Notes under the pieces: generated by a model
What the model saw: only the letters and a program-made list of their open reading frames with translations
Told to the model about the DNA's origin: nothing
Database searches by the model: none
Assembly (NCBI GenBank): GCA_030390025.1
Contig: JASTWF010000034.1
Location: 2,604,001-2,668,000 of the forward strand
From: Squalus acanthias
Taxonomy: Eukaryota
Direction of reading: 5' to 3'
DNA: 64,000 bases
Made by a program: the position numbers and the translations under genes
In this document: positions 1 to 64,000 of the stretch, in pieces
Layout of the letters: every line of letters begins with the position of its first letter
Position numbering within the stretch: the first letter of the stretch is position 1

Positions 1-3000
1 CTGTCTCTTTAAAAGCACTGTGTGCCTGGTTCTGTCTCTTTAAAAAGCCTGTGTGACTGGTCCTGTCTCTTTAAAACGCCTGTGTGACTGCTAACGTCTC
101 TTTAAAAAGCCTGTATCACTGGTACTGTCTCTTTAAAAAGCCTGTGTGGCTGGTGCTTTCTCTTTAAAATGCTGTGTGACTGGTCCTCTCTCTTTAAAAG
201 GACAGTGTGACTAGTCCTGTCTCTTTAAAAGGACTGTGTGACTGGTTCTGTTTCTTTAAAAAGACTGTGTGACTGGTTCTGTCTCTTTAAAAAGCCTGTG
301 TGACTGGTCCTGTCTCTTTAAAAAGCCTGTGTGTATAGTGCTGTCTCTTTAAAAATTATGTGTGACTGGTCCTGTCTCTTTAAAAAGTCTGTGTGACGGG
401 CCCTGTCTCTTTAAAAAGCCTGTGTGAATAGTGCTGTCTCTTTAAAAATTATGTGTGACTGGTCCTGTCTCTTCAAAAAGCCTGTGTGACTGGTTCTGTC
501 TCTTTAAAAAGCCTGTGTGACTGGTCCTGTCTCTTTAAAAAGCCTGTGTGAATAGTGCTGTCTCTTTAAAAATTATGTGTGACTAGTCCTGTCTCTTTAA
601 AAAGCCTGTGTGACTGGTCCTATCTCTTTAAAAAGTATGTGTGACGGGCCCTGTCTGTTTATAATACCAGTGTCACTGGTCCTGTCTCTTTAAATAGCCT
701 GTGTGACTGGTCCTGTCTCTTTAAAAGCACTGTGTGCCTGGTTCTGTCTCTTTAAAAAGCCTGTGTGACTGGTCCTGTCTCTTTAAAACGCCTGTGTGAC
801 TGCTAACGTCTCTTTAAAAAGCCTGTATCACTGGTACTGTCTCTTTAAAAAGCCTGTGTGGCTGGTGCTTTCTCTTTAAAATGCTGTGTGACTGGTCCTC
901 TCTCTTTAAAAGGACTGTGTGACTAGTCCTGTCTCTTTAAAAGGACTGTGTGACTGGTTCTGTTTCTTTAAAAAGACTGTGTGACTGGTTCTGTCTCTTT
1001 AAAAAGCCTGTGTGACTGGTCCTGTCTCTTTAAAAGGACTGTGTGACTGGTTCTGTCTCTTTAAAAAGCCTGTGTGACTGGTCCTGTCTGTTTAAAAAAA
1101 CTGTGTCACTGGTCCTGTTTCTTTAAAAAGCCTGTGTGAATAGTGCTGTCTCTTTAAAAATTATGTGTGACTGGTCCTGTCTCTTCAAAAAGCCTGTGTG
1201 ACTGGTTCTGTCTCTTTAAAAAGCCTGTGTGACTGGTCCTGTCTCTTTAAAAAGCCTGTGTGAATAGTGCTGTCTCTTTAAAAATTATGTGTGACTGGTC
1301 CTGTCTCTTTAAAAAGCCTGTGTGACTGGTCCTGTCTCTTTAAAAAGTCTGTGTGACGGGCCCTGTCTCTTTATAATACCAGTGTCACTGGTCCTGTCTC
1401 TTTAAATATCCTGTGTGACCGGTCCTGTTTCTTTAAAAAGACTGTGTGACTGGTGCTGTCTCTTTAAAAGGACTTTGTGACTGGTTCTGTCTCTTTAAAA
1501 AGCCTGTGTGACTGATCCTGTCTCTTTAAAAAGCCTGTGTGACTGGTCCTGTCTCTTCAAAAAACCTGTGTGACCGGTCATGTCTCTTTAAAATGCCTGT
1601 GTGACCGGTGCTGTCTCTTTAAAAATTCTGTGTGACTGGTCCTGTATCTTTAAAAAGCCTGCGTGACTGGTTCTGTCTCTTTAAAAAGCCTGTGTGACTG
1701 ATCCTGTCTCTTTAAAAAGCCTGTGTGACTGGTCCTGTCTCTTCAAAAAACCTGTGTGACCGGTCATGTCTCTTCGAAAAGCCTGAGTGACAGGTGCTGA
1801 CTCTTTAAAAAGCCTGTGTCACTGGTCCTGTCTCTTTAAAAAGCCTGCGTGACTGGTTCTGACTCTTTAAAAAGCCTGTGTTACTGGTGCTGTGTATTTA
1901 AAAAGGCTGTGTGACTGGTTCTGTCTCTTTAAAAAGCATGTGTAACTGGTGCTGTTTCTTTAAAAAGCCTGTGTGACTGGTCCTGTATCTATAAAAAGCC
2001 TGTATGACTGGTCCTGTCTCTTTAAAAAGCCTGTGTGACTGGTCCTGTCTCTTTCAAAAGCCTGCGTGACTGGTCCTGTCTCTTTAAAACGCCTGTGTGA
2101 CTGCGAACGTCTCTTTAAAAAGCCTGTATCACTGGTACTGTCTCTTTAAAAAGCCTGTGTGGCTGGTGCTTTCTCTTTAAAATGCTGTGTGACTGGTCCT
2201 CTCTCTTTAAAAGGACTGTGTGACTAGTCATGTCTCTTTAAAAGGACTGTGTGACTGGTTCTGTTTCTTTAAAAAGACTGTGTGACTGGTGCTGTCTCTT
2301 TAAATACCTGTGTGACTGGTCCTGTCTCTTTAAAAGCACTGTGTGCCTGGTTCTGTCTCTTTAAAAAGCCTGTGTGACTGGTCCTGTCTCTTTAAAACGC
2401 CTGTGTGACTGCTAACGTCTCTTTAAAAAGCCTGTATCACTGGTACTGTCTCTTTAAAAAGCCTGTGTGGCTGGTGCTTTCTCTTTAAAATGCTGTGTGA
2501 CTGGTCCTCTCTCTTTAAAAGGACTGTGTGACTAGTCCTGTCTCTTTAAAAGGACTGTGTGACTGGTTCTGTTTCTTTAAAAAGACTGTGTGACTGGTTC
2601 TGTCTCTTTAAAAAGCCTGTGTGACTGGTCCTGTCTCTTTAAAAAGCCTGTGTGTATAGTGCTGTCTCTTTAAAAATTATGTGTGACTGGTCCTGTCTCT
2701 TTAAAAAGTCTGTGTGACGGGCCCTGTCTCTTTATAATACCAGTGTCACTGGTCCTGTCTTTTTAAATATCCTGTGTGACCGGTCCTGTTTCTTTAAAAA
2801 GACTGTGTGGCTGGTGCTGTCTCTTTAAAAGGACTTTGTGACTGGTTCTGTCTCTTTAAAAAGCCTGTGTGACTGGTGCTGTCTCTTTAAATACCTGTGT
2901 GACTGGTCCTGTCTCTTTAAAAGGACTGTGTGACTGGTTCTGTCTCTTTAAAAAGCCTGTGTGACTGGTCCTGTCTCTTTAAAAAAACTGTGTCACTGGT

Positions 3001-6000
3001 CCTGTTTCTTTAAGAAGCCTGTGTGACTGGTCCTGTCTCTTCAAAAAACCTGTGTGACTGGTCCTGTCTCTTTAAAATGCCTGTGTGACCGGTGCTGTCT
3101 CTTTAAAAATCCTGTGTGACTGGTCCTGTCTCTTTAAAAAAAGCTGTGTGACTGGTCCTGTCTCTTTAAAAAAACTGTGTCACTGGTCCTGTTTCTTTAA
3201 AAAGCCTGTGTGAATAGTGCTGTCTCTTTAAAAATTATGTGTGACTGGTCCTGTCTCTTCAAAAAGCCTGTGTGACTGGTTCTGTCTCTTTAAAAAGCCT
3301 GTGTGACTGGTCCTGTCTCTTTAAAAAGCCTGTGTGAATAGTGCTGTCTCTTTAAAAATTATGTGTGACTGGTCCTGTCTCTTTAAAAAGCCTGTGTGAC
3401 TGGTCCTGTCTCTTTAAAAAGTCTGTGTGACGGGCCCTGTCTCTTTATAATACCAGTGTCACTGGTCCTGTCTCTTTAAATATCCTGTGTGACCGGTCCT
3501 GTTTCTTTAAAAAGACTGTGTGACTGGTGCTGTCTCTTTAAAAGGACTTTGTGACTGGTTCTGTCTCTTTAAAAAGCCTGTGTGACTGATCCTGTCTCTT
3601 TAAAAAGCCTGTGTGACTGGTCTTGTCTCTTCAAAAAACCTGTGTGACCGGTCATGTCTCTTTAAAATGCCTGTGTGACCGGTGCTGTCTCTTTAAAAAT
3701 TCTGTGTGACTGGTCCTGTATCTTTAAAAAGCCTGCGTGACTGGTCCTGTCTCTTCAAAAAACCTGTGTGACCGGTCATGTCTCTTCGAAAAGCCTGAGT
3801 GACAGGTGCTGACTCTTTAAAAAGCCTGTGTCACTGGTCCTGTCTCTTTAAAAAGCCTGCGTGACTGGTTCTGACTCTTTAAAAAGCCTGTGTTACTGGT
3901 GCTGTGTATTTAAAAAGGCTGTGTGACTGGTTCTGTCTCTTTAAAAAGCATGTGTAACTGGTGCTGTTTCTTTAAAAAGCCTGTGTGACTGGTCCTGTAT
4001 CTATAAAAAGCCTGTATGACTGGTCCTGTCTCTTTAAAAAGCCTGTGTGACTGGTCCTGTCTCTTTCAAAAGCCTGCGTGACTGGTCCTGTCTCTTTAAA
4101 AAGCCTGTGTGTATAGTGCTGTCTCTTTAAAAATTATGTGTGACTGGTCCTGTCTCTTTAAAAAGTCTGTGTGACGGGCCCTGTCTCTTTATAATACCAG
4201 TGTCACTGGTCCTGTCTTTTTAAATATCCTGTGTGACCGGTCCTGTTTCTTTAAAAAGACTGTGTGGCTGGTGCTGTCTCTTTAAAAGGACTTTGTGACT
4301 GGTTCTGTCTCTTTAAAAGGCCTGTGTGACTGGTGCTGTCTCTTTAAAAAGCCTGTGTGACTGGTCCTGTCTCTTCAAAAAACCTGTGTGACCGGTCATG
4401 TCTCTTTAAAATGCCTGTGTGACCGGTGCTGTCTCTTTAAAAATTCTGTGTGACTGGTCCTGTATCTTTAAAAAGCCTGCGTGACTGGTTCTGTCTCTTT
4501 AAAAAGCCTGTGTGACTGATCCTGTCTCTTTAAAAAGCCTGTGTGACTGGTCCTGTCTCTTCAAAAAACCTGTGTGACCGGTCATGTCTCTTCGAAAAGC
4601 CTGAGTGACAGGTGCTGACTCTTTAAAAAGCCTGTGTCACTGGTCCTGTCTCTTTAAAAAGCTTGCGTGACTGGTTCTGACTCTTTAAAAAGCCTGTGTT
4701 ACTGGTGCTGTGTATTTAAAAAGGCTGTGTGACTGGTTCTGTCTCTTTAAAAAGCATGTGTAACTGGTGCTGTTTCTTTAAAAAGCCTGTGTGACTGGTC
4801 CTGTATCTATAAAAAGCCTGTATGACTGGTCCTGTCTCTTTAAAAAGCCTGTGTGACTGGTCCTGTCTCTTTCAAAAGCCTGCGTGACTGGTCCTGTCTC
4901 TTTAAAACGCCTGTGTGACTGCTAACGTCTCTTTAAAAAGCCTGTATCACTGGTACTGTCTCTTTAAAAAGCCTGTGTGGCTGGTGCTTTCTCTTTAAAA
5001 GGCTGTGTGACTGGTCCTCTCTCTTTAAAAGGACTGTGTGACTAGTCATGTCTCTTTAAAAGGACTGTGTGACTGGTTCTGTTTCTTTAAAAAGACTGTG
5101 TGACTGGTGCTGTCTCTTTAAATACCTGTGTGACTGGTCCTGTCTCTTTAAAAGCACTGTGTGCCTGGTTCTGTCTCTTTAAAAAGCCTGTGTGACTGGT
5201 CCTGTCTCTTTAAAACGCCTGTGTGACTGCTAACGTCTCTTTAAAAAGCCTGTATCACTGGTACTGTCTCTTTAAAAAGCCTGTGTGGCTGGTGCTTTCT
5301 CTTTAAAATGCTGTGTGACTGGTCCTCTCTCTTTAAAAGGACTGTGTGACTAGTCCTGTCTCTTTAAAAGGACTGTGTGACTGGTTCTGTTTCTTTAAAA
5401 AGACTGTGTGACTGGTTCTGTCTCTTTAAAAAGCCTGTGTGACTGGTCCTGTCTCTTTAAAAAGCCTGTGTGTATAGTGCTGTCTCTTTAAAAATTATGT
5501 GTGACTGGTCCTGTCTCTTTAAAAAGTCTGTGTGACGGGCCCTGTCTCTTTATAATACCAGTGTCACTGGTCCTGTCTTTTTAAATATCCTGTGTGACCG
5601 GTCCTGTTTCTTTAAAAAGACTGTGTGGCTGGTGCTGTCTCTTTAAAAGGACTTTGTGACTTGTTCTGTCTCTTTAAAAAGCCTGTGTGACTGGTGCTGT
5701 CTCTTTAAATACCTGTGTGACTGGTCCTGTCTCTTTAAAAGGACTGTGTGACTGGTTCTGTCTCTTTAAAAAGCCTGTGTGACTGGTCCTGTCTCTTTAA
5801 AAAAACTGTGTCACTGGTCCTGTTTCTTTAAGAAGCCTGTGTGACTGGTCCTGTCTCTTCAAAAAACCTGTGTGACTGGTCCTGTCTCTTTAAAATGCCT
5901 GTGTGACCGGTGCTGTCTCTTTAAAAATCCTGTGTGACTGGTCCTGTCTCTTTAAAAAAAGCTGTGTGACTGGTCCTGTCTCTTTAAAAAAACTGTGTCA

Positions 6001-9000
6001 CTGGTCCTGTTTCTTTAAAAAGCCTGTGTGAATAGTGCTGTCTCTTTAAAAATTATGTGTGACTGGTCCTGTCTCTTCAAAAAGCCTGTGTGACTGGTTC
6101 TGTCTCTTTAAAAAGCCTGTGTGACTGGTCCTGTCTCTTTAAAAAGCCTGTGTGAATAGTGCTGTCTCTTTAAAAATTATGTGTGACTGGTCCTGTCTCT
6201 TTAAAAAGCCTGTGTGACTGGTCCTGTCTCTTTAAAAAGTCTGTGTGACGGGCCCTGTCTCTTTATAATACCAGTGTCACTGGTCCTGTCTCTTTAAATA
6301 TCCTGTGTGACCGGTCCTGTTTCTTTAAAAAGACTGTGTGACTGGTGCTGTCTCTTTAAAAGGACTTTGTGACTGGTTCTGTCTCTTTAAAAAGCCTGTG
6401 TGACTGATCCTGTCTCTTTAAAAAGCCTGTGTGACTGGTCTTGTCTCTTCAAAAAACCTGTGTGACCGGTCATGTCTCTTTAAAATGCCTGTGTGACCGG
6501 TGCTGTCTCTTTAAAAATTCTGTGTGACTGGTCCTGTATCTTTAAAAAGCCTGCGTGACTGGTTCTGTCTCTTTAAAAAGCCTGTGTGACTGATCCTGTC
6601 TCTTTAAAAAGCCTGTGTGACTGGTCCTGTCTCTTCAAAAAACCTGTGTGACCGGTCATGTCTCTTCGAAAAGCCTGAGTGACAGGTGCTGACTCTTTAA
6701 AAAGCCTGTGTCACTGGTCCTGTCTCTTTAAAAAGCCTGCGTGACTGGTTCTGACTCTTTAAAAAGCCTGTGTTACTGGTGCTGTGTATTTAAAAAGGCT
6801 GTGTGACTGGTTCTGTCTCTTTAAAAAGCATGTGTAACTGGTGCTGTTTCTTTAAAAAGCCTGTGTGACTGGTCCTGTATCTATAAAAAGCCTGTATGAC
6901 TGGTCCTGTCTCTTTAAAAAGCCTGTGTGACTGGTCCTGTCTCTTTCAAAAGCCTGCGTGACTGGTCCTGTCTCTTTAAAAAGCCTGTGTGTATAGTGCT
7001 GTCTCTTTAAAAATTATGTGTGACTGGTCCTGTCTCTTTAAAAAGTCTGTGTGACGGGCCCTGTCTCTTTATAATACCAGTGTCACTGGTCCTGTCTTTT
7101 TAAATATCCTGTGTGACCGGTCCTGTTTCTTTAAAAAGACTGTGTGGCTGGTGCTGTCTCTTTAAAAGGACTTTGTGACTGGTTCTGTCTCTTTAAAAGG
7201 CCTGTGTGACTGGTGCTGTCTCTTTAAATACCTGTGTGACTGGTCCTGTCTCTTTAAAAGGACTGTGTGACTGGTTCTGTCTCTTTAAAAAGCCTGTGTG
7301 ACTGGTCCTGTCTCTTTAAAAAAACTGTGTCACTGGTCCTGTTTCTTTAAAAAGCCTGTGTGAATCGTGCTGTCTCTTTAAAAATTATGTGTGACTGGTC
7401 CTGTCTCTTCAAAAAGCCTGTGTGACTGGTTCTGTCTCTTTAAAAAGCCTGTGTGACTGGTCCTGTCTCTTTAAAAAGCCTGTGTGAATAGTGCTGTCTC
7501 TTTAAAAATTATGTGTGACTGGTCCTGTCTCTTTAAAAAGCCTGTGTGACTGGTCCTGTCTCTTTAAAAAGTCTGTGTGACGGGCCCTGTCTCTTTATAA
7601 TACCAGTGTCACTGGTCCTGTCTCTTTAAATATCCTGTGTGACCGGTCCTGTTTCTTTAAAAAGACTGTGTGACTGGTGCTGTCTCTTTGAAAGGACTTT
7701 GTGACTGGTTCTGTCTCTTTAAAAAGCCTGTGTGACTGATCCTGTCTCTTTAAAAAGCCTGTGTGACTGGTCCTGTCTCTTCAAAAAACCTGTGTGACCG
7801 GTCATGTCTCTTTAAAATGCCTGTGTGACCGGTGCTGTCTCTTTAAAAATTCTGTGTGACTGGTCCTGTATCTTTAAAAAGCCTGCGTGACTGGTTCTGT
7901 CTCTTTAAAAAGCCTGTGTGACTGATCCTGTCTCTTTAAAAAGCCTGTGTGACTGGTCCTGTCTCTTCAAAAAACCTGTGTGACCGGTCATGTCTCTTCG
8001 AAAAGCCTGAGTGACAGGTGCTGACTCTTTAAAAAGCCTGTGTCACTGGTCCTGTCTCTTTAAAAAGCCTGCGTGACTGGTTCTGACTCTTTAAAAAGCC
8101 TGTGTTACTGGTGCTGTGTATTTAAAAAGGCTGTGTGACTGGTTCTGTCTCTTTAAAAAGCATGTGTAACTGGTGCTGTTTCTTTAAAAAGCCTGTGTGA
8201 CTGGTCCTGTATCTATAAAAAGCCTGTATGACTGGTCCTGTCTCTTTAAACAGCCTGTGTGACTGGTCCTGTCTCTTTCAAAAGCCTGCGTGACTGGTCC
8301 TGTCTCTTTAAAACGCCTGTGTGACTGCTAACGTCTCTTTAAAAAGCCTGTATCACTGGTACTGTCTCTTTAAAAAGCCTGTGTGGCTGGTGCTTTCTCT
8401 TTAAAATGCTGTGTGACTGGTCCTCTCTCTTTAAAAGGACTGTGTGACTAGTCATGTCTCTTTAAAAGGACTGTGTGACTGGTTCTGTTTCTTTAAAAAG
8501 ACTGTGTGACTGGTTCTGTCTCTTTAAAAAGCCTGTGTGACTGGTCCTGTCTCTTTAAAAAGCCTGTGTGTATAGTGCTGTCTCTTTAAAAATTATGTGT
8601 GACTGGTCCTGTCTCTTTAAAAAGTCTGTGTGACGGGCCCTGTCTCTTTATAATACCAGTGTCACTGGTCCTGTCTTTTTAAATATCCTGTGTGACCGGT
8701 CCTGTTTCTTTAAAAAGACTGTGTGGCTGGTGCTGTCTCTTTAAAAGGACTTTGTGACTGGTTCTGTCTCTTTAAAAAGCCTGTGTGACTGGTGCTGTCT
8801 CTTTAAATACCTGTGTGACTGGTCCTGTCTCTTTAAAAAGCCTGTGTGACTGGTCCTGTCTCTTTAAAAAAACTGTGTCACTGGTCCTGTTTCTTTAAGA
8901 AGCCTGTGTGACTGGTCCTGTCTCTTCAAAAAACCTGTGTGACTGGTCCTGTCTCTTTAAAATGCCTGTGTGACCGGTGCTGTCTCTTTAAAAATCCTGT

Positions 9001-9250
9001 GTGACTGGTCCTGTCTCTTTAAAAAAAGCTGTGTGACTGTTCCTGTCTCTTTAAAAAGCCTGTGCGACTGATCCTGTCTCTTTAAAAAACCTGCGTCACT
9101 GGTCCTGTCTCTTTAAAAAGCCTGTGTGACTGGTCCTGTCTCTTTAAAAAAAGCTGTGTCTCTGGTCCTGTCTCTTTAAAAAGCCTGTGTGACTGGTGCT
9201 TTCTCTTTATTAAGCCTGTGTCACTGGTCCTGTCTGTTTAAAAAGCCTGT
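1..9250. repeat. Satellite array of a 31-bp monomer (CTGTCTCTTTAAAAAGCCTGTGTGACTGGTC), about 300 copies, open at the window start
   Basis: Monomer starts at 1, 32, 63 and so on (period 31). Rare variants (TGCTAACGTC, TTTATAATACCAG) recur in fixed order, and there is a block repeat at an offset of about 2818 bp (2343 vs 5161). Confidence 0.98.
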
Positions 9251-9806
9251 AATGCATGTCCTGCCTCTTTAAAATTCTTGTGTGAATGGTTCTGTGTCAC
9301 TGGCTGTGGCTCCGCCCTCTTGTTTTGGTTTTCATTGCATGTCATACAATTAAGAAGAGCCAGAATGGATTTTTTTTTAAACAGGGGACCATGGATTTTG
9401 GATCCACAAGGGTGTTGATGTTGCAGGATTACTGAGACTATTTCTTTGACACTGAACCGGATTCACTGAGTTACGGAGAAACCTTTGCTGGAAAAGTGGT
9501 GTTAAGAATTGAAGCTCTAGGCCTAGAAATCCGTCATTGACTGCAGTGGAGCTGAATATCAGGCACTTAGTGTAACAGGCACCCGATCCGATACCGCCCG
9601 TTTCGCGCCACCTCCCGAGACGAATTTCTCGGCCTTTGAATGCAGTCATCGGCAGATATCAAATGACACAGCGTGCTTATGAATTGGACTAAGACTTTGC
9701 CTCTTAAAAGTTCGGCTTGAACCGATTCATAGTCATTTGTTATCTTCCGAGGCAGATTGCTCGAGGGGTGGGGAGATATAAGAGTTAATTCTAAAATTAA
9801 TTACAA

Positions 9807-9950
9807 GCATTTCTGTCTCATCCAAAACTCTCCTTTCCGTGTCTTAATTCGCACCAAGTCCCGTTCACCCATCGCCCCTGTGCTCACTGATCTACATTGG
9901 CTCCCGGTCTGGCAATGCCTAAATTTTAAAATTCTCATCCTCGTGTTCAG
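9807..9950 (+). mobile_element. L2 LINE 3' ORF2 fragment
   Basis: Translates to LIQNS..RVLIRTKSRSPIAPVLTDLHWLPV...FKILILVF, the typical L2 ORF2 C-terminal motif. Confidence 0.85.
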
Positions 9951-10124
9951 CCCTAACTCATTGACAAATGTCCAGTAAAGTATTTGCATCCTGAAAATGC
10001 CAAACGTTAGTTTATTTATGTTTAGTATTTTAACGTAAGTACGTTTCATCCCCAGGGCTACAGGTGGATTTCTACAATTGGCATCATGGGGACAAGAGGC
10101 ACAGGGGAGGGGCGAGAATTCTGC

Positions 10125-10805
10125 TCAGACTGCAGCACACAACACCATCATCTCCAATTTCCGCCTTCAAGTCACACACCATCCAGACTTGAACATTATT
10201 TTTATTCATTCACCGGATGTGAGCGTCCCTGGCAAGGCCAGCACTTATTGTCCATCGCTAATTGCCCTTGAGAAGGTGGTGCTGAGCCGCCTTATATAAC
10301 TGAGTGGCTTGCTAGGCCATTTCAGAGGGCACTTAAGAGTGAAACACATTGCTCTGGGTCTGGAGTTACATTTCGACAGACCGGGTAAGGACGGCAGATT
10401 TCCTTCCCTAAAGGACATGAGTGAACCAGATGGGTTTTTACGACAATCCGGCAGTTTCATGGTCACCATTACTGATGGTAGCTTTTTATTTTTTATTTTT
10501 ATTAATTGAATTTAAATTCCCCAGCTGCCGTGGTGATTTAAACTCATGTCTCTGGACCATTTGTCCGGTCATCTGATTTTCTAGTCCAGCAACTGAACCA
10601 CTATGCTACCGTACCCTTCAAATATATCGCCGTTCCTTCATCGTCACTGGGACAAAAGCATGAAATTCCTTCCGTAACAGTATTGTGCGAGCAGCTTCAG
10701 CACATGGACTGCAGCGGCTAAAGATGAAAGGCCCACCATTTTCTCATGGGTAACTAGTGATGGGCAAGTAATTTCGGCCTTACAGCGTCACCCATATCCT
10801 GAGAA
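10125..10805 (+). mobile_element. 3' end fragment of the LINE family seen at 49885-51620, interrupted by a SINE
   Basis: CAAGTCACACACCATCC..ACTT and ATATCGCC.TTCCTTCATCGTC.CTGGG match 51395-51600. Confidence 0.75.
10195..10616 (-). mobile_element. tRNA-derived SINE with a LINE-derived 3' tail
   Basis: The minus strand begins GGGTACGGTAGCATAGTGGTT (A-box-like) with a B-box-like GAGTTTAAATC. Its tail (CACCACCTTCTCAAGGGCAATTAG.GATGG.CAATAA.TGCTGGCCTTGCCAG) matches the LINE 3' end at 51520-51620. Confidence 0.8.
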
Positions 10806-10839
10806 CAAATAGATAGAAAGAATACAATCAATGATTTTG

Positions 10840-11740
10840 TAATTCATTGATTGAACCTAGGCGAGGCCTGTGATCATAGTTAGGCGTCATGCTCCGCTAA
10901 ACAAATTGTGTCACAACTTGGCTCACCAATTCTATGATTATATGATTGTTACCGCCCATACTTTCCCAATTGCTCTATCCTTTAAAATGGTGCTTTGAAA
11001 GTACCACATACCAAAATTGAAGCCCATGGGATTAATGTGACAGTGGCAACAGGGCTCGGAAATTGGCTAATAGACAGAACGCAGAGAATAGTGGTGAACG
11101 GTTGTTTTTCCGACTCAGTATAGAGTGGTGTTCCCCAGGGGTCGGTGTTGGGATCATTGCTCCTTTCATGTATATCAATGCTATGGACTTGGGTACACAG
11201 CGCATAATTTCAAAGTTTGAAGATGAAAGGAAATTCGGAAATGTTAATAAACAGTGAGAATGATAGAAACAGATCTGAGGAGGACATACACAGACTAGTG
11301 AAATGGGCAGACACATGGCAGATACAATTTAACGCAGAGAAGGGCGAAGTGATACATGTTGGTAGGAAGGATGAGCAGAGGTAATATAAACTAAACGGTA
11401 CAATTTTAAAGCGGGTGCACGGTCAGAGGCACCTGGGGTGTACTAACACAAACCATTGAAGGTGGCAAGACAAGTCGCGATGGCTGTTAATCAAACATAC
11501 GGAGTCCTTGGCTTTACAAACAGAGACATAGAGTAACAAAATCCAGGTAGTAATGCTAACCTTTTAAACATTATTGGTTCGGCCCCAGCTGGAGTGTTGT
11601 GTCCACCACACTTTGACAAGCATGTCAAGGATTAAAGAGGGGTGGAGGAGATTTTCCAGAATGGTGCCAGGGATCTGGGACTTCAGTTACGTGGAGAGAC
11701 TGGAGAAGCTGGGATTGTTCTTTTTAGAGCAGCGAAGGTT
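10840..11740 (+). mobile_element. CR1 LINE RT fragment, decayed
   Basis: Remnants of SGVPQGSVLG, ISKFEDE (FADD) and VRPQLECCV, with stops and frameshifts. Confidence 0.85.
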
Positions 11741-11744
11741 AAGA

Positions 11745-14545
11745 ATCACAGAATTGTAGAATCAGAGAAAATTACGGCACAGAAGGAGGCCATTTGGCCC
11801 ATTGTGTCTGCGTGGCCGAAATAGAGCTATCCAGCCTAATCCCAATTTCTAGCTCTTGGTCCTTAGCCCTGTAGGTTACAGCACGCCAAGTGCATATTCA
11901 AGTATGTTTTAAATGTGATGAGGGTTTTTGCGTTTACCACCCTTTCAGGCAGTCAGTTCCAGACCCTCACCGCCGTCTGGGTAAAAACATTTCTCCTCAT
12001 CGCTGCTCTAATCCTTCTACCAATTACTTTAATCTATGCTAAATACCAACAGAAAACGCTGGAAAAACTCAGCAGGCGAGGCAGCATCCGTGGAGTGAGA
12101 AACAGAGTTAACGTTTCAGGTCGAGACCTTTCATCAGAACTGAAAACAGCAGGAAATCAAATAGATTTAAGGCAAGGATAAAGCTGGGAAAAGGGGGAGG
12201 GGAGGGGATGAAAGAACAAAAGGAGAGATTAAGAGACATTAAGAGACATCCACCCTTTTATTTGCCCCCACCCTTTTTTTGCCTCCTAGAAGCTGGCAGC
12301 TGTCCTTCATTCTGCCAGTGCATTTCACACATCTTTCAGCCTTAACCTGTCACATTAACACCACCTCTTGCCTTGAATATCTATTAATGTCTCTTAATCT
12401 CTCCTTTTGTTCTTTCACCCCTCCCCCTTTCCCCAGCTTTATCCCTGCCTTAAATCTATTTGATTTCCTGCTGTTTTCAGTTCTGATGAAAGGTCTCTAC
12501 CTGAAACGTTAACTCTGTTTCTCTCTCCACGGATGCTGCCTCGCCTGTTGAGTTTTTCCAGCGTTTTCTGTTGTTATTTCGGATTTCCAGCATCTGCAGT
12601 ATTTTGCTATCATATCACTTTAATCTATGCTCCTTGTTTATTGATCTCTCCGCGAAGGAAAACAGGTCCTTCCTATCCACTCTATCTAGGCCCTTCATAA
12701 TTTTATACACTTCAATTAAATCCCCCATCAGCCTCCTCTGTTCCAAAGTAAACAACCCCAGGCTATCCAATCTTTCCTCATAGCTAAAATTCTCCAGTCC
12801 TGGCAACATCCTCGTAAATCTCCTCTATAATTTCTGTAATGCAAACACATCTTTCCTGTATTGTGGTGGCCAGAACTGTATGCAGTATTCTAGCTCTGGT
12901 CCAACTATTGTTATATACAGTTCTAGCATGACCTCTCTGCTTTTATATTATATGCCTCGGCTAATAAAGTAAAGTATCCCATATGCCTTCTTAAACACCG
13001 TATCGACATATCCTGATATTTTTGGAGATATGTGGAAATGTACTCCAAGGTCCCTCTGCACTTAGCAGTATCCTACCTTTATTGTGTATTCCCTTTTGCT
13101 TTTAGCCCTCCGCAAGAGCATTATCTGACACTTCTCCGAATTGAAGTCCATTTGTCACTTTTCTGCCCACCTGACCAGTCCATTGATATCTTCATGCAGT
13201 CTACAGCTATCTTCCTCACTATCAACCACACGGCCAATGTTTGTATCATGAGCAAAATTCTTCATCATGGCCCCAACATTGAAGTCTAAATCATTGATAT
13301 GTATCACAAAAAACAGTGTACCTAGCACTGAGCCCTGTGGAACCCCACTGGAAACAGCCTTCCAGTCACAGAAACACCTGTCGACCATTACCCTGTGATT
13401 CCTGCCACTGAGCCAATTTTAGATCCAACTTGCCACTTTTCCTTGGATCCCATGACCAACCTGTCATGTGGGACCTTTTCAAAGGGCTTGCTAATATCTC
13501 TCTGGACTACATTAAATGTACTACCCTCATCGACCCACCTCGTTAGCTTCTCAAAAAATGCAATCAAGTTAGTCATTCACGACCTTCCCTTAACATATCC
13601 ATGCTGATTGACCTTGATTAATCTGTGCCCTTCTAAATGCCGATTGCTACTGTCCCTCAGAATTTTTCCAATATTTTTTCCATCGCTTAGGCTGACTGGC
13701 TGTAATTACTCGGTCTATCCCTTTCGCTAATTTTAAACAATGGTACAACGTCAGCAGTCCTCCTGTCACCTGGCACCGCACCTGAAGCCAGAGAGGATTG
13801 GAAAATGTTGTTCTGAGCCACCGCCTTTTCCCTCCTTGCCTCTCTTAACAGCCTGGTATACATTTCATCTGGGTCTCATGACTTATCTACTTTCAAAGAT
13901 GCTAAACCCCTTAATATTTCCTCATTCACTATGTTTATCTCATCTAATATTTCACACTCCTCTTCTTTAACTTCAATGTCTGCATTGTCTCACTCTTCTG
14001 TGAAGACAGACACAATGTGTTTATTAAGAACCATATCCACGTCTTCCACCTCTACAAACAGATTAACTTTTTAGTCTTTAATATGCCCTACTCTTTCCTT
14101 AGTTATCCTCTTGCTCTTGATGTATGTATAAAACATCTTTAGGTTTTCCTTGATTTTACTTGCCAATATTTTATCAGGCCCTCTCTTTGTTTTCCTAATT
14201 TATTTTTTAATTTCAACCCTGCGCTTTCTATACTTCTCTAGGTATTCTGTAATATTTAGCTCACGGTATCTGACAAAAGCTTCCCTTTTTGTTCCCTTAT
14301 CCAACCCTGTATTCCCCTTGACATCCAGGGGGCTCTAGATTTTAAGTCCCAACCTTTTTCTTTATGGGAATATATTTGCTCTGACCCCTCACTATCTCCT
14401 CGTTGAATGCTTCCCACTGCTCTGACAATGATTTCCCATCAAGTAGCTGCTTCCAGTTCACGTTTGCTAAATCACATCTCAGCTTAGTAAAATTGGTCAT
14501 TCCCAATTGAAAACATTTATCCCTGGTCTTTGTCCTTTTCCATTC
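11745..14545 (-). mobile_element. CR1 LINE (RT and 3' end), decayed and interrupted by a Penelope-derived insertion
   Basis: Minus-strand peptides SGVPQGSVLG, LTNLIAFFE and SYEERLDSLGLFTLEQRRLMGDLIEVYK. Confidence 0.9.
12041..12616. mobile_element. Penelope-like terminal repeat inserted as an inverted pair with a 15-bp TSD
   Basis: Arms of about 200 bp (12044-12250 and 12380-12575) are reverse complements. ACTTTAATCTATGCT is duplicated at 12026-12040 and 12617-12631. The paralogous site near 43780 is empty. Confidence 0.8.
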
Positions 14546-14895
14546 GGGGAGATTTAATATAGATGTTCAAAATTATGATGGGTTTTGATAGAGTTTCCAG
14601 AGCCAGAATGGTGGGTAACTAGAGGAAACATATTTAAATTGGCAAAAGAAACAGAGGAGAGATGAGGAGAATTTCATTACGCAGTGAGTTGTTATGATCT
14701 GCAATTCACTGTCTGGGAACGTGGTGGAAGCAGATTCAACAGTAACTTTCGAAAGGGAATGGGATAATTAGATGAAGGAGACATTTTCACAGGGCTCTGA
14801 TTAAAGTACAGGACTAAATTGATAACTCTTTCAAAGAGACGGCATGGACATGATGGGCTGAATAGCCTCTGTCTGTGCTGTACCGTTCTATGAGC
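14545..14895 (+). mobile_element. CR1 3' end fragment
   Basis: GDLI..FKIM.GFDRV coding remnant, then the 3' UTR GGGCTGAATAGCCTC..CTGTGCTGTA and a TTCTATG tail. Confidence 0.8.
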
Positions 14896-15074
14896 AAGAG
14901 ACAGAGAGAGAGAAAAGGGGGAGAGAGAGAAAGGGAGAAAGAGAGAAAAAAACCGAAAGACAGGGAGAGGTTAAGAGGGGAATAAATTAATTTTGAAAGG
15001 GCAATTGGATAGATACCTGAAGGGGAACAATTTGCAGGACTATGGGAAAAGAGCAGGGGAATGCGACTAATTGC

Positions 15075-15500
15075 AGGGTTGAGGCCACGGTGGAATTTGA
15101 ACATAAGGATGAGATTATTAAAATCGAGGTGTTGCTGGATCGGGAGCCAATGTAGGTCAGTGATTCAGGAGTGAAGGGTGAACGGGACTTTTGCGTGTTT
15201 GGGTATGTGCAGCAGAGTTTTGGATGAGCTCTACTTTATGGAGGCTTGTAACTGGGTGGCCGGCCAGGAAAACATTGGAATAATCGAGTCTGAATTTAAT
15301 AAAGGCACGGATGGGGGTTTTCGCAGCGGTAGGGCTGAGGTGGAGCGGACACGCGTGATATTTTGGAGGTAATAGTAGACAGGACTGGTGATTCAGAGGA
15401 TCTGAGGTCGGAACTCAGCTCAGGGACAAAGAGATCGCAGAGCTTGCAAACAGTCTGGTTCAGTCTCAGACTTTGGCCAGGGAGGGGGACTGAATCGGTA
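15075..15500 (-). mobile_element. L2 LINE fragment
   Basis: The reverse complement encodes RLNQTVCKL..F.PELS and LHWLPIQQHLDF-like L2 motifs; paralogous to 47180-47470. Confidence 0.7.
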
Positions 15501-15822
15501 GAGAACGAAGATTGTGACGAGGAGCAAGGATATTGGCTTTGTTCTTCCCAAGATTTAAATGACAAAAACAGTAATACAGTGAAACGTGGTTTACAGATCT
15601 AATAGCTGGATGTAGAGTCTTACCAGGAACACCAACAGGACCAAGGATGAGAGAGTAACTTATATGAACAGTAATACGGTTACAAAAGTTTGCAGAGTTA
15701 ATAGCTGGATACAGAGACTTAGTTCGAACAACAAACGCAACAAGGACGGAAGAGTAAATGACAAGAACAGTAAAGCAGTAAAACATGGTTTATAGAATTA
15801 ATAGCTGGATAGATAGACTTAC

Positions 15823-16003
15823 CAGGAACACCTACAGCAGCAAGCAGGGGATAGTAAATGTACTGAATAATCAGAAGTGCGTAATAGATCCGACTCTGTA
15901 ATGATAAACTATCATAATAGGCAGAAAGATAGTCAAACTGCCAGGAGAAACTCCTGCCCATTGTTGTAACATTCCAATCAACTGTTTTCAGATTCCAATC
16001 CAT
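15823..16003 (-). CDS. Exon 1 (N-terminus and TM1 start) of GPR139/GPR142-like orphan GPCR, paralog A; exon 2 predicted beyond the window start
   Basis: ATG at 16003 (second ATG at 15961). Encodes MDWNLKTVDWNVTTMGRSFSWQFDYLSAYYDSLSLQSRIYYALLIIQYIYYPLLAAVGVP and ends at the phase-1 donor G|GTAAGT. It is 181 nt, the same length as paralog B exon 1. Confidence 0.8.
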
Positions 16004-16119
16004 TGTTGCAGCATTCCAATCTACAGTACTCAGATTCCGACTCCCTCTCGGTGGAGCAGCGCGCTGATCCCTGTTAGTGCCGGAGGTGATGCTCTCACTG
16101 ACACTATGGGATAACACAT

Positions 16120-16285
16120 TGAAAGGAGTCCCTTATTAATAGAAGAGGGAAAGCCTGCACTGGCACAATTACAGTCCATGGAGACTGACATTATTTGCAG
16201 TCACTGAACAAACAGCTTCAGTTAACCCGTGGAGACTGGCATTAATTACAGTCACTGAAAAGACAGCTTCAGTTAACCCCTTTCA
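16120..16285 (-). promoter_or_regulatory. Putative proximal promoter of GPCR A: TATA-like TATTAATA plus a duplicated unit of about 50 bp
   Basis: TATTAATA lies about 130 bp upstream of the ATG. There are two copies of GGAGACTG.CATTA.TT.CAGTCACTGAA.A.ACAGCTTCAGTTAACCC, highly conserved with 48000-48160. Confidence 0.5.
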
Positions 16286-16324
16286 ATCCAGCACTTTTTG
16301 TACCACAGTAAAGTAGAATATTTA

Positions 16325-18155
16325 CCCGGTCTGGATGGGATGTATGAGGGTTGCGGAGTGAAGGAATGTTGGAAATAGCACAGGCTCTGGCCAGAATCTT
16401 TCAATCCTCCTTGGATATGGGAGTGGTGCCGGAGGACACTCTGTTTAGAAGAGGAGAGAGTGATAAACCCCGTAACTGCAGGCCAGTCAGCCTAATGTCG
16501 TCGGTGGGGAAAATTCTGGACGACATAATCCGGGACAAAATTATCTGTCATTTGGAAAAACATGGATGAATAAATGACAACCAGCACAGACAGTTTTAAA
16601 GTCAACGTCTGTCTGACAAACCTGATTAATTTTTTTTTGAGGAGGTATCATGGAGGGTAGATGAGGGTAGTGCGTTTGAAGTAGTATATATGGACTTTGG
16701 CAAGGCTTTTGATAAGGTTCCACATGGCAGAATGGTCACGAAGTTAAAAGCCCATGGGATCCAGGGCAAAGTGTCAAGGTGGATTCAAAACTGGCTCGGA
16801 GACATGAAGCAGAGGGTGATGGTTGATGGGTCTTTTTGTAACTGGAAGGCTGTTTCCAGTGGGGTTCCGCAGGGCTCAGTCCTAGTTCATTTGCTTTTTG
16901 TGGTATGTATCTACGATCTAGACTTGAATATAGGGGGTATGATTAAGAAGTTTGCAGATGATACTAAAATCGCCTGTGTGGTTTATATTGAAGAAGGAAG
17001 CTGTAGACTGAAGGAAGATATCAATAAATTGGTCAGGTGGGCAGAACAGTGGCAAATGGAATTCAATCCGGAGAAGTGTGAGGTAATGCATTTGGGGAGG
17101 GCTAACAAGTAAAGGGAATATGCATTAAATGGTAGGACACTGAGTAGTGTAGAGGAACAAAGGGACCTTGGAGTGCATGTCCTCAGATCCCTGAAGGTAG
17201 CAGTCCAGGTCGATAAGGTGGTTAAGAAGGCATACGGAATGATTGCCTGTATTAGCCGTGGCACAGAATACAAGAGCAGGGGGGTTATGCCTCAATTGTA
17301 TAAAAACACTAGTTAGGCCTCAGCTAGAGTACTGCGTGCAGTTCTGGTCACCACATTACAGGAAAGATTTGATTGCACGATAGAGGATACAGAGGAGATT
17401 TACAAGGATGTTGCCAGGAGCAGAGAATCTTAGCCATGAGGAAAGACTGGATAGGCTTGGTCTGTTTTCCTTGGAACAGAGGAGGCTGAGGGGAGACTTT
17501 ATTGAGGTGTATAAAATTATGAGGGGCTTAGAAAGACCCATTTTCCCTTAGCAGTGGGGTCAGATAGCAGGGGGCACAGATTTATAGTAATTGATAGAAG
17601 ATTTAGAGGGGATTTGAGGGGACATTTCTTCAGCCAGAAAGTTCACAGAATCCCCACAATGCAGATAGAGGCCATTTCGGCCCATCGAACCTGCACCGAC
17701 ACATATCCCACCCTATCCCCATAACCCCACGTATTTAATCCCCCTAACACTAAGGGTCAATTTATCATAGCCAAATCAACCTAACCCGCACATCTTTGGA
17801 CTGTGGGAGGAAACCCACGCAGACACGGGGAGAATATGCAAACTCCACACAGGCAGTCACCCGAGGCCGGATTCGAACCCGGGTCCCTGGTGCTGTGAGG
17901 TAACAATGCTAACCACTATGCCACCATGTTGCCTTTGTTGGGGTCTGGAACTCACTGCCTGAAAGGGTGGTAGAGTCAGGAACCTAACCACATTTAAAAA
18001 GTACTTGGATGTGCACTTAGGATGCTCTAACCTGCAGGGCTACGGAGCAAGAGCTGGGAAGTGGGGTTAGGCTGGATAGCTCTTTGTTGGCCGGCGCGGA
18101 CACGATGGGCCAAAATGGCCTCCTTCCGTGCTGTCACTTTCTATGATTCTATGAT
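16325..18155 (+). mobile_element. CR1 LINE RT and 3' end, interrupted by a V-SINE
   Basis: ORF 16690-17112 reads MDFGKAFDKVPH...SGVPQGSVL...KFADDTK, followed by a (CTATGATT)n tail. Confidence 0.92.
17643..17933 (-). mobile_element. V-SINE (HE1-like, elasmobranch)
   Basis: tRNA-like head GGTGGCATAGTGGTTAGCA...GGTTCGAATCC, V-domain GTGTGGAGTTTGCATATTCTCCCCGTGTCTGCGTGGGTTTCCTCC and a CR1-like tail. Confidence 0.88.
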
Positions 18156-19205
18156 TGAGTTCTTTGATGAAGTAACGGAGAGGATAGATGATCATAGTTC
18201 GGTTGATTTTTGCTATCGTAATAGTTCGGTTGATGTTGTGTATGTGGACTTTCAAAAGGTATTTGATTAAGTGCCACTTAATAAACTTGATAGGGAAACT
18301 GAAACGCATGGATGACAGGGGACAGTGGCTACTTGGAAACGACATTAGCTGTGGGACAGATAACAGAGAGTAGTGGTGAACGGTTGTTTTTCAGAGAGAA
18401 GGGAAGTATACAGTGGTGCAACCCAGGGGTCAATATTAGGGCCAGTGCTCTTTTTTATAGACATTAATGGCCTGGACTTAAGTCTAAAGGCATAAATTCA
18501 AAGTTTGGAGAAACGGAACTATTAAATGTAGTAAACAGAGAGGAGAGTAGCAGACTTCAGGAGCACATAGACAGAATGGTGAAATGGGCAGAAACATAAA
18601 AGAAAGAAAGGCTTGCATTTATTTAGCGCCTTTCACGGCCACCGCAATTCTCAAAGCGCTTTAATGCCAATGAAGTATTTTGGAGTCTAGTAATGTGGGA
18701 AACACGGCGTCCATATTGCGCACAGCAAGCTCCCACGAACAGCAATGTGATAATGACCAGATAATCTGGGTTTTTTTGTTATGCTGATTGAGCAATAAAT
18801 ATTGGCCACGACAACGGGGATAACTCCCCAAATCTAATTCGAAATAGTGCTATGGGATCTTTAACGTTCATCTGAGAGAGCAGACGGGGCCTCGGTGTAA
18901 CATCTCATCCGAAATATGCCAAGTCCGACAGTGCCGTACTCCCTCAGCACTGCATGGAGTTTCAGCCTACATTTACGTGCTCAAGTCCCTGGAGAGGGAT
19001 TTGACCCCACAACCTTCTGACTCAAAGGTGAGTGTGCTACACACTGAGCCACAGCTGACACATGGCAGACAAAATTTAACACAGATAAATGTGAAGTGAT
19101 ACACTTTGGGAGGAAAAATGAGGAGAGGCAATATAAACTAAATGGTACAACTTTAAATGGAGTGCAGGTACAGAGAGACCTGGGAGTTTATGTGCATAAG
19201 GTTTT
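18150..19205 (+). mobile_element. Second CR1 RT fragment, interrupted by a DeuSINE
   Basis: IEFFDEVTER..VDVVYVDFQKVFD and KCEVIHFGRKNEERQYKLNG; paralogous to 48520-49085. Confidence 0.85.
18597..19058 (-). mobile_element. DeuSINE (SacSINE1-like)
   Basis: tRNA-like head GTCAGCTGTGGCTCAGTG..GCAC.CTC.CCT.TGAGTCAGAAGGTTGTGGG, Deu-domain-like core TTTCGGATGAGATGTTACACCGAGGCCCCGTCTGC, and an L2-type tail ending in (TTTC)n. Absent from the paralog at 48930. Confidence 0.82.
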
Positions 19206-19209
19206 GAAA

Positions 19210-21950
19210 TATCTGGAGTGTCCGAGAATCTGGAGGTGGGAGACGGAGAGCGTCGGACATCTCAGCAACCTGGCGACAGAATTACACATTATACAGCTAT
19301 ATGGCATACATCAGTCACTCATATGGTCAATGATGTTAGCAGCCAATGAATGGTCATCCTGTGCATAATGATATCTGTACCCATTCTTCATGGGACATAT
19401 CTAACTTATATCTTCACTCTCCCACAGGTTTATCAAGAGCTCCCCCCTGCACTGTCCAGGAGGAAGAGGAAGACGACTCCTCAGAGTAGCCTCCAGCCTC
19501 TGAGGGTGCACCGTCACCAGACATAAATGCACCCAGCACAAGGGCAGATACGCACATCTCGGTGGGTCCAACACGAGATAGAGTAGTGTTGTCACCTGGT
19601 GTCTCACAACTCACAAGTGTGCAAGTGCAGATGGTGGAGAGAGGGAGAGCAGTGGAGACCCCTCGCCGGAGGGTGCAGGACGCACTCAGCTCTGCTCAGC
19701 TCCATGCAGCCGCTGAGCCTCGGGGGCCATCCAGAAAGAGGGCGATCCTGGAGGTGCAGCAAGAAGTGCAGGGTGGCTCTGACAGGTTTTGCGAGCGCGA
19801 TGTCTGCAAATGTTCAGAGAATGGAGGAGTCCATCTTCAACATGGGCACCACCGTGTCGCAGGCGCTGGCGACTGTAGGGTCCTCCTTAGATAGGTTGGG
19901 CAGCTACATGGAGCAGCGAATGCGCCACTCGCCACATGGGTGTAAAAATTAGGTCGTCTGGACGCAAATATTAGCGCCTGGCGCTAATTATCGGCACTGA
20001 CTGGAAACTTCACTTTTACCGCCCCGGGAGGTGAGTGGAGCGCTAAATCAGGCGCTGCACACCTGTCTTAAGGCGCAAAGGCCAAGGAGTGAGGCGCTAA
20101 CTCAGAGCGCTGGCGAAGCTCATGTAATGTCATTCAGCAATGGAACACACACACAATGGCACGGGCCAGTTCTTAAAGGGGATGGTTAATCTTGCTTTCT
20201 ATCCACATCCTGTTCATTGCAGCCTTGAATCTCGGCCTGGAGAGATTGCACATCAATTGTGCTGGAAAGAACAATGGAGAGTACCAGGCAAAGAGCTCAG
20301 AGTGCAGCTCCCACAGTCTCTGCTAAATCGATACAAGGAATGGCAAATCAAAATGAACCTGCAAAGTGCTGCTCAGTACCCAAAACTCCTTCACACAACG
20401 TTGAATCTCTCCAGAAGTCTCTCCCTCTCTCTCTCAGAATGCGTAGTTCAAAAATGCCACCAACAATAAAAGACAGGAAGAGGCCCCCTTTAAATAGCGC
20501 CCCCCCCCCCCAGCCCCACAGCGATTGATAGCGTTCCAGTCTTCTGGTCGTTGGATGCGCCAGGCGGTAAGGCAGGGGGCGTCACTCAATTTCCGCTCCA
20601 GGGCGCCACAAGGGCGTTGCACCATGGAATGACGTCACAATCTGCGCGCCCAGGTGGTCGCAGCGGTAAGTTTTAGCGCCGCCGCACAATCTCAAGTTAA
20701 GTTCCCGAGCGGCGCAAACATCGCTGCGCCCGGGCGTTAGCGGCTTTGCGCCCCATTAGCGCCCTCTTAAGGCGCTAACGGGAGGCGCAACCAACTGAAT
20801 TTTTACCCCATGATCTTTATGGAGGGTAGGTGGCTATGTATAGAGAATAGATGGCAGAGGCTGATGGACCTCCTCTCTAGGAGGGATGTCAGCTTAGACG
20901 TGGGTCCTAATGTCCTCACTGCTGTGCAACAAGGTGCTCTCCACCTCCTTGGCAGCAGGGAAGTGAGCAGGCTGCCTCTACCTCTGCTGAAACCACAGGC
21001 GAGCACCTCGTAGAAGCAGGCGAAGAAGAAATATGGCACACAAGTATATTCACATGGGTAGCTATTTGAGTGTTTTATCGAATGTTTATGTAAGGTTTTT
21101 GTTAATGTGTTGTCAAACATAACAACTGCTATTTTCAAAACTTTCCGGTCCTGGACATATTTATGTACACATTTGCAAGTGGCTTAGGGAGTTGCAGTGA
21201 ATGCTGAGACATAACGATACCTCCAGCGATGGTGGTGAGTGTGAAAGTTATGCCTTGGTCATTGCAGGAGTGCTTTATGGTGTTGCTGTGGGGTGGAACC
21301 AACATGGAGCATCATGTTGCCGCCATATGGGTGAGCAGCATCAAGTGAAGTAAATCTGGCCATGGTGAGGCCATCCATGATCTCTCAGGCAGCAATGTGC
21401 TCGGCTGCTGATGCGCTCTGTTCTCTGCAGCATCAGGTGATTGCAGAGAAGGTTGGTGGTGATCTTGTTGCTGCTGCTGGTGTGACTGGTGCTGCTGGTG
21501 TGACTGGTGCTGCTGGTGTTGGGGCTCATAGTGTTCAGATTCTCAGGACCAAGGTGAAACAATATAAACGGCATCTATGCTGATGGAATAGATGGCAGGT
21601 GAAGTAGAGATGACAGAAGCAATCTGTCAATGGTGAGAGAGGTTATTTGATTAGTTGACGCTGGATGAAGACTTTGCTGGAAAGACTGCAGCCTGCAGAA
21701 TCTGTGCTGGGAATGCAGTGAGAAACAGTTTCTGCTGAGGAAAGTGATCATCTGTCAGGTGGGAGTTTTTATTGTTCATTTGATGCTGTCAAGTAATCAG
21801 CTGGTGCAATGGCCACTGAACTCCTGCCTCAGGTTGACAGGCGTGGATTCCGAGCAGCGTGTTCCCTATGGCCATCCAGTTAAATTAAATAAATTAGGTT
21901 AAAACCACTCTTAAATGTCTGAAAACAAGCTACTAGTAATGACAGCCCTA
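19210..21950. mobile_element. Probable decayed PIF/Harbinger-type DNA transposon (Myb/SANT-like ORF remnant on plus, Q/H-rich ORF end on minus)
   Basis: Acidic and coiled-coil peptide remnants (EEEEDDSSE; MSANVQRMEESIFNMGTTVSQAL) and a convergent Q/H-rich remnant. No catalytic motif is visible, so the assignment rests on resemblance. Confidence 0.4.
19939..20809 (+). mobile_element. Non-autonomous TIR element (Harbinger-like MITE), about 870 bp, 3-bp TSD ATG
   Basis: TIRs GGTGTAAAAATT...AATTTTTACCCC flanked by ATG/ATG; near-identical to 44929-45821. Confidence 0.85.
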
Positions 21951-22258
21951 CGGCAGCTGTCTCTCATTCAGCCTGCATTTCACACTTCACCTTTTGTTTC
22001 TTAACCTGTCCCATTACCATCTCGTCTTGCCTTGAGCATCTGTTAATGTCTCTACTTGCCATAGTTATTCCACCCCCCAGCCTCCCATTTGCTTTGTTAT
22101 CTGTTTCATTTTCTGCTTTTTTCTCAGTTCTGACGAAGGGTTTCGACCTGAAACGTTAACTCTGTTTCTCTCTGCACGGATGTTGCCTGGCCTGCTGAGT
22201 TTTTCCAGCGTTTTCTGTTGTTGTTTCAATTTTCCAGCATCCGCAGTATTTTGCTATC
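21950..22258 (+). mobile_element. Penelope-like terminal repeat fragment
   Basis: Same sequence as 12300-12610, including TTCTGACGAAGGGTTTCGACCTGAAACGTTAACTCTG. Confidence 0.75.
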
Positions 22259-23029
22259 GCACTAATAATGTAAATTGGGTCGCCCACCTCTGCCGGTCAG
22301 GTCGAGTCTGCGCCGATAGACGCACCTGGGGGAAAGGCATGTATGAGCGGGGTGACAGCGGGTACCCGAACGATCCCAGAAATAACAAATTTCCCATCCA
22401 ACCCGCCTCCGATCGCGCCCGCTAACACCCCAGAAAATTCCGGCCGTGGCCTTGGAGTCCGGAAAGGCGCTTCCAAACAGTTGCACACGACTGCTCCGTG
22501 CAACACCCTGCACCCCAGATCCCCCGTGGTGTAGGAAAGGACTCCCACGGAGAGAGCCCTACATTGGGGACACCCGCCTCCGCCAGTCGGCAAGATGACC
22601 CGTCAGTCCGATTCAGATAGGGCAATAAACTAAATTAATAAATAAATCGTCCAGAAACCTGAGTGCCCGGGTACTCAGCCCTGGGGCGAAGCACTCTGGC
22701 CGCCACTTTTTCCGTAACTAACTCGCACCTCAGGCCCCGCCCAGTCTGGTTTAATTCTCAATGTTTTCTACTGTGTTTTCCAACTGGCCTTCTGGCCTGT
22801 CATTCTGCGGGAGACTTACGAGGCCTCATTTTCCTGTGTGTCCGACGAAAGCGGCAGTTGATGGCAACAAGCTTTAATTTAAGGGAGAAAGAGGTGAAAA
22901 ATTCCAGTAATAATGCCTCAAGCACATGGGATAGAGAAATCCACTTCACCAGCCCCCCTGCCACAGGACTCAATATCCATCCGCTCCAGCACTGGTGCAC
23001 TGTGTCTGCAGTATGTGAGGTCTACAAGG

Positions 23030-24310
23030 TGACCAAGATCAGGCCGTGTGGAGTCAAAGGCCAGGTCGCAGAATGTATGGAAAGATAGCTACAAACTTCC
23101 CTTAACTCCAACCCTCTGATTTCTGTTTTGTAGCCATCTCTCCATCCATTCTGCTGCCTGGGACTTCACTCCAAACGATCTGACCTTGGTCATCTTGTAG
23201 ATTGTACATAGTGTTATTGATAACAAGCTAATTACAAAACAGAAAAGAGAGAGTAGCTACTCAGACGGGCAAAAGGTGGGAAGTGGTGTTCCACAAGGAT
23301 CGATGCTGGGACCACTGCTGTTCACAACTTACATAAACGGTTTGGACTCAGTAATCGGAAGCACGATGTCAAAATTCGTCGATGACACCAGTTTTGGCGA
23401 TAGAGTTAATACTGAGGAAGACTGACAAAATGCAAGCCACTAATAAACTTGCGGAATGTGAGTGTAATTGGCAAATGAATTTCAATATAGATAAGTGTGA
23501 GATGGTGCCATTTGTTAGGAAGAATAAGGAGGCCACAGACTGCTTGGGAAATAAGTGTCTAAATGTGGTAGAGGAGCAAAGGGATTGAGGCGGACAGATA
23601 TACAAATCACTTAAAGTAGCAACGCAGATTAATAAGGCCATAAAAATAAAACAAAGCGCGGGGGTTCATTCCAGAGGATAGAAATGAAAAGCAGATAATT
23701 ATGTTAAATTTGTATAGGCCCTTGTTTAGACTACATCAGGAGTATTGTAAACAGCTCTGGTCTCCATATTATAAGAAGAATAAAGAGGCACTGGAGAAGG
23801 TGCAAAAAAGTCTTCAAAGGATGATACCAGGACTGAGAGGATATACTTATCAGGAAAGGCTGAACAGGCTGGCTCACTTTGTCTGGTAAAAAGAGAAGGC
23901 TGATGGGTGACCTGATAGAGGTCTTTAAGATTATGAAATGTTTACAAAGGGTTGTCCTGGAGAAAATGTTTCCACTTGTAGGAGTACAAAACTGGAGATC
24001 ATAAATATAAGATGGTTACTAATAAATCCAATAGGGAATTCAGGAGAAACTTCTTCACCAAGAGAGAGGTGAGAATGTGGAACTCACGACCACAAGGAGT
24101 AGTTGAGGCGAATAGTATAGATGCATTTAGGAGAAGCTAGATAAACACATGAGGGAGAATAAAATATAAGGTTATGCTAATAGGGTTAGATGAAGAATTG
24201 TGGGAGGAGGCTGGTGTGGAGCACAAACACCGGCACAGACCAGTTGAACTGAATGGCCTGTTCCTGTGCTGTAGACTCGATGTAACACTATGTAACTCCG
24301 TGTAACTATG
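23030..24310 (+). mobile_element. CR1 LINE RT and 3' end, decayed
   Basis: SGVPQGSMLGPLLF, SKFVDD and YQERLNRL remnants; tail (TGTAAC)n. Confidence 0.85.
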
Positions 24311-24839
24311 TTTCCTGACGCAGCTGGAAAAGCTTTAGCTATTATTACCACAATTGTGCACCATTTTCTTTTCCAAAGATCTTTCGCTTCTCTAATGACT
24401 TTTTGTCTCCCTCAATTGAGGGTGATATTTTACACTATTCTCCTGTAAACCGAATCCATCTTGATCTGAACTGGGTTCAATGTTAGACAGTTCGGGGAGT
24501 CAGGAATCAATCACCCCTTGAACTACGCTGGCAGGTAAAACTCCAGACGGCTCCATAGTGAGGATTCCTCTGGTTCGTCGTCATATATTTGTCAGGATAC
24601 CGAACCCCAGCTTTCTTACAGTCCACTCTTGGAGGCCCCACTCTCTGAGCCCACAACCTTCAGCAGGGTCAGTGGTGGAGTTCCGCAGCGGGAGTGATCC
24701 CAGAGTAATTGTCGGGATCGCACTCCTGTGGATGTTCCGCGTCGTGTATTTTTAATAATCCTGGTGTCTAACGTACCCATATCAATAAAGCAGAACATTC
24801 CAGGAAACACACTGCAGGCCCTTCTTCATCTGGAGATCA

Positions 24840-26062
24840 AGGGCTGGATTTTTCTCACCGAGACGCGTTGGGGGAGATATTGCTGGCTTCCGGGTTCTAG
24901 TCCCGCCCCCAGCGACGTCCGATGCACGGACGAAATTTTCCCCTGATTGGCACGGTTAAACCCGCCCTGAGGGCTTGCTGGCCAATTAAGGGAAAGCCGG
25001 TGTCAGATGACGTCAGTGGATGACGCTTCATCTGCCGGTTTTCTTAAAGGCACATGAACCATAACTTATTGACAGATGATTTGACAGTGTTTGACAGCAT
25101 TGAGGTGCTGTCAAACACTGGCAGTAACTGTACAAAGGTGAGCCCTTGGACCCAGGGTCTCCAGCGACACTCTCCTTGGGATGAAACAGATGGCAGCTGC
25201 AGGTAAGGGTACAGAAGCGATCTGTTTTACTCTCCCATTGAGGTGAGGCCAAACAAATACTTCAAAGCTTGTCACCTACAGATAAATCTAAACACATTAA
25301 AATGGCTTTCCCAACATTTCCTTACCTCTGATACTAACCAGTCTCCCATTGCATCCTTCACACCATTTCTGCAGCTGTCATCTATACACCAACATGACAA
25401 CAGACCCACAGCAAGCCTCACTTACTGTGGTGGGGTTCCCTGAGGTCGGGAAGCCCGCAGTAGCGGTCGAAAAATTGGAAAAGCCTCTTAACTGCCTGTT
25501 AACTACCTGTACATCAAATCTGCTGCAAAGAACAATGGAAAGGTCCAGGGAAAGAGCTCAGAGTGCAAACCCCATAATCTCTTCTAAATCGATGCAAGGA
25601 AGGTGAAATAAAAATTAGCCTGCAAAGTGCTGCTCAGCACTCAAACCTCCTCCACACAGCGTTTAATCTCTCCAGAAGTCTCTCTCTCTCTCAGAATGCG
25701 TGGTGCAAAAATGTCGCCGACAAAAAAAGGCAGGAAGCGGTCGCCTTTAAAAAGCGCTTCCCCAGTCCCTTCGCGACTGCAACACGCTCCCCTCAACCTG
25801 TCATTGCTAGTGGCAGGCGGTAAGGCAGGGGTGCCACTCAATATCTGGTCCATAGCGCGACGTGCGCGTTGCACGCTCGACTGGTGTCACGATCTGCGGG
25901 CAAAGGTGATCGTGGCGGTAGTGTTTAGCACCGCCGCATAATGTCTGGTCAATTTCGCGAGCGGCGCAATCATCGCCGCACCCGGGCGCAAGTTGCTTTG
26001 CACCTCATTAACGCCCTCTCATGGCGTTAACGGGAGGTGCAAAGCAACTAAATTTCTCCCTC
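24840..26062 (+). mobile_element. Diverged relative of the 19939/44929 MITE family
   Basis: 25520-26060 aligns with 20260-20809 (AAAGAACAATGGA...AAAGAGCTCAGAGTGCA; GGCGTTAACGGGAGG.GCAA). Ends are GGGCTGGATTTT...AAATTTCTCCC. Confidence 0.65.
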
Positions 26063-26319
26063 TAAAAGTTCAATCGGGATTTCTTTTGTCAAGGAAACAT
26101 TTATAAGTGGTCTGGAAAGAATAGATAGAGAGAAACTGTTCCCATTGGCAGATGGGTCGAGAACCAGTGGACACAGATTTAAGTTGATTGGCAGAAGGTT
26201 CAGAGGCGACATGTGGAACAAGGTTTTTATGCTGCAAGTGGTTATGATCTGTTTAACATTTGTCAGTATTTTCTTTTCCTAGAGTTCCTATTATGAGTTT
26301 CAGACACTTCAGTGCCAAG

Positions 26320-27720
26320 TGGACTATAGAATGATTACAGCACAGAAGGAGGCCATTCGGCCCGTCGAGCACGTGCCGGCTCTCTGAATGGCCACTTCAG
26401 CTGATCCCACTCCCCCAGCCCTTTCCCTATAGCCCAGCATTTTATTTCCTTCAGGTACTTATCCAACTCCCTTTTAAAAGCCCTGGTTCAGTCTATCAGC
26501 ACCACCCTTTCAGGCAGTGCATTCCAGATCATAACCACTTGCAACGTAAGCAAGTTTTTCCACATGTTGCCTCTGAACCTTCTGTCAATCACCTTAAATC
26601 TGTGCCCTCTGGTTCACGACCCATCTAACAATGGGAACAGTTTCTCTCTGTCTATTCTGTCCAGACCCCTCGTAATTTTGAATACCTCTATACAATCTCC
26701 TCTCAAACTTCTCTGCTCAAAGCAGAACAACCTCAGCTTCGCCAGTCTATCCACATAAATGAAGTCCCTCATCCCTGGAATTATTCTCGTAAATCTTTTC
26801 TGCACCCTCTCTGAGACATTTTCATCCTTCCTAATGTGCAGTATTCATAATTGGACACAATAATCCAGTTGAGGCCGAATCAGTGTTTTACAAAGGTTCA
26901 TCATAAAGCATTTGTACTCTATGTCTATATTTATGAAGCCCAGGATCCCGTATGCTTTTTTAAACGCTTTCTCAGCCTGCCCTGCCACCTTCAACAATAA
27001 TGCACATAGACTCGCAGGTCTCCCTGTTCATGCACCCCCTTTAGAATTGTGCCCTTCAGTTTATATTGCCTCGCCTCGTTCTTCGTACCAAAATGTATCA
27101 CATCGCACTTTTTTGTGTTAAATTTCATCTGCCATACGTCTGCCCATTTCACCAACCTGTCTATGTCCTCTTGAAGTCTATCACTATCCTCCTCACTGTT
27201 CACAATAATTCCAAGTTTTGTGTCATCTGCAAATTTTGAAATTGTAACCTGTACACCCAAGTCCAAGTCCTTAATATATTTAAAAGAAAAGCAGTGGTCC
27301 TAGTGTCGACCCCTGTGCGAAAAACAACCGTTCAGCACTACTCTCTGTTCTGACGGAGGGTCATCGACCTCAAATTTTAAATCTGTTTCTCTCTCTACGG
27401 ATGCTGCCTAACCTGCTGAGTATTTCAAGCATTTTCTGTTTTTATCTCTGTTTCCTGTCACTTAGCCATTTCCGTATCTATGCTGCCACTGTCCCTTTTA
27501 TTCCATGGGCTTCAACTCTGCTGTCAAGTCTATTATGTGGCAAATTATCAAACGCCTTTTGTAAATCCATAGTGACCACATCAACCGCATTGCCCTCAGA
27601 AACCCTCATCAAATAATTCAATCAAATTAGTTCAACACGATTTCCCTTTACCAATCCGTGCTGGCTTGCATTAATTTATCCACACTTGTCCAAACGACTG
27701 TTAATTTTGTCCCGGATCTC
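26320..27720 (-). mobile_element. CR1 LINE RT and 3' end, with a small Penelope fragment at 27349-27445
   Basis: Minus-strand ISKFADDTKLG...WQMKFNTKKCDVIHFG and QKRFTRIIPGMRD. Confidence 0.9.
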
Positions 27721-28184
27721 GACCAGCTGTTTAATGACCATTCATTTCTCTTTTTCCATGTCACAGTTAGTTAAATGTACAGAGTATGATTTCCCCTCAT
27801 TATGCATCTATTTGTGATATTTAGAAGGACAATGTCTCACCTTTCTGCACCTTTAGCAGTTAAAGTAACATCCTTCCTGTTCGTAGTGAGTCACATTCTG
27901 TACTGGGAGGGACGAATGGTGGCTTCTCCATTTAGAATGACCATCCTCTGGTTCAAATCCCTCCATGGCCTCGCCCCTCCCTATCTCTGTGACCTCCCCC
28001 AGCCCTACAACCCTCTTAATAAGGAGAAACTGTTTCCAGTGTCAGAAGGGTTGGTAACCAGAGGACACAGATTTAAGGTAATTGGTGAAAGAGCCAGAGG
28101 TGACATAACGGGAACATTTTTACCCATCCTGCTGTTATGTCCTGGAATGCACTCCCTGAACGAATGTGCCGCTCTCCATGGTTG

Positions 28185-28297
28185 TATGGGCTCACAGCTC
28201 AGAATTACCACTTGGCAAGGTACTGGAGGGCAAACAGTGACAGGGGCTGAACACCACCATCTGGAACACCTTCAGTATAGGCTCACAGCTCAGAATT
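28185..28297. repeat. Tandem unit of about 90 bp, left part of an array split by a CR1
   Basis: GGCTCACAGCT.AGAAT.ACCA..TGGCAAGG.AC.G recurs at 30890-31057. Confidence 0.7.
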
Positions 28298-30865
28298 AGA
28301 AACAAAAAAAATAGGAGCTTGAGTAGGCCATTCAGCCCTTCGAGCCTGCTCTGCCATTCAATATGATCATGGCTCATCCTCTATCTCAATAACATATTCC
28401 CGATCTTTCCCCATACCCCTTGATGCTTTATGTGTCTAGAAATCTATCTATATCCTTCTTAAATATATTCAGTGACTTGGCCTCCACAGCTGTCTATGGT
28501 AGAGAATTCTACAGATTCACCACCTTCATCTCAGTCCTAAATGAGACTGCGAAACCTCGTTCTAGACCCCCGAGCCAGGGGAAACATCCTTCCTGCATCT
28601 AGTCTGTCCAGCCCTGTCAGAATTTAAACGTTTCAATGAGATCCTCTCTCATTCTTCTAAACTCTAATGAATACAGGCCTAGTCGACACAAGCTCTCCTC
28701 ATATGACACACCTGCCATCCCAGGAATCAGTCTTGAGAAGTTCGCTGCACTCTCTCTATGGCAAATATATATTTTCTAAGATAAGGAGACCAAAACTGCA
28801 CACAGTACTCCAGGAGTGGTCTCACCGAGGCCATGTATAACTGTAGTAAGATATCCTTGCTACTGTACTCAAATCCTCTTGCAATGGAGGCCAACATACC
28901 ATTTGCCTTCCTAACTGTTTACTGCACCTGCATGTTTGCTTTCAGTGACTGGTGTACAAGGACACCCAGGTCCCTTTGTACATCAACATTTCCCAATCAA
29001 TTACCAGTTAAATAATACTCTGCCTTTCTGTTTTTCCTACCGAAGTAGTTAACTTCACATTTATCCACGTTATACTGCATCTGCCATGTATTTGCCCACT
29101 CACTCAACTTGTCTAAATCGCCTTGAAGCCTCTTTGCATCCTCCTCACAAATCACAATCCCACCTAGTTTCGTGTCGTCGTCAAACTTGGAAATATTACA
29201 CTTGGTTCCCTCATCCAAATCATTGATATATATTGTGAATATTTGTGATAGCACTGATCCCTGCGGTACCCCACTAGTCACCGCCTGACACCCCCAAAAA
29301 TACCCATTTATACCTTCTCTCTCTTTCCTGTCTGTTAACCAATTTTCAATCCTATGTGCTTAAATTTTGCACTCTATACTCTTACGTGGTACTGGTTCTC
29401 CCTTTTTTATTCTACCAGTTACATCCTCAAAAATCTCTAGTAGGTTTGTCAAACACGATTTCCCTTTCATAAATCCATGCTGACTTTGTCTAATCCCATT
29501 GATATTTTCTAAGTGGTCTGTTATCACATGCTTTATAATAGACTCTAGCATTTTCCCTACTACTGATGTTAGGCTAACCGATCTGTATCTCCGTTTTCTC
29601 GCCCCCTCTTTTTTTAAATAGTGTGGTTACATTTGCCACCCTCCAATCTGCAGGAACTGTTCCTTGATCGGTAGAATTTTGGAAGATGACAATCAATGCA
29701 TCCACTTTTTCCATGGCTACCTCTTTTAGTTCTCTGGGTTGTGGATTATCAGGCCCTGGGGATTTATTGGCTTTCAGTCCCATTAATTTCTCCAGCACTA
29801 TTTCTTTTACTAATACTAATTTCCTTTAATTGCTCCTTCTCTTTGGACCCTTGGTTCCCCAGCATTTCTGGGAAGATATTTGTCTTCTCTTCCTTGAAGT
29901 CAGAAACAAAATATGTGTTTAATTGCTCAGCTCCTTGTTCTGCATTATAAATTCTTCCGTTTCTGGCTGTAAGGGAACTACATTTGTCTTCACTAATCTT
30001 TTACTTTTTACATATTTCTACAAGCTTTTACAATCCGCTTTTATGTTTCTTGCATATTTGCTCTCATACTCTATTTTTCCCCTCTTAATCAAACTCCTGG
30101 TCCAATTTTGCTGAACTCTGAACTGCTCCCAATCCTAAGGCTTGCTACTTTTATCTGGAAACTTTATATGACTCCTCTTTGTATCAAATACTATCCTTAA
30201 TTTCTTTTGTTAGCCATGGTTGTGCCGCTTTTCCTTTTGTGTTTTTGCGCCAGAAAGAATGTATAACTGTTGTAATTCATGCATTCATTCCTTAAATGTT
30301 AGCCATTGCCTATACACCTTTTATCATGCCTTTTTAATGAAGCTCCCCAATCTATCATAGCCAACGCACTCCTCATACAATCGTAGTTTCCTTTGTTTAG
30401 ATTTAGGACCCTAGTTTCAGATTGGACTTCTTAACTTTCTATCTTAATGAAAAATTATATCATGCTATGGTCAGTCTTCCCTAAAGGACACCGCACAACA
30501 AGATTATTAGTTAACCCCTTCTCATTGCACAATAGCCAATCTGGGATAGCCTGTTCCCTAGTTGGCTCCTCAACGTACTTGTCTAAAAAAACATCTCGTA
30601 CACATTCCAGGAATTCATCCTCCACAGTATTATTGCTAATTTGGTTTGGCCAGTCTATATGTAGTTTGAGGTCACTCATGATTGCTGTAGTACCCTTGCT
30701 ACATGCATCTCTAATTTCCTGTTTGATGCCATCCCCTACATTACCACTATATTCTGGAGGCCGATAGACAACTCCCACCTATGTTTTATGCCACTTGGCG
30801 CTTCTTAGTTGCACCCAGACTGATTCTACATCTTGATTTTCTGAGCCAATATTCTTCCTCACTCG
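28297..30865 (-). mobile_element. CR1 LINE with endonuclease and RT remnants and an internal deletion
   Basis: EN: GVVYRPP...YVEEPTREQAIPDWLLCNE...LGKTDH. RT: KSPGPD, QHGFMKGKSCLTNL, SKFDDD. Confidence 0.92.
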
Positions 30866-30889
30866 GCAAGTTATTGTGTCCTCATCCAT

Positions 30890-31057
30890 GAAGACCAATT
30901 GGCAAGGGACTGGAGGACAAACTGAATGGGACTGAACCCCACCATCACGCAGCACCCTCAGTGTAGGCTCACAGCTGAGAATGACCAAATGGCAAGGTAC
31001 AGTATGGCAAACAGTGACTGGGGCTGAACCCGACCATCAAGCAGCACCTTCAGTATA
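30890..31057. repeat. Tandem unit of about 90 bp, right part (two copies)
   Basis: Same unit as 28185-28297. Confidence 0.7.
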
Positions 31058-31184
31058 TTATGGTACAATTATACAACAGACATTTTCTCTCCAGATAAAG
31101 AAGAACCTGCAGCGTTTTTCCAGGAATTCCCTGTTTGATTGATGTGTGCGTGTTGAGGTGGTGGGGAGGGTGGGGGGGGGGGGG

Positions 31185-31960
31185 GAGTGGAGAAGAGAAA
31201 TTCGGCTGCTTTGCGCCTCCCGTTAGCGGCTGCAGAGGGGTAACAGGGCAATAAGCGTTACCGACTGGGCGCAGCGAATTCACCAACGCCCGCGAAATTC
31301 CCTGGTAGTTTTCCACTGGCGCTAACACTTAATACCTCAATCTCTAGCGCCCCGTTATACTGTGACTTCAACGGGTACGCAGCACCCCGTTACTGCCCCG
31401 GATATGATATTCGCTGCCGCCGCCTGCTGCATCACCGGGCGTCAACAACGTCAGCAGCAGGAGGCGTTGTCACCTCGGCTGGCCGCTTGGGGAACGATAA
31501 TTAACGCCACTGGTGGTCGGGTATGCCACACTTTACTCTTAGCAGCAGTCTGGTGCCTGCTGAAAGTTTTTGAATCGTCATTGCTGCGCAATACCTTAGC
31601 TCTCCACTCTCTGAGAGTGATTGGGGCTGTAATGGAAGATTGCGCACTTCCCCTGGCCCCACAGAAGTCAGAAGAAGAATGCTGTAAACCGTCATCGGGC
31701 CTTGCCTTTAATCGAGTGAAGGAACCTCTGATACCGGCAGCACTGCACTGAACATTCTTCAGCGCTCTGCCGTTCCCGCCCCTCCCACACACACTTTAGC
31801 GCTCTAACAGAAGTGGAAGCGCTTGATTTAGAGTTCTCCTTCCCTCTTACAGCGCTAAAGCTGAATTTCCCGGGATGAAAAAAGGATCATTGCCTGGCAA
31901 TAATTTTCTCGCTTTTCAAAAGTTATCGCCCCAAAAGGGGTGCCCTGGAATTTCTAGCCC
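31185..31960 (-). mobile_element. CpG-rich TIR element related to the MITE family
   Basis: The terminus GAAATTCGGCTGCTTTGCGCCTCCCGTTAGCG is the reverse complement of the MITE 3' end. It interrupts the homolog of 24310-24838. Confidence 0.55.
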
Positions 31961-32639
31961 CTCGGATTACTACAACTACACCACCCGGAACATCCACGGG
32001 AGTGCGATCCCGACAGTTTCTCTGGGATCATTCCCGCTCTGGAACTCCACCACTGACCCTGCTGAAGGTTGTAGGCTCGGGGAGTGGGGCCTCCAGGAGA
32101 GGACTGTAAGGAAGCTGGGATTCGGTGTCCTGACAAATATCTGGCGAGGAACCAGAGCACTCCTTACTAAGGAGCCGTCTGGGCTTTTACCTGCCAGTGT
32201 CGGTTTAGGGGTGAATGATTCCTGACTCCCTGAACTGTCTTACATTGAACGCAGTTCAGATCAAGATGGATTCAGTCCACAGGATAATAGGGACAAATAT
32301 CACCCACAACTGAGAGAGACAAAATGAGCCATTAGAGAATCTAAGAGTTCTTTGGAAAGGAAGATGCTGAACAATTGTGGTAATTATAGCAAAAACTTTT
32401 CCAGCGACGTCAGGAGTCAGAAGACCGTTACTAATGGTTTAGGGCCACTGAAAGACAGTTCAGGATAGATTGAAACAGATTCCCAGGCTATGGTCATGCT
32501 GTTAAATGACTATTTAGCATCAGTTTACACTCCTGTGGATGATGCTCAGATTCCAGCTGTGGGATGTGCTGTCGTCAATAACATCCTAAATATTAAAATA
32601 GAATGGGATTGACATCGTGGGTAAAATAGGAAATCTGCA

Positions 32640-34160
32640 AGTTTCTCACCATCTGCCTCTCTCTGTGTCACGCATTATATGTCTCGCTCAAGTCTGTCTC
32701 CATCCGTCTCTCTACCCATCGGTCTGTCTCCCAGCTGGCTCTGTCGTTCTCTCTCTATCTCCCACCTGAGGTCTGTATCTGTCCTCCCCCCGTCTGCTTC
32801 CATTAGTCTCTCAGCCATTGTCGTTCTACCCCCGGTCTGTGTCCCGCTCCTAGTCTCCCGTATGTCTCTCTTACACTGTCTCCCGTGTCTATCTGCCCTG
32901 TCTGTCTCCCACGATCTAACTCTCTCTTTGTCCCACCCCGTTTCCCCCCCCCCTCTCTCTCCTCTATCTGTCTATCTATCTCTGTCTCAAACCCGTCTGA
33001 TTTTTCTGTCTCCCGTCTGCCTCCTACCGTCTGTCTCCTCTATTTCTCTCTCTCTCTGGGTCACCCAGCATCTGTCTGCCCTGCCCCCAGGCGGTCTCCA
33101 TCTGTCTCCCTCCCCGTCGGTCTGTCTCTTCCCATTTTCTATCGCTCTCTCTATATTTCCCACCAGATGTGTCTCTCTCTGTCCCCCTGTTGGTCTCTCT
33201 CTCTCTATCTCCCACCGTATGTCTCTCTTTCTGCCCCCCTATTGATCTCTCTCTCTCTATTTCTCATCGTATGTCTCTCTCTCTGTCCCTCTGTTGATCT
33301 CTTACAATCTATCCCCCACCGTATGTCTCTCTATCTGCTCCCCTATTGATCTCTCTCTCTCTATCTCCCACCGTATGTCTCTCTCTCTCTCTGTCCCGTG
33401 CTGGTCTCTCTCTCTATCTCCCACCGTATGTCTCTCTCTCGGTCCCCTGTTGCTCTCTCTCTCTATCTCCCACCGTATGTCTCTCTCTCTCTGGCCCACT
33501 GATGGTCTCTCTCTCTCTATCTCCCACCGTATGTATCTACCTCTGTCCCTCTGTTGGTCTCTCTCGCTGTATCTCCCATTGTATGTCTCTCTCTCTGTCA
33601 CCCAGTTGGTCTCTCTCTCCATATCTCTCACCGGATGTCTCTCTCACTCTCTGTCCCCGTGTTGATTTCTCTCTCTGTCTCCCACCGAATGACTCTCTCT
33701 CTCTGTCTCTCTGTTGGTCTCTCTCTCTCTATCTCCCACCGTATGTCTCTCTTTCTGTTGGTCTCTCTATCTATCTCCCACCAGATGTCTCCCCAGTTCT
33801 GTATCCGCCGGTGTATCTCCCACGGTCTGTATCCCCCGGTCTTTCTCCTCCGGTCTGTCTCCCCCGATCTGTCTCTCTCTGTCTCCCCTGGTCTGTATCC
33901 CCCGGTCTCTCTCTTCTGGTCCGTCTCCCCAGGTCCGTCTCTCTCTCTCGCCCCCTCACTTGTCTGCCCGGACTCTGTCACGCCGTGTTCTCCCGCCCCT
34001 GCCCCACCACTTTCCTGAACATCTGTCTCCCCCGGTCTGTATCCCCCTCACCTGTCTGCCCCGACTGTGTCACGCTTTCCTTCTAGCCCCCTCCCCAAAC
34101 CCCATCACAGTCCTCACCGTCTGTCTCCCCAGATCTGTCTTCCCTGGTCCGTCTCTCTCC
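32640..34160. repeat. CT-rich low-complexity region with a 45-50 bp minisatellite (CTCTCTATCTCCCACCGTATGTCTCTCTCTCTGTCCC.TGTTGGT)
   Basis: CCCACCGTATGTCTCTCT recurs about 10 times in 33200-33760. Confidence 0.9.
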
Positions 34161-34199
34161 CCCTTTAATGTAGTGCCGGGCCTCCTCTTCCCTGGGCCT

Positions 34200-34600
34200 G
34201 TGTGCTCCCCCTCCCTCCGGACGCTCGCGTCCCGCTGCCTCTCCCCGGCCTCGATTCTGGGAAAGGGGAAACCGCAATGGCGGCCCCGTGGGAGAGAGAG
34301 CCGCCATCTTTGTCCCTGCTGCGGGTGCTGCCATCTTTGTGCTGGGCGGGGGCGGGGGCGGGTTCCGGTGCATTGCTCATTGAGCGGCGCCGCCATCATT
34401 TTCTAGGGCACGGCGGCCGCCATCTTGGTGCGGGCGGGTATTGAGCTGCTTCAGTCGGTTAGGGGCGACCATCTTTTTCTAGGGCACTGCTGCCTTTCCA
34501 GAGGGGCCTGGCAGATGGCCACGCCCCTCTCATTGAGCCCAGAGTTCATCCAGATCACCGGCCCCGCCCGGGGGAGAGCGACTCGCTCACGATATCAGGC
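34200..34600. promoter_or_regulatory. CpG-rich segment with clustered YY1-type (GCCATNTT) motifs and GC boxes
   Basis: GCCGCCATCTT at about 34300 and 34415, GCCATCTTT at about 34330, GCCGCCATCAT at about 34388, AATGGCGGC at about 34276, and GGGCGGGGGCGGGGGCGGG at about 34344. Confidence 0.45.
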
Positions 34601-34637
34601 CCAGGGAGCTCTCAGGCTGCAAAGTCTCTGCTTCTTC

Positions 34638-35539
34638 TCATGATTTAATGAACTTTACAATCAGAGTAAAGGGATATTTCCCCACAATCTTCAACTGCTC
34701 TCTGAACTTAGTCTGGGTCACGGCATAAATCCCAGTGTTTGTGCAGCAACTCAGCAGCTGCAGCATGAATCCCAGTTCTTGTACATAAAAAGGTAGACAT
34801 ACAAGCTCAGACCCCAAATACGACAAGCGGTATGATATAGAATACACCGTAAACACTGCCCATAACAGGATGAAATTGCCCGAGATAACAAGCAGTAAAA
34901 TGATGGATTTCCTGCGGCTCTCCATCTCTGGATCCCTGGTACTCTCCCCACTACTGGGACCTCGGAGTCTCCTGCGGGCTCTGCTGGACACTGAAATGTG
35001 TCTGATGGTGACAGTATTGAGCAGCAGAATCACCACAAATGGGACCCCCGGGGTGAGAATATAATGAAGGAACTCGATTGCTACCCAGAACAGTGAGTAC
35101 ATTACATCGATTGTTACATCACAAAACCAGGGGAGGTTCTGAAGCCAATAGGAATCTGTCATCATGAAATACCAGGTGATATTCTTCAAACCGCTCACCA
35201 CAGTCACTGTTCCCAGAATCACAGCCGCCGTTTTCTCGGTGCAATGTTTAGTTTTCAGCTTCTGGCAACAAATGGCGACAAATCGATCAAAGGTGAAAGT
35301 GACGGTGAACCAGACAGAACAGTCTGTGGCTGAATAAAGCAGGACGGCGTGGATATTACACACGGGGATGGACCTCATGAAATCAAACTGTTCCATATAA
35401 AGAATCGGAATGTGCCTCAATATCAGATCGAGGATAATGACCAGTAGATCCGCCGCTGCCATGGCCACCAGGTAGCGAGTGATACATTTGGAGAGACCGC
35501 ACTTTCCCCGAGACAGGATCACAATCGTCACTAAGTTCA
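34638..35539 (-). CDS. Exon 2 of GPR139/GPR142-like orphan class A GPCR, paralog B (end of TM1 to C-terminus)
   Basis: Acceptor TTTATTTCCTTTCCTCGCAG| then an uninterrupted frame NLVTIVILSRGKCGLSKC..AMAAADLL..FTFDRFVAIC..TPGVPF..SGNFILLW..SCCTNTGIY, with TGA at 34638-34640. Splices in phase to the exon at 47700-47880. Confidence 0.93.
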
Positions 35540-36469
35540 CTGCGAGGAAAGGAAATAAACAGCAAAATTATACATCAGGCTGGGAGCAAAAGCAGTAGTT
35601 CGATGGAATCCGGGGAGAAATCTACAACTCATTAGCGACATTCAATAATCTAATTTAATTCTATTACCTGTGGAGCAGAATACAGGGTTTATTGTAAGAA
35701 AAGTTGATAATACATTGTGGAATCAATAAATGAAATGGGGATAAATCCAACATGAAAGTAACAGATGTTTGATCAATGAGAGATTAAGTGATCGATCTAT
35801 ATTTAGCCCAGCAGACAAAAGCACCGCCCGAGGTACCAGGGACACAAAGGACCAGACCTTTTTTGGAAGCCTTTGTGTCCCAGGATCAGTCAGCATTTGG
35901 AGCGATGCATTTCGCTTCTGTGCCCCAGTGTTGGGGGAGCGGGAAATAACGCTTTTATTCCTGCTCCTGGTTAGAATATCCATTATAGTTACAACTGAAA
36001 ATTAATGCAACAGCAAAGTACAGAAACTGCAACCTTGGCAAGCAATAATTGTATTGAAATCTGGCTTAAGGGAAATTTTGTGAGAATGTAAATTATCCTT
36101 GGAGTCCTTTTCTCACCATCAGAACCAGGGCCACCAATGCAGTACTGGAGATGGTGGGAAAGAAGACACTGACTGGAACTGAATTATTAGCGGATGTTTC
36201 ACCCGCCCATAAAATACACAGTACAGAACAGAGTTTCTCTTCCTATAAGGAACTAAAACTGAGATCAAAAGACAAGAATGTGACGGAAAAAAGGAAGGAA
36301 TTATGTAAGAAAAATGATGGATGGCCCCAAACTTGTTCTCAGATTTATTCCATCCAAGACTATTAGGGTAAAAATATTAACAACAAATAAATGGTCCTGA
36401 ACGGTAGCATCTGAGAGATGAACACAGTGATGAAACGATGTTACTCGCTTACATGGTAATGCGCCCGCC

Positions 36470-38375
36470 CCAATTAAATAATTTCATTCCCAGGGCCGCC
36501 GAATTACACTGCTCCCGCCACAGTCCAGGAATTTCATTCCTAGGGCTGCCTAGATTACACTGCTCCCGCCTCAGTGCAGGAATTTCATTCCCAGGACAGC
36601 CTAGATTACACTGCTCCCGCCTCGTCCAGGAATTTCATTCCCAGGGTGCCTAGATTACATTGCTCCCGCCTCAGTCCATGAATTTCATTCCCAGGGCCAC
36701 CTAGATTACACTTCTCCCACCTGAATCCAGGAATTTCATTCCCAGGGCCACCTAAATTAAACTGCTCCCACCTCAATCCAGGAATTTCATTCCCAGGGCC
36801 ACCTAGATTACACTGCTCCCGCCTCAGTCCATGAATTTCATTCCGAGTGCCACCTAGATTACACTGCTCCAGCCTCAGTCCAGGAATTCCATTCCCAGGG
36901 CCACCTCGATTACACTGCTCCCACCTCAATTCGGGAATTTCTTTCCCAAGACTGCCGAGATTACACTGCTTCCGCCTCAGTCCAGGAATTTAATTTCCAG
37001 TGCCGCCTAGATTGCACTGCTCCCTCCAATGTCCTGGAATTTCATTCCCAGGACCATCTAGTTTAGACTGCTCCCGTCTCAGTCGAGGAATTTCATGCCA
37101 AGGCCAACCTAGATTGCACTGAATCCGCCTCAATACAGGATTTTCATTCCCAGGGCGGACTAGATTACACTGCTCCCGCCTCATTCCTGGAATGTCATTC
37201 CCAGGACCATCTAGTTTACACTGCTCCCGTGCCAGTCGAGGAATTTCATGCCAAGGCCAACCTAGATTACACTGCTTCCACATCAGTCCAGGAATTTAAT
37301 TCCCAGAGCCACCTAGATTAAACTGCTCCCACCTCAATCCAGGAATTTCATTCCCAGTGCCACCTAGATTACACTGCTCCCACCTCAATCCAGGAATTTA
37401 ATTCCCAGTGCCACCTAGATTACACTGCTCCCAACTCAGTTCATGAATTTCATTCGAGGGCCACCTTGATTAAACTGCTCCAGCCTCAGTCGAGGAATTC
37501 CATTCCCAGGGCCACCTAGGTTACACTGCTCCCACCTCAATTCGGTAATTTCATTGCCAAGACTGCCGAGATTACACTGCTCCCTCCTCAGTCCTGGAAT
37601 TTCATTCCCAGGACCATCTAGTTTACACTGCTCCCGTCTCAGTCGAGGAATTGCATGCCAAGGTCAACCTAGATTACACTGCTTCCGCCTCAGTCCAGGA
37701 ATTTCATTCCCAGGGCCACCTAGATTACACTGCTCCCGCCTCAGTCCTGGAATTTCATTCCCAGGGCCGCCTAGATTACACTGCTCCCGCCTCAGTCCTG
37801 GAATTTCATTCCCAGGGCTGCCTAGATTACACTGCTCCCGCCTCTATCCAGGAATTTCATTCCCAGGACCGCCTAGATTACACTGCTCCCGCCTCATTCG
37901 TGGAATTTCATTCCCAGTTCCGCCTAGATTACACTGCTCCCGCCTCAGTCCTGGAATTTCATTCCCAGGGCCACCTAGATTAAACTGCTCCCGCCTCAGT
38001 CCTGGAATTTCATTCTCAGGGCCACCGAGATTAAACTGCTCCCACCTAATTCCAGGAATTTCATTCCCAGTGATGCCCATGTTACTCTGCTCCAGCCTAA
38101 ATCCAGCAATTTCATTTCCGAGGAGCCTAGATTAACTGCTCCAGCCTCAGTCACGGAATTGCTTTGCCAGGGCTGCATTGAGTACACTGCTCCCGTCTCT
38201 GTACAGGAATTCAGTTCCCAGGGATGCCTTGATTACACTGCTCCCACCTCAGTCCAGGAATTTAATTCCCAGGGCTGCCTAGAGTACACTGCTCCCGCCT
38301 TAGTCCAGGAATGTTATTCCCATTGATGCCTATATTACTCTGCTCTCGCCTTAGTCCAAGAATTCAATTCCCAGT
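36470..38375. repeat. Intronic minisatellite, 51-bp unit (GGAATTTCATTCCCAGGGCCACCTAGATTACACTGCTCCCGCCTCAGTCCA), about 37 copies
   Basis: Direct 51-bp periodicity; the 17-aa repeat ORFs in the track reflect it. Confidence 0.97.
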
Positions 38376-38599
38376 TAATTTCTCTATTGCCTAAATCTAG
38401 AACAAGAACAAGAAAAAGTTTCGAAAGAGTGACCTTACCCAGACAAACATATCATGGTGTTTGACAGAGGGGAAGTATAATTAAAAGGAGCAAATGGCAA
38501 TACCAAGGAATCAAAGGCAAACGTTTAAACTTTAAACCAATGAGATAAATAGCCTGTAACCTCCTCAATACTCCATGAAACACTCTGGAAACATTGAAT

Positions 38600-39210
38600 T
38601 CTCGCTTAGTCATTCTCACAAAATCATAACTACCAGTCAATTTCCCGAATCCTCCATCACCATCCCAGGCTGTGTCCTGTTCCACTGGCAGCACAGACCC
38701 AGAGGTGGGAGCACAGTGTTATACAGTCACGTGGGCGAGATCCTGCAATTCCTTAACATTGCCAAAGAATATAATGAAGTCTCATGGCTACCAGTCAGAC
38801 ATGGGCAAAGTAATTATCGCCCACCCTCAGCTGATGAATCAGCACATGCTGAACACCATTTGATGGGAGCACCGAGAGCAGAAAGGGTGCAAAATATACT
38901 CTGGGTGTGGAGGGGGATATTTCAATGTCCATCAACAATAGTGGCTCGGAAGTACCAGCATTAACCGAGCCCTGAAGAATGCAGCTGCCAGACTGGGATT
39001 GTGGCAGGTGGTGGGAGAACCAATAGGAGAGAATAGCCTGCTTGACCCCGTCCTCACTAACCTACCTATCGCATATACATCTCTTCATGATGATATTGGT
39101 AGAACTGACCAGTGCACAACATTTGTGGAGAATCAGTCTCGCCTTCACCCTGAGGCCACCCTCCATCATATCATGTGCCACTACCATGGTGATCAATGGA
39201 ACGAAATTAG
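38600..39210 (+). mobile_element. LINE endonuclease-domain fragment
   Basis: ESSITIPGCVL..RPRGGSTVLY, YRPPSADES and QVVGEP..NSLLDPVLTNL..IGRTD, which are APE-like motifs. Confidence 0.75.
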
Positions 39211-39349
39211 AGAGCGCCAAGCGATCCCACAACCAACAGATCAAATTATTTCAAAGTTGTCATATCCTGTCGTGAATGGTAATGAACGATTGAGCCGTTT
39301 CCACATGGCACAGAAAATTTCTACTTTTCAAGTATATGGAAGTTACAGC

Positions 39350-40370
39350 TAAGAAAGAAAGAATTGCATTGATATAGCGCCTTTCACGATCTTGGGATGT
39401 GCCAATGCGCTTTACAATCAATGAAGAAATTTTGAAGTCTAGTCACTGTTGTACTGTACGAAACGTGGCAGCCAATTTGCGCACAGCAAGCTCCCACAAA
39501 CAGCAATGTGATCGTTGCCAGATAATCTGCTTTAGAGATGTTGATTGAGATAAATATTGGCCACAACACCGGGGTTAACTCTGCTGCTCTTCTTCGATAT
39601 ACATCCATGTGATTTTTTAGTCCACTTTAGAGAACAGACGGGGCCTCGGTTTAACGTCTCATCTGAAAGACGGCCCGCCCGACACTGCAGCGCTCCCTCA
39701 GTACCGCCCCTCCGACAGTGCAGCGCTACCTCAGTACTGACCCTCTGACAGTGCAGCGCTCCCTCAGTACTAACCCTCTGACAGTTCAGCGCTCCCTCAG
39801 TACTGACTCTCTGACAGTGCAGCGCTCCCTCAGTACTGACCGTATGACAGTGCAGCGCTCCGTCAGTACTGACCCTCTGACAGTACAGCGCGCCCTCAGT
39901 ACTGCCCCTCTGATAGTGCAGCGCTCCCTCAGTACTGCCCCTCTGACAGTGCAGCGATCCCTCACGACTGCCCCTCTGACAGTGCAACGCTCACTCAGTA
40001 CTTACCCTCTGACAGTACAGCGCTCCCTCAGTACTTCCCCACAGACAGTGCAACGCTCCCTCAGTACTGACCCTCTGTCAGTGCAGCGCTCCCTCAATAC
40101 TGCCCCTCTGACAGTGCAGCACTCCCTCAGTACTGCCCCTCTGACAGTGCAGCACTCCCTCAGTACTGCCCCACTGTCAGTGCAACGCTCCCTCAGTACT
40201 GACCCTCTGACAGTGCAGAACTCCCTCAGTACTGCCCTTCCCACACTGCAGTGATCCTTCAGTACTGCACTGCAGTGTTAGCCTAAATTTTTGTAATCAA
40301 GTCGGTGGAGTGGGCCTTGAACCCACGACATTTTGACTCAGAGCCGAGAGTGCTACTACCTGAGCCTACT
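39350..40370 (-). mobile_element. DeuSINE (same family as 18597-19058) with an internal minisatellite expansion
   Basis: 39350-39680 and 40265-40370 align with 18597-18925 and 18955-19058. Confidence 0.85.
39680..40270. repeat. 33-bp minisatellite (ACAGTGCAGCGCTCCCTCAGTACTGACCCTCTG), about 17 copies
   Basis: Direct 33-bp periodicity inside the SINE. Confidence 0.96.
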
Positions 40371-41159
40371 GAATCTGCTTCCACCAGACTTTCCGAATTC
40401 ATTGCAGGTCATAAAAACTCACTGCGTGACCAAAGTTCTTCTCATCTGCTCCCTGCTTCTTTTACCAATTATCTTATATATGTGCCATTTAGGTAATGAC
40501 AAGGCAAGTTCTGGAAACAGTTTCTCCTTTCTTACTGTTTCAAAATCCCTTTTCTTTCTGAACACTTCTATTCAATCTCCCCCAACCTTCTGTGTTATAA
40601 GGAGAACAATTCCAGCTTCTCTCGTCTGCCCACATAACTGAAATTCCTCAGCCCTGGTGTAATTACGGTAAATTCTCACCACACAAGTGGCAGAGGATGA
40701 CCACCCCCAACAAAAGGGAGTCTAACCTCTTCCACCTGACAGTCAACGGCAATTCCATCACCGAATCCTCCACCACAAAATCCTAGGGTCTCCATTGATC
40801 AGAAACTCAACTTGACCAGCCTCATAAATGCCGTGGCTACTAAAGCAGGTCAGAGGCTGGGTATTCTGCAGTGAGTAACTCACCTCCTGACTCCACAAAT
40901 CATCTCCAACAAGGCACAAGTCAAGAGTGTTCTGGATTACTGTCTGTAGACTGTGGTATGACTTGTGGGCAAGACCCTACCAATTCTATTAATTGTATTA
41001 AAAGATTTTCAATATTAAGGACACGTACACATATTACAACCAAATGTCTGCAAAATAATCAGGTTCTAAGCTGTCATATTCAGGACAAGATTAGAATCTG
41101 TAAATGAACATTTGTGACACCGCCCGAAAGAATATTCTAGGCCCTTTTGTTTGCAGCGT

Positions 41160-41320
41160 TTTGTCTCTTTAAAAATCCTGTGTGACTGGTCCTGTCTCTT
41201 TAAAAATCCTGTGTGACTGGTCCTGTCTCTTTAAAAAGCCTGTGTGACTGTTCCATTCTCTTTAATAAACCTGTGTGACTGGTCCTGCCTCTTTAAAAAG
41301 CCTGTATGAATGTTTCTGGG
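41160..41320. repeat. Five-copy array of the same 31-bp monomer as 1-9250
   Basis: TGTCTCTTTAAAAA.CCTGTGTGACTGGTCC five times, followed by the same unique flank as 9290-9780. Confidence 0.95.
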
Positions 41321-41794
41321 TCACTGACTGTGGCTCTGCCCTCTTGTTCAGCTGTTCATTGCATGCTATGAAGAAGAGACAGAATGGAGTTGTTTTTAAA
41401 CAGGGGACCATGGATTTTGGATCCACAGGGGTGTTGACGGTGCAGGATTACTGAAACTAGTTCTTTGACACTGAAGTGGCTTCACTGAGTTACGGAGAAA
41501 CCTTTGCTGGAAAAGTAGTGTTAAGGATTGAAGACCTAGGCCTAGAAATCCGTCATTGACTGCAGTGGAGCTGAATATCAGGCGCTGCGTGTAACTGGCG
41601 CCCGATCCGATACCGCCCGGTTAACGCCACCACCCGAGACACATTTCTCGGCCGTTGTCTGCAGACATTCGCAGATATCAAATGTCACAGCGTGCTGACG
41701 AATTGCACTATGACTTTGCCTCTCAAAGATTCGGCTTGAACCCATTCAGAGCCATTTGTTATCTTCCGAGACAGATTGCTCCAGGGGTGGGGGT

Positions 41795-42275
41795 AGAACA
41801 TAGAACATAGAACAGTACAGCACAGTACAGGCCCTTCGGTAGTCGATGTTGTGCCGAGCATTGTCCGAAACCAGGATCAAGCTATCCCACTCCCTATCAT
41901 TCTGGTGTGCTCCATGTGCTTATCCAATAACCGCTTGAAAGTTCCTAATGTGTCCGACTCCACTATCACAGCAGGCAGTCCATTTCACACCCCAACCACT
42001 CTCTGAGTAAAGAATCTACCTCGGACATCCCTTCTATATATCCCCCCATGCACCTTATAGTTATGCCCCCTTGTAACAGCTGCCTCTACCCGAGGAAATA
42101 GTCTCTGAACATCCACTCTATCTATCCCCCTCATCACCTTATAAACCTCTATTAAGTCGCCTCTCATCCTCCTCCGCTCTAAAGAGAAAAGCCCCAACTC
42201 CCTCAATCTTTCCTCATAAGACCTCCCCCCCAAAACCAGGCAGCATCCTGGTAAATCTCCTTTGCACTCTATCTA
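41795..42275 (-). mobile_element. Young 5'-truncated CR1 3' end
   Basis: Near-identical to 60700-61170; (TTCTATG)n tail; absent from copy A near 9775. Confidence 0.9.
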
Positions 42276-42599
42276 AAATTCACTAAAAGCATTTCAGTCT
42301 CATCCAAAACACGGCTGTCCGTGTCCTAACTCGCACCAAGCACCGTTCACCCATCACTCCTGTGCTCGCTGACCTACATTGGCTCCAAGTCCGGCAAAGC
42401 CTCGATTTTAAAATTCTCAACCTCATGCAGTGTTCTGGCAGCACCTTCACCACACAGACTGCAGCGATCAAGATGAAGGCGCACCATTTTCACATGGTTA
42501 ACTAGGGATGGGCAATTAGTACCAGCCTTGACAGTGTCACCAATATCCTGTGAACAAATGGATATAAATAATAAAATAGGAATACAATCAATGATTTTC

Positions 42600-43490
42600 A
42601 AATTCACTGATTGAAACCAGGCGAGGCCTGTGATCAGAATCATGTTACGCTACACAAATTGTCTCATAACTTGGCTCAGAAATTCTATGATTCTTTGATT
42701 GCTATTGCCCATACTTTCCCAATGTCCCTCTCATTTAAAAAGGTGCTTGATAAAGTCCCACATAATACGTAAATTGAAGCCCATGGGATTAAAGTGGCAG
42801 TGGCAACATGGCTCGGAAATTGGCTGAGAGACAGAAAGCAGAGAGTAGTGGTGAACGGGTGTTTTTCAGACTCAGTCGACACTGGTGTTCCCCAGGGGTC
42901 GGTGTTAAGAGCTTTGCTCCTTTCATGTATATCAATGCCATTTACGTGGGTATAAAGCACATAATTTCAAACTCGGAAATGTTCATAAACAGTGAGAAGG
43001 AAAGTAACAGACTTCAGGAGAACATAGACAGACTGGTGAAATGGGCAGACGCATTCAGATACAATTTAACACAGATAAGGGTGAGGAGATTCATGTTGTT
43101 AGGAAGCAAGAGCAGAGGCAATATAAACTAAACGGTACGATTTTAAAGCGGGTGCATGATCAGAGAGACCTGGGGCGTACTTACATAAATCTTTGAGGGT
43201 GGCAGGACAAGTTGCGATGGCTGTTAAAAAAGCATACGGAGTCCTTGGCTTTACAAACAGAAACACAGAGTAACAAAATCCAGAAAAAAATGCTATCCTT
43301 TTATAAATAATTGGCTAGGCCCCATCTGGAGTATGGTGTCCAATTCTGAGCACCACATTTTGGCAAGCATGACAAGGATTAGGGAAGGTGTAGAGGAGAT
43401 TGACCAGATTGGAACCAGGGATCTGGGACTTCAGTTACGTGGAGAGACTGGATAATCTGGGATTGTTCTTTTTAGAGCAGCGAAGGTTAA
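42600..43490 (+). mobile_element. CR1 RT fragment (paralog of 10840-11740)
   Basis: Colinear homology with the copy A fragment; GVPQGSVL remnant. Confidence 0.85.
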
Positions 43491-43494
43491 GAAT

Positions 43495-46400
43495 CGTAGA
43501 ATTATAGAATCTTAGAAATTTACGACACAGAAGGAGGACATTCGGCCCATCGTGTCTACGCCGGTCGAAAAAGAGCAATCCAGCCTAATCCCACTTTCCA
43601 GCACTTGGTCCGTAGCCCTGTAGGATACAGCATTTCAAGTGTATAGCCAAGTACGTTTTAAATGTAATGAGTGTTTCTGCCTCTACCACCCTTTCAGGCA
43701 GTCAGTACCAGACACCCACCGCCCTCTCGGTGAAAACAATTCTCCTCGTCTGAACTCTGATCCTTCTACCAATTACTTTAAATCTATGACCCTGGTTATT
43801 GATTTTTCTGCTTAGCGAAATAGATGCTTCCTATCCACTCTATCTAGGCTCCTCATAATTTTATACACCTGAATTTAATCTCCCTCAGCCTCATCTGTTC
43901 TAAAGTAAACAACCCCAGCCTATCCAATCTTTCCTCCTAGCTAAAATTCTCCAGCGCAGACAACATCCTCGTCAATCTCCACTGAAACACCTCTAGTGCA
44001 ATGACATATTTCCTGTAATGTGGTGACCAGAACTGTACACAGTACTCTAGCTGTGGCCTAACTAGTGTTTAATACAGTTCAAGTATAACCTCCCTGCTCT
44101 TATGTTCTATGCCTAGGCTAATAAAGCAAATTATGCCATATGTCTTCTTAACTACCCTATTTACATGTCCTCTACTTACAGGGATCTGCAGACATGCACT
44201 CCAAAGTCTCTCTGTTCCTCTACAATTCTCAGTATCCTACAATTTATTGTGTATTCCCTTTTGTTTTTTGCCCTCCTCAAATGCATCACCTCACACTTCA
44301 CTGGATTGAATTCCATTGCCACATTTCTGCCCAGCTGACCAGATCATTGATATCTTCCTGCAGTTTACAGCTTTCTTACTCATTATCAACTACATGGCCA
44401 ATTTATGTATCATCAGCAAACTTCTTAAGCATGGCCTCAACATTGAAGTCTAAATCATTGAAATATACCACAAAAAGCAGGAGACCAAGTACTGAGCCCT
44501 GTGGAACCCAAATGGAAACAGCCTTCCAGTCACAGAAACAGCAGCCGACCATTACCATTTGCTTCCTGCCACTGAGACAATTTTGGATCCAACTTGCCAC
44601 TTACCCTTGGATCCCATGGGCTTTTACTTTTTGACCAACCTGTCATGTTGGACCTTGTCAAAGGCCTTGCTAGTATCTATGCGGACTATCTCAAATACAG
44701 TACCCTCATCGATCCTCCTCAAAAAATTCAATCAAGTTAGTCAGACATGATCTTCCCTTTATAAATCCACGCTGACTGTCCTTGATTAATCCGTGCCTTT
44801 CTAAATGCCGATTTATAATCTCCCTCAGAACGTTTCTAATACTTTTTCCACCAACGACGTTAGGCTGACTGGCTTGTAATTGTTTGGTCGAACCCTTTCT
44901 CCCTTTTTAAACAGCGATAAAACTTTAGGGGGTAGAAATTAGGTCGCGCCACATTTGGGGCGCAAATATCGTCCGGACGCAAATATTAGCGCCTGGCGCT
45001 AATTATAGGCACTGACGGGAAACTTCACTTTTACCGCCCCGGGAGGTGAGTGGAGCGCTAAAGCAGGCGCTGCACACCTCTCTTAAGGCGCAAAGGCCGA
45101 GCAGTGAGGCGCTAACTCGGAGCGCTGGCGAAGCTCATGTAATGTCAGTCAGCAATGGAATACACACACAATGGCACGGGCCAGTTCTTAAAGGGGATGG
45201 TTAATCTTGCTTTCCATCCACATCCTGTTCATTGCTGCCTTGAATCTCGGCCTGGAGAGACTTGCACATCAAATGTGCTGGAAAGAACAATGGAGAGCAC
45301 CAGGCAAAGAGCTCAGAGTGCAGCTCCCACGGTCTCTGCTAAATCGATACAAGGAATGGCAAATCAAAATGAACCCGCAAAGTGCTGCTCAGTACCCAAA
45401 ACTCCTTCACACAAAGTTGAATCTCTCCAGAAGTCTCTCCCTCTCTCTCTCAGAATGCGTAGTTCAAAAATGCCACCAACAATAAAAGACAGGAAGAGGC
45501 CCCCTTTAAATAGCACCCCCCCCAGCCCCACAGCGATTGATAGCGTTCCAGTCTTCTGGTCGTTGGAAGCGCCAGGCGGTAAGGCAGGGGGCGCCACTCA
45601 ATTTCCGCTACGGGGCGCCCCAAGGGCGTTGCACCATGGAATGACGTCACAATCTGCGCGCGCAGGTGGTCGCAGCGGTAAGTTTTAGCGCCGCCGCACA
45701 ATCTCAAGTTAAGTTCTCGAGCGGCGCAAACATCGCTGCGCCCGGGCGTTAGCGTCTTTGCGCCCCATTAGCGCCCTCTTAAGGCGCTAACGGGTGGCGC
45801 AACCAAGTGAATTTTTACCCCTAGGAGTCCTCTGGCACTACACCAGTAGCCAGACACGGTCGAAACATGATGATCTGAGCCTCCGCTATTTCCTCCCTCA
45901 GCTCTCTTAACAGCCTGGGATACATTTCATCCGGGCCTCATGATTTATCTACTTTCAAATATGCTAAACCCCTTAATATTTCCTCTCTCGCTATGTTTAT
46001 CTCATCTAATATTTCACACTCCTCCTTAACTACAATGTCTGCATTGACCCTCTCTCCTGTGAAGACAGATGCAAAGTATTCGTTAAGATCCTTACAAACG
46101 TCTTCTGCCTTCACACTCTGGTTACCTTTTTGGTCTCTAATAGGCCCTACTGTTTCCTTAGTTATCCTCTTGCGATTTATGCATTTATAAAACCTCTTTG
46201 GGTTTTCCTTGATTTTACTTGTCAATATTTTTTCGTGCCCTCTCTTTGCCTTCCTAATTTACTTTTTAACTTCAGTCCTGCACTTTCTACACCCCGCTCG
46301 GCTTTCTGTAGTACTGAGTTCTCGGTATCTATCAAAAGCTTCCCATTTATTCCTCATACTACCCTGTATGTTCCTTGACATCCAGTGGAATCTATAATTG

Positions 46401-46605
46401 GAGGTCACATACTATTTCTTTGTGCAACATATTTGCTCTGAACCCTCATTATCTCCTCCTTGAATGCTCCCCACGGCTCTGACACTGATCTCCGTTCAAC
46501 TAGCTGTTTTCAGTCCATTTTTGCTAAATCTCATCTCAGCTGAATATAATTAGCCTTTCCGCAATTGAGAACTTTTACACCTGGTCTATCTTTGTCCTTT
46601 TCCAT
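43495..46605 (-). mobile_element. CR1 LINE (paralog of 11745-14545), interrupted by a MITE
   Basis: WIQNCLSGRKQ..VPQGSVLG..KKFADDT and KENPKRFYK..LNEYFASVFT. Confidence 0.9.
44929..45821 (+). mobile_element. Non-autonomous TIR element (Harbinger-like MITE), 893 bp, 3-bp TSD TAG
   Basis: GGGGTAGAAATT...AATTTTTACCCC flanked by TAG/TAG; the copy A site near 13750 is empty. Confidence 0.88.
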
Positions 46606-46985
46606 AAGGAGAGATTTAATATAGATGTTCAAAATTATGATGGGTTTTGATAGAGTAAGTAAGTCGAAACTGTTTCCAGTGTCAGAATGTTGGTTAACCA
46701 GAGGGCACAGATTTAACGTAATTGGCAAAAGAACCAGAGGAGAGATGAGGAGAATTTGTTCTACGCAGTGAGTTGCTGTGTTCTTGAATGCACTGACTGA
46801 GAACGCGGTGGAAACAGATTTAATAGTAACTTTTTAAAGGGAATTGGATAATTAGTTGAAGGGGAATTTTTTACAGGGCTCTGGCTAAAAAGTCGGACTA
46901 ATTAGATAGCTCTTTCAAAGAGACGGCACGGACACGATGGGCCGAATGGTCTCTGTCTGTGCTGTACTGTTCCATGATTCTATCA
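46605..46985 (+). mobile_element. CR1 3' end (paralog of 14545-14895)
   Basis: Colinear homology; GGGCCGAATGGTCTC..CTGTGCTGTA and a CATGATTCTAT tail. Confidence 0.8.
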
Positions 46986-47699
46986 GCAGGAGACAGAGAG
47001 AGAGTGAAGAGGGACAGAGAGAGAAAGTGAGAAAGAGAGAAATACAAATAGAGACAGAAAGACTGGGAGAGAATACAGAGGGAAAAAATAACTTTAAAAG
47101 GGGAATTGGATAAGTACTTGAAGGAGAAAATTTGCAGCACTATGCGAAAAGAGCAGGGTAATAGGAATAATGGGAGGGGTGAGGTCATGGTAGGATTTGA
47201 ACACAAGGAGTAGAATATTAAGATTAAGGCGTTGCCGGATTGGGAGCAAATGTCGGTCAGCCAGCACAGGGGTGATGGTTGAACAGGACATGATGCGGGT
47301 TAGGATAAGGGCAGCAGAATTTTAGATGAGCTCTAGTTTATGGAGGCATTGGAATAGTCGAGTCTGGATTTAACAAAAGCACGGATGAGGGTTTATGCAG
47401 CGGAAGGGCTGAGGCGGGGCGGAGACGGGCGATATTGCAGAGGTGCTGGTAGGCAGGACTGGTGAATCCGAGAATTACAGATCTATTTTCTGGATATAAC
47501 AGTGACACCCACAGCAGCAAAGAGGGGAGAGTAAATCACCAGAACATTAATACAGTTAGCAAAGGTTTGCAGAGTTAATAGATGGATACAATGACTTACC
47601 AGGAACAACAACAAAAAGAAGGAGGGGAGAGTAAAAGACAAGAACAGTAAAGCAGTTAAACGTAGTCTATAGGATTAATAGCCGGATAGAGCGACTTAC

Positions 47700-47880
47700 C
47701 AAGAACACCGACAGCAGCGAGGAGGGGATAGTAAAAGTGTTGAATAATCACAAGGGCCCAAAAGATCCGCGTGTCTAATGGTAGCCAATCATAATATGCT
47801 GAAAGTTTGTCAAACTCCCAGATGAAACTCCTGCCCATTGTTGTAACATTCCAATCTACTGTTCTCAGATTCCGATCCAT
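47700..47880 (-). CDS. Exon 1 of GPR139/GPR142-like orphan GPCR, paralog B
   Basis: ATG at 47880 (second ATG at 47838). Encodes MDRNLRTVDWNVTTMGRSFIWEFDKLSAYYDWLPLDTRIFWALVIIQHFYYPLLAAVGVL with phase-1 donor G|GTAAGT. Joined to 35539 it reads ...YYPLLAAVGVL-V-NLVTIVIL, and 181+902 nt gives 360 aa. Confidence 0.85.
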
Positions 47881-47999
47881 TGTAATATTCCAATCTACTG
47901 TTCTCAGATTCCGACTCCCTCTCTGTGGAGCAGCGCGCTGATCCTTGTTAGTGCCGGAGATGATGCTCTCACTGACACTATGGGATAACACATCATTGA

Positions 48000-48160
48000 A
48001 AGGAGACCCTTATTAATAGAAGAGGGAAACCCTGCACTGATATAATTAGGGTCCATGGAGACTGACATTAATTACAGTCACTAAACAAACATCTTCAGTT
48101 AACCCGTGGAGACTGACATTAATTACAGTCACTGAACAAACAGCTTCAGTTAACCCCTTT
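48000..48160 (-). promoter_or_regulatory. Putative proximal promoter of GPCR B
   Basis: TATTAATA at about 48011; duplicated 50-bp unit with TAATTA, TGACA and AAACAAACA motifs; conserved with 16120-16285. Confidence 0.5.
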
Positions 48161-48199
48161 CAATCCAGCACTCTTTGTACCACAGTAAAGTAGAACATT

Positions 48200-49745
48200 T
48201 ACCCAGTCCGGATGGGATGTATGAGGATTGCTGAGGGAAGGAGTGGTGGAAATAGCGCAGGCACTGGCCAGAATATTTCAATCCTCCTTGGATATAGGAG
48301 TGGTGCCAGAGGACTGGAGGGATGCAAATGTTACATCCTGTTTAAAAAAGGAGGGAGGGATAAATCCTGTAACTGCAGACCTATCAGCCGAACGTCGGTG
48401 ATGGGGAAACATCCAGAGGCCATATTCCAGGACAAAATTGACTGTCATTTGGAAAAACATGGAGGAATAAATGACAACCAGCACAGACTTTTTTAAAGTC
48501 CAGTCTGTCTGACAAACTTGATTGAGTTATTTGATGAAGTAACGGAGAGGTTTTATGAGGGTAGTGGGGTGATGTTGTGTTGATGGACTTTCTAAAGGTG
48601 TTTGATTGAGTACCATTTAATAGACTTGACAGGGAAAGGGGAACCCATGGGATTAAAGGGGCAGTGGCTACGTGGATACGGCATTGGCTGAGGGACAGAT
48701 AACAGAGAGTAGTGGTGAGCGGTTGTTTTTCAGACAGAATGGAAGTGTACAGTGGTGTCCCCCAGGGTTCGATATTAGGTCCAGTGCTCTTTTTGCTAGA
48801 CATTAATGGCCTGGACTCAATTCTAAAGGCATAATTTCAAAGTTTGGAGATGATACGTAATTCAGAAATATTGTAAACAGAGAGGAGAGTAGCAGACTTC
48901 AGGAGCACATAGGCAGACTGGTAAAATGGGCAGACACATGGCAGATAAAATTTAACTCAGTGAAGTGTGAAGTGATACTCTTCTGGAGGAAAATGAGGAT
49001 AGGCAATATAAACTAAATGGTACAATTTTAAATGGAGTGCAGGTACAGAGAGACATGGGAGTTTATGTGCACACATCTTTGAAGGTGGAAGCACAAATTG
49101 ATAAGATATTTAAAAATGAATACAGGATCTTTGGCTTTATAAATAGAGGCATAGAGTTCAAAAGCAAGGATTTTATGCAAAACATTTATACATTTTAGGC
49201 CTGAGCAGGAGTATTGTGTTCATTTCTGGCATCAGACTACATGAAGGACGACAAGGCCTTGGAGAAGGCGCAGAGGAGACTTACTAGAATGGTACCAGAG
49301 ATGAGACATTTCAGTTATATGGAGAGACTGGAGAAGCTGAGATTTTTCCCCTTCGAGCAGAGAAGATTAAGTGGGGGATTTAGTAGAGATGTTAAAGGGC
49401 TTGATTTGAGTAAATAATGAGAAACTGTTTCCAGTGGCAGAAGGGATGGAAACTAGAAGATACAGATTTAAGATAAGTTGCAAAAGATCCAAAGGGAAAA
49501 TGCGGAGAATGTGTTTTATGCAGCGAGTTGTTGTGATCTGGAATGCACTGCCTCAAAACGTGATAGAAGAAGATTCAATGATAACTTTAAAAAGGGAATG
49601 GGATCAATACTGGAAGTGCGGGTTTTGCAGGGCTGTGGGAAAAGAACAGGGGAGCTGGACTAATTGAATAGCTCTTTCAAAGGGCCGGCACAGGCTCCAT
49701 GGAACGAATGGCCTCCTTCTGTGCTGTATGATTCTATGACTCTGT
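48200..49745 (+). mobile_element. CR1 LINE RT and 3' end, decayed
   Basis: CRPISRTSV, SGVPQGSILGP and LEKAQRRLTRMVPEM; (TATGATTC)n tail. Confidence 0.9.
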
Positions 49746-49884
49746 GATAAAAGAAGGTATTGAGTCATTATTGCATGTGTAGAATCGAAGTTCTGCAGTT
49801 TTTGAGCCAGATTCTAATTATTACTTGTAATCTGAAAGGGGGAAATCAGAATTGACCCTGTCTCCATTTCCCACTCACCCTCAG

Positions 49885-51620
49885 AAACAATCCCAGCACG
49901 TGAGTGCAAAAGACAAAGCTGAAGCGTTTGCAACCATCTTCAGCCAGAAGTTCCCAGTGGATGATCCATATCGGCCTACTCCTGAGGTCCCCACCATCGC
50001 AGAAGCCACTATTCAGCCAATTCGATTCACTCCACGGGATAACAAGAAACGGCTAAGTGCACTGGATACAGAAAAGTTATGGGCCCCGACACATCTCGGC
50101 TATCGTGCTGAAGACTTGTGCTCCAGAAATAGCCGCGCCTCTAGCCAAGCTGTTACAGTACAGCTACAACAATGGCATCTATCCGACAATGTGTAAAACT
50201 GCCCAGGTATGTCCTGTCCACAAAAAACAGGACAAACCCAATCCGGCCAATTACCACCCCATCAGTCTACTCTCAATCACCAGCAAAGTGACGGAAGGTG
50301 TCATCGCCAGTGCTAGCGGCACTTACTCACAAATAACCTGATCACTGATGCCCAGTTTGGGGTCCGCCAAGGCCACTCGGATCTCGACCTCATTATAGCC
50401 TTGGTCCAAACATGGACAAAGGAGCTGAATTCCAGAAGTGAGGTGAGAGTGACTGACCTAGACATCAAGTCAGCATTTGACCGAGTCTGGCATCAAGAAG
50501 CTCTGGTAAAACTGAAGACAATGGAATGTGGGGATTACGCTCCACGGGCTGGAGTCATACCTAGCACAAAGAAAGATGGATGTGGTGATTGAAGGTTAAT
50601 CATCACAGCCTCAGGACATCGCTGCAGGAGCTCCTCAGGGCAGTGTCATAGGCCCAACCATCTTCAGCTGCTTCATCAAGGACCTTCCCTGCAACATAAG
50701 GTCAGAAATGGGGATGTTCGCTGATGACTGCACAGTGTTCAGCACCATTCAGAACTCCACAGATAATGAAGCAGTCCATGCCCGAATGCAACAAGACCTG
50801 GACAACATTCAAGCTTTGGCTGATTAGTGGCAGGTAACATTCGCGCCACAGAAGTGCCATGCAATGACTATCTCCAACAAGCGAAAACCTAACCACCGCC
50901 CCTTGACATTCAACGGCATTAACTTCGCCGAATCCCACACCATTAACATCCTGGGGATCAGCATTGACCAGAATCTTAACTGGACCACCCACATAAATAT
51001 TGTGGCAACAAGAGCAGGTCAGATGCTATGTACTCTGCGGCGAGTGTCTCATCTCCTCAGTCCCCAAAGCCTTTCCACCATTTACAAGGCAAAAGTAAGG
51101 AGTGTGATGGAATTCTCTCCACTTGCCTGGATGAGTGCAGGTCCAACAACACTCAAGAAGGTCGACATCATCCAGTTCAAAGCAGGCCGCTTGATTGGCA
51201 CCCCATCCACCACCTTAAACATTCACTTCCCCCAGCACTGGCATACCGTGGCTGCAGTGTGTACCATCTACAAGATGCCCTGCAGCAATTCACCAAGGCT
51301 TCTTCGGCAGCAAATCCCAAACCCGCGACCTCTTCCACCTAGAAGGGCAAGGACAGCAGGCCCATGGGAACACCACCACCTCCAATGTCCCCTCCAAGTC
51401 ACACACCATCCTGACTTAGAAGTATATCGCCAATCCTTCATCGTCGCTGGGTCAAAATCCTGGATCTCCCTACCTAACAGCACTGTGGGAGTACTTTCAT
51501 CACACGGACTGCAGCGGTGCAAGATGACGACTCACCACTACCATATCAAGTTAAATTAGGGATGGGCAATAAATGCTGGCTTTGCTAGCGATGCCCACAT
51601 CCCATGAAAGGAATTAAAAC
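49885..51620 (+). mobile_element. Non-LTR retrotransposon (CR1/L2-group) RT to 3' end, 5'-truncated and decayed
   Basis: NPANYHPISLLSI, DIKSAFDRVWH, PQGSVIGP, MFADD and IYKAKVRSVMEFSPLAW; AATAAA near the 3' end. Confidence 0.9.
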
Positions 51621-51789
51621 AATTACTCAGCACTAAGGATTGACACAGTCTTAGTTTTTATTTGTTCATTGATCCTGTTTTACGACGAAGTCCCGTGGCT
51701 GGATGGTGCCGATGAGCGCTGTCAGTCCCATTATAATCTGGAGTGGAGCCATTCTGTGTATCGACCTGCAAACAGAATTGGTGTAGTAT

Positions 51790-54750
51790 TTATTGTTTTA
51801 CACATTTTAACTGATTGATGTGGTACCACCTGGGCCTCTTTCTGTCCTTCGTCTCCGGGATCTGGATCAAATACATCGCGGGGCTGGCTTGGTCTGTGAT
51901 TGGGCAATTTCCCACCAATTAGGTTCAACGGCATGTTCCTTTCTTAGGTAGTTTAGGATCATGATCTGATCTCCTACCTGATACTCAAAAGGCCGAACCT
52001 TTTTGCCAAAGTACTACTTTAGTTGTTGTTGGCTTTTCCCGGTGTGCTGAGCCACGAACTCATTTGTTTCCTAAATGTGTTCTATCATTGACCCTACCCA
52101 TTTCTGGTTGGCCGCCTCCTGGAGAAGTGGGGTGATGGGTGGAGTGAGGAGGTGGGCAGGCCTTCTCATCAACCACCCCGTCATAGCCTGGTAAAGGGAA
52201 ATACCTGTGGTGCTATGTGGGGTTGCTCTCATGGCCATCAGGCACTTGGGTAACATGTTAACCCATTGTGTGGGGTGGTCCTTACAAAGCTTTTCCAGCG
52301 TGGTTTTAAGGGTTCGATTTCCACACTTCACTACCCCTGATGATTGTGGGTGGTCCACCACATGCAATTTGTGGGAGATTTTCATGAGTCTCTGGAGTTC
52401 TGAGAAGATTTTCCCGGTAAAGAGTGTCCCTTGGTTACTACCCACCTGGATTGGTATTCCCCAACTGCAGACCGCCTCACACAATAGCAGTTTTGCTGCT
52501 GTGAGAGCCGTGTTCATTCTACAGGGGAAAGCCTCAATCTATTTAATCAATTGCTCTATTAGGACCAGACAATATTTGTAGCCCGAGGGCGCCGTGACAA
52601 GGGGGCCTATAAAGTCTATCTGGACGTGTGTCCAGGGTCCGTCCGGCGGTGGCGGCCGTTGTAATAGCGCCCGATTGGAATAATTGCCCGGGTTATGCCG
52701 GAGGCACGAAATACACCTCTGTGCCCTGGATTCAAAGTCGCATTCGCAGCCCGGGTACTAGGACCTGGAGGGTCATTTCTCCAGATTGGTCTTCGCAGAA
52801 TAATGTACCCCCACGGAGTGGGCATGTATTAAATCGAACATTTTTTCTCCCATAGCCGGGGGGAGGCAGGTGACAGAGACATCCGGGATACAGTTGTACA
52901 TGAGGATGGGTAGCAGGGTGCCGGTCACATCCTGGTGAAGGGAGGTGATCGGGGTATACCGGGTTGGCGCCAGTAAGGGCTGGCCCTGCTGGTGCATTGC
53001 GATAACGACCGAGTATTGGTCGTACATGGCTTGCAAGCAGGCTGGATCGTTGACCGGGCTTACAGCTGATACCGGTAGCGGGTCAGGTTCCTGGTTGTTT
53101 TCCCCACAAACGGGCGTCTATGGCGGCCTGCTTTACTGACTTGTCTGCCATGGAGTTATTCCTAGCTAGTGGTTCCACGGAGCGGGAATGTGCCATAACC
53201 TTGCCCACATAGACAAGTGCCGTACGTCCCCGCAACACCATGTCCAGAACCCGAAAAAAGACGGCCTGTAGCAAAGGTTTACCGTTGGACCTGCAAAAGT
53301 TATTCCGGGCATACAGGGGTAAGGACAGCTGGGCTTTTTCGAATAGGCACTGTCGGACAAAATGTTCATACTTTGAGAACTGGTAATCTGAATGGCAGTG
53401 ACGAGGGCAAACACCTAAGTGTACTGTACCGAATGAGGGCTACATTTGTACTGAATGACCTCATTCGGCCGGATAATGGCGAACCCGGTGCACGGTTCTA
53501 ATGTCCAATGGCTCAGCCGGGCTGATGACATCAGCGTGTCTCCGGGCAGGAGCAACAGGTTCAGAGGTGAGTGTGGACTGTGCATTATCACCCGGTTGAA
53601 CCCCGTGATGTCGGTGAAGTGTTTGACAGCCCACAAAGTGGCCAACATGTGTCTCTCACAAACGGAGTAAGTCAGTTCGGCACCTCTTAAGATTCTGGAG
53701 GCCGAGGCAATAGGTAGTAGTCCGCCATGTTTATCTTGGAATAGGGCGGCGGTGGTTTTTCTCCTTGGCTCCGACCTCCATGTGGAAGAATTTGCTGGGA
53801 TTGGGTGAAACCAGACATGTGGCCAGAGCGACGGCTTGCTTCAACGGCGCCATTGCGTCCGTGTAGTTGTCTGTCCAGCCGTCTTTGACATGATCGTCAT
53901 CTCCTTGAAGTAGTTCGTAAAGTGGAGCAGCAGTATCTGCTAACCGTGGAATGAATGTCCGCTGATATCCCATCAGCCCAAGGAAGAAACACAGTGCGGT
54001 CTTTGAGGTTGGCAGGGATAGAAGATGGTTGTTTCGATCTTGTGCTGGTCCGGCCTGATGCCGGATGGTGCGATTCGGACTCCTAAAAAGGTAACACAGT
54101 CCTGCACCAATTGAGCCTTACGTGGGTGAACTTTTAGTATGGTCCTCCTTCAGTAGTCGCAATAGTTCTTGTAGGAGGGTTAGGTGCTGGGCGCAGTCTG
54201 TGGTAGCGAGCAGGATATCATCAACATATTGAAGCAAACAGGAAGGTTGTGAAAACTCTTCAGAACACTGGCCATACGCTAGTGTAAAATAGTGGGGACA
54301 TTATGGAACACTGCGGCAAGCACGTCCAGGTGTACCCCTGATCCTCGAAGATAAATGCGAATTTAAACTGATCTCCCTGTCTTACTGGGATACTCCGAAA
54401 GCCATTAGAAATATCCAGGGTTGAGAAGACAGTACTTCCACTGGGAAGCTGAAAGAGTAGGGTGGGTGTCTCCCGAACCACGCGGGGGTGACTGAATTGA
54501 GTTTGCGGTAATCGATTGTTAGTCGCCAACTGTCGTCTTGTTTCCTAACCGGCCAAACTGGAGAGTTTGTTGTAAATGTGCCTTGTCGAACAACACCTTG
54601 CTTTAACAATGATTCGATGGTGGCTGGAATATATGGTACGCTCTCGGCTGGATACGAGTATTGATTTACAGGAGCATGTACCGGGCGGTTGATCTCCTCG
54701 GGCTCAGTCATGCTTCCCCAATCATGTTTATGCGTTGTAAAATCAATGAC
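51790..54750 (-). pseudogene. pol: pol remnant: RT, tether, RNase H and integrase
   Basis: RT motifs at 54200-54700; tether ASRILRGAELTYSVCERHMLATLWAVKHF; RNase H SVQYT*VFAL..NILSDSAY..KVMAHSR..NSMADK; integrase QIDFIGP..WGIP..SNQGTLFT..HPQSSGVV; C-terminal WYHINQLK*. Confidence 0.9.
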
Positions 54751-54780
54751 CTCCTGCCCTAGTGTTTGGCCCAGGTCTAA

Positions 54781-55805
54781 TTAAATCGCATATATTGTGC
54801 CCCCCTCAGTATGTCCAGGTCCCTTTCTTGTTTTAAACCTGAGGAACATGTCGTCCCCTTCTAGTTCTGGGCGGGTGATTATAAAAACCCTCCCCCGCTG
54901 CCTGAGGTTGAGGGGGCTGGTGTCCATATTCCCCACCGCCAGGTTAGCCTTTAGTGCCCCCACTTCAAACGCGGTATGGGACCGGTGTGTGGTTGTGGTC
55001 GTGGTTTTTGCCTCGCTACTATTGGTGGTCGAGGAGGCTGCATCACCATTCGGGTCTTGGCCAGCCTGGCGCTTGGGCTCAGGTGCGGTCTTCGCTCGGG
55101 TGACCTCACGCACTGGTATCGTCTCGCCCGCATTGCCTTCCTTGTATGGGAGGGGCGGAGCAGAGGGAACAGAGGGAGTAGGTTTCCCAACGATGTTGTC
55201 CCAGCAAAGGCCGGGATCTCTTGGTTTGATTTTGGAGACAGTAGCCACCACTGCCCGTTGTTGGTCGATTTGAGCCTGAAGCTGTTGGACTTTCTCTCAG
55301 CACGGGGTGTGTTCTCCTTCGGGGAAGGCAGTGTTTTGGCGCCGGTTTAATTCCCTTAACGCTCCCCTTGCATCCTGTAACATCTCAAACAACGTGGTGT
55401 TTTCTGCCTGGAGTTCAATATTCTCTTTGAGTATTTGACTTAGTTTCTTTTGTGTATACTGCATTTTGTCATGAATCTTTTGCTCCCAGCGCAACTGGTT
55501 GCGGAGGGCAGAAAGGTTCTCTCACCATTCACTTCTTCCTTTCCGCATCAGGCTTACTAATCTTTGAACTCTTCAGTCTCCCTATTTAACTGGGCAGCAC
55601 AAAAAGGTGCCCCGTAAGCTAACCTGTCTCGGCCTCTCTTTATTTTACGTTTGTGTTTCTGAACATCCTCAGCGAGTTTATCAATGATGTAATCATAGAC
55701 CCCGTTACCGTCTTCGAAGATTTTTCGGAGGTCCGCTGCTGCAGGCGTGCCGACTTTTTCTGTCAGGCTGTCTACTATCTGTTCTCGATGGTATGCCAAC
55801 GCCAT
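54781..55805 (-). pseudogene. gag: gag remnant with a coiled-coil N-terminal half and PSAP/PPxY late-domain motif; capsid C-terminus, NC and protease apparently deleted
   Basis: ATG at 55805 after the PBS; heptad-rich LSQILKENIELQAENTTLFEMLQ; PSAPPLPY; frameshifts; joins directly to the pre-RT motif TTHKHDWG. Confidence 0.7.
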
Positions 55806-55928
55806 TGTACCTCTGCTTTTACCTTTACCCCACTCAATCCCTTTGCTTTCTTTCAGGGTGTTTTAGTCTCAAACGACGATCACGCGAGGTCGACCAAGTC
55901 CCTCCTGTCCCCACAACCGGAACCTTAC

Positions 55929-55946
55929 ATCCCACTTCTGACACCA
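55929..55946 (-). promoter_or_regulatory. Primer-binding site complementary to the tRNA-Leu 3' end
   Basis: Minus strand TGGTGTCAGAAGTGGGAT; the plus strand ATCCCACTTCTGACACCA is the 3' end of vertebrate tRNA-Leu(CAA) including CCA. Confidence 0.9.
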
Positions 55947-55947
55947 C

Positions 55948-56734
55948 TGTAAGATTTTGATCACAGGTCACACGCAGATTACCCAGACGGTCTTAGAATT
56001 TGTAAGGCTTTATATCAGAGAGCTACAGTTTAAGCCTAATCAGATACTACATGTGATTGAAATAGATATAGTAGACAACACCCCGTGACAGATGAGGGTG
56101 ATCTACGAAACGACCAGACAAAGGGACGGTGAGGCAGTACGGTGGTCCCGGATTGGGTGGATTCTTGCAGTCTTTGGCAGCGGTCACTTCCGTTGGGTCA
56201 TCCCTCGAGCTGTTGGAGGTGTTAGGCCGTCAGCCAGCATTGATCCATCTCAGAGGCTAAACTTGACCAAGATGTTAGGCCGTAGTATGCATGCATCCAA
56301 CTCGGAGAAGGCTTCGCCCTTAACTGCTTGTTTCCCTCTCTCGGTCGCCCGTTTTTATACCTTACTTCGATGGGCTGGTGTATACCTGGTGTCAATCATT
56401 TTTACCCATCCCAATTACAAGGTAAGGGTACCTCTGACAGGCCCCCTCCCATCTTGCTGAGGTCAGCAATTTCCCTATCTCTGTTCTAAATGCCCTGTTG
56501 TGTTTCTAAGGACATCTTGCTTATCCTACCGGCTCCATGTTATCCTCCGTCTCAGTTTAGGTATGTCTGCTGGGAGGCCTTTCATTGTGATGATCTGAGC
56601 CCTCTGTGCTTAGCTGATGTGACTGGAATTATCTCTAGGTCATCAGCCAGCCCACATCTGCTGAATTGACAAACCTGCTTTTTGCAGAATCGTTATTCCT
56701 TTTATAATTTGCAATTTCTTTAAGATTTCTTACA
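55948..56734 (-). repeat. 5' LTR (about 787 bp)
   Basis: Inverted termini TGTAAGA (55948) and TCTTACA (56734); TATAAAA on minus at about 56355; abuts the PBS. Confidence 0.82.
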
Positions 56735-57634
56735 CTGTCCAATAATCATATTATCTTGGTCCAAGTTATTAACACATTTTATTTGTTTATTTTACTCACT
56801 GAACCTCTTGATGGACCCTTTATTTCCCAATATAACGCTATGTCAAGCCCAAGTCAATTATATCATTTCAAAATTATCCCCAATCGAGCAAGCTGTGCTT
56901 TTGGACTGACAGGACTTCTTAATGCTCATTTTTATTTCGCCAACACTTTCTTTGTTGACACACAGCATTGGACAGGAACCACATAGACTGCCTTCCTCTC
57001 GTTTGTTTCAATGAAAATCAGCTTATCCCCTTAAACTCCAGGTAAATTTTCCACTCATGAGCGCATGAAACAGCCACTGATATCAATTTGTCTTACCATT
57101 TAAAACTTCAGAACCAAATGATGCCCATGCTTGATGGTATTAATTTAGAGACAGAAGTTTTTGGAATTATTTTGGGGTAACTTCCATATCTTCCCCCACT
57201 CGAGCACTCTGACTGGGATGATAACAGATGATCTTGACTTGGTTCAAGACAAGGCTTTGTAAAGCAAAGCCTTAAGTCCAAAACATCACCACGCTGTGAC
57301 ATTTGATGTCTGGCAATGTCTGCAGAGAAGGTCTTACATTTTTAAGTCTACTGGATCTCTTCCTCAACCAACAGTGTGTTTATAAGATCATGGTCCCCTG
57401 TATAAAAGAAAATAAAATCATAGAATACATTGTGGCTCCGCTTGAGAGCCCAAGGTGTTAATTTGTGAGTTCATGATTTCCTTCTGTCACCATGGGGAAA
57501 TATCCGCTCAAAATAAAATAAACTTCAAATTTAATAATACCCATTATATAAATGTACTTTCTGTAATACAAAAGTTGTTGCACGATGTATGGAAAACAGT
57601 TGTCAGTGGAAACTGTTAACTTCATTATATGTTT

Positions 57635-58545
57635 AAGATGCAAAAATTGTCCGTGTGTTTGATAGTGAGGAAGAAAACTGTAGACAGCAGGAATGTATCA
57701 ATGGACTGGTCAGGTGGGCAGCAAAGTGGCAAATGGATTCAATCCTGAGAACCTTAAGGTAATGCATTTGGGGAGGGCTAACAAGGCAAGGGATTACACA
57801 ATAAATGTTAGGACAATGAGAAGAGTAGAGGAACAAAGGGACCTTGGAGGGCAAGTCCACACATCCCTGAAAGTAGAGGATATGTAGATAAGGTGGTTCA
57901 GAAATATTGGATACTTTCCTTTATTAGCCGAGGCATAGAATATAAAAGCAGGGAGTTTATGCTTGAACTGTATAAAACACTAGTTAGGCCACAGCTAGAG
58001 TACTGCGTACAGTTCTTGTCACCACATTACAGGAAAGATGTGATTGTACTGGAGATGATACGGAGGAGATTTACGAGGATGTTGCCAGCACTGGAGACAT
58101 TTAGCGAGGAGGAAACATTTGATAGGCTGGGGTAGCTATCTTTGGAACAGAAGAGTTTGAGGGGTGCTTTAATTGAGGTTTATAAATTATGAGGGACCTA
58201 GATAGAATGGATAGGAAGGACGTAATTCCCCCTAGCAAATAGGTCAATAACCAGGGGGCATGTATTTAAAGCAATTGGTAGAAGGAATAGAGGGGATTTG
58301 AGGAGGACTGTTTTCACCAGGGAGTAGTGGAGGTATGTAACTCCCTGCCTAAAAGGTTGGTAGAGATAGAAACCCTCACTGCATTTCGAAAGTACTTGGA
58401 TATGCATTTGAAATGCCGTAACCTACAGGGCTATGGACCAAGAGCTGCAAAGTAGGATTAGGCTGGAGAGCTCTTTCACAGCCGGCAGGATGACGATGGA
58501 CAGAATGCTCCTTCTGTGCCATAAATTTCTATGATTCTATGATGT
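57635..58545 (+). mobile_element. CR1 3' half
   Basis: VMHLGRANK and LYKTLVRPQLEYCVQFLSPHYRKD; (TTCTATGA)n tail. Confidence 0.9.
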
Positions 58546-59299
58546 TGTCAGACGGTTATGCGCCCCTAAACGTGTTTTTTTAATACATTGCCGATAGAAA
58601 AATACCCAAACTCCAGTTTACTTTTTTCAAAGTCTTTCGACCTTGAAAACTTCCTCAGGAATTAACTCTTCGGTTAGTTAACACATCCAATTAAAAGCTG
58701 TCTCCAGATTCCTACCGCAGAGATTGAAGTTTCCACTTCAAATCATTAAATATTTGAGAAAACTTAAACGGCCAATTGTTATATGTGATGATCTCATGTC
58801 CGGAATTAGCGATCGCCCCATAGTTTACAATCAGCAGAATTTAATTGTGGCCACAATGAAACTCGGGTTCACGCCATTTAATCGGTTAGTGAACATCAAT
58901 AATTGCAACTTCTTTCAGTCCAATATTTTAGGAACTCTAAAATACTGAATATAACTGAAGAAAAAATTTGTCTCAACAAACTAAATCTTTGTAACATTTT
59001 TATACATTGAGAAAGAGCTGAAAGTCACGGCACTGGCACCAAAACATTCAGACAGGCTTTTTAAAGAGTCAGTCCGTCCGCTGAAAACAAAGGAACTCCT
59101 GCTGCTTGTGAGACTAGAAAGGAACAGAATCTGTCCCCTTCTGCTTCTTCATTCCATCATATTTACGGCCTTTTCTCTCAAACCAATTTACAAATTTCTG
59201 ATGATTGTTACTTAGCCCAATTTGGAATAACAGTCAATTGGAACCAAGCTGTTCTGTTTACCCTTCTGAGTCTTTTGAAATGGGACAAATCAATCAATT

Positions 59300-59650
59300 T
59301 TCAAATTTCTTCACGGGCCATGTCTGCAGGGACATGGCTAGAGGGCGTTTGAACTCCAGGGTCATACTGGGCACAGGTGAGGCAGTCATTAATAATATAA
59401 TTCATGGGCTGATCAATACTGGGCCACCGCACCTGCTGCAGCTGCCTTTGGACCAGGCTTTCACCCTTCTGGTGCCCAGCAGGTGTGTGGCCCTCCGGAC
59501 ATCTCGTTAGAAGTGACTGTGGGATCATACCATTCACCCGGATCAAAACACATGTCATCCTGTACTGTAAATTGTCCTTTCTTTGAAGGCATCTTTGGGC
59601 CACGAGTCTTCAGCTTGGATGGCCGCCTGAATTGATTTAATTCAAGAGCG
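59300..59650 (-). pseudogene. Isolated LTR-element integrase zinc-binding (HHCC) fragment
   Basis: EGHTPAGHQKGESLVQRQLQQVRWPSIDQPMNYIINDCLTCAQ fits the H-x4-H...WP...CxxC pattern. Confidence 0.7.
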
Positions 59651-59764
59651 ATAACCCTGCAACCTTGAATGAGCGAAAGGGGATGATTCACTTCAAACTT
59701 TATTCATCTGGCTTGCAAGGCTCAATGCGGTTCCCACACTTCCACGGCAAACTAATCCCAGCCG

Positions 59765-60185
59765 TAATAACAACAGAAAAGGCAAGAAAAACTCAGCAGG
59801 CCAGGCAGCATCCGCGGAGAGAGAAACAGAGTTAACGTTACAGGTCGAAGACCTTTCGTCAGAAATTGAAAAAAGCAGGAAATTAAATAGATATAAAGCA
59901 AGTATAATGCTGGGAAAAGGGGGAGAGAATGAAAGAACATAAGGCAAGGTCAGTGGTGGGAATGAAAACAGGAGAGATTAAGAGACATTAAGAGATAATC
60001 AAGGGCAAGAGGAGGTGGTAATGTCACAGGTTGAGTGTGAACTGCGCTGGCAGAATGAAGGACAGCTGCCAGCTTCTGGGAGGGAAAAAGGCCAAACAAA
60101 AGGGTGGATGAAAAAATAACATAAAAAAAATATATATGTGATAGGGGCCAAGGTTACGATCTGAATTTGTTGAACTCGATGTTGA
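59765..60185 (-). mobile_element. Penelope-like element 3' end and terminal repeat
   Basis: The minus strand encodes an ORF end NIEFNKFRS*, resembling PLE ORF C-termini, followed by the same terminal repeat as 12300-12610. Confidence 0.75.
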
Positions 60186-60699
60186 CATTCTCACTGCCCC
60201 TGAGGACCATGTTGCAATGTGCTCAGATTTTTTACCACCCCTAAAGGCTGTTGCCTCCTCTCAACCTCTGTCAGAATCCACCGGATCTTCCCTGCCGAAG
60301 GTAACGACTTGCCGTCCACAGAAATAAATCCCCTTTTATTTCAAATTACTTCCTGCTTGCCAGAAGCTTAGTGAGTGTGGGAGGATGCAATCTCAAAGGC
60401 AGGTCTCGGACTTGCAGCAACCGAATTAAGAAAATAGTGCTTTTTAAAAGTATCAATTCATTTCAAACAAGAAGTCGCGTTTTTAATTAAATCTGCATTG
60501 AGCAATAGCAGTTTTTTAGCTGTAATCCCATTAGTGCAACGTGCTTTGAAGAAGTTCAAATTGATTTACTACCAGACACCATCCTGCGATTGTAACGTGT
60601 AATCTTCAAAGCTGTATCTTATCTTTCTTATTGTAAATCAAACGTTTTGGTGCATTTCACAGTTACACAAGTAAACTTCAGCCAAAATAAATCCACATC

Positions 60700-62535
60700 A
60701 GCATAGAACATAGAACAGTACAGCACAGTACAGGCCCTTCGGCCCTCGATGTTGTGCCGAGCATTGTCCGAGACCAAGATCAAGCTATCACACTCCCTAT
60801 CACTCTGGTGTGCTCCATGTGCTTATCCAATAACCGCTTGAAAGTTCCTAAAGTGTCCGACTCCACTATCACAGCAGGCAGTCCATTCCACACCCCAACC
60901 ACTCTCTGAGTAAAGAATCTACCTCGGACATCCATTCTATATCTCCCCCCATGCACCTTATAGTTATGCCCCCTTGTAACAGCTGCCTCTACCCGAGGAA
61001 ATAGTCTCTGAACATCCGCTCTATCTATCCCCCTCATCATCTTATAAACCTCTATTAAGTCGCCTCTCATCCTCCTCCTCTCTAAAGAGAAAAGCCCCAA
61101 CTCCCTCAATCTTTCCTCATAAGACCTCCCCCCCAAACCAGGCAGCATCCTGGTAAATCTCTTGCACTCTTTCCAATGCTAGCACGTCCTTCCTATAGTG
61201 AGGTGACCAGAACTGCACACAATATTCCAAATGTGGTCTCACCAAGGTCCTGTACAGTTGCAGCATAACCTCACGGTTCTTAAACTCAAACCCTCTGTTA
61301 ATAAACGCCAACACACCATAGGCCTTCTTTACTGCTCTATCCACTTGAGTGGCAACCTTCAGAGATCTGTGGATATGAACCCCCAGATCCCTCTGCTCCT
61401 CCACGTTCCTCAGAACCCTGCCGTTGACCCTGTAATCCTTATTCAAATTTGCCCTACCAAAATGAATCACCTCGAACTTATCAGGGTTAAATTCCATCTG
61501 CCATTTTTCGGCCCAGCTCTGCATCCTATCAATGTCTCTTTGCAGCCTACAACTGCCCTCCACCTCATCCACTACTCCACCAATCTTGGTGTCATCAGCA
61601 AATTTACTGATCCACCCTTCAGTCCCCTCCTCCAAGTCATTGATAAAAATCACAAACAGCAGAGGACCCAGCACCGACCCCTGTGGCACACCGCTGGTAA
61701 CTGGTCTCCAGTCCGAAAATGTTCCATCCACCACCACCCTCTGCCTTCTATGAGATAGCCAGTTACTTATCCAATCGGCCAAATTTCCCTCTATCCCACA
61801 ACTCCTTACTTTCTTCATGAGCCGACCATGGGGAAACTTATCAAACGCCTTACTAAAATCCATGTATACGACATCACCTGCTCTACCTTCATCTACACAC
61901 TTAGTTACCTCCTCAAAGAATTCAATCAAATTTGTTAGGCAAGACTTACCCTTCACGAATCCGTGTTGACTATCCCTGATTAAGTTGCCCCTTTCCAAAT
62001 GGTCATAAATCCTATCCCTCAGGACCTTTTCCATTATCTTACCAACCACCGAAGTAAGACTAACCGGCCTATAATTACCAGGGTCATTCCTATTTCCTTT
62101 CTTGAAGAGAGGAACAACATTCGCCACTCTCCAGTCCTCTGGCACCATTCCCGTGGACAGTGAGGACCCAAATATCAAAGCCAGAGGCTCTGCAATCTCC
62201 TCCCTTGCCTCCCAAAGAATCCTAGGATATATCCCATCTGGCCCAGGGGACTTATCGACCCTCACGTTCTTCAAAATTGCTAAAACATCTTCCCTCAGAA
62301 CATCTACCACCTCCAGCCTATCCACCTTTATCACACTCTCATCCTCAAGAACATGGCCCCTCTCCTCGGTGAACACTGACGAAAAGTATTCATTCATCAC
62401 CTCTCCTATCTCTTCTGACTCCATGCACAAGTTCCCACGACTGTCCTTGACCGGCCCTACCCTCACCCTGGTCATTCTTTTATTTCTCACATAAGAGTAA
62501 AAAGCCTTGGGGTTTTTCTTGATCCGACCCGCATC
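60700..62535 (-). mobile_element. Young 5'-truncated CR1 LINE with a nearly intact RT
   Basis: A 457-aa open frame (61117-62490) holds the RT motifs KSPGPDG, YRPVSLTS, DFSKAFD, SGVPQGSVLGP and FADD. One frameshift near 61160; (TTCTATG)n tail. Confidence 0.96.
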
Positions 62536-62869
62536 TTCAACTTAAAATGTAAATCATAAAAGTTTAAAATATTGATCTCTGTAAATGATTATGAGCCCGT
62601 AAAGTGCCTAAACTTTACCTGATATTCCCAGGTCGTGAGCCCAAGAATTAGTCCCACAGTTTAAATCAGTTCAAATCCAAGTAGCACTCAAAGTATCTCA
62701 AACATAATCCAAATGTCTACACATACAAAGAGAAAACAATTAACACACTTAAAACAGCACATGCTTCACAAACTGAAACCGGAAACAAACATCACACAGA
62801 CACAATTTAATAGAGATTTACAAACAAAAGAAATGAAGTAGAAACATTCTCAGCATTCTTAATGTGAAG

Positions 62870-63735
62870 CCCTCGGAGTTTCTCTGCATCCTCCTCACAA
62901 CACACACGTTTGTCGTCTGCAAAGTTGGAGATATTACATCTAGTTCCCTCGTCTAGATCATTAATATAGAATGTGAATAACTGGGGTCCTAGCACCGATT
63001 GCTGCGGTACCCCACTAGTCACTGCCTGCCACTCGGAAAAAGACCCGTTTATTCAAACTCTTTGCTTCCTGTCTGCCAAACAGTTCTCTATCCAAGTCGG
63101 TACCTTACACCCAGTCCCATGTGATTTAACTTTGCACGCCAATCTCTTATGTGGGAGCTTATCGAAAGCCTTCTGAACGTCCAAATACACCACATCCACT
63201 GGTTCTCCCTGATCTATTCTACCAGTTACATCCTCAAAAAATTCCAGTAGATTAGTCAAGCTTGATTTACCTTTTGTAAATCTATGTTGACTTTGTCCGA
63301 TCCTGTCACTGTTTTCCAAGTGCTCTGCTTTTACATTTTTTATAATGGACTCTAGCATTGTCCCCACTACCGATGTCAGGCTTACTGGTCTATGATACCC
63401 CGTTTTCTCTCTCCCACCTTTTTTAAATCGTGGGGTTACATTAGCTACCCTCCAATCCATGGGAACTGTTCCAGAGTGTACACAATTTTGAAAGATGCCC
63501 AGCAATGCATCTACTATTTCTAGGGCCACTTCCCTAAGTACCCTAGGATGTAGATTATCAGGCCCTGCGGATTTATCGGGCTTTAATCCCGTCAATTTCC
63601 CTAACACCATTTCCCTACAAATACTGATTTCATTCAGTTCTTCCCTCTCATTAGACCCTATGTTACCTGACATCTCTGGGAGGTTATGTGTGCCCTCCTT
63701 TGTAAAGACAAAACCAAAGTATGTATTAATAGAAA
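62870..63735 (-). mobile_element. CR1 RT fragment
   Basis: KSAGPDNLHPRVLREV, LTNLLEFFEDVT, SGVPQQSVLGP and SNFADD. Confidence 0.9.
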
Positions 63736-64000
63736 CATAGAAACATAGAAGATAGGCCCAGGAGTAGGCCATTCGGCCCCTCGAGCCTGCTCCGCCATTT
63801 AATGAGATCATGGCTGATCATCCAAATTCAGTACCCTGTTTTCACCCCATATCCCTTGATCACTTTAGCCTTGATAAATATATCTAACTCCTTCTTGAAT
63901 ATATTTAATGAATTGGCCTCAACTGCCTTCTGTGGTAGAGCATTCCACAGTTTCACCACTCTCTGGGTGAAGAAATTCCTCCTCATCTCAGTCCAAAATG
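63735..64000 (-). mobile_element. CR1 3' end, continuing beyond the window
   Basis: 3' UTR GGAGCAGGCTCGAGGGGCCGAATGGCCTACTCCTG and a (TTTCTATG)n tail. Confidence 0.88.

Follow-up and report, generated by a model that had tools for sequence, protein, structure and literature searches.

Beta-satellite arrays reportedly lie within a KRAB zinc-finger gene cluster at human 19p12, as Eichler and colleagues are said to have described in 1998, and beta satellite is said to have spread by duplication, in an account attributed to Cardone and colleagues (2004). The locus described here resembles that system in that a satellite is carried along as a large gene family duplicates in tandem. It differs in having a 31-bp unit, in its position within the intron of at least one gene and in the genes concerned, which encode GPCRs; no sequence relation to beta satellite is claimed.

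The library model of satellite evolution offers a second comparison. The accessible text of PMC10048060 presents this model, the divergence of array ends and the short arrays that abundant satellites form in euchromatin, and the accessible text of PMC12628747 presents single monomers, short arrays and growth by unequal exchange. As in the available part of PMC10048060, our monomer family is common to related organisms, copy number differs widely among loci, array ends are diverged, and single monomers, short arrays and long arrays coexist. What differs from that part of PMC10048060 is that all three states stand between homologous flanks in one 64-kb window (the whole stretch of DNA that was analysed). 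Sharks have small chromosomes rich in tandem repeats, according to the accessible text of 10.1101/2022.10.17.512540, in which a search by terms found no mention of the GPR139-like receptor family. A search of the literature on shark satellites and the GPR139 expansion, outside whose scope most subscription journals and supplements lay, found no description of the 31-bp monomer; an undescribed satellite in a shark genome is to be expected.

Three array states, with at least 300, five and one monomers between homologous flanks (copies A, B and C), occupy this window and can apparently be ordered. They provide a clear teaching case of satellite turnover with two datable amplification waves and, given the whole assembly, a system in which the direction and pace of change in an array could be tested. 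With moderate confidence, we favour the reading that an old satellite with a 31-bp unit belongs to a cassette present in many copies, made up of a left flank, n monomers and a right flank, which was duplicated along with GPR139-like genes, and that its length drifts by unequal exchange. The rival explanations considered below are not all mutually exclusive with this reading or with one another.

The largest array occupies the left edge of the window:

1..9291, forward strand: array A, at least 300 monomers of 31 bp, left end beyond the window; irregular higher-order blocks (49 segments in the block string) from 57-70 founder positions

9011..9291, forward strand: terminal nine monomers of array A, without a duplicate elsewhere in the array

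Array A is a satellite, a head-to-tail run of one monomer over 9.3 kb. Tandem Repeats Finder reports a period of 31 and 300.1 copies at 1-9295. Segmentation gives 300 monomers, the last ending at 9291, of which 67 are distinct and 38 equal the consensus, with a mean distance from consensus of 8.8%; the count is a minimum, as the array runs past the left window edge. The array is a mosaic of repeated blocks, whose 30 longest paired runs are 0-0.59% apart. In the best pair, two stretches of 49 monomers lie 91 monomers apart and differ by 1 mismatch, and all paired runs of at least four monomers together contain 65 mismatches in 573 paired monomers (0.37%). The longest exact run covers 28 monomers, where 500 shuffles reach at most 4. 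Array A thus has a higher-order block structure of the kind that arises from unequal exchange, irregular and not built on one fixed higher-order repeat. An assembly artefact was set aside as a probable source of this structure: the blocks differ by scattered single bases and their order is irregular. Four monomers folded as single-stranded DNA form a weak structure (-8.6 kcal/mol, equalled by 5 of 200 shuffles), so a hairpin-driven mechanism is not favoured.

Collapsing the blocks under five threshold settings leaves 57-70 founder positions, a 4.3-5.3-fold reduction. The founders differ by 15-16% pairwise and by 8.6-9.1% from the consensus, or by 13-14% and 7.3-7.9% when the A-run is left out.

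The gene context of the arrays is given by a pair of receptor genes:

34638..35539, reverse strand: exon 2 of GPR139-like gene B, 7tm_1, intact to the stop codon

47700..47838, reverse strand: exon 1 of GPR139-like gene B

41161..41315, forward strand: array B, five monomers

36480..38374, no strand assigned: tandem array of 37 copies of an unrelated 51-bp unit, within the intron of intact gene B

39681..40268, no strand assigned: unrelated 33-bp tandem array, 18 copies, in the intron of gene B

15823..15961, reverse strand: exon 1 of GPR139-like gene A, open frame, GT donor

15962..16330, reverse strand: upstream (promoter-side) region of gene A, 7.4% from that of B against 15.6% for the intron

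With two exons and an intron of 12,160 bp, gene B is intact and encodes a 7TM protein of 346 aa. It matches PF00001 (E 2e-20), and a homologue search returned 2584 matches among 3564 candidates; 119 of the 120 homologues listed, from four shark species and at 56-79% identity, are called 'probable G-protein coupled receptor 139'. By its 7tm_1 domain and its closest homologues, gene B classes as a predicted shark GPR139-like class A GPCR. It matches the shark expansion of that name, which is automatic (NCBI/UniRef); orthology to mammalian GPR139 would be putative. Two longer homologues, P0001 and P0002 (462 and 493 aa), outscore all others by about 100 bits, an excess that may reflect internal duplication in those receptor models.

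Array B is intronic, since gene B is intact and has an exon on either side: the earlier note had placed the short array inside this intron, and exons 47838-47700 and 35539-34638 do bracket it. That note had also described a 31-bp array of at least 9.2 kb and a five-monomer array in colinear paralogs, and this holds, with at least 300 monomers at 1-9291 and five at 41161-41315. The paralogs are colinear in six blocks running from 9296/41320 to 17515/49396 at 74-88% identity (self-BLAST), a span that includes exon 1 and the promoter. Their divergence is 7-19% in seven of the eight blocks measured. The introns differ at 728 of 4667 sites (15.6%), a pooled value from five intronic blocks of 11-17% that leaves out 16330-17515 versus 48230-49396 (30% diverged, LINE). 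Gene A, known from exon 1 only, is 73% identical to B there; at the nucleotide level 112 of 139 positions agree.

By colinearity with B, seen on one side, array A would also be intronic; the exon 2 of gene A and the left end of the array lie outside the window, within which tblastn found no second copy of exon 2. These same features, an array open at the window edge and an exon 2 absent from the window, could be read to mean that array A is the edge of a large satellite block and that gene A is truncated or separated from its exon 2. The depth of the monomer in public sequencing runs, which implies at least thousands of monomers per genome, also fits this explanation. We nevertheless consider it unlikely: exon 1 of A is open with an intact donor, and the upstream region of A is better conserved than the intron (27 of 366 sites differ from B, against 728 of 4667; P 6e-6), a pattern that fits constraint until recently, and gene conversion as well. 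In exon 1, which encodes the extracellular N-terminus, A and B differ by 19%, more than in the intron (15.6%) or the promoter (7.4%), and 19 of the 27 base differences fall in residue-changing codons.

The divergence of the paralog introns provides a scale for dating array A. The last 4-5-fold growth in A is far younger than the duplication, because its blocks are 0-0.6% apart and the introns 15.6%. This recent expansion is real: long after the duplication, blocks of up to about 50 monomers were copied at spacings such as 91 monomers, which multiplied the visible part of A 4-5-fold. The founders are as old as the duplication, as their pairwise differences of 15-16% and the 15.6% between A and B are equal within error. 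If monomers mutate at the flank rate, which is assumed, an array of about 60 units would have existed around the A/B duplication; step for step, the A lineage would have carried some 60-70 monomers at about that time. The same founder age, equal to that of the A/B split within error, could also fit amplification just after the duplication, which would count against our reading. The earlier note had proposed that A grew about 60-fold or more after the duplication. Recent growth by blocks bears out the direction of this claim (49 monomers, 1 mismatch), but its size does not stand, with 4.3-5.3-fold demonstrably recent and the remaining 12-fold not demonstrably post-duplication. A newborn satellite, in which all array diversity would be younger than the duplication, does not agree with founders of this age.

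The ends and flanks of the arrays offer a second line of comparison:

40960..41160, forward strand: left flank of array B, multi-copy in four of the four runs examined

41316..41792, forward strand: right flank of array B, including a piece of higher copy number from about 41555 to 41620 or 41650

9292..9773, forward strand: right flank of array A, homologous to 41316-41792, member of the multi-copy flank family

The right flanks align over 9296-9773 and 41320-41792 at 87.9% (E 3e-172, self-BLAST). The five monomers of array B, for which Tandem Repeats Finder gives 4.8 copies at 41162-41309, differ from the consensus at 2, 1, 1, 4 and 5 positions, and the last three monomers of A are degenerate (4, 7 and 6 differences), with variants in common with the last two of B. 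The array ends are homologous and not identical, as A has one extra terminal degenerate monomer. Of the 31 positions in the terminal monomer of B (B5), 10 and 5 differ from the last two monomers of A, respectively, and 3 differ from a composite that joins the left part of one to the right part of the other. The earlier note had the two arrays ending in the same degenerate monomer and flank; the flanks are indeed homologous, but the ends are related, not the same.

Further inward, B4 has two variants in common with monomer 298 of A (third from last), B2 is identical to A monomer 291 (at 8980), and B3 and A monomer 292 have in common a variant present in 1 of the 300 A monomers, so that the dimer B2-B3 matches A monomers 291-292 in two variants. 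Set in register, B equals the last ten monomers of A minus six. The B2-B3 and B4 matches may thus be read as a loss of five monomers from B or a gain of five in A, which is suggestive only, as register alone gives no direction.

At 9381 and 41400 (forward) and 57401 (reverse), a T-rich stretch, an AG and a start codon in good context stand together, with 13 bases exactly kept in the three copies. This block looks like a splice acceptor on the strand opposite the receptor. Three-frame translations found no long open frame after the block in the cassette flanks, and a hidden coding exon in the cassette is therefore not supported; four short frames (flank, copy C and both first exons) had no Pfam match.

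Public sequencing runs were used to place the cassette beyond the window. Part of 40950-41790 occurs in 18 of the 21 runs listed, from 10 studies, the best with 0.42 of its words; no RNA run is among them, which says nothing about expression. Four of these 18 runs, all of them contigs, with four organism labels from three studies (X3, X5, X11 and X13), were compared to 40900-41798 at 80% likeness. Peak summed depth over the monomers is 6.2, 0.25, 1.6 and 2.3 million, respectively, against 26-1936 in the adjoining flank bins. The monomer is therefore 10^3-10^4 times deeper than the flanks in all four runs, depth not being a copy number. Divided by 31 for contig overlap, depth gives 3,500-17,700 monomers per unit depth, or 137-529 per adjoining flank copy, as a rough bound. 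An abundant monomer common to related organisms, as a satellite library entails, was thus found in four of four runs, again with depth distinct from copy number. An exact monomer scan of metagenome_contigs and viral_contigs gave 0 matches.

Both flanks are multi-copy as well: leaving aside the higher-copy piece, each site is covered by anything from several to about 50 contigs. At 12 of the 19 right-flank sites listed A carries the other letter seen in the runs. In distinct contigs, 1 to 4.5 monomers adjoin right flanks that are 11-15% different from that of B, and in one X5 contig monomers are attached to a diverged left flank. Among the 15 joints shown, with 186 more beyond these, 13 go back inside the array and so lead to more monomers, and none removes monomers only. 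The contigs also show other in-phase arrays of at least 10 monomers, giving no lengths or positions for them, and strongly degenerate monomers unlike any of the 300 in A. Since contigs break inside arrays and no listed piece spans a whole cassette, depth and joints carry no per-locus length.

Two of the runs bear directly on array B. An X13 contig (record 9) carries 41192-41309, that is B2-B5, with other letters at 0 of 118 positions, followed by 38 letters and about 4.6 more in-phase monomers (about 6 in all); an X11 contig (record 2) carries 41186-41312 with other letters at 2 of 127. These runs hold 0.09-0.11 of the words of the stretch, about the share of the array itself, and almost no words of the B flanks. 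The array of B therefore has a near-identical partner in a longer array without the flanks of B. The presence of B2-B5 inside a longer array suggests that loci exchange sequence, or that the B lineage was amplified elsewhere, either of which would explain it.

These observations bear on the direction of change in B. According to the earlier note, long arrays in most paralogs and outgroups would imply contraction in B, and the evidence leans that way: the monomer is abundant, the flanks are multi-copy and B-type monomers occur in a longer array. We consider contraction in B at least as likely as old expansion in A. In our favoured reading, the five monomers of B would be what is left of the end of an array, shrinkage from a greater length being more likely than a seed that never grew. 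Most of the depth might instead come from one huge array at A or its orthologue, which would weaken this reading, and cassette copies other than A and B are placed in receptor genes only by assumption. The birth of a satellite at this paralog pair, the central proposal of the earlier note, does not survive: the founders are as old as the duplication, and the monomer is very abundant in four of four runs. A newborn satellite confined to one locus and its paralog is likewise at odds with multi-copy flanks, abundant monomers under four organism labels and a third copy in the window. The locus is a case of ordinary satellite turnover, by growth and shrinkage in a gene-family cassette, and not of satellite birth.

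The third copy is inverted and contains a single monomer:

59042..59072, reverse strand: single monomer of copy C, 29 of 31 positions identical to the terminal monomer of B (B5)

57189..57401, reverse strand: second block of copy C, the 13-mer at 57401 plus a 140-bp block

The homology of copy C rests on the monomer, the 13-mer block and the 140-bp block. The monomer match of 29/31 compares with a best of 24/31 in 200 shuffles of the non-array window, and 0 of 3000 shuffles reach the score of the 13-mer block. The 140-bp block (E 4e-22) is 22% from A and likewise from B, which are 13% apart there, and the monomer and second block follow in the same order and orientation as in A and B. The surroundings of the monomer match less well: a 13-mer to its left is modest (39 of 5000 shuffles), and the 100 bp to its right show a weak match to B, whose score is reached by 85 of 3000 shuffles, and none to A, where 2588 of 3000 do as well. 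By these distances, copy C is a putative outgroup to A and B with one monomer. Its single unit may predate amplification or be the residue of a collapsed array, and copy C is the best hint of the origin of the satellite, which it would place before the A/B split. In our favoured reading, a unique 31-mer like that of copy C would have been tandemly amplified after the split of C and before that of A and B.

Copy C would also polarise the series towards growth, a point against our reading and in favour of a tentative alternative, which we hold possible but distinctly less probable. Under this alternative, the A/B ancestor had few monomers, like B, and all expansion took place in A, with a first wave soon after the duplication and a second one later. 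The series of 1, 5 and 300+ monomers, with the outgroup at one, accords with such a history, as do founders that radiate from the consensus, B1-B3 within 1-2 bases of the consensus, and a founder depth of 7-9%, which is half of the A/B divergence (7.8%). It is harder to reconcile with the sequencing runs: long arrays are implied in all four, monomers of B type stand in a longer array in X13 and probably X11, and degenerate monomers unlike the 300 of A indicate that other old arrays exist.

Copy C raises the further question of mobility. The cassette could be a non-autonomous mobile element with an internal tandem repeat that spreads independently of receptor genes. Such carriers are known (PMC7492417, in its accessible text), both flanks are multi-copy, and copy C is inverted, adjoins a retroelement relic and has no visible receptor exon nearby; a search near it found no homologue of a receptor exon, promoter or exon 1. 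A/B homology, however, runs for 8 kb, through exon 1 and beyond, and flank depth is in the tens of units, not thousands. In addition, 40940-41800 has no bracketing terminal inverted repeat, its sole internal pair being 12 nt, although the true ends of the cassette are undefined. We therefore regard a mobile cassette as improbable. The relic beside copy C is integrase-like (about 59200-59760). A second region, 52071-55296 on the reverse strand, reads by eye as a broken LTR-retroelement or endogenous-retrovirus-like relic with gag-, RT-, RNase H- and integrase-like pieces; four fragments of it gave no Pfam match.

Our favoured reading treats the arrays as tolerated intronic DNA that would have no paralog-specific job, in keeping with the two other arrays in the intron of intact gene B. 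A functional alternative is that array length tunes or silences its paralog, through heterochromatin or slowed transcription across the intron. The evidence for it is precedent only: a longer VNTR with H3K9me3 goes with ZNF558 silencing, in the accessible part of 10.1101/2020.08.18.255562. The ZNF558 repeat described there is alike in that array length differs between lineages next to a member of a paralog pair. It differs in its 7.46-kb unit, its position downstream of the gene and its expression and chromatin data, where our comparison is of sequence. By analogy alone such a role would be conceivable, but several features make it very improbable. CpG observed/expected is 0.18 in the array and 0.49-0.50 in introns, 9.3 kb of array contain one sense-strand AATAAA and no ATTAAA, and the array lies 6.5 kb from exon 1 of a gene whose upstream region is conserved. 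Intact gene B carries 2.5 kb of other arrays, and satellite-filled introns can be transcribed (accessible text of PMC6508621). The locus would matter more only if array length controlled receptor expression. The most far-reaching reading combines a full origin series of a major shark satellite (one monomer in C, five in B, hundreds in A) with an array that acts as a length-variable chromatin switch, setting which of hundreds of receptor paralogs are expressed and reset by block exchange between paralogs (as in B2-B5); we consider it a very long shot, the least probable of the readings.

Further repeats mark the same region, in which Rfam had no match anywhere in the 64-kb window. A 26/52-bp CT-rich tandem array at 33145-33955 lies about 900 bp past the stop codon of B. 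The end of exon 1 and its splice donor are tandemly repeated, with a period of about 99 bp, just inside both introns (15556-15844 and 47475-47735), and these repeated ends are possible decoy donors. Two young insertions in the intron of B, 41799-42276 and 44969-45821, are absent from A and are 96% identical to 60702-61176 and 19954-20809, respectively.

Follow-up and report, generated by a model that had tools for sequence, protein, structure and literature searches.

The 64,000-nucleotide stretch of Squalus acanthias DNA analysed here (hereafter the window) holds an intact receptor gene and the first exon of a paralogue. This raises the question whether the two are copies of GPR139, the name that databases attach to such genes, or members of a distinct receptor family of cartilaginous fishes, and what such a family might detect.

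An intact two-exon gene and a duplicated first exon

Splicing the minus-strand exons of the complete gene (copy B) in silico yields a 360-residue class A GPCR with no internal stop. Exon 1 (47700..47880, minus strand; 181 nt, i.e., 60 codons plus 1 nt) encodes the ATG, an N-terminal glycosylation unit, an extracellular helix and the first half of TM1; the helix and the N-terminal disorder were taken from the predicted structure of the closest full-length homologue (pLDDT 86). A phase 1 GT..AG intron of 12,160 nt follows (35540..47699, minus strand), containing tandem repeats of 31, 33 and 51 bp and LINE fragments. Exon 2 (34638..35539, minus strand; 902 nt) encodes the remainder of TM1 through helix 8 and the stop codon, and its predicted structure has a pLDDT of 91. 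Exon 1 is matched by 84 of the 120 best homologues, and all 84 run collinearly into exon 2 without offset, which supports the splice across 47700/35539 as a predicted gene model. In DNA run X14, 27 contigs depart from their match at the copy B acceptor, where a pyrimidine-rich tract is present. Contigs cross the acceptor in runs X1 and X5, which, like X10, we guess to be RNA; since all three also cover intron bases, they are uninformative on transcription and splicing, and the loose end seen there in 2 contigs of X1 cannot be read as an exon 1.

Pfam places the protein in 7tm_1 (73.6 bits against a cut-off of 30.5; E 2.3e-20), and Foldseek gives TM-scores of 0.61-0.75 against class A receptors. 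By sequence and by predicted fold it is a class A (rhodopsin-like) GPCR with seven helices, and the preliminary description of an intact two-exon receptor of this class is borne out by the open frame, the intron borders and the Pfam match. No other model among 24,736 in Pfam reached E<=1, including the OR, TAAR, V1R, T2R, V2R and T1R profiles, and none of these six classes is among the 4 solved-structure matches by sequence.

The paralogous first exon (copy A; 15823..16003, minus strand) retains a start codon (ATG), an open reading frame and the splice donor GTAAGT. It lies 31,877 bp from that of copy B in the same orientation, as originally noted, and shares 151/181 nucleotides and 45/60 residues with it (dN 0.167, dS 0.26, dN/dS about 0.64 over 60 codons). 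Self-BLAST aligns the surrounding blocks (copy A, 9137..17515; copy B, 41162..49396) at 74-86% identity with an offset of 31.2-32.5 kb, pointing to an old tandem event. The segmental duplication proposed earlier is therefore real, with the limit that it takes in exon 1 with its promoter and reaches through the 5' half of the intron, leaving exon 2 outside. A 31-bp minisatellite of 300 copies (1..9295) lies within the copy A intron; at the matching copy B site (41162-41309) there are 4.8 copies of the unit. Because the copy A intron enters this minisatellite, which reaches position 1, its exon 2 is beyond view and would sit past the left edge of the window. A family profile run over all six frames of the window finds three pieces only and no further copies, so that the proposed tandem array amounts here to two tandem copies, one a whole gene and the other an exon 1.

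Upstream of exon 1, a conserved region (copy B, 47881..48210, minus strand) is a putative promoter and 5' UTR; its copy A counterpart (16004..16333, minus strand) is assigned by comparison. The two are identical at 302/327 positions, versus 2950/3486 in the intron blocks (p 2e-5), and a search for an RNA element in the region gave no Rfam match. In the copy B region a 51-bp unit is doubled and TAATTA occurs three times, the latter a weak sign because this site is common throughout the window (23 observed versus 13 expected). Neither copy shows a 26-bp satellite immediately before the putative promoter. A doubled 42-bp (14-codon) unit straddles the copy B start codon (47848..47912, minus strand; copy A, 15958-16038) and is a coding repeat of variable number in relatives. 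We considered the N-terminal repeat as a tethered ligand and found this unsupported; the model has residues 1-14 disordered.

We also considered copy B as a pseudogene. This was rejected on the open two-exon frame and the retention of conserved columns: of the 111 columns with at least 95% conservation across 117 close relatives, copy B deviates at 2 (median of other members, 2). Copy B thus appears to be a working family member.

Relation to GPR139 and to two conserved orphan receptors

GPR139 is the nearest characterised relative, and a feature search returns clusters named for GPR139 or as FMRFamide-receptor-like, so the window protein can be placed in the broad GPR139/GPR142 group. Human GPR139 (PDB 7vug, 9m42) heads the sequence matches to solved structures (E 5.5e-11, 45.5 bits), the only other receptor matched being, weakly, the PAF receptor, and none of the 50 Foldseek rows exceeds it in identity (22%, TM-score 0.69). 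Both proteins come from two exons (for GPR139, according to PMC7318219), lack a proline at 7.50 and retain W6.48. By fold alone, other peptide receptors score equally well, the leading rows being level at Z 24-25, and GPR139 is absent among the 50 matches listed by VIA-align.

Nevertheless, the window gene, though its family is automatically named 'probable GPR139', is by sequence not a GPR139 orthologue. It scores 105-113 bits to two orphan clades, A and B, versus 45.5 to GPR139, and the GPR139 pocket residues E3.32, F3.33, H5.43, W6.48, R6.51 and N7.39 correspond to L, Y, Y, W, F and F in the window protein (numbering mapped by us from a printed alignment). GPR139 itself is described as 70% identical between human and zebrafish, and, unlike GPR139, the family has dozens of copies per genome. 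Replaced pocket residues and 22% identity agree with the original view of a receptor distinct from GPR139 itself. True GPR139 and GPR142 sequences were not among the listed homology hits, and the trees were built without them. Rows labelled 'GPR142' (one or two) share 52-53% identity with the clade B protein of coelacanth and were rejected as true GPR142; the single such row included in a tree groups inside clade B.

The nearest bony-vertebrate relatives are the two conserved orphan genes, mostly with one hit per species. Clade A, an amphibian, sturgeon and reedfish receptor (e.g., Pleurodeles XP_069092602.1), is 28-32% identical to the window core and shares an ICL3 D-x-E motif and W6.48 with the chondrichthyan family. 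It is found as a single hit in each of 20 amphibian species and in a sturgeon, has an invariant pocket with F3.33, K6.51 and N7.39 and, unlike the window protein, keeps the TM6 proline. Clade B (coelacanth XP_005988539.1, teleosts, amphibians, reptiles; 24-31% identity) resembles the window protein in having F at 3.51 and no TM6 proline, but differs in its conserved pocket with R6.51. It is possibly the GPR210 of Rinne et al. 2019 (PMC6504862), where three sets near GPR139/142 are named in gar, fishes and coelacanth. Sharks retain a short-branched clade B orthologue (Scyliorhinus, Stegostoma, Pristiophorus), 32% identical to the window protein. Clade A is sister to the chondrichthyan family in one tree (SH-aLRT 80) and groups with clade B instead in a second (84/69). 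The chondrichthyan family forms one clade with SH-aLRT 94 in 73 rows but 67/55 in 28 rows; a 23-row core including the window and chimaera genes has support of 82/94.

The altered motifs reported earlier are all present: DRF, NTGIY in place of NPxxY, and Val rather than Pro at 6.50. Reading them as decay or a special mode of activation was rejected for the first two, which are traits of the wider group: DRF is carried by 117/118 close and 47/59 diverse family members, and the NPxxY proline is absent from human GPR139 as well. Only the loss of the TM6 proline arose inside the family. Family members have C3.25 in TM3 and a cysteine in ECL2, whereas the GPR139 alignment has no TM3 cysteine.

A large chondrichthyan family with genus-specific copies

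At E<=0.001 the family comprises 2,515 of 5,017 candidates (clusters at 90% identity), and at E<=1e-30 it comprises 119 clusters at 50% identity. Among 30 representatives looked up, 21 are from sharks or rays, 1 from a chimaera and 4 from bony vertebrates; many of 150 representatives are short or partial. Counting only the best 120 hits, exon 2 cores distinct at 90% identity number 51/60 in Heterodontus (horn shark), hence at least 51 copies, 19/38 in Heptranchias and 15/18 in Pristiophorus. Catshark members include XP_038636253.1-256.1 and XP_038654761.1. On the subfamily tree the genus labels require 3 changes, compared with 46.7 on average after shuffling, as expected of the lineage-expanded birth-and-death family that had been suggested. 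Its range is wider than the elasmobranch system first envisaged: sharks and rays have it, and so does the chimaera Callorhinchus milii. On these comparisons the family is large, old and chondrichthyan, and mislabelled GPR139 in databases. We found the expansion nowhere described in the literature searched, although tandem-cluster labels in bioRxiv 10.1101/2025.06.08.657570 may name it.

A variable pocket above a conserved intracellular face

Mean entropies for pocket, loops and intracellular face are 2.74, 2.57 and 1.29 in 59 diverse members and 0.76, 1.77 and 0.50 in 118 close members. In 18 amphibian orthologues, whose overall identity is similar (78% vs 74%), they are 0.05, 0.53 and 0.65, and in 28 orthologues of the second orphan 0.68, 1.70 and 1.14. 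Across the family the pocket is variable and the intracellular face conserved, and the orthologous controls show the reverse, which strengthens the resemblance to a receptor repertoire noted in the preliminary description. Variable sites agree across three genera (Spearman 0.68-0.70), and Heptranchias pairs that differ by ~5% elsewhere differ by 42% at 20 sites chosen in Heterodontus (70 pairs). The exon-1-calibrated comparison has few, non-independent pairs, and Pristiophorus is weak (0.30-0.33 versus 0.23, 2 pairs); the excess of change at ligand-facing positions is one at the protein level. For paralogue DNA of exon 2, 349 pattern matches in metagenome contigs were obtained, none of them confirmed. 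Against an adaptive reading, the one ratio measured, on exon 1, is dN/dS about 0.64, and in the second orphan, a single-copy gene, loop entropy likewise exceeds that of the intracellular face (1.70 vs 1.14); loop variation may reflect relaxed rather than positive selection. Within subfamilies a polar pocket is fixed, consisting of D2.57, R2.61, H3.28, D3.37, E5.39, H5.42, E7.36 and Q7.42 in that of the window.

Lineage-specific expansion is common to the vertebrate OR, TAAR, V1R, V2R, T1R and T2R classes, and the present family, which belongs to none of the six, combines it with a variable extracellular pocket. Lophotrochozoan class A expansions are likewise lineage-specific with high entropy at the extracellular helix ends, a property used in PMC11886862 to nominate chemoreceptors.

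What the family may detect

A functional, diversified receptor repertoire is, in our judgement, very probable. Whether it works as an old GPCR family of chemosensory detectors is close to an even question, leaning slightly against; only about half of the weight we give to a functional repertoire falls on a chemosensory epithelium. This preferred reading builds on the observed gene structure, family size and spread, genus-specific expansion and variation pattern. Within the GPR139/GPR142 group, whose relatives are peptide and aromatic amino-acid receptors according to PMC8557429, an orphan receptor would have been the starting point of the expansion in cartilaginous fishes, with tandem duplication of promoter plus gene supplying new copies. 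The receptors would respond to a range of external molecules, probably amino-acid derivatives or short peptides, in chemosensory epithelium of the nose, mouth or skin. The fixed polar pocket of each subfamily may hold one shared chemical group, while the rim (extracellular loops 1-3, the tops of TM6 and TM7 and the added N-terminal helix), which varies within a subfamily, would discriminate related ligands; the conserved intracellular face could serve a single G-protein pathway. As described in PMC10869828, cartilaginous fishes have many olfactory neurons and only 20-62 known olfactory receptor genes. Against this, PMC10116579 describes catshark olfactory neurons as all Go/TRPC2 microvillous and expressing V2Rs, which may already account for catshark smell, and larger elasmobranch genomes are reported to hold more tandem duplicates generally (bioRxiv 10.1101/2025.06.08.657570).

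The same sequence pattern would also be predicted by immune or somatosensory use, on leukocytes, mast-like cells or sensory neurons responding to microbial, parasite or damage peptides. In mammals, formyl-peptide receptors and MRGPRs read peptides of these kinds. An arms race would account for the turnover by genus and for a rim that is hypervariable around a conserved deep pocket, and the window subfamily has a glycosylated N-terminal stalk of variable length. Moreover, PMC8455134 gives MAS1 and related receptors as absent from cartilaginous fishes, so that an MRGPR-like role would be vacant. The sequence matches to solved structures, however, show no kinship to MRGPRs or formyl-peptide receptors, and we consider this account serious but less likely than the chemosensory one.

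Much less probable is internal peptide or metabolite signalling (neuroendocrine, gut or reproductive) in the manner of GPR139 and GPR142, the paralogues being partitioned by tissue or following a variable family of peptide ligands, e.g., pheromones. Descent from a peptide-receptor group and a fold nearest to peptide receptors favour it, but a fixed ligand goes with a constant pocket, which is seen in the amphibian orthologues and not in this family, and the GPR139 binding residues are replaced. Least probable of all is passive expansion of a duplication-prone cassette under weak constraint, with most copies redundant or silent: although repeat-rich surroundings, the exon 1 dN/dS ratio, the numerous partial relatives and the tracking of genome size by tandem duplicates in two batoids (bioRxiv 10.1101/2025.06.08.657570) would suit it, the near-invariant columns kept by copy B, the subfamily-specific polar pockets, retention in sharks, rays and a chimaera, and a putative promoter better conserved than the intron all speak against it.

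The most far-reaching form of the chemosensory reading, which we hold tentatively and below the reading as a whole, is that the family is an unrecognised chemoreceptor class beside the six known. Cartilaginous fishes would then have in it their principal class A repertoire for smell or taste, with each sensory neuron expressing one or a few of the genes; the receptors would recognise peptides by means of their subfamily-specific pockets and in some sharks would outnumber all known olfactory receptors together.

Cartilaginous fishes are described as GPCR-poor in PMC8455134, and yet a single subfamily accounts for the horn shark copies counted above, concealed under an automatic name. For ligand finding, the conserved orphan receptors of amphibians and fishes (clades A and B) are ready controls. 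Use of the genes in leukocytes or skin neurons would give sharks a counterpart of their own to MRGPRs and formyl-peptide receptors; use in sensory neurons would mean that the present account of shark smell and taste misses a major family.

Copy B is a real gene with a duplicated first exon

Copy B, a two-exon GPCR gene on the minus strand, belongs to a large, apparently undescribed chondrichthyan GPCR family with a repertoire signature that is backed by single-copy controls. Its exon 1 (47880-47700) forms an open frame with exon 2 (35539-34638, also open) across a phase 1, GT..AG intron of 12,160 nt, yielding a product of 360 amino acids (the window protein). Copy A, a paralogous exon 1 in the same orientation (16003-15823, minus strand), is open, has an ATG and a donor, and lies 31,877 bp from its counterpart, with which it shares 151/181 nucleotides and 45/60 amino acids. 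The preliminary description had placed all three exons and the open 360-residue frame correctly, and the segmental duplication it saw around both first exons is borne out by blocks at approximately 9.1-17.5 kb and 41.2-49.4 kb (74-86% identity), each holding one exon 1 together with the region upstream of it and the intron's 5' half. Its tandem array survives as duplicated first exons, but a family profile run against six frames of the window found only three pieces, namely exons 1 and 2 of copy B and exon 1 of copy A. Exon 1 is matched by 84 (copy B) and 85 (copy A) of the best 120 homologues, which are database gene models and not reads, and all of these join exon 2 without offset. In addition, 27 contigs of the DNA sequencing run X14 diverge at the exon 2 acceptor into a pyrimidine-rich tract. 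Collinearity and contigs together indirectly support the predicted splice. Copy B is a real gene, and its duplication with copy A is real.

Over the approximately 330 nt before the ATG, identity between copies A and B is 92%, compared to 85% in the intron (p 2e-5), consistent with a putative shared promoter; gene conversion would give the same pattern. Exon 1 also brings a glycosylation unit of 14 residues, the copy number of which ranges from 0 to 4 or more among relatives. The 42-bp unit at the start codon (47848-47912 in copy B, 15958-16038 in copy A) is a coding repeat that varies in number between shark relatives, and one Met and one N-glycosylation site come with every unit; 0, 1, 2, 3 and 4 core copies occur in 63, 30, 10, 9 and 5 of 117 shark relatives (P0013, P0022 and P0029 exemplify the variation). 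An extracellular helix in exon 1 is confidently modelled at residues 12-28 of the closest full-length homologue. The N-terminus is short in most inspected members of other subfamilies and in clades A and B, two conserved orphan GPCR genes of non-mammalian vertebrates.

Repeats and mobile elements

A 31-bp minisatellite in the copy A intron (1-9295) has 300 copies and continues past the left window edge, beyond which an exon 2 of copy A would lie; the matching site in copy B (41162-41309) has 4.8, so that the array has grown more than 60-fold since the duplication. At the intron start of both copies (15556-15844 in copy A, 47505-47737 in copy B), the end of exon 1 and its donor are repeated approximately 3 times in decayed form with a 99-bp period, providing possible alternative donors. 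The copy B intron carries further tandem repeats at 36480-38374 (51-bp, 37 copies) and 39681-40268 (33-bp, 18 copies). A pyrimidine-rich 26/52-bp satellite (33145-33955), the sole 26-bp array in the window, lies 0.7-1.5 kb past the copy B stop and adjoins a GC-rich stretch; it does not precede a promoter, and neither copy has a 26-bp satellite on its upstream side. Broken LTR-retroelement remnants occupy approximately 52000-55350 on the minus strand in several frames; RNase H models match two pieces, the remaining ones having no Pfam family. LINE-type reverse transcriptase fragments (Pfam RVT_1) are found at 61117-62541, 63053-63817 and 16630-17112. Two repeat pairs (19954-20809 with 44969-45821, and 41799-42276 with 60702-61176) are each 96% identical, indicating recent insertions.

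A large chondrichthyan receptor family

Pfam 7tm_1 is the sole Pfam match of copy B's exon 2, whose predicted fold is that of class A receptors (pLDDT 91). After clustering at 90% identity, 2,515 of 5,017 candidates are relatives at E<=0.001, a count pooling many species without a split by taxon; at 50% identity clustering, 119 clusters persist with E<=1e-30. The best 120 of the 2,515 come from Heterodontus (60), Heptranchias (41), Pristiophorus (18) and Carcharodon (1), and 119 carry the name 'probable G-protein coupled receptor 139'. The taxa of 30 among 150 listed representatives comprise 21 sharks or rays, 1 chimaera (Callorhinchus milii), 4 bony vertebrates and 4 unnamed. The proposed elasmobranch receptor expansion thus fits the many shark and ray relatives but is drawn too narrowly, given the chimaera member.

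Within the best 120, exon-2 cores distinct at 90% identity number 51/60 in Heterodontus, 19/38 in Heptranchias (after removal of 3 rows that carry internal duplications) and 15/18 in Pristiophorus; since cores alone were compared, alternative N-termini are not counted, and the numbers are minima for a single subfamily. In the same set, one 142.7-Mb contig carries 14 Heptranchias clusters and one 90.1-Mb contig nine Heterodontus clusters, which fits gene clustering without implying tandem order. The database models of P0005, P0006, P0008, P0049, P0133 and P0136 are faulty, with internal duplications or LINE-derived N-termini.

Relationship to GPR139 and two orphan receptors

Human GPR139 is the best solved-structure match by sequence to the window protein, yet a weak one (45.5 bits, 22% identity). 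As human and zebrafish GPR139 are reported to be 70% identical (PMC7318219), the window protein is not GPR139. Clades A and B outscore it, at 105-113 bits. Clade A has one representative in each of 20 amphibian species and in sturgeon, and is also present in reedfish; clade B is found in coelacanth, teleosts, amphibians and reptiles, and its short-branched shark orthologue is 32% identical to the window protein. Both (P0252, P0295-P0314 and P0421; P0246 and P0326-P0440) are likewise automatically named GPR139, with no mammal or bird among the named matches; the pocket of one does not vary among amphibians, and the other includes models named after TMEM183A or fused with it. They may be the GPR210 sets described in PMC6504862.

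In an 86-row tree the family forms a single clade (SH-aLRT 94) with clade A as its sister (80). In a 48-row tree, with a bootstrap not fully settled and a long outgroup branch, the family clade reaches only 67/55 and clades A and B are joined (84/69). Both trees contain no GPR139 or GPR142 sequence, and their root placement differs. An ICL3 D-x-E motif is common to the family and clade A and occurs in 0/28 clade B rows, which favours clade A as the nearest relative.

Of the altered motifs previously remarked upon, DRF and the proline-less 7.50 are common to the wider group: DRF occurs in 117/118 close members (the copy B subfamily) and 47/59 diverse members, F3.51 in 28/28 clade B rows, and the 7.50 proline is missing in human GPR139 and clades A and B too. 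The missing TM6 proline does stand out. It is present in GPR139, 18/18 amphibian clade A orthologues and 8/59 diverse members, and its loss therefore happened inside the family and, independently, in clade B. At the positions of the GPR139 binding residues E3.32, H5.43, R6.51 and N7.39 reported in PMC7318219, the window protein has L, Y, F and F (generic numbers assigned by hand from alignment anchors), while clade A retains K6.51 and N7.39. The window protein departs from only 2/111 near-invariant subfamily columns, the median of other members, and so looks functional.

Pocket variation and selection

Mean column entropies for the pocket (27 positions), extracellular loops and intracellular half are 2.74/2.57/1.29 in diverse members and 0.76/1.77/0.50 in close members (74% mean identity), versus 0.05/0.53/0.65 in the 18 amphibian orthologues (78% mean identity) and 0.68/1.70/1.14 in 28 clade B orthologues, both single-copy controls. 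These profiles indicate that the pocket was rebuilt between subfamilies, that copy B's own subfamily combines a fixed polar pocket with a variable rim, and that the G-protein face is conserved throughout. Of the polar pocket positions, D3.37 alone is retained family-wide (117/118 close, 46/59 diverse); neither control has it, and it is a candidate contact that would anchor a peptide terminus or an amine.

The pattern of site variability agrees between three genera (Spearman 0.68-0.70). Across 70 Heptranchias pairs that are approximately 5% different elsewhere, the sites picked from Heterodontus show 42% difference; 13 Heterodontus pairs, 25% different in exon 1, show 72-75% difference at sites chosen in other genera, and 2 comparable Pristiophorus pairs only 30-33%. 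Together with an exon 1 dN/dS of approximately 0.64 (copy A versus copy B), this hints at positive selection, the pairs not being independent. Genus labels change 3 times on the subfamily tree, versus 46.7 when shuffled, so copies multiply, or are homogenised, within lineages.

Possible function and novelty

Peptides with aromatic C-termini were probably the ligands of the ancestral GPR139/GPR142-group receptor (PMC8557429). Taken with the variable-pocket pattern, this leads us to read the family as a putative receptor repertoire for varied peptide-like ligands, in which a polar pocket fixed per subfamily and a varying rim would be coupled to a conserved G-protein face. From sequence, we tentatively place its action at a chemosensory site, with a chance just short of even. 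Catshark olfactory neurons, reported as all Go/TRPC2-positive with V2R expression (PMC10116579), count against this; a catshark brain-plus-olfactory library, whose 50 top genes are reported to include no GPCR of any family (PMC11979771), does not discriminate. An immune or somatosensory role is less likely, though it is the strongest competitor, and a role in internal or reproductive signalling is distinctly improbable. Passive expansion, the weakest alternative by a little, would match reports that larger elasmobranch genomes have more tandem duplicates (bioRxiv 10.1101/2025.06.08.657570); this and the loops, which vary in a single-copy control too, count against a repertoire, for which the pocket profiles speak.

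The family proteins are annotated in RefSeq under an automatic name and are apparently undescribed. Literature on GPR139 or receptor 139 and sharks, covered by title and abstract start with subscription journals beyond reach, held no account of them. Nor are they mentioned in the main texts (figures and some supplements lying outside this scope) of PMC10620051, PMC11979771, PMC8455134, PMC11406177, PMC7677710, PMC10751288, PMC12208981 and the Squalomix preprint, which may label them in its tandem-cluster figure. In the accessible supplements of PMC8455134, the one match is a GPR142 orthogroup of 70 proteins from 35 taxa. Expanded class A repertoires as such are already reported (PMC11886862; PMC10869828); what appears new here is a vertebrate class A repertoire derived from the GPR139 group, the inferred function of which is directly testable.

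What the first reader, a model, noticed from the sequence alone, without database searches (positions are those of the whole stretch)
51660..56734. Retrovirus-like element with dual RNase H architecture (Lokiretrovirus or class III-like)
Seen: after a YVDD RT there is a Ty3/Gypsy-type RNase H fold lacking its catalytic Asp residues (FHMEVGA, HSPHSP). A second, retroviral-style RNase H follows (HSVQYT*VFAL, NILSDSAY, KVMAHSR, NSMADK), then integrase. The gag carries PSAPPLPY (overlapping PSAP and PPxY budding motifs), and the PBS is tRNA-Leu. Known: tether plus RNase H distinguishes retroviruses and their sister Lokiretroviruses from ordinary Gypsy elements. Inference: this is an endogenous Loki-like or deep-branching retroviral lineage in a cartilaginous fish.
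Basis: partly seen in the sequence, partly recalled or inferred. Interest (0 to 1): 0.7.

Follow-up and report, generated by a model that had tools for sequence, protein, structure and literature searches.

The report
Deep-branching shark retrovirus, F-type envelope
This is a dead, partly deleted copy of an endogenous retrovirus family in a likely shark genome. Its double RNase H is the normal retroviral layout and its polymerase groups with ordinary retroviruses rather than lokiretroviruses, but its envelope is predicted to fold like the fusion protein of measles- and RSV-type viruses, so this envelope type is likely older and more widespread among retroviruses than assumed.

Summary
Observation confirmed. 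The minus-strand element has a 787-bp LTR, a tRNA-Leu(CAG) PBS, PSAPPLPY in gag, a YVDD RT, a catalytically dead tether, a second RNase H and an integrase. The copy is dead.

It is not a lokiretrovirus. RT trees with verified Loki references place the family inside canonical Retroviridae (99/99). AU tests reject grouping it with Loki (p=0.0025) or Gypsy (p=0.008). Its nearest relatives are Xenopus, coelacanth and frog ERVs of the deep class III / 'SnRV-like' (Huo) grade. A clade with snakehead retrovirus itself is unresolved in RT and not supported in RNase H.

Tether plus RNase H is standard for retroviruses, so the headline feature is ordinary. The more interesting part is env. In a sister copy it is predicted to have the paramyxo/pneumovirus F fold, which was treated as a Loki hallmark and is now also known for foamy Env. 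This scan reported SnRV-like ERVs with F-type Env earlier, on other DNA of this genome.

The parts
55948..56734 (-). 5' LTR, 787 bp, TGTAAG...CTTACA ends
   Evidence: (40 matches from 40 scored of 1658 candidates in the genome); no second copy in the window
55929..55946 (-). Primer binding site, 18 nt, tRNA-Leu(CAG)
   Evidence: at the same place after the LTR in L027, L038, L040, and with 3 mismatches or fewer in L036
54784..55805 (-). gag 5' part (broken by stops and frameshifts): N-terminal region, coiled-coil-like stretch, late-domain motif, start of capsid
   Evidence: the matching piece of sister copy L027 has only weak coiled-coil Pfam hits
55144..55167 (-). PSAP overlapping PPxY (PSAPPLPY), likely late (budding) domain
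   Evidence: PSAP..PPY also in sister subfamilies L061 and L103, PPxY only in L027, PSAP only in L034 and L036
54739..54741 (-). Junction of a deletion of about 1.06-1.08 kb (most of capsid, CCHC knuckle, protease)
   Evidence: L025, L038, L034, L036 hold the extra DNA; knuckle and protease seen in L009, L027, L036, L066
53860..54730 (-). Reverse transcriptase, YVDD, frameshifted
   Evidence: Pfam RVT_1 E=3.4e-8 on one fragment; L027 RT E=1.8e-29
53496..53830 (-). Tether (degenerate Gypsy-type RNase H; D/E/D replaced by G/H/P)
53495..53497 (-). Junction of a 192-bp deletion removing the tether end and the first catalytic strand of RNase H
   Evidence: 16 other genomic places hold 190-193 bp more here; only the window copy and its 99% duplicate on C3848 lack them
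53120..53495 (-). Second (retroviral) RNase H, broken in this copy
51790..52830 (-). Integrase (HHCC region and catalytic core, broken)
   Evidence: hmm score 150 for the window piece; Pfam rve and Integrase_H2C2 in L029 and L031
51669..51752 (-). First 28 codons of env (signal-peptide-like); the rest of env and the 3' LTR are absent
   Evidence: 13/26 identical to the env start of copy L031, E=1e-8; DNA alignment
49880..51620 (+). LINE abutting the truncated 3' end; the same junction is shared by duplicated copies
   Evidence: Pfam RVT_1 E=5e-9

Best explanation
The element is a dead, internally deleted and 3'-truncated provirus of a multi-copy endogenous retrovirus family whose RT lies inside canonical Retroviridae, in a deep branch shared with Xenopus, coelacanth and frog ERVs (the loose class III / 'SnRV-like' / Huo grade), and whose envelope is predicted to be an F-type class I fusogen. 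The ancestral virus likely worked as an ordinary retrovirus: priming on tRNA-Leu(CAG), RT joined through an inactive tether to an active second RNase H, integration by a DDE integrase, and budding through PSAP/PPxY late domains. It would have entered cells by a furin-cleaved Env with a long post-cleavage subunit that refolds like paramyxovirus/pneumovirus F. Shown: the parts, the breaks, RT placement outside Loki and Gypsy, and env directly after integrase. Inferred: each function and the F-like fold (model and fold search only). This particular copy was multiplied passively by segmental duplication, since its closest copies share both flanks.
For: RT careful trees: family + Xenopus P0002 100/98*, inside the non-Loki retroviruses 99/99* and 100/99* with foamy-like rows added; the quick mixture-model tree gives the same placement (95*). 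AU rejects family+Loki (p=0.0025) and family+Gypsy (p=0.008). The Loki rows carry RT motifs found in the published Loki sequences, and P0202 is nearly identical to Loki-Lca. P0151 matches the published SnRV RT row. RT identity: 59% Xenopus, 53% coelacanth, 51% Rhinophrynus, 42% SnRV, 36% Loki. The four RT motifs read like SnRV and unlike Loki or fish foamy-like rows. Env: start present in the window; furin site, hydrophobic peptide, heptads, Cys-rich region and TM in sister copies; weak PF00523 hits in 2 of 3 env pieces scanned (E=0.026-0.035). The AlphaFold model (pLDDT 61.5) has only paramyxo/pneumovirus F chains among the listed Foldseek PDB rows (best E=2.6e-7). VIA-align's top four rows are RSV, hMPV and NDV F (Z 9.3-9.4, rmsd 4.8-20.5, 264-320 aligned). 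Env relatives occur in sharks, a skate, frogs, coelacanth and owls. Shared flanks.
Against: Membership of an SnRV clade is not shown. SnRV sits in a polytomy in the RT trees; a clade with it is not rejected (AU p=0.47) but not recovered. In RNase H, SnRV groups with class I to the exclusion of this family (99/95*). Family+foamy is not rejected at 0.05 (p=0.09; the foamy branch is long). The trees lack class II, mammalian ERV-L, Odin and fish FLERV references. The Env model is of middling confidence (pTM 0.44; 161 of 537 residues under pLDDT 50), and Z of about 9 is only a little above the helical-bundle background (Z 8-9). The folded env (L062) belongs to a sister subfamily (integrase 69% identical to the window's), not to the window copy. 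Pfam gave no F hit for env pieces of the closest copies L030 and L031, and a word-based search with the L031 env found no relatives.
Confidence: 0.8

Rival explanations
1. A lokiretrovirus, the first in a cartilaginous fish.
For: F-type Env. S-QYAE RNase H motif shared with Loki. Gypsy-like tether. Coiled-coil-like Gag N-terminus, as described for the Loki relative Bik-1. Relatives are annotated NYNRIN-like. In the first quick RNase H tree the family was on Loki's side (97*, unrooted).
Against: RT excludes it (AU p=0.0025). The Loki motif PFGY..SPAEF is absent. RNase H lies outside the Loki+foamy group (99/90*). QYAE also occurs in the foamy-like RNase H, so it is likely ancestral. A Loki Pol query found nothing above 38% identity in this genome (a floor). 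The Loki paper found 0 in 6 chondrichthyan genomes.
Confidence: 0.04
2. A recombinant: a canonical retroviral pol that took an F-type env from a Loki, foamy or Mononegavirales donor, so the env says nothing about the ancestral state.
For: Domain swaps are common in retroviruses (PMC7947760). Earlier scan note e1-9943543 proposes env swapping for a class I pol in this genome (not tested here).
Against: The env family has relatives in sharks, skate, frogs, coelacanth and owls, a spread similar to that of the pol relatives (frogs, coelacanth). Predicted WDSV and WEHV-1 Envs also match the model (E=3.6e-7 and 2.6e-9). I did not check whether the env relatives sit beside related pol genes.
Confidence: 0.3
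3. A foamy-like (clade Tu) endogenous retrovirus.
For: Best PDB hits for RT (133 bits) and integrase (110 bits) are foamy virus proteins. It has YVDD, PSAP and an F-like Env as in foamy viruses (PMC11468914). AU p=0.09.
Against: PDB holds no SnRV-grade structure, so its ranking is weak evidence. True foamy-like elements in this genome (A9 protease) fall elsewhere in RT and RNase H trees. Gag has a CCHC knuckle, which foamy Gag lacks (recalled). RNase H best matches MLV/XMRV in PDB, with no foamy hit at E<=1. Env begins with a short signal-peptide-like stretch.
Confidence: 0.06
4. A Gypsy/Metaviridae retrotransposon with a second, independently gained RNase H (Tat- or Odin-like).
For: The tether scores as Gypsy-type RT_RNaseH. 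A Leu PBS is also common in vertebrate Gypsy elements (recalled).
Against: AU p=0.008; the LPQGF RT motif is retroviral; env is present.
Confidence: 0.02

Closest known systems
SnRV-like / clade Huo / class III-grade ERVs (Xu et al. 2018, PMC6001957; Naville and Volff 2016, PMC4977317), including CmiERV lineage I of elephant shark (Han 2015, PMC4422223)
   Same: Canonical retroviral RT with SnRV-like motifs (LTIDYR, LDISNGFW, LPQGFH, LLQYVDDILL), tether plus RNase H, gag-pol-env order, aquatic vertebrate hosts
   Different: No supported clade with SnRV itself (RT polytomy; RNase H puts SnRV with class I). The PBS is Leu (SnRV uses Arg, recalled). An F-type Env for this group was not found in my paper searches. 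I could not compare with CmiERV-I directly.
Unnamed Xenopus tropicalis ERV Pol P0001/P0002 (UniRef A0A803K6K2 for P0001), and Latimeria and Rhinophrynus 'NYNRIN-like' Pols
   Same: 59%, 53% and 51% RT identity; Xenopus P0002 is sister to the family in the RT, RNase H and integrase trees
   Different: Other hosts; their env linkage was not tested
Lokiretroviruses (Wang and Han 2021, PMC7947760)
   Same: Tether plus RNase H, F-related Env, QYAE RNase H motif, coiled-coil-like Gag N-terminus
   Different: RT outside Loki (AU p=0.0025); RNase H outside the Loki+foamy group; about 300 residues before the furin site against about 100 in the Loki-Xtr Env; Loki not reported in Chondrichthyes
Foamy viruses (Env structure PMC11468914)
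   Same: YVDD, PSAP, Env core like paramyxovirus F (8rm0 Z=7.5, rmsd 6.9, 257 aligned)
   Different: CCHC knuckle in Gag, Leu PBS, RT and RNase H outside the foamy-like rows
ERV4 of crocodilians and turtles (Chong et al. 2014, PMC4299795)
   Same: Neither class I nor class II, env-bearing
   Different: ERV4 lacks a Gag zinc finger, which this family has; the paper leaves SnRV- and Ovex1-related ERVs, some with zinc fingers, unclassified

Membership tests
Retroviridae (canonical, non-Loki) | RT inside the canonical retrovirus clade | tested here: met
   99/99*, 100/99*; references lack class II and mammalian ERV-L
Retroviridae (canonical, non-Loki) | Tether plus second RNase H | tested here: met
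Retroviridae (canonical, non-Loki) | LTR, PBS, gag-pol-env order | tested here: met
   3' LTRs seen in sister copies L033, L035, L028
Lokiretrovirus | RT within the Loki clade, sister to canonical retroviruses | tested here: not met
   AU p=0.0025; references checked against the paper's supplement
Lokiretrovirus | Env related to Mononegavirales F (PF00523) | tested here: met
   weak PF00523 hits; fold search; prediction only
Lokiretrovirus | RNase H in group I (Loki + foamy) | tested here: not met
   Loki+foamy 99/90* excludes the family; 147 columns only
Lokiretrovirus | Integrase closest to CGIN1/NYNRIN | tested here: inconclusive
   Relatives are annotated NYNRIN-like; the integrase tree leaves the family unresolved outside Loki; CGIN1 itself was not in the tree
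SnRV-like clade / clade Huo | RT monophyly with snakehead retrovirus | tested here: inconclusive
   Polytomy; the held-together tree is only 0.7 lnL worse, AU p=0.47
SnRV-like clade / clade Huo | RNase H grouping with SnRV | tested here: not met
   SnRV groups with class I and four other fish-type rows, 99/95*, excluding the family; RNase H swaps are known, so this weighs less than RT
Spumaretrovirinae / foamy-like | RT monophyly with foamy-like elements | tested here: inconclusive
   Not recovered; AU p=0.09; only two host-genome foamy-like rows
Spumaretrovirinae / foamy-like | No CCHC zinc knuckle in Gag (recalled) | tested here: not met
   Knuckle seen in L009, L027, L066 (Pfam hits below cut-off)
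ERV4 | RT clade with crocodilian ERV4 | not testable with these tools
   No ERV4 reference was fetched
ERV4 | No Gag zinc finger (PMC4299795, Table 1) | tested here: not met
   CCHC knuckle in sister copies
Metaviridae (Gypsy) | RT within Gypsy; single active RNase H | tested here: not met
   AU p=0.008; D/E/D lost in the first RNase H
Odin retrotransposons | RT sister to Loki; no env | tested here: not met
   env present; RT outside Loki's side; no Odin row in the trees

The most novel reading that the evidence does not exclude
The shark, Xenopus, frog and coelacanth elements form an unnamed deep lineage of canonical retroviruses, separate from SnRV, that kept the ancestral kit: F-type Env, a QYAE-type RNase H outside both the Loki/foamy and the SnRV/class I groups, a coiled-coil Gag head and a Gypsy-like tether. 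[quoted passage not shown]
Probability: 0.3. Interest if true: 0.65.

Novelty: new variant of a known kind. Interest (0 to 1): 0.4.

Why it matters
The flagged trait, a dual RNase H, is ordinary for retroviruses, and SnRV-related ERVs in cartilaginous fish are published. What matters is that an F-type envelope sits on a canonical, non-foamy retroviral polymerase. Wang and Han (PMC9040795) listed F-related Env as a Loki feature not found in canonical retroviruses; foamy Env has since been shown to be F-like (PMC11468914). A third deep lineage with such an Env makes the open question of the ancestral retroviral envelope testable by linked pol-env phylogeny in sharks, amphibians and coelacanth. 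It also shows that F-like env plus tether cannot be used alone to call an element Loki.

Tried and rejected
Searches that found nothing useful:
- IMG/VR scan with the family RT: no relative.
- Word-based protein search with the L031 env: none at E<=0.001 among 5266 candidates.
- PDB sequence search with the env: only two coiled-coil chance hits.
- ESM Atlas on an env piece: weak leads only (HA, Fusion_gly, Baculo_F at 0.87-0.90, low recognition). On the gag piece: retrotransposon-gag/CCHC clusters.
- Six RT motifs of the closest relatives: absent from the held (cut) text of the Loki supplement.
- PBS and RT motifs: absent from the held CmiERV supplement text, so kinship with CmiERV lineage I is untested.
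- Earlier scan findings by sequence and by words: none.

Analyses left incomplete or not used:
- The careful mixture-model RT tree did not finish; its quick form is cited.
- LTR dating was not attempted: paired LTRs are 77-78% identical with about 100 gaps (L034/L033, L036/L035) and 90% over 312 bp (L027/L028), too gapped for a clock.
- PDB hit ranking (foamy best for RT and IN, MLV best for RNase H) was not used for placement, because PDB has no SnRV-grade or Loki protein.

Rejected reading: the first quick RNase H tree put the family on Loki's side. After foamy-like rows were added, Loki joined foamy and the family stood apart, so RNase H kinship with Loki was dropped.
Full report
OBSERVATION. 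The element lies on the minus strand of window 51669-56734. The LTR is 55948-56734 (787 bp) with 6-bp inverted ends, followed after one base by an 18-nt PBS. A pattern of that tRNA 3' end occurs 238 times in the genome, with 0 for the reversed control, and ARAGORN calls tRNA-Leu(CAG) in 2 of 4 loci fetched. The window holds no second LTR. The tether passes Pfam RT_RNaseH (E=1.8e-13); the window's second RNase H gives only sub-cut-off hits on two fragments.

WHY THE WINDOW COPY SCORES POORLY. A DNA search of the own genome gave 72 matches from 40 scored of 256 candidates. At ~53495, 16 other genomic places carry 190-193 bp more (192 in most). Only the window copy and its 99% duplicate on C3848 lack them; two places have a different gap, three cover one side only and one had no match. 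The missing stretch holds the first catalytic strand of RNase H. In L034, L061 and L064 one open frame carries RT_RNaseH and RNase_H above their cut-offs. Against six Gypsy-type rows, the three acidic catalytic positions of the first RNase H read G, H and P. A second deletion of about 1.06-1.08 kb at ~54740 removes most of capsid, the CCHC knuckle and the protease; these parts are seen in L009, L027, L036 and L066 (with weak Pfam scores). At the 3' end the copy keeps 28 codons of env (13/26 identical to the L031 env start, E=1e-8) and then abuts a LINE. Of 10 copies fetched with long flanks, five share the 3' flank and junction, and three of these also share the 5' flank. The window copy is therefore one of a set of segmental duplicates of one integration. 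Copies on large chromosomes are 72-80% identical, and some have both LTRs.

PLACEMENT. The closest proteins are Xenopus tropicalis (59% over RT), Latimeria (53%) and Rhinophrynus (51%) Pols with the same tether + RNase H layout. A profile search added teleost and lamprey proteins and P0151. P0151's RT matches the SnRV row in the supplements of PMC9040795 and PMC7947760. The teleost and lamprey rows carry RT motifs found in the published Loki sequences, and P0202 is nearly identical to Loki-Lca. Gypsy and class I labels were set by motif, not from a curated list. Trees used natural open stretches of sister copies: 66 of 97 candidate RT rows, then 53, 37 and 40 rows after dropping near-duplicates and gappy rows. 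All put the family sister to Xenopus P0002 (100/98* in the careful trees) inside the non-Loki retroviruses (99/99*, 100/99*), with Loki monophyletic apart. AU tests reject family+P0002+Loki (p=0.0025) and +Gypsy (p=0.008). They do not reject +foamy-like (p=0.09) or a wide clade with SnRV (p=0.47). SnRV sits in a basal polytomy. In RNase H (36 rows, 147 columns, unrooted) Loki+foamy form one group (99/90*, as published), SnRV+class I another (99/95*), and the family with its amphibian and coelacanth relatives lies in neither. An earlier quick tree without foamy rows had put the family on Loki's side. The integrase tree leaves it unresolved, sister to P0002. A Loki Pol query found nothing above 38% identity in this genome (stricter first look, so a floor). 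The Loki paper reports 0 of 6 chondrichthyan genomes. The trees lack Odin, fish FLERVs, ERV-L, ERV4 and class II rows.

ENVELOPE. Sister copies carry an env right after integrase; a protein search gave 122 matches from 118 scored of 7308 candidates, at 38-100% identity. The layout is a signal-peptide-like start, about 300 residues, a basic furin site followed by a hydrophobic Gly-rich peptide, heptads, a long Cys-rich region, a second heptad, a TM and a short tail. One sister subfamily (L062; integrase 69% identical to the window's) has an uninterrupted frame, which was folded with a 33-row alignment: mean pLDDT 61.5, pTM 0.44. Every listed Foldseek PDB row is a paramyxo- or pneumovirus F (best E=2.6e-7, TM-score about 0.3). 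VIA-align over 48,161 chains ranks RSV, hMPV and NDV F first (Z 9.3-9.4, 264-320 aligned residues); helical-bundle chance rows reach Z 9.0 over 79 residues, and foamy Env 8rm0 scores Z 7.5 over 257. BFVD hits include lispivirus and baculovirus F-type proteins and the Envs of WEHV-1, WDSV and feline foamy virus. A profile search found 45 relatives. Of 29 looked up, the 24 named ones come from sharks, a skate, frogs, coelacanth and an owl. The F-like fold is a prediction; it was not shown for the window copy, which lacks nearly all of env.

MECHANISM. Shown: LTR, Leu PBS, gag late-domain motif (PSAP..PPY also in L061 and L103), RT, dead tether, second RNase H, integrase, env start. Inferred from established retrovirology: tRNA-Leu-primed reverse transcription, RNA removal by the second RNase H, DDE integration, ESCRT-dependent budding, and entry by a furin-cleaved class I fusogen of F type. 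The window copy can do none of this.

LITERATURE SEEN. PMC7947760: main text parts 1-3 of 4 and supplement passages (held text cut when stored). PMC9040795: passages and passages of supplement file 2. PMC4422223: part 1 of 2 and a supplement search. PMC6001957: parts 1-2 of 5. PMC10699275: part 2 of 4. Passages only: PMC4977317, PMC12193657, 10.1101/2024.03.17.585361 (48), 10.1101/2024.03.25.586437 (23), 10.1101/2023.10.26.564294 (63), PMC11468914, PMC12583693, PMC11521997, PMC4299795. Together they show that tether + RNase H is general to retroviruses, Loki and Odin; that SnRV-related ERVs are known from elephant shark, coelacanth and amphibians; and that foamy Env is F-like. Three searches for an F-like Env in SnRV-, class III- or epsilon-type retroviruses returned no paper or one errantivirus paper. 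The library misses most subscription papers, and the consensus data of Xu et al. 2018, which may hold this family, were not examined.

EARLIER SCAN NOTES. One search listed notes on other DNA of this genome describing SnRV-like ERVs with F-type Env (e1-7805280, e1-9837919, e1-7789907), an F-like env on a class I pol (e1-9943543) and foamy-like families (e1-8040416). My reading was recorded before that call. The foamy note gave the lead to fetch foamy-like rows from the own genome. Sequence look-ups did not link those notes to this family.

VERDICT. A real, dead copy of a deep-branching canonical retrovirus family, not Loki. The dual RNase H is ordinary. The likely F-type env on a canonical pol is the point of interest; the scan has seen it before in this genome. 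Interest 0.4; new variant of a known kind.

Noticed in passing
window 1 to about 9000: 31-bp tandem satellite, at least 268 overlapping matches in the repeat families
   Followed up: no
window 34641-35567 (-), fragment near 47656-48009 (-): Rhodopsin-family GPCR (7tm_1 E=2.4e-20); similar genes lie beside other copies (L022, L033, L035), so the region looks like a duplicated GPCR cluster that carried the provirus along
   Followed up: partly
window 59304-59950 (-): Fragment of another LTR element: integrase zinc-binding hit (E=2.4e-4) next to a gag-like stretch
   Followed up: partly
window 57630-58540 and 60780-63820: LINE RT remnants (61120-62541: RVT_1 E=4e-35)
   Followed up: no
L033:5500-6005 and L035:5790-6294: Sister copies on different contigs share an internal env deletion that leaves only the env start and end before the 3' LTR, which suggests spread after env loss or duplication
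   Followed up: partly
L009 3086-3781 (-), L066 2-1546 (+): In two copies the CCHC knuckle and the protease motif lie in one frame with no stop between them, which hints at a gag-pol fusion frame; not settled
   Followed up: no
L089-L098: A separate, young family of the same grade with near-identical RT sequences and long open pol frames on many chromosomes; probably the family of earlier scan notes
   Followed up: partly
L075-L086, L099-L101: True foamy-like elements with the A9 protease (49 matches of 127 scored); used as tree references
   Followed up: partly
Predicted Envs of walleye dermal sarcoma virus and walleye epidermal hyperplasia virus 1 match the F-like model (E=3.6e-7, 2.6e-9); search found no paper with all five terms on this
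   Followed up: partly
G000 C13 about 49.38-49.40 Mb and C575: Tandem array of tRNA-Leu-like 3' ends with a period of about 1154 bp
   Followed up: no
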